Notes under the pieces: generated by a model | What the model was told of the DNA's origin: nothing | The model's input: the letters and a program-made list of their open reading frames with translations, nothing else | Databases searched by the model: none | Shown here: positions 1 through 36,093 of the stretch, piece after piece | Layout of the letters: every line of letters begins with the position of its first letter | Numbering within the stretch: position 1 is the first letter of the stretch | DNA from: Nitrosopumilales archaeon | Lineage (GTDB): Archaea > Thermoproteota > Nitrososphaeria > Nitrososphaerales > Nitrososphaeraceae | Assembly (NCBI GenBank): GCA_044507735.1 | Contig: JBIQJB010000023.1 | Location: 1-36,093, forward strand | Direction: 5' to 3' | Length of the DNA stretch: 36,093 nucleotides | Translations under genes and position numbers: made by a program

Positions 1-54
1 CCCCAATATTGATAAAGGCTGAAAGTATATGAGATGATACCCAGAATTTGGGGG
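1..54 (+). promoter_or_regulatory. Probable CRISPR leader (proximal part, cut by window edge)
   Basis: Non-repeat sequence before the first repeat; AAAGTATATG TATA-like element at 22-31; repeats ending ATTGAAAG imply + strand transcription from this side. Confidence 0.45.
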
Positions 55-3000
55 GTTTGAATCGAACTATTATAGGATTGAAAGCTGCATGACATGCACC
101 ATGCCATAGCGTCACACCTGGTTTGAATCGAACTATTATAGGATTGAAAGTTGGTCTTTGAACCTGTAGTCCACCTCATACTTTAGGTTTGAATCGAACT
201 ATTATAGGATTGAAAGGATGTTCTACGCAAGTGCAAATGAACCGGGAGATATGTTTGAATCGAACTATTATAGGATTGAAAGATACGTTTTCTATTCCAT
301 AAAATGTCATGTTCGTGGGTTTGAATCGAACTATTATAGGATTGAAAGAAGGCAGAGAGTGTTCTTTCACAGCTCATAAAGGAGTTTGAATCGAACTATT
401 ATAGGATTGAAAGATCGCCTTCTTTGGTCATTGAGAGGACTAGACGCTCGTTTGAATCGAACTATTATAGGATTGAAAGCACAGACGACTGATCCAAAAA
501 CAAACTGTGCGGGTCGTTTGAATCGAACTATTATAGGATTGAAAGTGATCTGAGAATACGTGGCCTGCCCGCCGAGGGCCCTGTTTGAATCGAACTATTA
601 TAGGATTGAAAGGCCTTCAGATTGAGATCGACGGCAACTGGCTGGAAAGTTTGAATCGAACTATTATAGGATTGAAAGCGCAGCGTGATGCAGTATTTCC
701 GCTCATAGCACTCCGTTTGAATCGAACTATTATAGGATTGAAAGTTCCTTCCTGCACTCATCGCTGCATACGGCATGGAAGTTTGAATCGAACTATTATA
801 GGATTGAAAGGTGGTTTAATCGGTATGTTCTTGTAACCTCTTGGGGGTTTGAATCGAACTATTATAGGATTGAAAGACAACATCACGGAGGGCAAACAGA
901 AAATGAGATCAGGTTTGAATCGAACTATTATAGGATTGAAAGTAATCTCTGACATGGAATTTATCGCCTATGTTGTCGGTTTGAATCGAACTATTATAGG
1001 ATTGAAAGAAAGCCGACCTTGCCCGACTACGGACAGTGCGGTAAGTTTGAATCGAACTATTATAGGATTGAAAGTTTCAAAAGTATCCAGCCAGTCCTTG
1101 GCCAGATTTACGGTTTGAATCGAACTATTATAGGATTGAAAGAGATCAGTGCAGACGCTTGGAATAGGGCAGCTAGAGGGTTTGAATCGAACTATTATAG
1201 GATTGAAAGACCAATACGTTGATTGTGGTTGAATCCCGTAGCTCTGTTTGAATCGAACTATTATAGGATTGAAAGTGATCTCTAGTTGAGCAGAGGAAGA
1301 CACCTTCGCAGGTTTGAATCGAACTATTATAGGATTGAAAGAAATAACCCCCACGTGGACAACGCAGGACGAAGGGGGTTTGAATCGAACTATTATAGGA
1401 TTGAAAGAGCGTCCTCTTCATTCGGGGGGAACTCGATTACTTGTTTGAATCGAACTATTATAGGATTGAAAGTCCCATCGCTGACAACAGTGGCATGATT
1501 GCTTCTATGTTTGAATCGAACTATTATAGGATTGAAAGCCGAGCCACATTGTTTGCAAAAAAGGAGGATGGTGTGTTTGAATCGAACTATTATAGGATTG
1601 AAAGTCAGGTGTCTTCGGGGTAGATACTAGGATGATGATCGTTTGAATCGAACTATTATAGGATTGAAAGGGCCATCATCAGCTTCAGTATAGAATTCGG
1701 CAGTGCGTTTGAATCGAACTATTATAGGATTGAAAGTACCTAACCACAGTAATGTAAAACAGGCCAGCATGCGTTTGAATCGAACTATTATAGGATTGAA
1801 AGGCGGCAGGAGGTTCTACACTCCGCTGTTTGCCTGGGGGTTTGAATCGAACTATTATAGGATTGAAAGAAAGCAGATCTTGGGTAATGAGCCGCGGGTG
1901 TATCCGTTTGAATCGAACTATTATAGGATTGAAAGTTCAACTTACGTGGGCTGTTGATGGGTGGTGCTGGCGTTTGAATCGAACTATTATAGGATTGAAA
2001 GCACAGTCAGTTTGGATCAGTCGTCTGTGCGGGTCTCCGTTTGAATCGAACTATTATAGGATTGAAAGAATCTCGCACCAGCACAGAGCAAAGAATCGCA
2101 GCAAGTTTGAATCGAACTATTATAGGATTGAAAGCTGGATCAATCAGGTCAGGTTCAGTTCAGTTCTTCGGTTTGAATCGAACTATTATAGGATTGAAAG
2201 ATCAGCCCTCGTAGATTGAACGGGTCTAGTGTGTTGGTGTTTGAATCGAACTATTATAGGATTGAAAGCAGGGTGATGCGACAATCACACCCGTATACGC
2301 AATGTTTGAATCGAACTATTATAGGATTGAAAGTAGTCCGATTCAAACTCTGCAAGTTGGCAAACTGTTGTTTGAATCGAACTATTATAGGATTGAAAGT
2401 CAAATGTGCCACTCCCCTTCATGTCTAGACATTGTGTTTGAATCGAACTATTATAGGATTGAAAGATGGATCGACATGATTGGCTAGCCATTCCTTACCC
2501 TGTTTGAATCGAACTATTATAGGATTGAAAGTCGAGCAGTTCTGGAAGCCTGCTGTAGATTATCGCGTTTGAATCGAACTATTATAGGATTGAAAGTCGT
2601 GCCAAAGACTTCATGTTTCGTCCATGAAAAGCGTTTGAATCGAACTATTATAGGATTGAAAGTCAAGTATGAACCCTACAAGTACGGCGAAGGTAGTTTG
2701 AATCGAACTATTATAGGATTGAAAGATAGAATGCAGGCAACAGAACTACATTCCCAAAAATGTTTGAATCGAACTATTATAGGATTGAAAGGACGATGAA
2801 GAACAAGATGATAGTTACGACTGCGAGGTTTGAATCGAACTATTATAGGATTGAAAGGCAGCGGCCTCCGAGGGAGTCGGCCTTTGCGACTATGTTTGAA
2901 TCGAACTATTATAGGATTGAAAGTTGCGAGAATTTCGGGCTAGTCAAAATCAAACAAGTGTTTGAATCGAACTATTATAGGATTGAAAGTTGGTCGAGTT

Positions 3001-4314
3001 TAATGCTGCGCTGGTCTGCGAGGTTTGGTTTGAATCGAACTATTATAGGATTGAAAGGTGAATGGCATGTCTGCGTCTACCCTGTCTACCCTGTGTTTGA
3101 ATCGAACTATTATAGGATTGAAAGCACGCCCGTCTTTTTGTCCTGTGTCTTTTCGACTTCGTTTGAATCGAACTATTATAGGATTGAAAGTACTTGTAAG
3201 CATGGCCGCTTGCAAGCGACGTAAACTTGTTTGAATCGAACTATTATAGGATTGAAAGTACTTGTTGCTTCGTGATCAAAACATGGGCAGCGGTGTTTGA
3301 ATCGAACTATTATAGGATTGAAAGTGCCGAATTCAGAATTGGTCAAGAAATGTGAGGAGCAGTTTGAATCGAACTATTATAGGATTGAAAGGAACGAAGA
3401 CGAAGACCTTCAGATAGCGGCAGAGATGTTTGAATCGAACTATTATAGGATTGAAAGGTCTGCTGCGTCTTTTGGATCGAAGTTCTCTCCAGCTGTTTGA
3501 ATCGAACTATTATAGGATTGAAAGCACCCAATTGCGGTCAAGGTATCGCAGTTTTTTAACGTTTGAATCGAACTATTATAGGATTGAAAGGCGCATGAAC
3601 TATCCTCGCTGCATATCAGGGTAGATGTTTGAATCGAACTATTATAGGATTGAAAGTACTCTACCATGTAGCCAACAAAGAGACAGAGCCCTGTTTGAAT
3701 CGAACTATTATAGGATTGAAAGTCGGTAAAGTCGCTACTGCTAACACTAATCTCTGCCGTTTGAATCGAACTATTATAGGATTGAAAGATAACACAATGT
3801 CAGCATCCGCAATCGGTGTAAGAGGTTTGAATCGAACTATTATAGGATTGAAAGACGGGCAATGTGCTTAGACGAACCATGCTGAAGGTTTGAATCGAAC
3901 TATTATAGGATTGAAAGTTAATCAATTTCTCTTGGGCGATGCTTTAGAAAGGCGTTTGAATCGAACTATTATAGGATTGAAAGATGGCACACAAGTTTAT
4001 CAAAGGCAAGCTGCGAGATGTTTGAATCGAACTATTATAGGATTGAAAGAAAGACCTAATAAGACCAATGTTACAAGCAGGCTGCCCGTTTGAATCGAAC
4101 TATTATAGGATTGAAAGCAATCTATGCGAGCTCGTTGGAGTGAAGGGATCGAGTTTGAATCGAACTATTATAGGATTGAAAGACTGAATTTTGCGATAGT
4201 CTACCTTTAACCGGTTTAGTTTGAATCGAACTATTATAGGATTGAAAGTCGGTGCGCAGGCTCGGGGTGAATTTGCGCGCAGGAGTTTGAATCGAACTAT
4301 TATAGGATTGAAAG
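55..4314 (+). CRISPR. CRISPR array, 65 repeats / 64 spacers (33-38 bp); repeat GTTTGAATCGAACTATTATAGGATTGAAAG
   Basis: Repeats counted by hand from 55 to 4285 with ~66-bp period, all apparently identical. The 3' ATTGAAAG end is typical of Cas6-processed class 1 (type I-B/III-like) repeats. No cas genes in window. Confidence 0.99.
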
Positions 4315-4328
4315 CTAGTCTGGCTTCC

Positions 4329-4732
4329 GATCTTGGCAAGCAGACAAGCCAAAAGCTTCACAACTTTTGGAGCCACAACTACATCGTGAAGAGAATCAAG
4401 GAGCGCGGCGAAGAATATATGATATTGCAGAAGAAGTATCTGAGAAGGGGACATCAAAGACATGCTGCATCTGTGGACAGCAGCATAACGACAGACACAA
4501 TGGGAGAATCCACAGGGGATTGCATTACTGCAAGGAAAACAATGTAATAGTCAACGCAGACGTGAGCGGCGCGTACAACATTATGTTGGAAAAGGTAGCT
4601 GCAAATGGCTCTTCTTCTCCTGGATGTCTTGAGCAAGATACAACACAACAGGAGAGGAACAGTAGTAGCAGTAGCAGGCATTTGGCTATGCCCCTAATGC
4701 TCAGGTGGGAGAAGTACCATCGATGGCATTAG
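4329..4732 (+). pseudogene. tnpB: 3' remnant of IS200/IS605-family TnpB (RNA-guided nuclease), 5'-truncated and frameshifted
   Basis: DLGKQTSQKLHNFWSHNYIVKRIKERGEEY, a 2-bp shift in ATATAT at ~4415-4420, then DIAEEVSEKGTSKTCCICG (Zn finger) and NADVSGAYNI (RuvC-III). N-terminal domains and RuvC-I absent. Confidence 0.88.
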
Positions 4733-4769
4733 GAACAAGCCCATACTCTTTAGAGGTGAGAGAATTCAC
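4733..4769 (+). mobile_element. Right end of IS605/IS1341-type element
   Basis: CAAGCCCATACTCTTTAGAGGTGAGAGAATTCAC just after the tnpB stop: subterminal hairpin around TTTAG followed by terminal TCAC, the typical right-end layout of this family. Confidence 0.7.
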
Positions 4770-4896
4770 TTACGATGATGTCCCAAGGAGGCGAGTTCAG
4801 CTTTACCGTGTAAGGAGTGTAAGCGAGAGTTTCAGGCAGAGACAATAACTCTGTCGCTAATGAAAGGAAAAGGACTGCAGGGATCAACGTCGCCAT
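4770..4896 (-). pseudogene. 5' fragment of a secreted protein gene cut at the IS right end
   Basis: MATLIPAVLFLSLATELLSLPETLA-YTPYTVKLNSPPWDIIV: signal-peptide-like start and a propeller-blade-like beginning that runs into IS sequence at 4769/4770. Confidence 0.4.
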
Positions 4897-4912
4897 GAAA
4901 AAGTTCCTGGGA

Positions 4913-5668
4913 TCATTTTCCGTTACCGAGAAGATTATTGCTTTCCTTGTCTTCGCTCGCTGCAAGCAGTGAGAGGACCTTTTCACCGCTCCTTGTCAGA
5001 GAATAGTATCTTGTGGTTCCTATCCTGTTTTTCTCCTCTACAAGCCGGGCTTCAAGCAGCATATCAATGTGGTTGTCGATTGTCTTCCAGTCAACATTGA
5101 GCTCTTTTGCCAGCTGAAGCTTGTTCTTCTGCGCATTTCTCAGTGAATCTAGCAGACGCTGGCGCATCGGGCTTCCACGCATCTTTGCAACAAGTCTGAA
5201 GGTATCATAGTCATAGCCGTGACTGTTCCACTGCGACCTGACTTTTCCTCTCCAGATTACTGTTCCTATGAATGCGCCCCACGTTATGGGGAGGATGATG
5301 GGCGACGAACCGTAAACCGCTTCTACAAATTGCGCGCCGGAATCCTCTACGCTTGCTTCATACCGGCTTGTCTCAACAATTTGTAGCCTTGTATCCGTCT
5401 GGTCTTCTTCATCTGCATCTTTATCGGCGTCGCCCTCCTGGAAGCCATGGACGGTCTGAGGAGGAGCATCATCGTCGATCTCGGGTTGATCATTTATGTC
5501 AGGGTCTGTTATTACAAGCGAGACATCTCCGCTCCTACTTGCAAGCAGATGCGTAGAGAAGGTATCTGCCAGGGCTTTTGCCAGAACAACAGCGGTGATC
5601 GAAATCGCTATTATTGCCAGAACGATGAAAACAATGTCTATCGCTAGTCTGGAAGGAACCCATGGCAG
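4913..5668 (-). CDS. Membrane-anchored winged helix-turn-helix (ArsR-like) regulator, ~251 aa; start uncertain (CTG 5668)
   Basis: Frame of the 4913-5182 ORF stays open to 5692: TM1 (IDIVFIVLAIIAISITAVVLA), acidic linker, TM2 (PIILPITWGAFIGTVIW), then wHTH (KLQLAKELNVDWKTIDNHIDML...YYSLTRSG). No in-frame ATG/GTG/TTG upstream of 5182. Confidence 0.7.
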   Translation of the reverse strand: MPWVPSRLAIDIVFIVLAIIAISITAVVLAKALADTFSTHLLASRSGDVSLVITDPDINDQPEIDDDAPPQTVHGFQEGDADKDADEEDQTDTRLQIVETSRYEASVEDSGAQFVEAVYGSSPIILPITWGAFIGTVIWRGKVRSQWNSHGYDYDTFRLVAKMRGSPMRQRLLDSLRNAQKNKLQLAKELNVDWKTIDNHIDMLLEARLVEEKNRIGTTRYYSLTRSGEKVLSLLAASEDKESNNLLGNGK

Positions 5669-5827
5669 CTTGTAAGCCCGTTCTTGTATATTCTAATAAA
5701 GTTTTACCCAAACGGCCTGTAGTCGATGCACTGTGCTCAGCTAGGAGTTGGTCATGATGTCAGATCGACATTCTTTACTTAACGAGGCCTTTCTTTAGAT
5801 AAATCCTTATTAGTCTACTGCATATGC

Positions 5828-7372
5828 ATGTCACAGTTGCGGCGTCTGCTTGCAATATTTATGATTGTGGTGCTCTTCACCCTGCTCGCTCCCGTTGTAT
5901 CGTATGCTCAGGATGCCGAGCCAGTACACTTGCAAATTACCGAAGTTGAGCTCAACCCGCAAACAGGACCGCAGAGAATACAATGGATCGAGTTCTTTAA
6001 TCCAACAAACGATACCTTCACAGTCCTCGTAACTGTTACGACAGCTAGAGGAGCGCCAACCTTCGAAGCTGGTGCTGCGACTTTTTCGCCGGGCTATGCG
6101 GTTCTGACAATTTTCGAATTTGTCTCTGAGCCGCGTGTAAAAGTACACGGAGAACTTGGCTTTCCAAAGAACGGCACCTCGCTGGTAGTATATGTGGATG
6201 GCCGCGAGATCGCCAGAACTCCCGAGATATCAGATACCTTCTCTGATTCCCGGACATGGCAGTATGACCACGAAAGCCGGAGGTGGGCATTTGCAGAGTC
6301 TACAATGAACTGGCATGCAAGTAACATAGAGGAAAGGAGTATTGATGCAATAACTAGTCTCAGGCCTCTGGCAAGGTACGAGGCCAAAGATAGTGCATAT
6401 CTGCGCTCTATGGACTGGTCCCAAGACACACTGGTGTATTCTGCCGAAATAAACGGGAGGGTAGATATCTGGAGCATAGACACTGCAGATATCTCTGCAA
6501 AACCGCAAAGGCTGGAATTTGGACAGGAAATTTTCACTCCAGAGGGTCCAAGACTAAACCACGATGCGTCAAAGCTTCTGTTTATAGGGGCAACTGCCCC
6601 GCCCGGATCGCCCGACAGGCTGCCCGCGCTTTATGTCTCGAATGCCGACGGGACTGAGCTTAGGCAAATAGCGCTCAATGTTACCCGCGCTGACTGGGTA
6701 AATGCAACTGCCATCCTTTATTCCCAAAAAGAGTTGATAGACTCTGCTGCAGACGCAGGCACTCTATTTGTTTTTCTCAACCTGGAGACGGGCGAAGAGC
6801 TGGTCAAGAGAGAACCCGGATCCCTCTGGCTTGCCGAGGTCAGCCCGTCGGGCAAGCTTGCCTTGGCCATACGGCCCGTTAACTACTATGAGAGCGAATA
6901 CGTGATTGTGGAACTACCATCTTTTGAGGTGAGAAAACTGGATGTGCATGTTGCGACTGAACACTACTGGGGCGGAGGATACAGCCAACAAGAAGAGTTC
7001 CACTGGGCTGCCGATGACAGCCACCTCTTTTACATCAACCCCGAGGCCTTTGGAGCGGTATCAATCTACAGGGATGAAAATGCTGGCGTTTACAAGTCAG
7101 ATTCAAAAATTGTGTTAAGAACGTTTGATCCAAACAATATAGACTATTCGGGGAATAGACTTGCTTACGTTGCAAATCCCGTGCTGGGCGTCGATGGGAA
7201 AAGCATTGCATTCCTATATCCCGGTGACCATAATCGGGACTTTCCTGCGCAGATAATGATAGGTCAGCTTGCAGTGACGGTTCCAGAATTTGGCTCGATT
7301 GTGTTGGCATTGATGATGGCGACGGGAATGGCGGGCGCCGTCATTATTGCATATCGGCTGAGGGCTGCCTAG
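5828..7372 (+). CDS. Surface protein: signal peptide, lamin-tail-like domain, TolB-like beta-propeller, PEFG-CTERM anchor
   Basis: Signal peptide (...VSYA-Q); ITEVELNP...WIEFFNPT; propeller repeats (LYVSNADGT, VSPSGK); C-terminal VPEFG + TM + basic tail. Confidence 0.85.
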   Translation: MSQLRRLLAIFMIVVLFTLLAPVVSYAQDAEPVHLQITEVELNPQTGPQRIQWIEFFNPTNDTFTVLVTVTTARGAPTFEAGAATFSPGYAVLTIFEFVSEPRVKVHGELGFPKNGTSLVVYVDGREIARTPEISDTFSDSRTWQYDHESRRWAFAESTMNWHASNIEERSIDAITSLRPLARYEAKDSAYLRSMDWSQDTLVYSAEINGRVDIWSIDTADISAKPQRLEFGQEIFTPEGPRLNHDASKLLFIGATAPPGSPDRLPALYVSNADGTELRQIALNVTRADWVNATAILYSQKELIDSAADAGTLFVFLNLETGEELVKREPGSLWLAEVSPSGKLALAIRPVNYYESEYVIVELPSFEVRKLDVHVATEHYWGGGYSQQEEFHWAADDSHLFYINPEAFGAVSIYRDENAGVYKSDSKIVLRTFDPNNIDYSGNRLAYVANPVLGVDGKSIAFLYPGDHNRDFPAQIMIGQLAVTVPEFGSIVLALMMATGMAGAVIIAYRLRAA

Positions 7373-7662
7373 AGGCGTTTGGGTAAAAGTTTACAAGTAG
7401 TGTACATACCGGCCGCGCTGCTCGCTGTTCTCATCGTTCATGGTGGTGGGATGTTTTTCCACTGCAGTAATCAAAGAGGCTTACGTACTTTAAGCCTTGT
7501 TGACTCCAGTGTACAACAACCAATAACCAGTTGCAGCACAACAAGGTACAGAATTGAAGCAAGATGAAAAGAATGTGATTCTTGCTGATAGTGTTCTTGA
7601 ACTTTGCAAGAAACCGTGCATACTTGTTCCTTAATGAAAGAGCAAAATAGTCTGCCTGGACG

Positions 7663-7827
7663 CTAGTCTGATTTTCTATTAACTATGGATTTTTGTGCCG
7701 AGCTCCACTTGATGTTACCCTTCCTTTTCATCCATTCCACATATCTGTCCTGAAATTCCAGCCTTTCCCTAAAGTTAGCCTCCTTGATCTTTTCGAGCTC
7801 ATCTAGGTCTATTTCAGGAAGCTTCAT
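7663..7827 (-). CDS. Small charged helical protein (54 aa), partner of the upstream nucleotidyltransferase
   Basis: MKLPEIDLDELEKIKEANFRERLEFQDRYVEWMKRKGNIKWSSAQKSIVNRKSD; ATGA overlap with the stop of 7824-8426; below ORF-track cutoff. Confidence 0.75.
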   Translation of the reverse strand: MKLPEIDLDELEKIKEANFRERLEFQDRYVEWMKRKGNIKWSSAQKSIVNRKSD

Positions 7828-8426
7828 GTCAGATATTTATTGAATCTCCCTTCTTTATCAAGCTTTATCAAGAACTGAGTTAAAAGGCCCTTATCCAATC
7901 GGTCTTTAAATAGCATGTATAGATGTCTTGCATCCTCAATATCCTTCGAACTGCCTAGGAAAAGTTTGTACGGAATTTGAAGCTCGATTGGAGAGATTTT
8001 GAGGGAAATACCATTGAGAATTACTTCTATTCTGTTGGCCAGAACCCAGTTGTCTAGGTCCGGTGCCTTGGGGAACATAAATTCCATGTTGGGCACGAAC
8101 TCACCTTTGCGAGCGAACCTTATCGAAGCCCGCTGGCTAAGATACGTATCATATGCATCCTTTGGATTTTCAGTTATGATGCAGTCAAAGCTCTTTGCAA
8201 GTTCCACCGATAGCGCCAAAAATCGTTCTTCTGACATTCTTTCTACTATTACGTCAATGTCTTCAGACGACCTGCTCCTACCAAAGAGTATCGCGACATA
8301 GCCTGAGATCAGGACATAATTGATGTTAGACTTGTCTAAGACGTTTACAAAGTCAATGACCAGCTTGTCCAAATCGTTAAGCTCTTTGTCTAGCGTTATC
8401 TGGCGATCGGAGAAGTCTATTTCCAA
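7824..8426 (-). CDS. Pol-beta superfamily nucleotidyltransferase-like protein (putative TA component)
   Basis: YVLISGYVAILFGRSRSSEDIDVIV (hG..., DxD) and C-terminal YKLFLGSSKDIEDARHL. Confidence 0.8.
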   Translation of the reverse strand: MEIDFSDRQITLDKELNDLDKLVIDFVNVLDKSNINYVLISGYVAILFGRSRSSEDIDVIVERMSEERFLALSVELAKSFDCIITENPKDAYDTYLSQRASIRFARKGEFVPNMEFMFPKAPDLDNWVLANRIEVILNGISLKISPIELQIPYKLFLGSSKDIEDARHLYMLFKDRLDKGLLTQFLIKLDKEGRFNKYLT

Positions 8427-8492
8427 CGGGATAATTGCCTAGATGTAGCGTATAATCTAATCGCAAGATTATCCTGAGTAGCAGGAGCCGGA

Positions 8493-8774
8493 ATGGAAGC
8501 TTCAGGCAAGAGCTTTGAGCCTGAAACAATCAAGGTGATGATTGGTGTGAACAATACCGTCAGATGGATAAATCCAGACTACATTGCACACTGGATAGGA
8601 GCAGACGATCAAAGCGATCCAGAATTTTACAATGCAACAGGTGGCGAGCAGGGGAGCAAATTGATAGCACCCGGCGACTTCTTTGAATATACTTTTACAA
8701 GAGCCGGAGAGTTTGGCTACCATGGAAAGCCGTCGATGCGCGGAACTGTCATTGTGGTAGAATCTGAAAAGTAG
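8493..8774 (+). CDS. Cupredoxin/plastocyanin-fold protein, apparently 5'-truncated, degenerate copper site
   Basis: FEPETIKVMIGVNNTVRWIN...AH...PGDFFEYTFTRAGEFGYHGKPSMRGTVIV; no signal peptide, in-frame TGA at 8475-8477. Confidence 0.75.
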   Translation: MEASGKSFEPETIKVMIGVNNTVRWINPDYIAHWIGADDQSDPEFYNATGGEQGSKLIAPGDFFEYTFTRAGEFGYHGKPSMRGTVIVVESEK

Positions 8775-8848
8775 ACAAAGACCCCGCCTCGTAACGTTTG
8801 GATAAAAGCTCAAAAGAATGGTGCAGCTATTAGAATCCAGTCCATAAC

Positions 8849-9265
8849 ATGGAAAGAGGAAGCTCGCCTCTGATAAAAAGGCAGTTGATGATTGTGGGCG
8901 GCATCACTGCAGTGTCAGCTGTTGTGCTTTTCATGACCATTCGCACAATCAGTGAAGGAGACTCGTTCTCACCTGCAGAAATTCCATTCTTTTTCATAAA
9001 AGGGCAAGAGATTACTGTAAAGGGGATGTTTGTGGATTGCGTGCCAACAAAGATGCTGGACACATGCATCTCCGGATTCAGGTCAAGCGATGGTGCTTAC
9101 TTTGTTCTGATGGACCATAACATCGATGATTTGCGAGAGCTTGCCATTAAGGGGCATTTTCAGATTACCGGGAGATTCAGCACAACTGTCCCGGAACAAT
9201 TTCAAGCAGCTGATGTGGCAGGAGTGATTTATGTTGACTCTGTCATCCCAATTGATTCTGTTTAA
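8849..9265 (+). CDS. Hypothetical protein with N-terminal membrane anchor
   Basis: 138-aa ORF; hydrophobic N-terminal segment; beta-rich domain with a Cys pair. Confidence 0.65.
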   Translation: MERGSSPLIKRQLMIVGGITAVSAVVLFMTIRTISEGDSFSPAEIPFFFIKGQEITVKGMFVDCVPTKMLDTCISGFRSSDGAYFVLMDHNIDDLRELAIKGHFQITGRFSTTVPEQFQAADVAGVIYVDSVIPIDSV

Positions 9266-9518
9266 GACATAATAATGGACACTAGCAAAAGCCCTGCAGG
9301 CGCGTATGCGCGATACACAATGCTCAAGTAGACTTGTAGACGTTATTGCCACCACAGCTCAGATTCTCGCAGCGCTTGGACCCTGCACGTCTTTGCGCTT
9401 GTCTTGGTCCTTTGATTTGGGAAGTGGCAAAACCCTCAAAAGCAACAAATGCTGATCGTATGCCTGGTTGATAGGCAGCAGTAGGTTCAGTGAGCACCCG
9501 CCGGATAAGATAGGTCCA

Positions 9519-11621
9519 ATGAGGACGAGGATGGTACTCGCTATTTCTTTGATTATCATTTTGATATTGCCCTCACAGTTACTGCTTGCGGCAGCAGATG
9601 CCGACTCTACAACAATTCCTATCGAAATAGATAGCCAAGATGGTTACTACTCATACAGCATAGCTGTCAACGAGAGAACCAATACGGCTTATGCCACGCA
9701 TCCAAATTCCGACTATGTCTCTGTAATTGACACAGCTACAAACAGCATAATCAAGACCATCCAGACAGATCATACTCCCATCGGAATAGCAGTAAACCCA
9801 AACACCAACTTTATCTATGTTGGAAATAGCGGTTCTGGCATTGTTTCTGTGATAGATGGCTCTGTCAACGAAATCGTCAGTACGCTCAAAGTCACAAATC
9901 AATCCGGCTTTTACGCGATTGGCGGGGTTGCGGTGAATCAGAGGACGGACAAGGTATACGTGTTGACAAATGAAATGGGCTCGTCGGGCAATGAACGGTC
10001 CCACGCCCTGATCACAGTGATCAATGGCAGCACCAACAAAATTGAACAGACATTCAAGGTTGATGATCTGCGCTTGGATTTTGATGTTATCGATGACGCA
10101 AGGGGACTGGCCGTAAATTCTGAGACCGGAATGATCTATGTATCCATGACTTCTGGTTCCCTCTATGTTATCGATGGCTCTGACAACAAGGTCATGACGA
10201 GCGTTGTCCTCGGAACACGCGGCCATGGCGAAATGCCAACCTATGTTGCAGTAAACGAGAAAACTAACACTGTATTTGTCTCCTTGTTTGGTTCCCATTT
10301 TGTCTCGGTCATTAACGGCTCGGACAACAGAGTGATAGGTTCGGTCGACATAGGCGAGCTAGACCCGCAGGGACTCGCAGTTGACGAGTCGGCTGACAGC
10401 CTGTTCGTTGCAAGCGCAGGCGGCATTTCTATAGTAAATACCGCCTCATTGGAGCTTCACAAGACTGTTGCGGCAGGACGATTTCCGGTTGGGCTCGCAT
10501 ACAGTTCAAACAACAGATCGATCTATGTCGCCAACTGGGGCTCAAAATTCTTCTCTGTAATACCGGCTCCAAAAGCGCCTGAGCCGTCTGCCCCTTTTGC
10601 TCCAATAGTCATAACAAAGGTTGACCCCTGGGCCCCCTTGAGGGGATTGGACGAGAGAACAAGGCCGTGTCTACCGGAAGACAGCCTGGGTCAAGTGGAT
10701 GGCTTTGCGTACGCCTGGATTGAGCTCACCAACATCAAGAATAAAGCGATTGCAACTACCGGGCCCTTTACAATTGAGGTAAGGCCAGTCAATCCTCTCG
10801 GTATTGGGGGAGCTGGATCTGATTCTGAATTTCCTGGCAGGCTGGTGCTTGAACCAAACGAAAGCTGCATCATTTCCACAGCCAACCTTTTCAGTACAAG
10901 GCTGGGGGTGGGAGGCAGCGAGGGCAGCGGCCCGCCGCCTGGTGCGGATAAAGACGGCGCCACCGTCTCCATCAATTATTCAATAAACGATCCATCAATC
11001 TGGGGCGGAGAATATAGCGATAGCACGCCCGCTCTGTCCGATCCTTACGGAGACCTCGCATATTGGGAGCTGGATGCCGACAGCGGCCGGTGGATATTCA
11101 GAGACGACCTTGCCGGCATGCGAAACCTGACCAACATTACGCTAACACAGTTGACTTCGCCGGGGTCCGTACCCGTCATCGTAAACCTGACAATGCCTGA
11201 AGAAATCAGGGCACCATCTGTCGTCAAACTTGAGCTGAGCTTCTTCAATGCCACCACGAGGCAACTCATCAACGATAATGTGACAACCGTCGTCTACGAG
11301 ATCGAATACAAAGATTCGCCACTGCCCAATGCTACAGAGAAGTACAACGGTCAAACAAGCACCGGGAGTGACGTAAAGTATTTTGTAGCAAACCAGACTG
11401 GCTCAATTGACATAGCAGTCAAGATTACTGCCTTGAACAGGGAGGCTGCCGGCGGGTCCTTTGATCACCTTGATACCCCAGAGACCGCGCGGTTCACCGC
11501 GGTTGTGGTCCCGGAATTTGGAACGGCATTGGCGGACATCATCATTGCAGCGATATCGCTGGCTGCCATGGTTCTGGCTGTCAGAATCAAAATGTCTGGT
11601 GCCCGAGCTTTTTCGGGTTGA
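9519..11621 (+). CDS. YncE/YVTN beta-propeller surface protein with lamin-tail-like module and PEFG-CTERM anchor
   Basis: Repeats such as IAVNPNTNFIYVGNSGSGIVSVIDG; signal peptide from ATG 9519 or 9531; C-terminal VVPEFGT + TM + basic residues. Confidence 0.9.
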   Translation: MRTRMVLAISLIIILILPSQLLLAAADADSTTIPIEIDSQDGYYSYSIAVNERTNTAYATHPNSDYVSVIDTATNSIIKTIQTDHTPIGIAVNPNTNFIYVGNSGSGIVSVIDGSVNEIVSTLKVTNQSGFYAIGGVAVNQRTDKVYVLTNEMGSSGNERSHALITVINGSTNKIEQTFKVDDLRLDFDVIDDARGLAVNSETGMIYVSMTSGSLYVIDGSDNKVMTSVVLGTRGHGEMPTYVAVNEKTNTVFVSLFGSHFVSVINGSDNRVIGSVDIGELDPQGLAVDESADSLFVASAGGISIVNTASLELHKTVAAGRFPVGLAYSSNNRSIYVANWGSKFFSVIPAPKAPEPSAPFAPIVITKVDPWAPLRGLDERTRPCLPEDSLGQVDGFAYAWIELTNIKNKAIATTGPFTIEVRPVNPLGIGGAGSDSEFPGRLVLEPNESCIISTANLFSTRLGVGGSEGSGPPPGADKDGATVSINYSINDPSIWGGEYSDSTPALSDPYGDLAYWELDADSGRWIFRDDLAGMRNLTNITLTQLTSPGSVPVIVNLTMPEEIRAPSVVKLELSFFNATTRQLINDNVTTVVYEIEYKDSPLPNATEKYNGQTSTGSDVKYFVANQTGSIDIAVKITALNREAAGGSFDHLDTPETARFTAVVVPEFGTALADIIIAAISLAAMVLAVRIKMSGARAFSG

Positions 11622-11824
11622 ACCTGATGTCGATCCGCGCAGGCGTCATCGAAAATTCCCCGACGCCCCTGCCCTCCGGCTCGTCGCTGCCAAACAGCTC
11701 TCAAGCCGATCCCTGCTCTGCTAGGGAAAGCCGTGACCGTCGCGCCCATTTTGTGCCCTGATGTTCGCCTGGGTGCCTGACAACCCGTGGACAGGAAACA
11801 GACTGCCCCGAATCTTGTCCTTCG

Positions 11825-11852
11825 GTTAAATACTGACCGCACATTGTGGTGT
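11825..11852 (+). promoter_or_regulatory. Leaderless-type promoter GTTAAATA-N8-ACATTG-N6-ATG
   Basis: Same spacing and ACATTG hexamer as before GTG 16405 (+) and ATG 35693 (-). Confidence 0.6.
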
Positions 11853-12143
11853 ATGCTTCAGAACATCGAAGGGGACGAAAAGGCAAAGGTAACCAAAGTA
11901 GTGGTCGCCGCATTGATACTTGGCACGTCTGTTGCACTGGCAGGTCCAATCATAGGATGGCTCTCAGGAGTCGATATAAGCAACCCATCCGTCTGCACAT
12001 CGGGACAGACCATTACAAGCGGCAGTAGTGGATGTCTTCCACCACAGTTGGCAAACCTGATGAGAAACGGCATGACCATAATGATCCTCGTAGGCGCCTT
12101 CATAGCAGCTGTTGGGATCATAATCGGATTTGTCAAGTTGTAA
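11853..12143 (+). CDS. Small two-TM protein, candidate VirB2/TrbC-like conjugative pilin (96 aa)
   Basis: Two Gly-rich hydrophobic helices separated by a Cys-bracketed loop; size and context near VirB4; shared promoter motif. Confidence 0.5.
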   Translation: MLQNIEGDEKAKVTKVVVAALILGTSVALAGPIIGWLSGVDISNPSVCTSGQTITSGSSGCLPPQLANLMRNGMTIMILVGAFIAAVGIIIGFVKL

Positions 12144-12273
12144 ATCCTGCCCGTTTTCTTTTCTGTTATTTCCTGGTGATTGATGGGGGCGACGGAATGG
12201 CTGCCTTGAGAGATCGTGCAGACACGAATGCGATTACCGATGTGGTCAAAGTGGTGCAAAGTCACGAGAGAGG

Positions 12274-12810
12274 ATGAGGGCGGTGAACAAGACGGCAAGG
12301 AAAAGGTCAATAGCCATGATGGCTGCTGGAATGGGAGCGGCAGTTACTGCCATATTCGCCTGTGTGTATGTGTGGAGACTTCAAGACATCACTTCATCAT
12401 CCATTCTTGCAGTCTCATTTACCACGTTCTGGCTCTTTGCCTGGCAGCTTGACGCGCGCCTTACCGCAAGGAACTGGCAGCACGTGATGAAAGGAGACGA
12501 GTCCAACATCTTTGTGAACTTTATGGCCGGGCACGTCACACGCGGCAGGACATGGCTTACGCTGGCGTTGCACGCGGCTTTTATCGTCACAGTGGCATGT
12601 GCCATGGCGGCCGCAGTGTCTGTTGCGATTTCCTCCTTGGATATGATTGATAGTGTAGCGGGAGAAGCCAGTCATGCCCAAACCCTGATGATTTTCTTTG
12701 TACTTGCGTCTGCATTCCTGGCCTTCTTTGGCACAGGCCACCTTGACGCGTACCTTTGCAACAAAGATTTTCTGAGTTCTGCGCCTTCAAAGGAGAAGAG
12801 ACACGGATGA
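12274..12810 (+). CDS. Four-TM membrane protein (DUF5658-like motif)
   Basis: Four hydrophobic segments; LDARLT...DESNIF resembles the D..T...E.NP motif of that family. Confidence 0.6.
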   Translation: MRAVNKTARKRSIAMMAAGMGAAVTAIFACVYVWRLQDITSSSILAVSFTTFWLFAWQLDARLTARNWQHVMKGDESNIFVNFMAGHVTRGRTWLTLALHAAFIVTVACAMAAAVSVAISSLDMIDSVAGEASHAQTLMIFFVLASAFLAFFGTGHLDAYLCNKDFLSSAPSKEKRHG

Positions 12811-12811
12811 G

Positions 12812-13176
12812 ATGGAGGTGGAAAGAGGTAGAGGTGAAGCGGTCGACGCCATGAAACTGCATACAAAATATTACTTGCGGTTTTTGTGGCTGTGCCGACT
12901 CACAGGGCTTGCGGACAGCCAGCTGCGCATGTTCATAGCTTCGATCGAGTCGGGAGAACAAAAGCGACTAGCGACTATATCTTCAAACTACTGTGTGTGA
13001 AACGCGCAGGGAAGGACATTCTCTACAGCATCGAAGTGTATTTTGTAGTGATGGACAACAACAACCACAATGATGGCAGTAGAAAGTCTAGGCCCCATCT
13101 CGTGCTAAAGTCTCCGCTGCTGGTTGACGCCCCTCGACGGAACAGCAAGAGGCATATCCGTGCAGCAGGCAGCTGA
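12812..13176 (+). pseudogene. Hypothetical gene split by a 2-bp slip in a (TG)4 tract
   Basis: ORF 12812-13000 ends ...SNYCV*; removing one TG at 12992-12999 joins it to KRAGKDILYSIEVYF... ending 13176 (~120 aa). Confidence 0.4.
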
Positions 13177-13350
13177 CGCCCTGGCACAACACACCCATGG
13201 AAGGAGAACCTGCCCAATTACGCTAATCCAAAAGTGATGTATTTGCAAAAATCATTGAAATCTGGCCACCGATCACATGCCGCAGGAAAACACCTTGGTA
13301 ACGGCATGGCTTGGCGAAGCTAGCATTGCTGTTGCCGCTGTCATAACGTT

Positions 13351-14694
13351 TCATATTTCATGGTCCACTGCTATCACAACAAACCTCGTGGCAATGCTCA
13401 CCTTTTTCAAGAACTTCTCCACCTCGCTCTTTCTATCTGTCGCGAGCTGCTTCACGTCGTCAAGATCGACGGTGCCGGAAGCAAGTCCGAGGAATTCTAC
13501 CTGCTTGGGGCTGAGGCAGAACACCTGACTGCCGTTGCTCCCGTCGTCGCCGTCGCTGCGTATCACATTTACTGGCCCGAACTCTTCTATCCTGCACACG
13601 ACACCGGTGGACTTGTCGACGATCTGCTGCTTTCCGCAATGGAGGCAGTGTATGATGGACTTGTTGCTGTCAGGCAATATTACGCCGCTGGCACCCTTCT
13701 TGTCGCTTGTGGCAGCAACCGGCAGATGAGATCCAATGTCGCCGCCATGATCATCACCATCGCCGCTCCCGGCACCGTACTCCAGCATTGCACCGCCACC
13801 CGCAGCCGGCCCCGTTGACGTCCTCTGGACAGCAGTTGATGACGATGGTGATGGCGGCGGTGATCGCGGGGTTGCCATCATGGCCGCAACGGTCTTTTTC
13901 TGCTTGAGCGCCGCCGCCATCGCCATAACCTGGTCCGGCGTAGGAAAGACAAAGCGCTCCTGTGATCTTAGCATGTTGAGATAGCCCAGTATGTTTTCGA
14001 TCAGCGTCTTCATCCTCCGCTGTATCTCTTCCATTCGCTCCCGCTCGCCCCTGCCTGAAGGTATGTCGCTGCTGCACGTTTCGTACACGGCTATGAAAAA
14101 GTGCGGTGGAACCTCCACGTGTGGAAATACAGCTGCCTTTTCCATGAGATATTTCTGCAGCATCGCCCTCAGCTCCGCATCGTACGCGCCAAGGATCAGC
14201 TGCACCGCGCGCTTCATCACCTCGCCGATAGGCATAGCTGCGTACGGGTCGCTTACCCCTTGCTTTGCAAGGAACGCTATCGCGTTTGCCATATTCAGGG
14301 GGTTGAGAGGCGACGTGACATTGCGCTTGACGTGCTCTGATACTACCTGTGCAACGTCGTCTGCGACGAGTTCATCGCTCACCACGACTTCAGCCAGTCC
14401 TGCAGCCCTGCATGCGTCGACCCGCGCATGGCCGTCTACGATGTAGAACTTGTCTCCCACTCTGGCCACTGCAATGCCGTCGATGGGCCGGTCAGCTTCT
14501 ATCGTGGCTGCTATGTTGTCAATGAATTGAGTCGTGTGCAGCCTTACCCTCACCGGGCTTGGCAAGAGTGCCGATATTGGTAGAGTATGTGTACGCGCTG
14601 GCATGCTATTACTATTGCTCCTGCTGCCGTTTAGCTTCTCTTCATTTTCCTTTTTGCCTGACGTCGATGATGATTTCATACCTGCGACGCTCAC
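13351..14694 (-). CDS. ParB/Srx N-terminal domain protein with low-complexity linker and C-terminal CxxC domain
   Basis: LPISALLPSP...IAVARVGDKFYIVDGHARVDAC; C-terminal CLHCGK; GTGA overlap with the upstream gene. Confidence 0.85.
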   Translation of the reverse strand: MSVAGMKSSSTSGKKENEEKLNGSRSNSNSMPARTHTLPISALLPSPVRVRLHTTQFIDNIAATIEADRPIDGIAVARVGDKFYIVDGHARVDACRAAGLAEVVVSDELVADDVAQVVSEHVKRNVTSPLNPLNMANAIAFLAKQGVSDPYAAMPIGEVMKRAVQLILGAYDAELRAMLQKYLMEKAAVFPHVEVPPHFFIAVYETCSSDIPSGRGERERMEEIQRRMKTLIENILGYLNMLRSQERFVFPTPDQVMAMAAALKQKKTVAAMMATPRSPPPSPSSSTAVQRTSTGPAAGGGAMLEYGAGSGDGDDHGGDIGSHLPVAATSDKKGASGVILPDSNKSIIHCLHCGKQQIVDKSTGVVCRIEEFGPVNVIRSDGDDGSNGSQVFCLSPKQVEFLGLASGTVDLDDVKQLATDRKSEVEKFLKKVSIATRFVVIAVDHEI

Positions 14695-15545
14695 CTCCCA
14701 CCAGTGTTTTTCTCCATCTTGCCAAGCGCGATCCCAGTCCGCGCCGCATGCGCGGACAGCACCGACTGCCGCTGCCCTGGCAATGCACCATCGCTGCTAC
14801 TCAAGAACCGCCTGGCAATGATTCCATGCATCCACATTGCAGAGGCTGTGTACCGCATCCCGTCTCCAGGCTGCATCGGCAGCCCTTCGACCCTGGTAGA
14901 CACCATGATGCGCAGATGGTAGAGGTCCCGCATGCGTGTGTGTCTTGTGCCAAATGCCGACGACACTGCACTTGCTGCCTCGTATTCGTCCACCGTGCTG
15001 CAATAGCAGCAGATCGAATACAACGCCGCTTCGGCTGCACTTATGACCCTGGGTTTTGTCATACACAGCTGCCTGTAGACCTTGCAGAACACCTGCCATG
15101 CACACTCGGCATCAACAGGAGACATGGCGAGCCTGTCGCAAGCGTTTGAAAATGCACTGAGGTATCTGCTTGCGCTGGCATGATCTGAGCCATTCTTGGC
15201 GATCTTGAGGCTTCTGCTGTCAGAGAGCGAAAGCATCTCTTGCATCTTGGCATTCGTAGTGGCCGCTTCTGCGCTGCCAAGCTGGTGGTTCACGTACAGG
15301 TTGACCTTTGACTTTGTTGTTTGTTGCCGCTGCGTTTGGATGGCCACCGCAGCGTTCTCTTCAGCCGCATCAGGCGAAAGCACCGCGCCACACTTGACAC
15401 ACACATGCTCCAAGCCGTCGGGTGTCAATCGCGGATCGTGCGTGCATTCATCATAATGGCTGGCGTGACTGGCCGGAAAAGTGGCAGGAGTGGAGATAGA
15501 ATTGTTGTTGTTGTTGTTCTTGACGTTTGACTTTGAAATACTCAC
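14691..15545 (-). CDS. Divergent TFB/TFIIB-like protein (Zn ribbon + cyclin-like repeat)
   Basis: CTH...DGLEHVCVKCGAVL ribbon; FSNACDRLAMSPVDAECAWQVF...AEAALYSIC resembles TFB cyclin repeat 1. Confidence 0.7.
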   Translation of the reverse strand: MSISKSNVKNNNNNNSISTPATFPASHASHYDECTHDPRLTPDGLEHVCVKCGAVLSPDAAEENAAVAIQTQRQQTTKSKVNLYVNHQLGSAEAATTNAKMQEMLSLSDSRSLKIAKNGSDHASASRYLSAFSNACDRLAMSPVDAECAWQVFCKVYRQLCMTKPRVISAAEAALYSICCYCSTVDEYEAASAVSSAFGTRHTRMRDLYHLRIMVSTRVEGLPMQPGDGMRYTASAMWMHGIIARRFLSSSDGALPGQRQSVLSAHAARTGIALGKMEKNTGGR

Positions 15546-15561
15546 ATAATGCTAGATACGA

Positions 15562-15599
15562 GGTGTAGCACATAAAATTGCCTATGGTGTAGTACATAA
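15562..15599. repeat. 14-bp direct repeat GGTGTAG(C/T)ACATAA, 24-bp period
   Basis: 15562-15575 and 15586-15599, 13/14 identical, directly upstream of the TFB-like gene. Confidence 0.75.
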
Positions 15600-15725
15600 G
15601 CATATCGCTGTATCATGCGAGTAGCTGCATTTCTCTTTTGATTCATGCACTAGAGTATTTTGTAATAAACGCGTATGTGAGAATCAACTTTTTATTCTGT
15701 CTGTCGTCAAGGCAAGAGTTGCTGC

Positions 15726-15751
15726 GTACACCAACGAACCCGTTGGTGTAC
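15726..15751. repeat. Perfect 11-bp inverted repeat GTACACCAACG-AACC-CGTTGGTGTAC
   Basis: Read directly; intergenic between the TFB-like and PrgI-like genes. Confidence 0.9.
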
Positions 15752-15965
15752 ACATGGGTTTCGAGTCTAAAGTAGGTTCTCTAGCCTTGAAAATGGATGT
15801 GTTTAGGTAGAAAATGGCTCCAATCCCATCAGTGCTGCCGGTTACCTGTGGGCCGTACAGCAATATGGTGAGTACCATTCAAAGTGAGACTCGAAGACAA
15901 ACTCGGGTGATGTGAATATCGATGTTGGGCCGATTCTTGCTTTAGCAGCCGCCGCCTATTTTTCC

Positions 15966-16340
15966 TCAGACGACCGTCTTGGTTGGTGTTGCGTCCGCAA
16001 ACATCGCAGCGATGTGTTTCTTCTCAGTTGTTCGACTGGAACGCGTGGCAAAGAACCTGATTGCCGACATCAAGTATTCCTCCGCTGTCATCACACGCGG
16101 CCTGTAGAATGCCATTATCAATGACACACCTGCCACCGCAACAGCGGAGTATGGGTTGACAGTCGCCAGCCCGTATGCAAGAAGCAATCCTGTGAATAGC
16201 AGGGCGAGTTGCTTCATAGTCAGCACTACGAATCCTATCGAAAATATCGGCTCAGAGAAAACTCCCATGCTGCTGAACCATATCACGTCGATGTGTTGGA
16301 TCGGCGCAGATTGTTGTGATGTTGTTATTGTGGCTGTCAT
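15966..16340 (-). CDS. PrgI/VirB3-like small membrane protein (124 aa)
   Basis: EPIFSIGFVVLTMKQLALL, two TMs, YRPRVMTAEEYLMSAIRFF; adjacent to VirB4. Start reassigned to ATG 16340. Confidence 0.7.
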   Translation of the reverse strand: MTATITTSQQSAPIQHIDVIWFSSMGVFSEPIFSIGFVVLTMKQLALLFTGLLLAYGLATVNPYSAVAVAGVSLIMAFYRPRVMTAEEYLMSAIRFFATRSSRTTEKKHIAAMFADATPTKTVV

Positions 16341-16376
16341 GTTGTTATACCTTCTCGCATAGGAAGTGCAGGCCGC

Positions 16377-16404
16377 CTTAAAAGACGCCGGCACATTGGG
16401 GTGC
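16377..16404 (+). promoter_or_regulatory. Promoter CTTAAAAG-N8-ACATTG-N6-GTG of the VirB4-pilin operon
   Basis: Motif and spacing shared with other element genes. Confidence 0.6.
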
Positions 16405-18561
16405 GTGGGCAAAACTAGCGGGAATGAGGACAAGAGCAACAAGCTGGGTGGCAGGATATTTTCATCATTCCGGATGGGGAGGAAGCTAGGACAGGTCCGG
16501 CGCCGGCAGGATGAGCCGAGTGCGAATTTGAATGCCGCTGGAAAGCAAGGATCAGTGCAGCGCAACGGCCCGGCGCAGGCACAAAAGCGCATGCAAAAAC
16601 AATACACATATGCGTTTGAAATCCGGCCTACCAACTTTTTCTCGCTGCCAGATGAAAAACAGCGTGTCGTGCTGACGCGCTTTTTGCAGCTGATAAACGC
16701 TGCTACAAGCGACGGCGCTCCTGTGCTGCTTACTGTGGCAAGGGCACGGGTAGACTTTGAAGGCACAGGCTACAGCACTGTGCGCACGTTCGTGTCCACC
16801 ACCGGCAGGGACGGAGACGGCAGGAGCGCCGCACTTTACCACTATCTCTCGGCTCTTGGATTCAACCCGGAGCCAGTGGGCAATGACGGCGGTAGCAGTA
16901 ATAATGAATTGCCTGTCATAGACGTCATATCGGAGAGCCCGCGCAGCGTGTCTGTGCGCTACGGCTATCATGGCGCTGGCGATAGTCGCGACTACAACTA
17001 CGGCCATATCAGGTGCAGGACCTTTGTGCTGATTGCTCCGAGGTACTCGATGCAGCCAGCATGGGTACACTCTCTCATGCAGCACTGCGACCTTGTGCGA
17101 GTCAGGGTAGAAAAGATAAGCCCGGAGAGGTCCATAGCGATGGCGCAAAAGTACAGGTCGACGGTGGAGGTGGCGCTGCGCAGGAACCCAAACCTGACAC
17201 ACAAGTTCCAGCGCGCTTCAGCATTGTATGAGGGACTCCAGTCACAGTCGACGGCGCTCTTCAACGTCGGCCTCTCGTGCACAATATTTGCAGCAGACGG
17301 GAAGGAGCTCGACACAAGGAGCAGGGAATTTGTAAAGGCCATGAACGCGTCGGAAATGCGGTTTGCCGACGTTCCGTTTGTCCAGCGCGAGCTGGCAGCG
17401 GGCACCTGGAGGAAGAAAGACGCGATAGCTGACCTTGGCACTCTGGCAGTGGTATACCCATTCGTGTCTGCAGACCTGCTGGAAGTCGGGAAGGGGATAT
17501 TGCTTGGCCAGAACGTGGAGACAGGGTCTCCTGTCGTCTACGACTATATGATGCGAAGCAACTACAACGTGGTGCTGCTCGCCTCGTCGGGCGCAGGCAA
17601 GTCGGTCACCGCCAAGACGATACTAAAGCGCGTGACAGAAAAGCATCCCGGTGCATATGTGTACGTAGTTGACCCGCAGGGCGAATATGAAAGGATAGCC
17701 GACTATTTCGGCCTTTCAGTGGTGAAACTCACAGACCCTGTCACGGGAAAGGTACGCCGGATGGGGCTTGACCCCTACGCGCTGTTTGAGCCGCTTGACG
17801 TTCCGCAGGTCATTGCAGACATTGCCGGAGCGGACGATATTGCAAGAAAAGAGATAACGGCAAGATCGACCTCTGCCAGGTCCATATTCGACCTTTACTC
17901 GCAAGTGAGCGGCGATACAAAGAAGCACCTGATGCAGCTGGTGGAGGGACCCTTCTCAGAGCTGTTCAGGGAAGAGTCTGGAGCCGACAATAGTGCCGCC
18001 ACCGCTGCAGGCATGCTCTCCCGGACTATTATTTCACTGCAAGGCGCTTACGAAAACAAGGAGAGGCAGGCGATACTGCTCACGCTGGCGCTTGCAAAGG
18101 CATGGAAGTACCTCATATCCGCACCGGCACACGTGCCAAAGGTCCTCGTGGTGGACGAGGGATGGCTTGTGTTCAAGATACCCTCTACCGCCCGCTTTAT
18201 TGAGATGATTGCGCGCACCGGACGCAAGCTGAACGTGCTATTCCTGTTCATCAGCCAGAACCCCGAAGACGTGATAAAGCAGGAGACGGGAAGGGCGATT
18301 CTGGAGAACGCTGACACCAAGATATTGCTGAGAAACACCGAGATAGCCGCTCACATGGTGGCCGAGACCCTGTGGCTTTCGCAGCGTGAGAAAGAGATGC
18401 TTCCGGTGCTGCAGAACGGCGAGGCGCTCATGTTTGCTGGCGAGCACAGGCTGCGGGTAAAGATAACGCCGAGGTCGCAAGAAGAGCTCCGGGTATTTTC
18501 GACGAATCCTGTGGCCTCTGTGAACGATGGAAATGCGACAAGTATGGTGGATAAGAGATGA
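16405..18561 (+). CDS. VirB4-like type IV secretion/conjugation ATPase (~718 aa)
   Basis: Walker A ASSGAGKS, VVDPQGEY, Walker B VLVVDEGW, RTGRKLN...ISQNPED, ILENADTKILL; N-terminal IRPTNFFSLPDEKQ domain. Confidence 0.88.
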   Translation: MGKTSGNEDKSNKLGGRIFSSFRMGRKLGQVRRRQDEPSANLNAAGKQGSVQRNGPAQAQKRMQKQYTYAFEIRPTNFFSLPDEKQRVVLTRFLQLINAATSDGAPVLLTVARARVDFEGTGYSTVRTFVSTTGRDGDGRSAALYHYLSALGFNPEPVGNDGGSSNNELPVIDVISESPRSVSVRYGYHGAGDSRDYNYGHIRCRTFVLIAPRYSMQPAWVHSLMQHCDLVRVRVEKISPERSIAMAQKYRSTVEVALRRNPNLTHKFQRASALYEGLQSQSTALFNVGLSCTIFAADGKELDTRSREFVKAMNASEMRFADVPFVQRELAAGTWRKKDAIADLGTLAVVYPFVSADLLEVGKGILLGQNVETGSPVVYDYMMRSNYNVVLLASSGAGKSVTAKTILKRVTEKHPGAYVYVVDPQGEYERIADYFGLSVVKLTDPVTGKVRRMGLDPYALFEPLDVPQVIADIAGADDIARKEITARSTSARSIFDLYSQVSGDTKKHLMQLVEGPFSELFREESGADNSAATAAGMLSRTIISLQGAYENKERQAILLTLALAKAWKYLISAPAHVPKVLVVDEGWLVFKIPSTARFIEMIARTGRKLNVLFLFISQNPEDVIKQETGRAILENADTKILLRNTEIAAHMVAETLWLSQREKEMLPVLQNGEALMFAGEHRLRVKITPRSQEELRVFSTNPVASVNDGNATSMVDKR

Positions 18562-18983
18562 CTCTGCAGTCTGAACGGCGAGCCGTAAGCCCTGCCATAG
18601 CCACAATCGCACTCGTTGCAGTAGCTGCGGCTGCAGCTGCCATCGCGGGCTCTGACATGATGAGAAAGACCGCGTTGTCGCAGCCTGCAATGCCTGTTGA
18701 AATTTCCGAGATATTCATGATAAAGATATCCGATACGAAGGCTCATTTTCACGCAGTCTACAAGATGCAGCCCGGCTGGACGACAGCGGCATCATCGGTG
18801 AATGCATCGTTCAAGGACGATTCAGGTGCCACGGTATCGTTCAACCTGCCGACTGGCTCTACCACATTCGACTCGGTGATCAAAGCACAAGTCAGCATTG
18901 GCCAGAGGTACAACTTTATTATCATAGCTGCTGGGAGCGATGGAAATAGCGCTACAGTAACAATGCCTGTCTTTACGAGATGA
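18558..18983 (+). CDS. Archaeal type IV pilin (class III signal peptide)
   Basis: ERRA-VSPAIATIALVAVA; ATGA overlap with the VirB4 stop. Confidence 0.85.
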   Translation: MTLQSERRAVSPAIATIALVAVAAAAAAIAGSDMMRKTALSQPAMPVEISEIFMIKISDTKAHFHAVYKMQPGWTTAASSVNASFKDDSGATVSFNLPTGSTTFDSVIKAQVSIGQRYNFIIIAAGSDGNSATVTMPVFTR

Positions 18984-19373
18984 TCCAGACTTGCTTGTGC
19001 AGGAGCAGTTAGTGCAGGCAGGGAGTCATGTGCACATCGAAATCCCAAATGGAGTCGGTCGTCTGCGAGATTTGCGAAGCGGTACAGTAGAAATCTCAAG
19101 GGAATGAGTTATTCGATCTACCCTGTTCTTTTTAGCACCATGATCAATTCCTACGGGCATGCATAATCTAAGGAATAGCATACACGTGCTATGCGGGTCT
19201 TTGTGGTCTATTTGCTGACGATCATCAATGAGCAATACTGGCTCTCTGATTTTTTCGCGCTCAAATATACGCAGATTCCAAATCTTTTTCCCATGTACAT
19301 AAGAAGGGTTGGAGTGTATGTAATTTTCCGGTATACTTGTTAAATATGTACAGTGCCGCTGTCCTGCAACAAG

Positions 19374-19826
19374 ATGCAGACAGAAAAGCCGGCTGGCGTT
19401 GATCTGCTCGCCATCATAATGCTGATCAATGGAATTTTTGCGTTCTTTAGCGGCCTTGACCGCCTGTACTTTGCGTCCTTTCTCGCAACTTCTATCCCGA
19501 TAAATACGTCAGTCCCCGGCATCGCTGAAGCGACGGCGCAATATGTTGCCATATGGGGCGCCATAATTCTTGCAATTGGTATCGGCTCATTCTTGGTGGC
19601 GTTCGGTTTATTCCGTGGCAGAGGCTGGGGTTGGAGTGGCGCTATGGCGCTTGCGATAATCGGCATTGTAATACCCATAATGAACTTCGCTGTTGGATAC
19701 TGGCCTTCCATCTTTACAATACTGCTCAGCGCGCTAGTCATTTACTACCTTACAAGACGCGAAGTGCGCGTCTACTTTGGCAAAGAGATTTCGTCTCAGT
19801 CAGATGCAGATGCAGCTGCAGCCTAG
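19374..19826 (+). CDS. Four-TM hypothetical membrane protein
   Basis: KPAGVDLLAII...GLFRGRGWGW...IYYLTRREVRVYF, a common archaeal membrane family pattern. Confidence 0.8.
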   Translation: MQTEKPAGVDLLAIIMLINGIFAFFSGLDRLYFASFLATSIPINTSVPGIAEATAQYVAIWGAIILAIGIGSFLVAFGLFRGRGWGWSGAMALAIIGIVIPIMNFAVGYWPSIFTILLSALVIYYLTRREVRVYFGKEISSQSDADAAAA

Positions 19827-20046
19827 TCTCTATGGCTTCACACTCGGCTCGCTTCTTCTCTTCTTCTAAATATGCATACGACAGCAACAAGTTTATGACA
19901 GAAAATATTTCGTAAAAGCCAAAAGATTTGCCGAGAACCTGATCAAAAATCTGGTGTTGAATCACGAAATTCCATGTCTTGGTGGATTTGATCGGCTTGA
20001 ATGAAATTATGAAAGCAGTTAGCCAAACTGTATAGAACTTGTGCCA

Positions 20047-20361
20047 TCATATCTTTGACAACAAGTCTGCCTTGAGCTTCTGAAATTCGTCCTCTGTTAT
20101 CAGTCCTTGTTGTTTGAGATTGCCATATTCCTGCAACTTTTGAGTCAGGTCCTCCTGATGCGCGGGTTGGACACGTTCATTTTGTTTTTGCTGTTTCAGT
20201 GATTCAATTTGCCTTTGTTGCGCCTCTATTTGTTGCTGTGCTTGCTGCATTTGAGCTTCGTGTGCTTGTGATTGCTGGTCGATTTCGTATGAGGCACGCC
20301 TTCTTGCCATTCCAGCTCCTAGAGCTGCCGAGGCCCATCTCCCTCTCATGCCTTCAAGCAC
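20047..20361 (-). CDS. SHOCT domain protein with Gln-rich coiled coil
   Basis: C-terminal LQEYGNLKQQGLITEDEFQKLKADLL; start could be ATG 20349. Confidence 0.85.
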   Translation of the reverse strand: MLEGMRGRWASAALGAGMARRRASYEIDQQSQAHEAQMQQAQQQIEAQQRQIESLKQQKQNERVQPAHQEDLTQKLQEYGNLKQQGLITEDEFQKLKADLLSKI

Positions 20362-20572
20362 CGGGCTATGGTATTATGGATTCTGATGGAAGGTTCGCTC
20401 ATCACAATACTCTAGTGCCTCTCCGCCCTTGCAGATGTACAAGCGCACTATGTTGGCTAGGAGGTTGTCTGTGCAAATGAAACCCTTCTTCCATCTTGGA
20501 GCTCTATTCAGGAAATCTGAAATGCAATTGTCCCAAATGTCATTCCGGCAGAACACCTGTCTATCATAAATC

Positions 20573-21511
20573 CTATTGCGGGATCGGTATCCTCATCTTC
20601 AATGAATCAACATAACGATCGGACAGGATCTTAAGGAAGGAAAAGTTTCCAGGAATAGATGTGCCCTCTATTAGCTGGTGAAGTTCGGTTGCTAGCCTGC
20701 TTATGGGCTGTTCCTGCGATGATCTGATTCCACTCAATACTACCTTTCTGATCAAATCACGTCTGGATTTCCTAATCCTGGTGTACGGCACCTTGGCCAG
20801 AGCGGCCATCACAAAGATGTTGGGCATGTCTTCCCGTACATCCTCTTCAATATCCTCCCAGTCGTCTTGTATATCCAGGAGCGCCTGATTGTAATGTAGA
20901 ACTGAAGTAGCATTTTCGCTAAAGCCCGGGAGCACCGCGTCTAGAATCTTTGCATAAACAAGTGAGGCATCTGAGGATTTTGATAAGATGAAATGCCTAA
21001 TCTCTGGATACGAGAAGGTACCCTTCTCTAGTATGCGACGTTTCGTAATCTGCTCGAATTTCCAAAACTCTGAAAACTGCTTCAGTGAATAATCCATTGA
21101 ATAAACTAGGTGCTGAATATTGCCTTCAGATCTGGCCAGTTCAAATGCCGACTTGCGCGCTTGTTTTGCTTGCATGGCGTATCTGTCATTCTTGGTCTCG
21201 TAGAATTTGTCCAAGAGTAGAACATGCCTGGTTAACGACCTTACTATCCTGTAGACCGATAATGCGCAAGGCACATTTTGTGTGTCAAAGTATGCGATTA
21301 GAAAGTAGGTAGGATCCTGTGCATTTTCATCAATTGCTGGGTAAGAACCACCTAAACTGCGGTCATAGCTGCTTAGCAATGCGCTTAACGAGACCATCTG
21401 CTGTACAAAATGAGAGGCGTCTGAGATAGAGCGCAGATCGCTTGCCAAGTTGGAGATCTTTTCCAAGTATGCCCTGTCTTCAGAACGTCCAAGCTTGGCT
21501 TTGATCACCAT
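20573..21511 (-). CDS. Class 1 isoprenoid synthase/prenyltransferase-fold protein
   Basis: Helical protein with LLDIQDDWEDIEED...PNIF (DDxxD); the first Asp-rich motif appears degenerate (LLLDKFYE). Confidence 0.6.
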   Translation of the reverse strand: MVIKAKLGRSEDRAYLEKISNLASDLRSISDASHFVQQMVSLSALLSSYDRSLGGSYPAIDENAQDPTYFLIAYFDTQNVPCALSVYRIVRSLTRHVLLLDKFYETKNDRYAMQAKQARKSAFELARSEGNIQHLVYSMDYSLKQFSEFWKFEQITKRRILEKGTFSYPEIRHFILSKSSDASLVYAKILDAVLPGFSENATSVLHYNQALLDIQDDWEDIEEDVREDMPNIFVMAALAKVPYTRIRKSRRDLIRKVVLSGIRSSQEQPISRLATELHQLIEGTSIPGNFSFLKILSDRYVDSLKMRIPIPQ

Positions 21512-21770
21512 TAGCTCACAAGATGATCTTCACAGCCATGCAAGAAAACCATTATGCGAACATATCGCTCCTTCAGTATAGCCGCAAGATTGTGCCCATA
21601 ATTCTGACCCTGCTCGCCGGCGTCAGAGCTTTGTTGATCCTGTGCTCCGCATTGGAAGGTATTATTGTTCTATTGCACTTCGCTGCAAGCGATCTCTTTA
21701 GAAGATCTTCTGAATTAGGCCGAAAACGCATCCACAAGATAATGGCAACTCTTAATGGTCAAATGCGACC

Positions 21771-22175
21771 ATGTACTACATGTCCCACGCACAGAATAGG
21801 ACAATCGCTCGAAGGTTTGTTGAAGAGATATTTAATGCCCGGAAGACAGAGATGGCAAGCAACTTTGTGACGCCCGACATAGTTTACCACGGGATGGGTG
21901 AAGATGTCCGGAACGTTGAAGAATTCAAACGATGGGCGGCCGAGGATCTATCTGCATTTCCAGACATGAAGGTCACAATACTAGATGATTTCGGAGAGCA
22001 AGACAAAGTTGCCGTTAGATGGAACCTAAAAGCCACACATGAGAACGACTTTGCTGGCTTTCCCGCCACACACAAAAAGTTTGAAACTCAAGGAGTCGAT
22101 ATCTTTCGCTTTGAGGGAGACAAGATCAAAGAGGCATGGACTGTATGTGATCTGTCTGTGTTGACTGCACCGTAG
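21771..22175 (+). CDS. SnoaL-like ester cyclase (NTF2 fold)
   Basis: NRTIARRFVEEIFN...AFPD...DKVAVRW...THENDFAGFPAT...FRFEGDKIKEAW. Confidence 0.9.
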   Translation: MYYMSHAQNRTIARRFVEEIFNARKTEMASNFVTPDIVYHGMGEDVRNVEEFKRWAAEDLSAFPDMKVTILDDFGEQDKVAVRWNLKATHENDFAGFPATHKKFETQGVDIFRFEGDKIKEAWTVCDLSVLTAP

Positions 22176-22282
22176 TGTCACGGATCGTCCTTCCATTCCA
22201 CATATTGTGGGTGGGGGGCCACAAAGAATCACAGTGATGATGAATATTTGCAAAAGAGCACTTCTTTGGCCACGACAAGCTG

Positions 22283-22993
22283 CTACAGCTTCGACAGCAA
22301 TTCGGTCTTGATCTTTTGAAATTCCTCTTCTGTTATTGCACCCCTGTCCCTCAATTCAGAGATCTTTCCCAACTCTTGAATCAGGTTCTTTTCTGTCTGC
22401 TCGGTTGCTTTGGTAACTTGGGGATGAATTATCTTTTCTTGCTGAAGCAGCAGAAAGAGGATAATCCCTATAGGGATATACATCAAAAAGGACAAGAGGA
22501 AGAAGGGTTCTTCTGTTTCTACCAATCTGATCGGACCGTCAGTTACTATTCCGACTTGAAAAATTGCGACAAGGATTATCACAGGAATTGTAAGGGAATA
22601 TACCATCATTGTAAAATACTTGCCCATGTGAGCTATCCCCCTCGTCGCCAGCCTCAGTCCGAATATCACCAACGCAATCCCGAGAAAAAATACGCTTAGC
22701 GCGGTGTAGACCCCCTGCGTGGCCAACTTTGTCGAGGTCAGGTTAATCTCACTCAAAATGTCGATCTCGCGAGCAGTCATATTCTTCACCTCTGAAATAT
22801 CTGCTCGGTCGCTCCGCAGCATGTTGCGAACATCGTCCAACACCATCGTCGTGGAGTTTTCCTGTGCGTCTGCCTCTTCAACACTCGGCCCAAAGTCAAA
22901 GTTCATTAGGAATGAAAATATCATTAGCAAAATTGTTGCAGAAGTAGCAAGCTGTTCAAGACGCACTGGCAAACGCATTTTGGAAGGAACCAA
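22283..22993 (-). CDS. Membrane protein with C-terminal SHOCT domain
   Basis: N-terminal anchor plus three TMs; LRDRGAITEEEFQKIKTELL. Confidence 0.8.
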   Translation of the reverse strand: MVPSKMRLPVRLEQLATSATILLMIFSFLMNFDFGPSVEEADAQENSTTMVLDDVRNMLRSDRADISEVKNMTAREIDILSEINLTSTKLATQGVYTALSVFFLGIALVIFGLRLATRGIAHMGKYFTMMVYSLTIPVIILVAIFQVGIVTDGPIRLVETEEPFFLLSFLMYIPIGIILFLLLQQEKIIHPQVTKATEQTEKNLIQELGKISELRDRGAITEEEFQKIKTELLSKL

Positions 22994-23089
22994 TACTCGA
23001 CCTTATCTGCTAAATGTGTTCTTGGGCTTTTTGACGCAAACAAACTGTGAATCTTGTGTAGCATTTGATTGCTCTGCTTTCTATCAGCT

Positions 23090-23470
23090 CTACTTTGTCA
23101 ACAGGTCTTCCGAGTGTCCGCTGATCTCCTTTGATAGGGACCAGCCCAGCACGATCCTCAGTGCCACAATAACAGCCAACATGACAAGCTCGTTAGTTGT
23201 TGGTACCAGAATAGTCTTCAAAATATCGCTGCCCACTTGAAAATCAAGTGCCAAGAGAAGGCCTCCTGCCAAGCGAAACCTTATGCTCTCCCCCATTTGA
23301 CCCTGTCCCAATCCATGTGCCCGCCCCAAAGTCTTTGCATATCCTACTATTGCGATTATGACAGATGTTCCAATGATAAACCCAGACGCTACATCAATGC
23401 CAAAGCTCACATATTCTATGATCAGAAATAGGATTTGCTCCAGCGGTGATCCGGGGGGTGTTTCTTCCAT
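23090..23470 (-). CDS. DUF1622 family membrane protein
   Basis: RFRLAGGLLLALDFQVGSDILKTILVPT...LAVIVALRIVLGWSLSKEI. Confidence 0.85.
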   Translation of the reverse strand: MEETPPGSPLEQILFLIIEYVSFGIDVASGFIIGTSVIIAIVGYAKTLGRAHGLGQGQMGESIRFRLAGGLLLALDFQVGSDILKTILVPTTNELVMLAVIVALRIVLGWSLSKEISGHSEDLLTK

Positions 23471-23722
23471 GTTGCTCTTGCCTCTTCCGACAGATCGGAA
23501 GCATTTGACTTGGGTTGAGGAAGTGTTAATGCGTTAGGCATGATTGAAGTAGAACTATTTAACGTAGATGCAAGGCGGACAATTCTTCTTGTAGGGCAAA
23601 TTGCTGTATGTGTGTGCTATGCAATTATCGTACGCTGCAACTTCAACCAACCATGGTTCCTATGTAACGATCATGCTAGTCATCTCGCCATCACGAGCCT
23701 TTGCTCCTGCTCAAGATGCTCT

Positions 23723-25420
23723 TTAGGCTGTAAGAAATTCCAGTATGTCCCTTGCCGCATGGATGATAGGCTCCCTGCGCTCCTTGCTTGGAACGAGCTT
23801 CTCCATAGTCTTGACGAACCTGTCATAACTTTCAATTATCTCGTCCTTACTTCTTCCGTGGAGCTCTTCTGTTGTCATCATCTTCCTGATTCTTGCCATG
23901 GCTCCTTCTCCTTCCTTTGGCGACACGATGCCGTCCGCGATGAGTTCTTCTATGTTAAATAATATTTTCATCCGGTTAAGCGAGATCTTGGCATCTCTTT
24001 GTCCATCCGATATCAGGCCCCTCAGCGATGAACGTGTAAAGTCGGTAGTCTTGCCGTATATGGCATCGAGACTCTCACGCCTGTCTATTCGCCAAACCTT
24101 TGATGTATTTGTCCTGCCGTCTATGATATCTTTGTATGTTGCAAACTTGAATTCGCCGCCAATGCGGGCGATGCTCTTTGCTTCCATCTTGAGAATTTCA
24201 TCGACACCGTTTGATAGCCCATTTGCCCTTGCCAGGCCAACCAGCCTGCGGGCTAGATCCACATAGTCTGTCCTGAGGTATGCCGCCATTTCATCAAATA
24301 CAGTCCTGTCATGGAACAGTATGTCATTTTCCCTGTTGTCGACCAGGTCTTTGTCTCTGGGAATATCCCGCGCTACAGAAGGATGCAAGTTGACAATATA
24401 GACCTCAAGTTCAGGAATGTCTGCAAAATGCCCTGGCTTGACTTGACGGTTGTTGTTTTTCTTATTATGATATTCGCGCCAGTACTTCCGGTGCGACCCC
24501 AACAGCTCTCGCAGGGGCGTGTTGCTCAAGTAACCTCCGTCCCAGAGTTCGCGCTTTGTCTTAGTGGCGGCATCGAAAATAGTGGGATGGTTTATGGAGT
24601 ACTTGCCAAGTGCACTGGCCAGAACTTGGTCCGGCCCGATACCCTGATAAAACACTACGTGTGGGTTCTGCGTTGAGCCGTATTCGGAGAACCAGTTGCC
24701 ATCTTCTCTGTGCACTTCCTGTTCGGCGGTCTCGCTCCCGTCCTCTCCTTGAGGTGCCGGGTGCAACTTTTCATAGCTGTCAAATACAACCGGGGATGTG
24801 TAATCCTGCACATCTACGCTTGTCAAGAGGAGCCGGGGCTGCCCTTTCTCAAAAGAAGTCTTTATAGGAAAATCCACAAAACTTGATAGGTATTCTCTTA
24901 GCGGCTCATAGTCATACTTCCACCAGGGCAAGAAGTCTGTAAATGGGTTAAAGTACTTGGAACCCCACTGTGGGACAGGACGGTACATGTGCGGTACCCC
25001 CATGGTCGTAAAGGAAAACTCAAAAATTGACCAGAACCTTCTGGTGGTTTCCGCGTCGGCAATGCCCGGGTTGATTGAATGAAGGTAGTCCCACCAACTC
25101 CTTAGAAATGGGTTCTCGCTGATAAGCGAGTCTGCAACCGTGGGAGTCTCGAGTCCTTGCCAGAATTCTAGAAGCGTTTTCTCCGAGCCTTCCCAGCTGT
25201 TGCCGTTCTTCAAGAAGTGCCCTACAAGGACTGTAGAGTTTATGGCTCCTATAGAAGTGCCTGCGATGATGTCAAACAGCCTGCTGTCTGACTGCTGCTG
25301 CCGCTTGGCCTGCTTGTAGATCTCTTGGTAGCAACCGACCTCATAGGCGCCCAAGGCTCCGCCACCTTGCAGGACGAGCGCCGTCTGCTTTTGATCTTCG
25401 TGCAAATCCCCTTTCTTCAT
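23723..25420 (-). CDS. Patatin-like phospholipase
   Basis: ALVLQGGGALGAY, GTSIG nucleophile elbow, WDGGYLSNTP; ATGA overlap with the MFS gene. Confidence 0.92.
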   Translation of the reverse strand: MKKGDLHEDQKQTALVLQGGGALGAYEVGCYQEIYKQAKRQQQSDSRLFDIIAGTSIGAINSTVLVGHFLKNGNSWEGSEKTLLEFWQGLETPTVADSLISENPFLRSWWDYLHSINPGIADAETTRRFWSIFEFSFTTMGVPHMYRPVPQWGSKYFNPFTDFLPWWKYDYEPLREYLSSFVDFPIKTSFEKGQPRLLLTSVDVQDYTSPVVFDSYEKLHPAPQGEDGSETAEQEVHREDGNWFSEYGSTQNPHVVFYQGIGPDQVLASALGKYSINHPTIFDAATKTKRELWDGGYLSNTPLRELLGSHRKYWREYHNKKNNNRQVKPGHFADIPELEVYIVNLHPSVARDIPRDKDLVDNRENDILFHDRTVFDEMAAYLRTDYVDLARRLVGLARANGLSNGVDEILKMEAKSIARIGGEFKFATYKDIIDGRTNTSKVWRIDRRESLDAIYGKTTDFTRSSLRGLISDGQRDAKISLNRMKILFNIEELIADGIVSPKEGEGAMARIRKMMTTEELHGRSKDEIIESYDRFVKTMEKLVPSKERREPIIHAARDILEFLTA

Positions 25421-27006
25421 GCCGCTGCAGTACCCCCTGCGCTCTGCTGTGGTTTTAGAAGTGCTGCTGCCCTCTGTCTGAAAATGAGAATCAGCACTGC
25501 TTGCGCGAGCGCTACCAGAAAGGCAACCAGAAAAATCAAGTTAAATGCCATTGGGCTAGGATAGTACCGCACTTGCTCTCCTATTTCATATGGAACCACA
25601 AATAACGACATTATAGTACCCGCTATCAGCGGCCCTATTGCGCCCCCGATGACCCTGAGATCAGTAGTTGTCGATGAAATCACTCCGGTGTATTCCATCG
25701 GGTTAGAAGTGATCATCAAGTAGTTCCCAGCCGTCACCACAAGCGTAAACCCGATGCCAAAGATGGCTAATGCTATGCTAGTACCGGCAAATGTTGCATG
25801 GAATGCGGCAAGCAGACCAACAGAGACCAAGCCAATTGCGAGGCCGGGCAGCAGCAGCTTGAGAGGTCCCCTTTTTGATATGAATACGCCTGCCACGAGA
25901 CCGAAGACAATAACCATGGCAGCATATGGAAGTTGTATCAATCCCGAGGCCGCTACAGGCAATCCGAATCCCGAGGTGGCCGGCGCGGTCGCTAGCGTTG
26001 GGGTGGCCTGGAAAATTACGTATTCCACCACGCCGGCAAAGAGAAATATCATGTTACCGGCCACCATCAGCCTCCCAAACATTATCTTGAGGTTTATCAG
26101 CGGGTATCTGCTGCGCTTCTCCAGCATGAAAAAGACTACTATTGAAACTATTCCCGCCGCTAGAAATAGAGCAAATTCAGCAAGCGTTGCGGGCAGAGTT
26201 CCTGCAAATGTTATGGCTAGGAGAAAGCTGGTAAGGGAAACAGCAAGAGCAACCGCGCCTCTGACATCGATCTCCTGCCTTCTGCTCTTGACCGGGGCTG
26301 CTTCTTGAGCTCCTGCATCTTGCCGCTCGTCTGGCCGCCCCGGAACTGGGGCAGGTTCCTGCTCTGCAGCATATGGTGATACCCGCCCTTGAGGCTTGGC
26401 CCTGCCGACGTAGCGCCACGCTATCACGAGGAGAGCTAATGCAATTGGCGCTGAAATGAAGAATACTTCGCGCCAGCCAAGCGTGCCGACGATCTGTGCG
26501 CCAAGTACCAGGCCGACTACCATTCCCCCTGAAAATGAGGCAACGATTATGCTGGCACCGATTGAAAATTTTTCTTTCGGAAACTGCTCCCTGACAATCT
26601 TGAGGGCCAGGGGCGTGTTGGCCACAGCTATCCCCTGAAGCGCCCTGATTATGAGCAGCGTGTAAAAGTCCTGAGAGAATCCTGCAAGGCCAGTTCCCAC
26701 CGCAAAGCATCCGAGCTCAACAAGGAGCATTTTTCGTGAGCCAAAGATATCTGCAAGCCGACCAATTATTATCGTCATGACGGCTCCGGAAATCATGTAA
26801 GCAGTAAGCGCCCATGATGCCAACGTGTAGGATATGTCGAATTCGTTGACAAACAGAGGCAGGGCAGGAGACAAAGAGGTATGCACAAACAACACGAGGA
26901 TGACCGAAGAGGCGAGAAAAATGCAGGTTCTCCATGCAAACCCCGGAACCTTTACTAGATCGACCTTCTGTTGTCTCTCGTCTGGTTTTTTTCGTGAACC
27001 GAACAA
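25417..27006 (-). CDS. MFS transporter (DHA2/EmrB-QacA-like)
   Basis: GRLADIFGSRK motif A, IRALQG motif B, about 14 TMs. Confidence 0.92.
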   Translation of the reverse strand: MFGSRKKPDERQQKVDLVKVPGFAWRTCIFLASSVILVLFVHTSLSPALPLFVNEFDISYTLASWALTAYMISGAVMTIIIGRLADIFGSRKMLLVELGCFAVGTGLAGFSQDFYTLLIIRALQGIAVANTPLALKIVREQFPKEKFSIGASIIVASFSGGMVVGLVLGAQIVGTLGWREVFFISAPIALALLVIAWRYVGRAKPQGRVSPYAAEQEPAPVPGRPDERQDAGAQEAAPVKSRRQEIDVRGAVALAVSLTSFLLAITFAGTLPATLAEFALFLAAGIVSIVVFFMLEKRSRYPLINLKIMFGRLMVAGNMIFLFAGVVEYVIFQATPTLATAPATSGFGLPVAASGLIQLPYAAMVIVFGLVAGVFISKRGPLKLLLPGLAIGLVSVGLLAAFHATFAGTSIALAIFGIGFTLVVTAGNYLMITSNPMEYTGVISSTTTDLRVIGGAIGPLIAGTIMSLFVVPYEIGEQVRYYPSPMAFNLIFLVAFLVALAQAVLILIFRQRAAALLKPQQSAGGTAAA

Positions 27007-27201
27007 CCTTATTCTGAACCTTCTTTGTCTGAGTCAGGGCGCCTTGCAATCATGCGTGTGCCATACAGAGATCAAATTTAAGAAATGCGATCGCTTGTCT
27101 GGTAATTGAATTTTCGACAGATTTTCTAATAGGAAACAACTTGCGATTGATTTTGAAATATGCATTCGTTTGTTCCCTTCATAATAATAAATCGCTGTTA
27201 G

Positions 27202-27220
27202 GAACTGAAATGTTCAGTTC
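27202..27220. promoter_or_regulatory. Palindrome GAACTGAA-ATG-TTCAGTTC, candidate operator
   Basis: Perfect 8-bp arms in the AT-rich divergent region between the MFS and DUF308 genes. Confidence 0.5.
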
Positions 27221-27267
27221 TAAGTAAGTTTTCGAAGCCTTAAGTGCTACTTCTTGTACAGGGCTCT

Positions 27268-27903
27268 ATGTCTTCTGTTAGAACTAAGAGCGTGAAATCT
27301 CCGTCATGGATAAGGGCTTTACAGATCGGCATAGGCGCGGTGGCAATAGGGCTATCAATTTCAGCAATAATCTATCCTATTATTACAACCGTGGCGGTAT
27401 TTTATGCCGCGGCAATAATCTTGTTCCTGTTTGGCATAGAGCAGGTGGTAACGGGGATCTTCCTGTACAAGGAATCGCGGCTTGCGCATATCGGCCTTGG
27501 AGCATTGGTAATAATTCTCTCAAGTCTTGTCATGGCATACCCGCTCGCTACTGCCACGGTAGTAGTATGGCTGTCAGCCCTTGCGCTGCTATTTGGTGGC
27601 ATAGCCAGCATAATATCTGGTGTCTGGTCCAGAAAGAGAAGGGTATACTACGCTGCAGATAGGAGAGAGGCATACTATGTTGCTGGCAAAGGTTCAAGGG
27701 CACTGAGCATAGCAGCAGGCGCGCTAGCTATTGCCCTGTCTGTTGCAATAATGGTATTTCCGATGTTTGGAGTCAGTCTTGCAGGCCTCTTGATTGGGAT
27801 TGCGCTCTTGTTTTACGGCATCAGGCTGGTCATCAGCGGCGCATATGGGCGGGGGGAGGCTACAGCCTCAGCCGCCACGTCAACTGATACGACGGCGGCA
27901 TAA
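27268..27903 (+). CDS. HdeD/DUF308 family membrane protein
   Basis: Repeated hairpins (IGIGAVAIGLSISAIIYP; IGLGALVIILSSLVMAYP; AAGALAIALSVAIMVFP). Confidence 0.85.
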   Translation: MSSVRTKSVKSPSWIRALQIGIGAVAIGLSISAIIYPIITTVAVFYAAAIILFLFGIEQVVTGIFLYKESRLAHIGLGALVIILSSLVMAYPLATATVVVWLSALALLFGGIASIISGVWSRKRRVYYAADRREAYYVAGKGSRALSIAAGALAIALSVAIMVFPMFGVSLAGLLIGIALLFYGIRLVISGAYGRGEATASAATSTDTTAA

Positions 27904-27908
27904 CAAGC

Positions 27909-30227
27909 ATGACGGTGAGTCCAAGCGGACGAGCATCTGCTGCTCAGGAAACACCGCGATGGCTGTGGCCAATTCAAATTGCAGTTGGGATCGGGAGCAT
28001 CCTGCTATCAATTTTCATAGCCCTTTCGCCCCAGATCGGATCTTATGCATTCTTGATATTGGCAGGAATTGGTCTGATGATTCTAGGTGGAGAAAGGATT
28101 GCAGCAGGGTTATCTGCCCGGCATGTCCGGCGATCCTCGCGCGCTATCAATATTGGGATTGGGGCGGGCATCATCGTCTGGATTGGGTCTGGTTTCTTTT
28201 TCCCGGAAATTGCTCTCAAGTACCTTGTACTATTTCTTGGATTTGGCCTGCTGGCAAACGGATCTGTGAGAATATTTGGAGACCTTGGGAAGAGAAGAAG
28301 TAGAGAATCGTCAGATTTGCTTCCTCTCGGCGCTGGCATATTGAGCGTAGGTATCGCGGTGCTGATACTCGTTTACCCTCCAGTCGGTCTTGCATTGCTC
28401 TTGATAATGACCGTCATAGCGCTAGCGGCAAGCGGCGTACAGGTCGTTATGGCAGGGATCAGAGGCCGTCACCGCGCTCCTCCAGCCGCTGACCGCTCCC
28501 TGCTGCACTACGATTCCGATGATCAAAGCCTGCTAGCTCATGATGGAATATGGAAAAGGGGTTCATGGTTTAGCGACGGCGAGGGGAGATACCTGCTTTT
28601 CAGAGGAGTAAATTTCGGCTCCCGGACCAAGTTGCCCCCTTATCTGCCAATAGCTCCTCTCTCAATCACGAAACTATCACAGCTTGATTTGAGCAAAGAG
28701 ATCCAGTCAGTAAAGAACGAGTTGGATCTTATGAAAGATCTCGGGTTCAACGTTGTCCGCCTCTTGATTTCGTGGAAGGCGTTAGAGCCCCGCCCAAACC
28801 CGGATCTGACAGAACTTTTGCCTGAGGGCAGGGAATATCTGACTTTCGTAAGAAAAATTATTGACGAGCTATACTCGAGAAATCTCTACGTTATCCTGGA
28901 CTTTCATCAAGATCTTGCTCACGAAGTATACGGAGGAGATGGCTTTCCCGATTGGGCGTTGGCAATTGACCAAGAACACGGCAGTCCAGAGCCCTCCGAC
29001 CTGAAAGACAAGAAGTGGCAAGTAAAGTACGTTGTCAACAAGTCTCTAAAGCACACACTCCGATCATTTTGGCAAAATGACCTGACCAACATGGCCAGCG
29101 GCCTCGAAAACTTTCCAGTGAGAACGCATCTGGAAAAAACAATTGGCCAGGCAACAAAATTTTTGCTTCCTGACGGTGCCACGAGTCACCCGGCAATTCT
29201 GGGAATCGAACCCTTCAATGAGCCACATCCGGCAGGCTTGCCAAAAGAGCAGTTTGAACAAAAGATGCTTTTCAGCTACTACCAAAATGTGAATTCCGAG
29301 CTCATGCACATCGCTCCCGATCTATTCGTACTCCTAGAGCCGAGAGTAGACTGGACGGTACCCAAACAGGGCGACGATGAAGGGGGAGGTGTGCTAGGAT
29401 CGACTCCCTTTTCTGCTAAAAGTGCCTTCCACATGGGGCTGGTAAGAGACGTGATGCTGGAAGGAAGGATGGATTCCAAAAAGATACAAACTTACCTGCC
29501 AAAGGACTTGCACTCTACATTTGGACGAAACGGCGTCCTGTCTTTTCACTTCTATGACATGATGTCGGTGGCCAGCTCACTATTCGGAATCCCTGAAAGC
29601 ATGTACACTTACAGGCGAGAGTGGCCCGCAATCTTTGACCAGCTAGTCCGAACTGCCGCAGAGCTTAGGCTTATTCCCTTTCTAACAGAGTTTGGAGGAT
29701 TTCAAGGAGCAGAGCAAGTGCGAGATTACCTGAATCTCCAGTTTGAGCAAATAGAAACCCACCTTCTCAATTCAACATGCTGGAACTATGACCTTTACAG
29801 CACCAAAGAGGGTAAGGACAACTGGAACCTCGAGGATTATTCGCTGCTTGGACCCGATAGAACTCCGCGGAACGTGGACGTCGTGGCCCGCCCATATCCG
29901 ATGCGCAGTTCCGCCGAACCGGCGTTGGTATTCTTTGATATCGCATCCAAATATGCGACGATAATTCTGAGAGGCAAAGTGGTAGATGCAGCCACGGTCA
30001 TATACGTCCCCTTCAAGATCCACTACAAACCCGAGTTTTCGGTATGGGCAACGGGAGACGGGCTAGAGTGGGACAGTGAGAACCAGCTTTTGTATTGGCA
30101 TCCTTCAAGGGAAAGGGATGATAATCAAATAATCATTAGCAAGAGCAGGCAGTTAGTCGTTGATGCGCTTCCAGAATCTGCAAGGAGAGTCCGGGGATAT
30201 TTCACCCTGATGCGCACATTCGCCTAG
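27909..30227 (+). CDS. Fusion: DUF308/HdeD membrane domain + GH5 endoglycoceramidase-like glycoside hydrolase
   Basis: Six N-terminal TMs; DGEGRYLLFRGVN, GFNVVRLLISWKALEP, LDFHQD...GGDGFPDW, catalytic NEP and LTEFG, VARPYP plus C-terminal beta domain. Confidence 0.88.
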   Translation: MTVSPSGRASAAQETPRWLWPIQIAVGIGSILLSIFIALSPQIGSYAFLILAGIGLMILGGERIAAGLSARHVRRSSRAINIGIGAGIIVWIGSGFFFPEIALKYLVLFLGFGLLANGSVRIFGDLGKRRSRESSDLLPLGAGILSVGIAVLILVYPPVGLALLLIMTVIALAASGVQVVMAGIRGRHRAPPAADRSLLHYDSDDQSLLAHDGIWKRGSWFSDGEGRYLLFRGVNFGSRTKLPPYLPIAPLSITKLSQLDLSKEIQSVKNELDLMKDLGFNVVRLLISWKALEPRPNPDLTELLPEGREYLTFVRKIIDELYSRNLYVILDFHQDLAHEVYGGDGFPDWALAIDQEHGSPEPSDLKDKKWQVKYVVNKSLKHTLRSFWQNDLTNMASGLENFPVRTHLEKTIGQATKFLLPDGATSHPAILGIEPFNEPHPAGLPKEQFEQKMLFSYYQNVNSELMHIAPDLFVLLEPRVDWTVPKQGDDEGGGVLGSTPFSAKSAFHMGLVRDVMLEGRMDSKKIQTYLPKDLHSTFGRNGVLSFHFYDMMSVASSLFGIPESMYTYRREWPAIFDQLVRTAAELRLIPFLTEFGGFQGAEQVRDYLNLQFEQIETHLLNSTCWNYDLYSTKEGKDNWNLEDYSLLGPDRTPRNVDVVARPYPMRSSAEPALVFFDIASKYATIILRGKVVDAATVIYVPFKIHYKPEFSVWATGDGLEWDSENQLLYWHPSRERDDNQIIISKSRQLVVDALPESARRVRGYFTLMRTFA

Positions 30228-30425
30228 CGCCCAAAATAGTTGAGTCATGATTTTCTAGCGCCACATCCTCTGAGCTATTGCAGCACACGCGGTACACATA
30301 TTGTAAATACCGAAGGTTTCAGACTGACGCTGTTTAGACTATGCCCTTCAGATCCCGATTATGCTACAATACAGCACAATCCGTAAATCGCAATGACATT
30401 CAAGTCATCTTCGTGATATGTTCTC

Positions 30426-31031
30426 ATGCGACAAGAGTCCATTAAGGCTCCAAAATATGTGCGCACGATAGACGTGATACTTGGTGCAATAAGCCTAATA
30501 CTTGCCGGGGTTGTTTTTGCCTTGCCAGCCTTCGCTGCGGCGCTACTGGTGCTTGTTATTTCGCTTTCATTGATATTTGCAGGGGTTGAGGGGGTCATCG
30601 TAGGTGCTACGGGAAGAGGTCTGTCTGGTTCTCAGAGGGCGCTGCGCCTGATACTTGGGATAATTGCAGTTGGCATTGCGATAGCCGTCATTGCATTTCC
30701 CGGAGCAGCGGTGCTGAGCTCGGTAGTTCTGCTCTCCCTTGGACTGCTCGCCCTGGGTGCTTCTGCCATTGGAAAGGGAGTGACAGAGAAATTCATGCCT
30801 GGGTGGGCTAGAGCCATGTATGTAATAGTGGGCGGCCTGGTCGTTGGACTTTCAATTCCTGTTATTGTCTATCCAGTATTTGGACTATTGACGCTCTACT
30901 ACATGATAACGACCGTGCTGATAATAAACGGGATAGGCTACATAATTGCAGGAATAACCGGGGCAGTATACGTGCCCATAGGGACACGCATTGTCAGAGA
31001 CGGCAGCAAGTGGGAATCAGACGCCGCCTGA
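30426..31031 (+). CDS. HdeD/DUF308 family membrane protein
   Basis: Three repeats of (R)...G...I.....P hydrophobic hairpins. Confidence 0.85.
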   Translation: MRQESIKAPKYVRTIDVILGAISLILAGVVFALPAFAAALLVLVISLSLIFAGVEGVIVGATGRGLSGSQRALRLILGIIAVGIAIAVIAFPGAAVLSSVVLLSLGLLALGASAIGKGVTEKFMPGWARAMYVIVGGLVVGLSIPVIVYPVFGLLTLYYMITTVLIINGIGYIIAGITGAVYVPIGTRIVRDGSKWESDAA

Positions 31032-31175
31032 GGTGAGAAGTACGGAAGAAGGCTTCTCCTAGGGCTGGCCAAGAAATACACCGCAGCAGTACTCGGCCCA
31101 CCCAAAAAAAGGGAATCGGCATTGGTGGCCTTTTGCTCGCACCCTTGCTTAAAAGCCCACATCTCCTTTTGTGTC

Positions 31176-31649
31176 ATGAACTGCGAGCGTGAACACAGGC
31201 GACGGGCAGTATCCCCTGCAATCGCAACAATAGCGCTCATAGGGCTTGCGATTGTGACCGCGGGCGCCGTAGGCACTTTTGTCATGGACCAGTCGTCAAC
31301 TCTGAAGCAGGAGCTCAGCGCGGACATTCTAGAAGCACACCTTGTCCAGCTGAGAAAGAATGCGAACGACTGGAACGCAGGAATCTCGTTCAAGAACACC
31401 GGGACTGTCGATATTACAAATGTAAGAATAGATATTCGCCGAGATGACGGCACCGTCTGGACGATATCCGGCGCACCGACCGGCGGCAGCGCATCGCCGG
31501 GTGAAACAAACCGGATTGATAATACTGCAAGCACAGCCCAGATCTCGCCTGGACGAAGCTACACCTTTTCCATCGCAATAACTGCCAGCGTTGCGGGTGA
31601 CACGTACACAAGGACATACATCCGCACGGTGATCGCAGAAGGGCTGTAG
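31176..31649 (+). CDS. Archaeal type IV pilin (157 aa)
   Basis: RRRA-VSPAIATIALIGL; KNTGTVDITNV; CTTAAAAG 20 nt before ATG 31176. Confidence 0.88.
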   Translation: MNCEREHRRRAVSPAIATIALIGLAIVTAGAVGTFVMDQSSTLKQELSADILEAHLVQLRKNANDWNAGISFKNTGTVDITNVRIDIRRDDGTVWTISGAPTGGSASPGETNRIDNTASTAQISPGRSYTFSIAITASVAGDTYTRTYIRTVIAEGL

Positions 31650-31681
31650 TAGCATGCGCACTCTTCCTCACATTTTCTCTT

Positions 31682-32524
31682 CTACACACTTGGCCCTGTT
31701 GTGTATGTCCCCTTCCTGCTTATGTTGAACCGCGCAGTTCGTGGATCATCAGGCAGGGCAATGATGTTTGCAAGCTCAATGTCTGACAACACACAAAAAT
31801 GACTGGCAAAAAACATCGGTTTCTTTCCCACCTCTATCCTGTACGTAGAGTCCCTCTCCATAACAGATATGGAAAACCCGTCGCCGTCAAAGGAGAGGAG
31901 CTTGATCAGCGATTTTGCAATGTCGACGCTTTCGGCACCGATAGCAATGCTGCAATGAAAGTGCCTCAGCCTCTGCTTTTCCTTTGCCATGTCTGCCCTG
32001 GTTTGCCGTGCGACTGATGTGACCTTCCTTGCCTGCCTGCTACCGTTGCCGCCAGCACCGCTGCCAATAAACATCCCCAGTATTTCGCCAGCAAGCGACG
32101 GCTTTGCGTACAGCTGCTTTTCCACATACTGTGCTATGGAATATGATTCGTTGTGGTACCTCGCCGTGACCGCGATGAAGCATGGCCTGACCATCCTTTC
32201 CATCGTAGAATAAAGAAGCAGCGGGCGCTGTTGCAGCTCGTGAAAGATCGGGAGCGCATAATGCCTCTTCATTTTAAGGTACGAGATCGTAGGTGCAGAG
32301 AATACCTTTGGATGTGTCCGTTCGGCGACAGCATTTCGAAGTATACCAGGTACAATGTCTGCGTCTGTAGACAGGGGCATGTGGAGGAAGAACCGGGTCA
32401 TGTCGTCCTTGCCTCGGGCAATAAACTGGGAAAACTCTCGTACCTTCATGACAAGCTCGTGCATGTCATTGTACTTTTCATCGGCAGGCTCAAAGAACGG
32501 CCTGACCTCGTACCAATTTGACAT
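31682..32524 (-). CDS. Hypothetical protein resembling the non-ATPase N-terminal region of VirD4/coupling-protein-like ATPases
   Basis: LKMKRHYALPI and VLSDIELANIIALP motifs; no Walker A; CTTAAAAG 21 nt before ATG 32524. Confidence 0.5.
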   Translation of the reverse strand: MSNWYEVRPFFEPADEKYNDMHELVMKVREFSQFIARGKDDMTRFFLHMPLSTDADIVPGILRNAVAERTHPKVFSAPTISYLKMKRHYALPIFHELQQRPLLLYSTMERMVRPCFIAVTARYHNESYSIAQYVEKQLYAKPSLAGEILGMFIGSGAGGNGSRQARKVTSVARQTRADMAKEKQRLRHFHCSIAIGAESVDIAKSLIKLLSFDGDGFSISVMERDSTYRIEVGKKPMFFASHFCVLSDIELANIIALPDDPRTARFNISRKGTYTTGPSV

Positions 32525-32775
32525 GGTCAAAAAAAGCCAGGCGAACTTTTAAGGCAAGTTTTTTTCTGACAGAGAGGATGTGAAAAAGGTGTTGGTCGAG
32601 AAGAAGGAGCTATTGACCATCGTCCCTTTCATCAACATATCCGAATTCTGCTCCCTTCTCGGGGTTGCTGGGTAGGGGTATTTGCACAAAGATTTCTCTA
32701 CTCTCAATAGATGCTCAAATCTGGTTACGGATGGAAATAAAAACAGTCAATTTCTTCTATGCAAGAGTGTTTTTA

Positions 32776-32813
32776 TATGCATAATGCACTGGATATCATA
32801 TGCGTTATGCATA
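32776..32813. promoter_or_regulatory. 13-bp inverted repeat, candidate AbiEi autoregulatory operator
   Basis: TATGCATAATGCA-N12-TGCGTTATGCATA (12/13), overlapping the TTTTATAT box (32771-32778) and ATG 32807. Confidence 0.7.
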
Positions 32814-34012
32814 CGGAATCCATAAGCATTAGAGATAGGATAACTCGTAAGCTGGAGCTACTAACTGAACATAGGATAGTCTCAGCTGAAGAAGATGTCC
32901 GAATTTCTAATATTGGAACTATAGATTTTGTATTTAAGGACGATCATGGAAATCGCTATTTTGCTGAGGTCAAACGGGGACGAATCACTGCTTTTGATGT
33001 AGGGCGTATTGTGAGGTCTGCAGAGCGCACTTACGACATGTTTCCCTCATCAAAATTCTTCGTCTTTGTAGACAAAATCGATCCAACTAGCAAAAAAGTG
33101 CTAGACAAGATGAAAATAAATGTCGTCGTGTTGAAACGTCTGCCACAGTTATCTAACGAGAGGAGATCGTCCTCAACAGTACAAGTCAAGAGTGGCAAAC
33201 TGCAACTTTCTCCAAGAGAACAGGAAGCATACTTTCTTCTCCAACGAAGGGGTATCAAAGTTGCTACCCCCGAAACTTTAGCAGAGGAATTGAAAATTTC
33301 TGCAGTATACGCAAGGAATCTACTTGCGAGTCTTGCAAGAAGTGGCGTATTATCAAGATTCGGTAGAGGAAAGTATGTGGTACTATCTGCTGACATCGTA
33401 TATCATCACAGAGGATATACAACAGACCCGCTTTCGATACTGGATCAGTTGTTCGGAGACGAACCATATTATGCTGCTTACGCCACCGCACTATACATTC
33501 ATGGGCTTTCGCACCAAATTCCCTTTCAAACTCAGGTAGCAACTATTAGACAAAAAAGGTCGATGCGAGTGGGAAACTCTCTCATAAAGTTTGTAAAGAT
33601 TAGTCCATTGGAATTGTTCGGATACGAGGAACGACGATATCTAGACTCATTCGTAAAAGTATCAGATATTGAAAAGACCATCATAGACTGCATACAACGT
33701 CCGGATTTGTGCGGTGGCATTAGCGAAGTAACGCGAAGCATGGCAGAAGCACTAGGTAGGATAGACGTCGACAAATTCCTCTCCTATATTTCCAAGATTG
33801 CAAATGAGGCAGCAATTCAAAGGCTGGGCTTTATCCTTGCTAAATTAAGATTTGAGAAATATGAAGTAGATTCGAGACTTCTTAAAGAACTGAAAAATAG
33901 GAAATTCCGTCATCGTCATCTTTTGGATTTTACACAGCCAAAGAAAGGGAAGTTTTCAAAAGAGTGGAAGATAATAGAAAATGTCAATTGCATGAGTTGG
34001 AAGTATGATTAA
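32807..34012 (+). CDS. AbiEi-family type IV antitoxin with extra N-terminal PD-(D/E)XK nuclease-like domain
   Basis: IDFVFKDDHGNRYFAEVKRG; wHTH LARSGVLSRFGRGKY; YATALYIHGLSHQIP; VSDIEKTIIDC...PDLCGG. Confidence 0.88.
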   Translation: MHTESISIRDRITRKLELLTEHRIVSAEEDVRISNIGTIDFVFKDDHGNRYFAEVKRGRITAFDVGRIVRSAERTYDMFPSSKFFVFVDKIDPTSKKVLDKMKINVVVLKRLPQLSNERRSSSTVQVKSGKLQLSPREQEAYFLLQRRGIKVATPETLAEELKISAVYARNLLASLARSGVLSRFGRGKYVVLSADIVYHHRGYTTDPLSILDQLFGDEPYYAAYATALYIHGLSHQIPFQTQVATIRQKRSMRVGNSLIKFVKISPLELFGYEERRYLDSFVKVSDIEKTIIDCIQRPDLCGGISEVTRSMAEALGRIDVDKFLSYISKIANEAAIQRLGFILAKLRFEKYEVDSRLLKELKNRKFRHRHLLDFTQPKKGKFSKEWKIIENVNCMSWKYD

Positions 34013-34999
34013 GATTACACCCACCTTATTGCGGGATTGGGCAGATAATATTGGTATTGGTAGTCTAATTCTAGCGGAACATGACTATAGAATCAGTCAC
34101 CTCTTAGATTTGATATATTCCGACCCTTATCTCAAAGAGGTTCTGGTTCTGAAAGGGGGAACCGCAATAAACAAGCTACATCTAGGAAGGACCCGCCGAT
34201 TGTCAGTAGATCTCGATTTTAACCAAATTGGAACGAAACAAGAGGTCTTGAAGAATGCAAAATTAGTCCGTGAGAAGCTCGTCGAATTATCTAAGAAGCA
34301 GGATCCCGACTATAAAATTGCACACGACCCATCATATAACCAGACAACAGTAAGGTTAAAGTATTCTGCCTTGGCGGGAACTGCTCTTCAACCCATAAAG
34401 CTAGAAATCTCTCATGTGGAACGATTTCCAATTCTTCCAACTGAAAATAAACAACTTGCATTGCATGATTTGCGCGAGTCTGTTGTCATACGAACTTACA
34501 AAATAGAAGAACTACTGGCCACGAAGCTGCGGGCACTACATGATCGCATGAAGGGGAGGGATCTATACGACCTAAATTTGGCATACGATCCAATAACAGA
34601 TCAGGATTCTCTTAGAAAGGTGTTTCTATATTATTTTTATCGTGATAGGAAGGTTTTCAATCCTAAAAGATACTTCGAAAAATATCTAACAATCAGTATG
34701 ACGATGATGTTACGAACTTTATTCGGCCAGACATTAAATTCGATCTTAAAGATGCCAAGGTCAAAGTAATTCAAAAATATGGTTTTCTAAAGAATCTTGA
34801 CGCGGCAGATGAAAAGTTCCTCAGTTTGGCTAGGCATTTGCTTGGAGATGCAATAAAGAAGGAGATAGGGCCTGAAATTGCTGCCATACAGAAACCCTTC
34901 CGGATATTATTTGATGGAAGCAAAAAGATTGACGAAAGAATTTTGGACATAGAGACCGAGGAAATTAAGCCATACAAAAAGCCCGCAAGACGACGGTAA
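34005..34999 (+). pseudogene. AbiEii/AbiGii nucleotidyltransferase toxin, frameshifted at A5 (34678-34682)
   Basis: VLKGGTAINK...RLSVDLDF, IKLEIS, ATKLRAL...KGRDLYDL; one extra A joins the ORF to ISNNQYDDDV...KPARRR* (331 aa). Confidence 0.85.
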
Positions 35000-35201
35000 G
35001 GAAAAACCCCCTAGAGTCTGTCCCCGTCATGCCTCGATTTTTATTTCCTGCAGCATTGTTCACTGTTATCTGCCTGAGTGGGACGCTGCTAGTAGTTATT
35101 GAGCGGCTTGAACCATTATTCCAAATCGTTCCTTACGTGGAATCTGAACGGATTTGGCAGAGTTGCCACTGAAAAAAATGTGGCACTGGTAACAATCTGT
35201 T

Positions 35202-35693
35202 CTACCTCGCACTCACTGTCACACTGAACGTATCAGTCGCAGTCCCGCCGTCCGAGCCGGTGTATGTAGCAGTGCCAACAAGTACTGTCCCTGTAACGTT
35301 ATCTCCCATGTTTACAGCGGAGATACTTGCACTCCCTGACTTGGTCTGACCTGGTGCTATGTCGTTGATAGTGATAGTCGCGCCGGTTACACTCGGGATG
35401 CTAATAGACGCCGAATTGATGTGTATGCCCCCGTTGTTCTTTACAGTGGTAACAAAGGTACCTGCGCCTGCGCTGTCCCTGATGAGCTCTATGTTTTCAA
35501 TGGCAGCCCTTATCCCTCCCTGCGCACTGCTTGAGGTATTGAACGCATAGGAACCTGTCACGGCGGCTATGACGACAGCCACTGCTATCAGTGCTATGGT
35601 CGTTATTCCACCTGCTATCGCTCTCTTGTTATTTGTAGCCGCTGCTTTTCGTCCTTTGCGATTGGGTTGTGTGGATTTGGTGTTGTTATCCAT
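35202..35693 (-). CDS. Archaeal type IV pilin (163 aa), candidate major pilin
   Basis: NKRA-IAGGITTIALIAVAVVIAAV; TVKNNG; IAPGQT; promoter motif before ATG 35693. Confidence 0.85.
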   Translation of the reverse strand: MDNNTKSTQPNRKGRKAAATNNKRAIAGGITTIALIAVAVVIAAVTGSYAFNTSSSAQGGIRAAIENIELIRDSAGAGTFVTTVKNNGGIHINSASISIPSVTGATITINDIAPGQTKSGSASISAVNMGDNVTGTVLVGTATYTGSDGGTATDTFSVTVSAR

Positions 35694-35741
35694 GCAGGGC
35701 AATGTTGCATGTGCTTTTAAGCGACTGTTTCATTTCTTCCT
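35694..35741. promoter_or_regulatory. 48-bp bidirectional promoter centred on CTTTTAAG (35714-35721)
   Basis: Exactly 20 nt to ATG 35693 (-) and 20 nt to GTG 35742 (+). Confidence 0.6.
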
Positions 35742-36093
35742 GTGCCTGTATCATTCCATCCCCCTTCTGATGTTTCTTCTAATCTTGATGTAATAGCAGA
35801 CGACAAAAATGTTGGCCTGCGAGAGCTTGCCCAGTATGCCATAGGAGAAGCGCAGATAGCAATCTATGGAGACTACAGGCGTGGCATAGGCAGGTATGTT
35901 GTGAAAGAGCCAGAGCTCACAGAACAGGGAAAAATAGCCTACCGCATGCTGCTCGACGAGCTCCAGTCCTCGCCTTCAGTCACCAGCGATGCCATGACCA
36001 TCGACATGTTGGAAAAGGAGGTCGGTGCAGCTGCGGCCACTCTGGGCATAACCGGGGCGGTGAACAGCGAGCGCGACGCGATACTGTACAAAT
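35742..36093 (+). CDS. N-terminus of an archaeal type IV pilus/ArlI-like assembly ATPase (partial)
   Basis: Open frame from GTG 35742 to the window end: ...YAIGEAQIAIY...GRYVVKEPELTEQG...ERDAILYK, matching the Y.V.EP.L N-terminal signature; ATPase motifs lie outside the window. Confidence 0.65.
   Translation, partial: MPVSFHPPSDVSSNLDVIADDKNVGLRELAQYAIGEAQIAIYGDYRRGIGRYVVKEPELTEQGKIAYRMLLDELQSSPSVTSDAMTIDMLEKEVGAAAATLGITGAVNSERDAILYK

Follow-up and report, generated by a model that had tools for sequence, protein, structure and literature searches.

A probable integrative and conjugative element joining T4SS-like genes and a type IV pilus in a Nitrososphaera genome

The window, i.e. the whole stretch of 36,093 nucleotides that we analyzed, is a contig of a Nitrososphaera genome (G000) from a soil archaeon that oxidizes ammonia; the assembly is fragmented into 55 contigs. 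The element region spans 11.8–36.1 kb of the window; its right side is cut by the contig end, inside an ATPase gene, and on its left side homology to other copies begins at 11816. A sister copy, paralogous to this region, lies on another contig of G000 (C19), and the two could in principle stem from two strains binned together. Both were compared with related loci (L020, L021, and L022, where L021 is G137:C134), related genomes (G112, G113, G156, G158, G137, and G032), and further contigs of G000 (C1, C2, C17, C21, and C43).

At 11853..12143 (+), a gene encodes a candidate VirB2/TrbC-like conjugative pilin of 96 aa with two hydrophobic helices (residues 11–40 and 69–96), modeled by AF2 as a hairpin (helices H3-37 and H64-95). 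The initial annotation had proposed such a candidate, and we retain it on transitive support: in the ESM Atlas, the closest clusters that bear a name are those of T4SS_pilin/TrbC (score 0.84, no more than a lead), and T4SS_pilin or TrbC is found on 6 of 9 distant matches in the profile search (4 above cut-off), while direct Pfam matches number 0 of 3. The next gene (12274..12810, +) encodes a 178-aa membrane protein of arCOG10611, listed as "uncharacterized" in published ICE tables and without a lead from Pfam or the Atlas. Its homologues adjoin the VirB2-like gene in C19, L020, L021, G112, and G156, the one in G112 lying at the coordinates of NTE.03377 (arCOG10611, cog.032845), and cog.032845 is also listed in NCAV2-E2 (PMC6563490 tables).

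Three genes on the reverse strand follow. The first (13351..14694) encodes a ParB-like protein of 447 aa, with weak ParB N-terminal matches (TIGR00180, 9.6e-4; Spo0J 1vz0, 0.017) and 34–37% identity to its G112 counterpart, whose coordinates are those of NTE.03374 ("ParB-like nuclease domain"). Its start is overlapped by 4 nt by the second (14691..15545), which encodes a protein of 284 aa with a C-x-H...C-x2-C ribbon and a helical domain. Neither this protein nor a profile of its homologue alignment has a direct Pfam or PDB match; it appears TFIIB-like, judging by the zinc-ribbon pattern, with residues kept in the homologue alignment, and by 29% identity to a G112 gene that coincides in position with NTE.03373 (TFIIB, arCOG01981). 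The G156 homologue matches the Pfam TFIIB zinc ribbon (7.8e-5). The third (15966..16340) encodes a VirB3/PrgI-like small membrane protein of 124 aa, divergent from the VirB4 gene, as noted in the initial annotation. Its top Pfam match is PrgI (PF12666; E 2.7e-4, 21.8 bits against a 27-bit cut-off), and PrgI is also the top match in all 5 homologues tested, though always under the gathering cut-off.

The VirB4-type conjugation ATPase (16366-18561, +) has an ambiguous start (16366, 16474, or 16591) and a Walker A motif from nt 17581. Its Pfam matches include the TraG P-loop (5.7e-13), AAA_10, and DUF87, and its top PDB sequence match is VirB4 4ag5 (1.8e-18). Identity is 86% with C19, 57% with G112, 45% and 42% with two copies in G032, and 34% with G113 and G158. 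A HerA/Ced-type assignment, raised at the outset as a test of the annotation, was rejected: NCBIfam scores are best for conjugal VirB4 families (E ~1e-31), compared with 9e-6 for CedB, 9.4e-9 for CedD, and 1.5e-7 for HerA. The stop codon of this gene overlaps the start of a pilin gene (pilin 1; 18558-18983, +) in the sequence AGATGA (ATGA), in line with the coupling of a VirB4-like ATPase to a class III pilin described in the initial annotation; the overlap occurs in 4 of 5 close copies (the window, L020, L021, and L022; absent in C19). Pilin 1 has a class III signal peptide-like N-terminus (..SERRA/VSPAIATIALV..) and is 76–78% identical to the C19, L020, L021, and L022 copies, with no profile match in Pfam or NCBIfam. 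The same N-terminal pattern, i.e. a basic stretch, [R/K]A, and a hydrophobic helix, recurs in two further ORFs (31176-31649 and 35202-35702).

Downstream of pilin 1, 12.1 kb of cargo (18984..31121; no single strand) splits the element region, which is not one compact operon. Homology to compact relatives ends near 19007 and restarts at 31143. By Pfam, the cargo comprises DUF7144, a 312-aa protein, SnoaL, a SHOCT membrane protein, DUF1622, a patatin, an MFS transporter, and three DUF308 proteins, one of them fused to a GH5 glycosidase. In G137, the patatin-MFS-DUF308-GH5-DUF308-312aa block sits on a separate contig, and 12 of 71 genus genomes carry the GH5 gene. The gap between pilins 1 and 2 is a cargo hotspot, a new detail of these elements.

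Beyond the cargo lie the two further pilins that had been predicted, both with pilin-like N-termini and UpsA matches. Pilin 2 (31176..31649, +; ..HRRRA/VSPAIATIALI..) matches Pilin_N (3.3e-4), UpsA (9.7e-8), and arch_flag_Nterm (7.6e-5), and is preceded by a TATA-like A/T-rich box that is kept in relatives. Pilin 3 (35202..35702, -; ..NNKRA/IAGGITTIALI..) has a weak UpsA match (3.7e-4) and is 73% identical to its counterparts in C19 and L021 and 78% to that in L022. Divergent from it, as annotated, is a FlaI/TadA-type pilus assembly ATPase (35742..36093, +), of which the window holds the N-terminal 117 aa. This fragment is 73% identical to residues 1–120 of a full-length, 474-aa paralogue in C19 (T2SSE, 8.1e-35; FlaI, 6.9e-77), which is followed by a UpsF/TadC-like platform gene (UpsF, 1.6e-52, the best match; T2SSF, 1.7e-19). 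Profile searches found no T2SSE-family domain elsewhere in the window, and clear pilus ATPase genes of this family occur in G000 only in the two element copies, the match on C2 being weak.

Two loci separate pilins 2 and 3. The first (31682..32530, -) encodes a 282-aa protein of cog.015040, "hypothetical" in published tables. None of its 46 homologues is named or carries a Pfam domain; one of them, which the search itself labels NTE_03364 (P0014; 57% identity), is listed in NitEve-E6. Its AF2 model is of moderate confidence (pLDDT 67.3, pTM 0.67), and the top 10 Foldseek matches are all TrwK/VirB4. In VIA-align, the model superposes on residues 27–~447 of R388 TrwK/VirB4, i.e. its N-terminal domain (PDB 7o41-7o43, 8rtb, 8rtd), with Z 12.6–13.3 over 219–226 residues (rmsd 3.5–4.2), compared with Z 6.7 for the next fold. 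The protein is thus predicted to resemble a VirB4 N-terminal domain standing alone, also a new detail; it differs from TrwK in having no ATPase domain, and has no profile similarity to the N-domain of the element's own VirB4 (hhalign probability 2.6%). The second locus (32759..34984, +) is an AbiEi-AbiEii toxin-antitoxin/abortive-infection pair (Pfam AbiEi_1, AbiEi_4, and AbiEii), and such pairs are also present in the G112 and G156 elements. The AbiEii frame is broken near 34680, with the G112 homologue (331 aa) aligning to 34005-34682 and 34679-34984, and a 293-aa gene of relatives is absent from the window copy, which may therefore be decaying.

The initial annotation also listed a coupling-protein-like module, which we do not recover: no TrwB, TraG-D, or VirD4 domain is found in the window by Pfam, and VirB4 is the only window ORF of at least 100 aa with a Walker A motif. 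Its suggestion to look outside the window was borne out in part. VirD4-like genes (DUF87 and TrwB_AAD_bind) lie on C21 and at the start of C1, adjoining a p750 gene as in G137:C60, and TadC is represented by the platform gene above. By contrast, VirB6, a linked integrase, and att repeats were not recovered: the window lacks integrase and tRNA genes as well as att repeats, C19 likewise has no integrase or att repeat, and the integrase-like ORFs of G000 (C17 and C43) are unlinked to the element. Homologues of the VirB6 and prepilin peptidase of relatives were not found among the 55 contigs by tblastn or by Pfam PF04610 and PF01478, two profiles that also miss these genes in G112. No relaxase was found, which agrees with every archaeal element described (PMC6563490).

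Gene order is shared with several relatives. In L020, L021, and L022, an uninterrupted run takes in VirB4, pilin 1, pilin 2, and the 282-aa gene; as far as the contigs extend, pilin 3 comes next in L021 and L022, and the ATPase and TadC in L021. C19, L020, L021, G112, and G156 all share the order TFIIB-ParB-(293 aa)-178 aa-VirB2-like-VirB3-like-VirB4; the G112 counterparts lie at NitEve-E6 coordinates NTE.03373-03380 (PMC6563490 supplement), in an element bounded by att repeats in tRNA-Asp and with an integrase (PMC6563490). The p750 (cog.017288), arCOG10611, cog.015040, and VirD4 families also surround VirB4 in NCAV2-E2. A pilus ATPase lies ~7 kb from VirB4 in G156, where a tyrosine integrase is found beside the module, and a FlaI-like ATPase lies 8–10 kb from VirB4 in G113 and G158, inside the published NitGar-E3 and NitVie-E3 ranges. 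In these three genomes, TadC too lies within ~7–10 kb of VirB4.

A syntenic core shared by all relatives had been named at the outset as a refutation, and these genes do not form one. VirB4 is patchy: of 71 further genomes of the genus it occurs in 8, and of 166 genomes from 17 other genera of the family in none (E≤1e-10); a first, smaller draw gave 0 of 24 genus genomes. C19 and L021 share 97% nucleotide identity over 2,361 and 6,993 nt, whereas a 15-kb chromosomal probe is 82–88% identical over ~8.3 kb to G137, the other species that carries L021. Between these near-identical copies, divergence is jointly highest in three genes, those of the VirB2-like pilin, pilin 1, and pilin 2, i.e. the filament subunits are hypervariable, which is a further new detail. 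A CRISPR array neighbors the element, and 1 of its 64 spacers matches the p750 gene of the element family. This match is likewise a new detail and fits a host-versus-mobile-element history.

Synteny, patchiness, transfer signal, and linkage uphold the central proposal, a mobile element with both T4SS-like genes for conjugation and a type IV pilus of its own, and we consider it likely that the region is an incomplete copy of an ICE of a kind already described in Thaumarchaeota. The novelty first attributed to this combination was overrated: in Krupovic et al. (2019), FlaI, TadC, prepilin peptidase, and pilins already appear as conserved parts of thaumarchaeal ICEs, and the region is therefore a new example, not a new kind of system. 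In such an element, the TFIIB-like factor would redirect host RNA polymerase to element promoters, and ParB would handle the excised form. The type IV pilus would make cell-to-cell contact, as do the Ups pili in Sulfolobales and the IncI thin pilus, and it may, as the literature also infers, capture recipients. VirB4 and a VirD4-like ATPase would power the building of a filament or pore from the VirB2-like pilin and transport DNA to the recipient. Our literature search returned no report of experimental transfer for any thaumarchaeal ICE.

It is rather improbable that the region is an immobilized or domesticated remnant whose T4SS-like and pilus genes serve host aggregation and chromosomal DNA exchange, on the model of the Ups pili and Ced/Ted importers of Crenarchaeota, the element itself no longer being moved. 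The missing integrase and att repeats in the window and sister contig, the missing VirB6 and prepilin peptidase, the broken AbiEii, and the UpsF and UpsA matches of the platform protein and pilins 2 and 3 all point this way, and there are precedents: NCAV ICE-2 was judged immobilized because it has no integrase, according to the account given in Abby et al. 2018 (PMC5797428), and Ced and Ted are presented as domesticated T4SS in Beltran et al. 2023 (PMC9905601). Against it stand the far better fit of VirB4 to conjugal families than to CedB, CedD, or HerA, its patchy distribution, the 97% identity between copies in genomes with far less similar chromosomes, and the matching CRISPR spacer. VirD4-like genes are also present in the genome, while the Ced/Ted components listed in the relevant part of PMC9905601 are only VirB4, VirB6, and VirB2 homologues.

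An ordinary adhesion or biofilm pilus, carried beside the conjugation module as cargo and with no role in mating, is very unlikely. In its favor, G112 has no FlaI-like ATPase in its NitEve-E6 range, and a T4SS module can therefore exist without one, 12.1 kb of unrelated genes part pilin 1 from the rest in the window, pilin 2 has its own promoter-like box, and archaeal T4P loci are characterized as modular and often transferred in the relevant part of Makarova 2016. Against it, pilin 1 overlaps the VirB4 stop in most close copies, no more than ~10 kb lies between pilus genes and VirB4 in L021, L022, G156, G113, and G158, where they may also be direct neighbors, and they are likewise close in the published NitNCS1-E3 table, a VirB4-N-domain-like gene lies between pilins 2 and 3, the elements hold all clear pilus ATPase genes of G000, and pilins 1 and 2 diverge jointly with the VirB2-like pilin.

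Among known systems, the closest are the thaumarchaeal ICEs NitEve-E6, NitGar-E3, NitVie-E3, NitNCS1-E3, and NCAV2-E1/E2 (PMC6563490, PMC5797428). Their typical genes, as named in the relevant part of Krupovic 2019 (PMC6563490), include TFIIB-ParB, VirB3, VirB4, VirB6, VirD4, FlaI, TadC, pilins, and prepilin peptidase. The region shares with them the VirB4 family (57% identity with the G112 gene located where NitEve-E6 has its VirB4), TFIIB directly upstream of ParB, the VirB3-like, arCOG10611, and cog.015040 proteins, the AbiE pair, the pilins, FlaI, and TadC, VirD4-like and p750 genes at other places in the genome, the lack of a relaxase, and a gene order shuffled between elements. NitNCS1-E3 reads FlaI-VirB4-hypothetical-pilin-pilin (PMC6563490 supplementary table). 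The region differs in its VirB4 gene, whose stop codon overlaps the start of a pilin immediately after it, in its other cargo, in the two paralogous copies per genome, and in the contig-end cut and the integrase, att, VirB6, and prepilin peptidase not found in G000.

The Ups and Ced systems of Sulfolobales and Ted of Thermoproteales resemble the element in the UpsF-like platform and UpsA-like pilins of a type IV pilus, paired with a VirB4-driven DNA transfer apparatus with a VirB2-like pilin (for Ced and Ted, PMC9905601). By contrast, Ups and Ced are separate chromosomal loci that import DNA, whereas here the genes form one patchy element, with an ATPase that scores as conjugative VirB4 and not CedB, in a genome with VirD4-like genes. 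The IncI1 plasmid R64 combines a T4SS with a thin type IV pilus whose PilV adhesins vary; it is bacterial, with a type IVb pilus, shufflon-driven variation, and a relaxase. It has no sequence relationship to the window element beyond ATPase superfamilies, and the variation seen here comes from whole pilin genes that have diverged or been exchanged, not from a shufflon. In both cases, one mobile element carries genes for a channel used in conjugation and for a distinct type IV pilus that is presumed to hold recipients, and the pilus subunits are the variable part.

The window, which is all of contig C12 in an assembly of 2.33 Mb and 55 contigs (G000), carries a fragmentary new representative of the thaumarchaeal ICEs, a kind of system already in print. 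The initial annotation described it as a mobile element combining T4SS-like conjugation genes with type IV pilus genes; that observation proves largely right, and its interpretation is supported. Homology to other copies of the element starts at 11816, close to the start near 11.8 kb that had been proposed, and the ends of the contig overlap no other contig of the genome.

The VirB4 gene (16366–18561) is patchily distributed. A first draw recovers it in none of 24 genomes of the same genus and in 3 of 16 genomes from other families of the order, and a fuller search (E<=1e-10) gives 8 positive genomes among 71 others of the genus and none among 166 from the 17 other genera of the family; these tallies, and that of the GH5 gene described below, include two genomes flagged as unpublished (G009 and G022), which have neither a VirB4 nor a GH5 match and contribute no sequence to the analysis. 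As in thaumarchaeal ICEs, the accessory, patchy distribution comes with signs of transfer. The sister copy of the element on contig C19 and a closely related locus in another genome (L021, G137:C134) share 97% of nucleotides over 2,361 and 6,993 nt and 91% over 3,463 nt, versus 82–88% in three syntenic blocks of ~2.6–3.0 kb when a single 15-kb chromosomal region (C3) is probed against G137. In another relative, G156, the module has a tyrosine integrase as its neighbor. That these might be core genes, syntenic in all relatives, was a concern of the initial annotation, and it is ruled out by the patchy VirB4, the 97% versus 82–88% identity, and the integrase.

The other alternative, that the ATPase belongs with Ced- or HerA-type importers, is ruled out by profile scores: conjugal VirB4 families match at 4.1e-31 and 6.6e-31 and TraC at 1e-24, versus 9.4e-9, 1.5e-7, and 9.1e-6 for CedD, HerA, and CedB (all NCBIfam), and the locus is not conserved in relatives as the chromosomal locus of a Ced/Ted-type ATPase would be. 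The closest solved relative by sequence is a VirB4 (PDB 4ag5, 1.8e-18), with HerA-type helicases near 1e-3. The protein is of the VirB4/TrbE type and homologous to those of described thaumarchaeal ICEs, with 57% identity to the gene at the NitEve-E6 VirB4 coordinates in G112 and 45% and 42% to two genes of G032 at the coordinates of NCAV_1036 and NCAV_0457.

Other genes of the module also have counterparts in these elements. On the minus strand, a TFIIB-like gene (14691–15545) lies immediately upstream of a ParB-like gene (13351–14694), overlapping it by 4 nt, an arrangement that is characteristic of thaumarchaeal ICEs. The ParB-like protein has weak direct profile matches. The TFIIB-like protein has no direct profile match, and PDB sequence searches with it, singly and as a 5-sequence profile, returned nothing relevant; both genes are homologous to G112 genes at the coordinates of NTE.03373 (TFIIB) and NTE.03374 (ParB). 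The PrgI/VirB3-like gene (15966–16340, minus strand, 124 aa) keeps its place beside VirB4 in relatives. PrgI (PF12666) is the top Pfam match of its product and of the 4 homologues tested (5/5), at 18.8–23.9 bits, which is below the gathering cut-off of 27 bits.

The 96-aa, two-helix protein encoded at 11853–12143 is probably a distant relative of VirB2 that works like it, as a transitive link suggests. None of 3 family members matches any Pfam model at E<=1, and the protein has no direct match to PF04956 or PF18895. Searched against 1.84 billion proteins, a six-member profile retrieves 11 at E<=1e-3. Nine of these lie outside the close family: 6 have T4SS_pilin and/or TrbC/VirB2 matches (4 of them above curated cut-offs) and 3 have neither. 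T4SS_pilin/TrbC clusters are also its nearest named neighbors in the ESM Atlas (score 0.84), which we regard as a lead only. Two fold searches with its predicted model are uninformative for such a 96-aa hairpin: Foldseek gave no PDB match at E<=0.001 (RB69 polymerase fragments came top), and a wide VIA-align search gave generic helical hairpins (Z<=7.1), with no conjugative pilin among the 50 matches listed. The adjacent gene, 3' of the VirB2-like one, encodes a 178-aa membrane protein with a G112 homologue assigned to arCOG10611 and no named neighbor in the ESM Atlas. The segment from TFIIB to VirB2-like is inverted in the window and in the related locus L020 relative to C19, L021, G112, and G156 (window 11816–15607, C19 1–2885, and L021 2164–6661 were compared), and the window lacks a 293-aa gene that elsewhere lies between the ParB-like and 178-aa genes.

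The gene arrangement behind the proposed coupling of VirB4 to a pilin is confirmed, as the VirB4 TGA overlaps the ATG of pilin 1 (18558–18983) in the sequence AGATGA. Pilin 1, pilin 2 (31176–31649), and pilin 3 (35202–35702, minus strand) all start with a basic stretch, then [RK]A and a hydrophobic helix, which we take to be the cleavage motif of a class III signal peptide, as found in prepilins of archaeal type IV pili. Pilin 2 matches arch_flag_Nterm at 22.1 bits (cut-off 20 bits), Pilin_N at 3.3e-4, and also UpsA; pilin 3 matches UpsA weakly, and pilin 1 has no profile match. At the right end, the contig cuts a FlaI-like ATPase gene after its first 117 codons. The sister copy on C19 holds the full ATPase (T2SSE 8.1e-35, FlaI 6.9e-77) together with an UpsF/TadC-like platform protein (UpsF 1.6e-52, T2SSF 1.7e-19), and T2SSE-family matches in the genome are confined to these two element loci, plus a weak match on C2. 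Most proteins of C19 and L021 are 90–100% identical, including pilin 3, two secreted proteins, and the ATPase at 100%, whereas identity drops sharply, to 73% for the VirB2-like protein, 78% for pilin 1, and 73% for pilin 2, so the predicted filament subunits are the variable part of the element.

A 282-aa protein encoded on the minus strand 3' of pilin 2 has 46 homologues, none named and none with a Pfam domain. Its predicted structure (pLDDT 67.3, pTM 0.67) looks like a free-standing VirB4 N-terminal domain: the Foldseek top ten contain TrwK/VirB4 of plasmid R388 only (E 1.4e-3 to 9.6e-3), and VIA-align places 219–226 residues on TrwK residues 27–~447 (Z 12.6–13.3, rmsd 3.5–4.2), the next fold reaching Z 6.7. 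Profile comparison with the N-terminal region of VirB4 from the element itself shows no sequence similarity for this family (hhalign probability 2.6%). Protein searches identify NTE_03364 as a homologue, which is tabulated in NitEve-E6 as hypothetical (cog.015040); the supplementary table of the ICE survey lists the same family directly upstream of VirD4 in NCAV2-E2 (PMC6563490). Based on that gene order, our guess is that the protein docks a VirD4-like ATPase. An AbiEi/AbiEii pair separates the 282-aa gene from pilin 3; relative to a 331-aa G112 homologue, its AbiEii toxin gene is split into two frames near 34680 (34005–34984), which is a frameshift or sequencing error. Related elements in G112 and G156 carry AbiE pairs as well.

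One part of the initial annotation does not hold. VirB4 is the only window ORF of at least 100 aa with a Walker A motif, so the proposed coupling-protein-like module is not a coupling ATPase, and a domain and Walker A scan found no VirD4/TraG-type coupling ATPase in the window. The search beyond the window that had been advised was productive for VirD4-like genes and, on C19, for the TadC/UpsF-like gene; it yielded neither VirB6 nor the published NitEve-E6 att 17-mer, which is absent from the genome. The VirD4-like genes (DUF87 + TrwB_AAD_bind) lie on separate contigs, C21 (3324–5681) and C1 (1–990), TrwB_AAD_bind being detected by an ORF scan of C21; TraG-D_C (PF12696) has no match in the genome. 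They adjoin p750, a large gene of the ICE family, as in G137:C60, where both border the VirB2-like side of the module.

Searches of the genome for VirB6 (PF04610 and relatives' VirB6-like homologues) found none, nor did those of its 55 contigs for a prepilin peptidase (PF01478 and tblastn with G112, G156, and G137 homologues). These misses are not evidence of absence, because Pfam also misses the corresponding G112 genes, including the one tabulated as prepilin peptidase in the case of PF01478, and because the assembly is fragmented. The same fragmentation limits the search for the integrase and att sites: the window, whose contig ends inside the element, holds no integrase domain or tRNA gene (an Rfam gathering search and tRNA scan returned no matches), and integrase-like ORFs occur on C17 and C43 only. 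The 3' ends of C19 and C48 share 55 identical bases, but C48 holds IS elements and a matrixin-like gene, with no continuation of the 907-aa-like gene cut at the C19 end, so we do not trust this join; C21 starts with the C-terminal part of a gene like the one cut.

The sister set on C19 is paralogous to that of the window, with 86% amino acid identity for VirB4 and 65–95% for the other genes. VirB4, pilin 1, pilin 2, and the 282-aa gene are uninterrupted in L020, L021, and the third related locus, L022; pilin 3 comes next in L021 and L022, followed in L021 by the two secreted proteins, the ATPase, and TadC. Homology of the window to these three loci ends near 19007 and restarts at 31143, immediately ahead of an A/T-rich box that is conserved 5' of pilin 2. 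The 12.1 kb of unrelated genes in between was thus inserted into the spacer between pilins 1 and 2. This cargo includes DUF7144, SnoaL, SHOCT, DUF1622, patatin, MFS, and DUF308/GH5 genes. At 27244–31031, three consecutive genes encode DUF308 membrane proteins, of which the second is a fusion with a GH5 glycosidase (772 aa). The GH5 gene recurs in 12 of 71 other genomes of the genus, and the patatin–MFS–DUF308–GH5–DUF308 block is found on a separate contig in G137 (C96, 81–88% amino acid identity). In C19 this spacer holds a different insertion, of 8.2 kb, with CoA-ligase-like, PIN, and Fic genes and a second trpA/trpB pair (C19 6739–8767, L003; 64% and 78% identity to the C24 pair). The spacer thus took up different cargo in the two copies, and the trpA/trpB pair on C19 is an auxiliary metabolic gene pair carried by the ICE. 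Elsewhere in the genome, C17 240217–243859 holds paralogues of the window's DUF7144 (29%) and patatin (35%) genes beside a broken cas1 fragment, and may be a related accessory island.

Left of the element lie two genes (5828–7372 and 9468–11621) for secreted proteins with a C-terminal membrane anchor, the second with NHL/beta-propeller repeats. Both products have a C-terminal ..VPEFG.. sequence, then a hydrophobic helix and basic residues, presumably akin to the PEFG-CTERM sorting signal of Thaumarchaeota. A paralogue of the second (63%) lies on C17, and a homologue (35%) is found beside the TFIIB gene at the start of L021. A TnpB/Cas12f-like gene fragment (4367–4732, TNB domain 8.6e-9) has related DNA on C40, C44, C25, C17, and C3, and is thus a repeated IS remnant.

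Further left, 7.5 kb from the element, is a CRISPR array of 65 repeats of 30 nt and 64 spacers, mostly of 36 nt (55–4314). The spacer at 151–186 matches a p750-like gene on C21 (2568–2599) at 32 of 36 nt, and more weakly the p750 versions of G156 (30 nt, 93%) and G137 (24 nt, 96%). None of the 64 spacers matches the window's own element or C19, and no intact cas1 was found in the genome, where a broken fragment (C17:243557–243859) is the only trace. Another spacer has a 23-nt match on C10, and C46 carries two further repeats.

We infer a functional link between the pilus and DNA transfer. A bolder reading holds that the class III pilins form no second pilus of their own, and that the type IV pilus-type filament and the T4SS channel make up one merged, co-evolving, recipient-specific machine; another holds that the CRISPR array is owned by the element and directed at rival ICEs of the same family. 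We consider these readings improbable. The merged machine is suggested by the ATGA overlap that ties pilin 1 to VirB4 synthesis, by the VirB4-N-domain-like protein between pilins 2 and 3, and by the joint divergence of the VirB2-like protein and pilins 1 and 2 (73–78% versus 90–100% elsewhere). In such a machine, docking of the VirD4-like ATPase would fall to the stand-alone N-domain protein. The locus bears on archaeal conjugation, for which no relaxase is known and the mating filament is ill-defined, and movement of a thaumarchaeal ICE awaits demonstration. It offers a compact, well-conserved example in soil ammonia oxidizers, in which TFIIB-ParB, VirB2-like, arCOG10611, VirB3-like, VirB4, pilin, VirB4-N-domain-like, FlaI, and TadC genes always go together.

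Ten thaumarchaeal ICEs are described by Krupovic et al. 2019 (PMC6563490), and a literature search on conjugation and pili of Nitrososphaera ICEs returned nothing later beyond that study, Abby 2018, and Beltran 2023. Among the tabulated elements, NitEve-E6 occupies tRNA-Asp, spans 141 kb, and encodes an integrase (PMC6563490); the G112 homologues of the TFIIB-like, ParB-like, 178-aa, VirB2-like, VirB3-like, and VirB4 proteins fall at the coordinates of NTE.03373–NTE.03380, and no FlaI-like gene lies in its published range. FlaI-like genes do occur 8–10 kb from VirB4 within the published ranges of NitGar-E3 (G113) and NitVie-E3 (G158), and NitNCS1-E3 is tabulated with the order TadC–pilin...FlaI–VirB4–hypothetical–pilin–pilin (PMC6563490). 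NCAV2-E2 also holds the arCOG10611 family, VirB6, and cog.017288 beside VirB4 (PMC6563490), and p750 is 26% identical to its cog.017288 gene. The Nitrosocaldus ICEs are reported to carry VirB2-like, VirB6-like, VirB4, and VirD4 genes and a CRISPR array of 96 spacers (Abby et al. 2018, PMC5797428). To these elements our analysis adds that a "hypothetical" ICE protein family resembles a free VirB4 N-terminal domain, that the predicted subunits of the surface filaments evolve fast in elements that are nearly identical otherwise, and that the spacer between pilins 1 and 2 gains cargo, such as the second tryptophan synthase pair of the sister copy; the known picture is unchanged, only sharpened.

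Follow-up and report, generated by a model that had tools for sequence, protein, structure and literature searches.

A divergent TFIIB-like protein and a coupled ParB-like protein as a candidate regulatory module of a Nitrososphaera-type integrative-conjugative element

Archaea carry many TFB paralogues, and sigma-like promoter specificity among them is still largely an open matter. We know of no characterised conjugation system of archaea outside the Sulfolobales. In thaumarchaeal integrative-conjugative elements (ICEs), the ParB-like gene is described as directly preceded by a TFIIB homologue (Krupovic et al. 2019; PMC6563490), and such TFIIBs have been proposed to alter promoter specificity (Abby et al. 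2018; PMC5797428). The gene pair is therefore already in the literature, as is the hypothesis of altered promoter specificity; these two papers were the only relevant ones found by literature searches on ParB, TFIIB and archaeal conjugation, and their sections on these genes contain neither a domain dissection of the TFIIB homologue nor a promoter motif. In Sulfolobales, the paralogue TFB3 is described as lacking a C-terminal HTH, requiring its Zn ribbon, being located at promoters and activating the ups and ced genes (PMC6101594). The first-pass annotation of the present locus had drawn an analogy with TFB3 and with ParB-like regulators of conjugation genes; the former agrees with the published account, and regulators of the latter kind are indeed described for conjugative elements, as KorB (PMC11790492) and BisD (PMC12409273).

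The window, by which we mean the whole stretch of 36,093 nt that was analysed, is contig C12 of its genome; C19 and C21 are further contigs of the same genome. Judged by its gene content, the window belongs to a Nitrososphaera-type ICE that carries the TFB-like/ParB-like pair among putative transfer genes (Table 1). NCBIfam VirB4-like families matched the putative conjugation ATPase with E 3.8e-31, below their own cut-offs, and the start of this gene lies 860 nt from the TFB-like gene. A VirD4/TrwB-like gene was seen on C21 only and not on C12. No integrase families were found among the contig ORFs scanned and no tRNA gene was found on the contig; since the contig is only 36 kb long, the ends of the element may fall outside it. 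PDB searches with the neighbouring ORFs 5828-7372 and 20573-21511 were blank. At least half of the stretch is contained in 20 DNA sequencing runs from 11 studies, and the sequencing-run search listed no RNA runs containing it.

Table 1. Positions of the genes, predicted domains and promoter elements in the 36,093-nt window
Feature	Positions	Strand	Basis or remark
ParB-like gene, 447 aa from GTG 14694, alternative ATG 14679	13351..14694	-	ORF
Conserved C-terminal domain of ParB-like protein, residues ~335-447	13354..13692	-	aligned across family
Predicted ParB/Srx N-terminal domain, residues ~34-150, with DGHAR and H121/N125 motifs	14245..14595	-	profiles, column counts
TFB-like gene, 284 aa, GTG start	14691..15545	-	ORF, homologues, TFB/TFIIB profile matches
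Predicted single cyclin repeat of TFB-like protein, residues 126-215	14901..15170	-	hhalign
Predicted Zn ribbon of TFB-like protein, residues 32-60, C-x-H ... C-x2-C-G	15366..15452	-	hhalign
Direct repeats TTATGTRCTACACC, two copies 24 nt apart	15562..15599	-	upstream of TFB-like gene
PrgI/VirB3-like small membrane protein	15966..16340	-	Pfam PrgI E 2.7e-4, below cut-off
CTTAAAAG box, 20 nt before VirB4 GTG 16405	16377..16384	+	motif scan
VirB4/TrbE-like conjugation ATPase	16405..18561	+	Pfam P-loop_TraG, AAA_10; GTG start
CTTAAAAG box, 20 nt before ATG 31176 of pilin-like gene	31148..31155	+	motif scan
Pilin-like gene	31176-31649	+	Pilin_N; UpsA-like E 6.6e-8, below cut-off
280-aa ORF	31682-32524	-	CTTAAAAG box upstream
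CTTAAAAG box, 21 nt before ATG 32524 of 280-aa ORF	32546..32553	-	motif scan
Second pilin-like gene	35202-35693	-	UpsA-like E 3.5e-4, below cut-off
CTTAAAAG box, 20 nt before ATG 35693 of second pilin-like gene	35714..35721	-	motif scan

Both genes of the pair were found on the minus strand exactly where the first-pass annotation had placed them, and the GTGA coupling that it reported is present in the junction sequence. Depending on the start chosen, the junction is either a 4-nt GTGA overlap or an 11-nt gap, the latter from the in-frame ATG 11 nt past the TFB-like stop that other gene callers take as the ParB-like start. The TFB-like protein had eight close homologues and the ParB-like protein 12, six of which carried a precomputed PF02195 assignment. 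Conservation of both proteins spans 99% to approximately 20% identity among relatives, which argues that the pair does not consist of chance ORFs. Of 401 Nitrososphaeria genomes sampled, 50 encoded the ParB-like protein, and a VirB4 match was present in 41 of these 50 compared with 64 of the 351 others. A search for related loci with alignment A1 returned three loci. In all 29 fetched loci (L012-L040), the same-strand ORF directly upstream of the ParB-like gene matched the TFB-like profile. The junction gap ranged from -137 to +11 nt over 31 loci, with a 1-nt overlap in nine. Thus, the coupling is tight across all 31 loci measured. Complex prediction from the family alignments of the two proteins gave a score of 0.03 against a mark of 0.32, a result that is uninformative about binding either way.

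When compared with the host's own TFBs by hhalign, the TFB-like family profile was matched with a probability of 98.8% (E 4.5e-17), and the full-length alignment crossed the linker stretch by gaps. Consistent with the first-pass annotation, which had recognised a Zn ribbon and one cyclin repeat, domain-wise comparison matched residues 32-60 to the TFB Zn ribbon (probability 96.7%, E 3.9e-10) and residues 126-215 to TFB cyclin 1 (probability 97.6%, E 4.1e-12, 82 columns). A 43-sequence profile retrieved human TFIIB chains from the PDB with E 1.4e-10, yeast TFIIB with 3.2e-9, the archaeal TFB core 1AIS with 2.9e-4 and the TFB Zn ribbon 1PFT with 1.4e-3. The single sequence matched only Zn_Ribbon_TF in Pfam (E 0.11, below cut-off) and one unnamed family among the PHROGs (E 0.0064); it retrieved nothing from the PDB, and its NCBIfam search and the search of the PDB with a nine-sequence profile were nearly blank. 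Of the 43 family members, 24 have CxH as the first knuckle of the Zn ribbon and at least eight have CxxC. In a quick tree, the 43 TFB-like rows were split from nine canonical TFBs on one branch with an SH-aLRT of 100. In the host genome, TFIIB-repeat matches numbered 20 and fell in 10 open frames, all of them outside C12. Collectively, these comparisons identify the protein as a divergent TFB/TFIIB homologue with a Zn ribbon and one cyclin repeat, in a family that forms a clade distinct from the host TFBs. The cyclin fold of residues 126-215 is predicted from profile homology.

The absence of a canonical B-reader and of a clear second repeat, as reported previously for this locus, was also confirmed. 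No similarity to the B-reader/linker was detected in residues 61-125 when these were aligned to the host TFB segment (hhalign E 0.92), and none to cyclin 2 in the C-terminal residues 216-284 (E 0.065, probability 0.8%); in longer relatives, the repeat 2 alignment reached the first helices only. Loss of these parts with retention of the Zn ribbon and cyclin 1 is the pattern of a competitor, and the TFB-like protein would be unable to open promoters and could take TBP-DNA or RNA polymerase away from host TFBs, which would keep transfer genes silent during integration or damp host transcription during transfer. Such a decoy or repressor seems to us quite unlikely, as truncated TFB3 is described as an activator despite similar losses (PMC6101594), and the linker has its own near-invariant residues among the 43 sequences (N82, L83 and G90), which suggests retained function rather than decay.

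These losses also bear on the sigma-like switch proposed in the first-pass annotation. Canonically, the TFB Zn ribbon docks RNA polymerase and the first cyclin repeat docks the TBP-DNA complex, while the TATA box is read by TBP and not by TFB. Both docking parts are kept in the TFB-like protein; its B-reader/linker is gone, and so is the second repeat, the one that reads the BRE. Without a BRE-reading repeat, it would have no obvious structural basis for sequence-specific promoter choice. These features argue against a stand-alone sigma-like factor, and an auxiliary factor fits better.

The ParB/Srx identity of the second protein, also proposed in the first-pass annotation, was supported by several searches. 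A 32-sequence profile retrieved Noc/ParB chains from the PDB with E 7.5e-5 to 2.7e-4, and the protein matched PHROG ParB-like families with 3.2e-8 and 2.4e-7. Single-sequence matches to Spo0J (E 0.017) and to NCBIfam parB_part (E 9.6e-4, far below cut-off) were fainter, and Pfam ParB_N matched three of the 32 members at E <= 0.01. In the alignment with Noc, the profile extends into the HTH region. An Atlas model of the protein aligned to ParB_N+HTH_ParB clusters over residues ~25-265/315, with a TM of only 0.32-0.40 by query and a pLDDT of 0.61. The GxxR phosphate-binding motif is kept as DGHAR, with G88 invariant among the 32 members and R91 present in 27. Conservation does not extend to ENxxR, for which E120 and R124 each occur in 11 of the 32, and the columns at this site hold H121 in all 32 members and N125 in 31. 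Because the family is without a conserved ENxxR motif, CTPase clamp behaviour is doubtful. Cysteines of the C-terminal domain are not kept family-wide. The protein is thus best described as a predicted ParB/Srx N-terminal domain, a middle part that is putatively helical and a C-terminal domain peculiar to the family, with the ParB fold predicted from sequence-profile homology.

The pair might instead serve partition, with no role in transcription: the TFB-like protein would act as the DNA adaptor for the ParB-like protein, and the pair would tether or segregate the excised element. The strict two-gene coupling is reminiscent of adaptor-ParB operons; AspA is reportedly such a site-specific DNA adaptor for ParB on the Sulfolobus plasmid pNOB8 (Schumacher et al. 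2015). KorB of plasmid RK2, besides regulating transcription, serves partition with a ParA (IncC). Unlike the KorB setting, the contig here is without ParA, in agreement with the first-pass annotation, which had seen none nearby: the four AAA_31 and 10 CbiA matches of the genome are all on contigs other than C12 and C19. Absence of a ParA-type ATPase from these contigs counts against partition, as do the failure to find repeated centromere-like sites and the retention of the TFB-like Zn ribbon, a canonical RNA polymerase contact that would be useless to a pure DNA adaptor. A search for parS-like sites revealed no recurring palindrome that could be taken for parS, only two weak palindrome families common to elements. 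Although the second gene is labelled a ParB-like partitioning/segregation protein by Krupovic et al. (PMC6563490), we regard a pure partition module as unlikely.

The DGHAR motif may also resemble the DGxxR variants of ParB-fold nucleases, and the ParB-like protein might nick or otherwise handle element DNA in place of a missing relaxase, guided by the TFB-like protein. The account of Krupovic et al. lends this some support, since no relaxase was found in such elements and arCOG01875 is named 'ParB-like nuclease domain' in its table (PMC6563490). By sequence and by model, however, the protein comes closest to DNA-binding proteins of the ParB, Noc and KorB types, which carry an HTH part, and we hold a role in DNA processing to be improbable.

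Upstream of the TFB-like gene, approximately 60 nt are kept in the related loci L008 and L009, while the other intergenic sequence is not. Within the window, the second of the two TTATGTRCTACACC repeats overlaps a TATA-like element, TTTTATGT, that ends 25 nt before the TFB-like GTG. This conserved element of the TFB-like gene itself differs from the CTTAAAAG box found at other genes of the element.

Four copies of CTTAAAAG lie on C12 (0.11 per kb); the genome as a whole has 32 (0.0138 per kb). The enrichment of the box on the element is approximately 8-fold, a figure that overstates independence because CTTAAAAG was picked from this same sequence and several of the copies on related elements are homologous promoters. 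At exactly -28..-21, the box was found at four of 659 candidate starts on C12 and C19 and at none of 22131 in the host. Promoter placement, with a spacing of 20 or 21 nt, was seen for five of six copies on C12 and C19 but for two of 26 in the host; host promoters rely instead on boxes of the CTTAAATA type, 17 of 44 of which were promoter-placed. The copy at VirB4 is conserved in C19, L008, L009 and G277:C13, and the L009 promoter homologous to that of the 280-aa ORF bears TTTAAAAG. Thus, CTTAAAAG is a genuine TATA-like box that is element-enriched and promoter-positioned. Matches listed for CTTAAAAG in full-text literature were all unrelated.

The first-pass annotation had paired this box with a second promoter element, ACATTG, which occurred 23 times against 22.97 expected, as by chance, and was rejected; of the two motifs only CTTAAAAG stood. 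The composite CTTAAAAG-N8-ACATTG was found three times in the genome, two of these being homologous copies of one VirB4 upstream region. Copies of CTTAAAAG cluster around the pair in genome G243 (seven of 55 within 80 kb) and in G277 (six of 51 on one 59-kb contig), whereas in the distant element lineage G133 a related box, CCTTAAAA, was only ~2-3-fold enriched, with five of 47 copies in two 40-kb element regions. Promoter boxes private to the elements were also sought by an unbiased k-mer scan, which yielded CTTAAAA/TTAAAAG on C12 and TTTTAAG/TTAAAAG on G277:C13 and was noisy in AT-rich distant elements.

We propose, with a probability of roughly 0.5, that the TFIIB-like/ParB-like operon of the ICE is the element's own regulatory module and activates its transfer genes. 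Host TBP and TFB would transcribe the operon via its host-like TATA element, and the ParB-like protein would then bind element DNA. Working alongside a complete host TFB, in the way that TFB3 works in Sulfolobales, the truncated TFB-like protein would serve as an auxiliary initiation factor for the leaderless transfer genes (VirB4 and the pilins) that share the unusual CTTAAAAG at -28..-21; as the first-pass annotation had supposed, the pair may control these promoters. By analogy, a module of this kind would resemble BisD-BisC of ICEclc or KorB-KorA of RK2. A more specific and distinctly speculative version is a two-part activator, in which the ParB-like protein loads on element DNA and delivers the TFB-like protein to the private CTTAAAAG promoters. 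If true, this would be an element switch unserved by host TFBs. It would also be the first case of a ParB-fold protein connected directly to the basal transcription machinery, and would give archaea a counterpart of BisD-BisC.

The cassette offers a compact test case, in which a TFB apparently cut down to a Zn ribbon and one cyclin repeat is constantly coupled to a putative ParB-fold partner and, in this element lineage, accompanied by a small set of transfer genes whose shared TATA-like box is sharply defined, oddly spaced and rarely used by the host. If the link between the pair and these promoters is true, it would show a mobile element redirecting the archaeal basal machinery; if it is false, we are probably looking at a device for partition or DNA handling that was built on a borrowed TFB scaffold.

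Compared with canonical archaeal TFB, whose Pfam signature is PF08271 followed by two copies of PF00382 and which the host paralogues represent here, the TFB-like protein is homologous in the predicted Zn ribbon and first cyclin repeat. In contrast to canonical TFB, it falls below Pfam cut-offs, belongs to a separate clade and has no recognisable B-reader/linker or second repeat. It shares with Sulfolobales TFB3, as that protein is described (PMC6101594, PMC6101591), the status of a TFB paralogue without a C-terminal HTH and with its Zn ribbon kept. The link of TFB3 to pili and DNA transfer also has a parallel here, where the CTTAAAAG genes include VirB4 and two UpsA-like pilins. By the published description, TFB3 carries a coiled coil where a core domain would be, its Zn ribbon has four cysteines, and the protein is chromosomal and UV-induced (PMC6101594), whereas the protein studied here has one predicted cyclin repeat and a CxH first knuckle, is borne on an element and is coupled to a ParB-like protein.

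Among bacterial systems, BisD-BisC of ICEclc in Pseudomonas putida is similar in that an ICE-encoded ParB-like protein and a second element factor are described as activating transfer-competence promoters (PMC12409273). As described there, BisD uses GxxR to bind and hydrolyse CTP and also has an activator domain of its own, and BisC is not a basal transcription factor; in the ParB-like family of the present pair, the ENxxR motif is unconserved. The KorB-KorA system of RK2 likewise joins a ParB-family protein of a conjugative element to a small partner in regulating transcription, but KorB is described as a repressor and CTP-dependent sliding clamp (PMC11790492). Finally, the cassette presented by Krupovic et al. 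(PMC6563490) has the same gene order on the same strand, arCOG01875, VirB4, VirB3 and pilin neighbours and a thaumarchaeal host, and in what that paper describes nothing essential differs. To it, the present analysis adds the coupling in 31 loci, the separate clade, and the placement and enrichment of the CTTAAAAG box.

The window spans the whole of contig C12 (36,093 bp). The genome that carries the gene pair is 2.3 Mb in size and 97% complete, and close homologues of both proteins bear the source label Nitrososphaera sp. The first-pass annotation had described the two genes as coupled through a GTGA, and this overlap is real: the junction reads GGTGA, with the stop codon of the TFB-like gene overlapping the GTG of the ParB-like gene. 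Other gene callers choose an in-frame ATG at 14679 as the ParB-like start, 11 nt past the TFB-like stop, which replaces the overlap with an 11-nt gap. The genes are tightly joined under either start.

Coordinates of the gene pair and of neighbouring transfer genes in the window
Feature	Position	Strand	Description
ParB-like gene	13351-14694	-	ORF, 447 aa
TFB-like gene	14691-15545	-	ORF, 284 aa, GTG start
PrgI/VirB3-like protein	15966-16340		
VirB4-like ATPase	16405-18561		
Pilin-like protein	31176-31649		
Pilin-like protein, second	35202-35693		

Searched as a single sequence, the TFB-like protein matched only Zn_Ribbon_TF as its best Pfam family (E 0.11) and gave no match in the PDB. A profile built from its close relatives (n = 8) picked out 20 proteins from 1.84 billion representatives, including two bona fide two-repeat TFBs (P0031, E 3.9e-7; P0035, E 1.1e-4). 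Profile-profile comparison with the TFBs of the host gave a probability of 98.8% (E 4.5e-17; 98.5% with a deeper alignment), and a 43-sequence profile recovered TFIIB from structures of pre-initiation complexes (E 1.4e-10) as well as fragments of archaeal TFB (E 2.9e-4 and 1.4e-3). As first described, the protein has a Zn ribbon and one cyclin repeat: piecewise comparison placed the TFB Zn ribbon at residues 32-60 (probability 96.7%, E 3.9e-10) and cyclin repeat 1 at residues 126-215 (97.6%, E 4.1e-12). The reported lack of a B-reader and a second repeat was also borne out, with no similarity to the B-reader/linker in the linker at 61-125 (E 0.92) or to cyclin repeat 2 in the tail at 216-284 (E 0.065). 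In 24 of the 43 family members the first Zn knuckle reads C-x-H, and at least 8 have CxxC there. The linker has nearly invariant residues of its own (N82, L83 and G90). A quick tree split the 43 TFB-like proteins from nine canonical TFBs by one branch (SH-aLRT 100). All 20 TFIIB-repeat matches of the host, in 10 open frames, lie elsewhere in the genome, with none on this contig. By sequence comparison, the TFB-like protein is a reduced TFB homologue.

The ParB-like protein matched Spo0J as a single sequence (E 0.017), the PHROG ParB-like partition families (3.2e-8 and 2.4e-7) and the NCBIfam models parB_part and Noc (~1e-3, far below their cut-offs). With a 32-sequence profile, Noc and ParB chains were recovered at 7.5e-5 to 2.7e-4. 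An ESM Atlas model (pLDDT 0.61) aligned only to ParB_N clusters with or without HTH_ParB/KorB, from residue ~25 to ~265 or ~315 (TM 0.32-0.40 by query), a modelled likeness that serves as a lead. DGHAR stands in place of GERR, with G88 in 32/32 members and R91 in 27/32; the Glu and Arg of ENxxR are each present in 11/32, and H121 (32/32) and N125 (31/32) are fixed instead. The N-domain, classed as ParB/Srx from these sequence matches, is followed by a linker of low complexity and by a conserved domain at the C-terminus. No ParA-type ATPase was found on this contig or on C19, another contig of the same genome, and the first reading of a ParB/Srx protein with no ParA nearby stands.

Of 401 Nitrososphaeria genomes sampled, 50, spread over four families, gave a match to the ParB-like profile. 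In 29/29 fetched loci (L012-L040), the TFB-like profile matched the same-strand ORF immediately preceding the ParB-like gene; L012 is probably the same locus as L010, with identical scores and relative coordinates, and L033 is truncated by the end of its contig. The junction spanned -137 to +11 nt over 31 loci, with start codons picked by a simple rule, and was a one-base overlap in 9. VirB4 matches were present in 41 of the 50 ParB-like-positive genomes versus 64 of the 351 others, a group that includes three unpublished genomes; the comparison is descriptive only, as kin are not independent. Read from the tables, the ParB-like and VirB4 genes lie on one contig within 35 kb of each other in 19 genomes, and within 4 kb in 12 of these; in 5 genomes they are separated by over 100 kb.

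This coupling has been described before. Krupovic et al. 2019 (PMC6563490) report TFIIB homologues for every thaumarchaeal ICE identified and place them, in most elements, immediately upstream of a ParB-like gene in what is likely one operon; the coupling is presented there as apparently specific to these elements, and the supplementary table assigns the ParB-like genes of six ICEs to arCOG01875. Abby et al. 2018 (PMC5797428) had proposed that TFIIBs of this kind change promoter specificity. TFIIB homologues, including a single-cyclin form, were reported in archaeal type IV pilus loci by Makarova et al. 2016 (PMC4858521). By sequence, the pair is a further member of an already published cassette with a putative regulatory function. 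The first-pass observation of the pair is confirmed; its interpretation is partly supported and is not original.

Cargo genes and an AbiE toxin-antitoxin pair are also present on the contig. The module occurs a second time, as a paralogous copy, at C19:3-6000; this copy consists of the C-terminal part of a ParB-like gene truncated by the contig end, the two genes for small membrane proteins and VirB4, the latter sharing 86% identity with the first. A VirD4/TrwB-like gene is located on C21, a further contig of this genome. The AbiEi/AbiEii genes (E 9e-13 and 5.4e-33; 32759-34769) occupy a low-GC stretch between two CTTAAAAG-box genes. A 717-aa protein with NHL/YncE-type beta-propeller repeats (9468-11621), with N- and C-terminal hydrophobic stretches as judged from its translation, is probably a surface protein encoded by the element. 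Near-identical DNA to 13000-18600 (at least half of sampled words) occurred in 20 DNA runs from 11 studies, whose labels name soil, mangrove and compost among other metagenomes; one of the runs may be where this DNA came from.

At the start of the contig lies a CRISPR array (55-4314) in which 65 identical repeats of 30 nt alternate with 64 spacers of 33-38 nt. This stretch has ~40% GC versus ~50% for the remaining contig; no cas gene families were seen among the scanned ORFs of the contig. The spacer at 151-186 matches C21:2568-2599 (32/32 nt), within a 585-aa ORF adjoining the VirD4/TrwB-like gene, and also matches the related locus L009:15914-15937 (23/24 nt) and, in another genome, G277:C13, L048:6383-6412 (28/30 nt). 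Therefore, one spacer of the array beside the element is directed against a conserved conjugative-element gene. A 20-nt segment is common to two spacers, in opposite orientation (479-498 and 2011-2030, 100% complementary). Directly after the array, a short ORF (4367-4732) with a Cas12f1/TnpB-like TNB domain (E 8.6e-9) looks like a TnpB remnant.

Two promoter motifs had been proposed as targets of the pair, and only one was retained. ACATTG was rejected as a promoter element, as it occurred at chance level (23 observed versus 22.97 expected); the composite CTTAAAAG-N8-ACATTG occurred three times in the genome, two of these being the homologous VirB4 upstream regions of this contig and C19. The CTTAAAAG box, which was chosen from the window sequence and many copies of which are homologous promoters, was found 4 times on the contig versus 1.29 expected (at least 4 in 5/100 shuffles), at a density 8-fold higher than that of its 32 copies genome-wide. 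All four copies lie 20 or 21 nt before an ATG or GTG, the start codons being those of VirB4, of a 280-aa ORF and of both pilin-like genes. The box stood exactly at -28..-21 for 4/659 candidate starts on this contig and C19 versus 0/22,131 host candidate starts, and 5/6 element copies versus 2/26 host copies were promoter-placed. Host boxes are of the CTTAAATA/TTTAAATA type (promoter-placed 17/44 and 9/38), with looser spacing and a centre ~2-3 nt further upstream than the element box. An unbiased search for 7-mers at promoter positions ranked CTTAAAA/TTAAAAG at the top on the contig. The transfer genes of the element share a private CTTAAAAG box. The box was also present in related elements, with three copies each in L008, L009 and L010, and its copies cluster around the pair in genomes G243 (7/55 within 80 kb) and G277 (6/51 on one contig). 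In a distant lineage, CCTTAAAA was enriched only ~2-3-fold.

The TFB-like gene's own upstream region is conserved and unlike the CTTAAAAG promoters. TTTTATGT ends 25 nt before the TFB-like GTG, inside two TTATGTRCTACACC direct repeats (15562-15599) that lie 24 nt from each other, shortly before the start. These repeats, a candidate operator, fall inside a stretch of ~60 nt that is also conserved at L008 and L009 and account for both matches to TTATGTRCTACACC in the window (0.36 expected). Further upstream, ~180-210 nt from the gene, is a perfect 14-bp-stem hairpin or palindrome (15723-15754; RNA fold -24.6 kcal/mol, z -2.45); at the aligned place, the arms are changed in L009 and a different, imperfect palindrome is present in L008.

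Beyond the identity, architecture, coupling and element context demonstrated here, we infer that the pair regulates the CTTAAAAG-box transfer genes. In canonical TFB/TFIIB, RNA polymerase and TBP-DNA are contacted through the surfaces of the Zn ribbon and the first cyclin repeat, and promoter opening and BRE reading depend on the reader/linker and the HTH repeat. Because the former surfaces are kept and the reader/linker and HTH repeat are lost, the favoured reading is that the TFB-like protein would act as an auxiliary factor beside a complete host TFB. Under rival explanations, the two proteins may instead form a partition adaptor pair, the TFB-like protein may serve as a decoy or repressor, or the pair may be a DNA-processing module. 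Under the auxiliary-factor reading, DNA binding may be supplied by the ParB-like partner. The proposed role resembles that of TFB3, described as an auxiliary beside complete TFB for ups pili and the Ced system (PMC6101594). The partnership likewise resembles that on ICEclc, where BisD is reported to work with BisC and to give DNA binding (PMC12409273).
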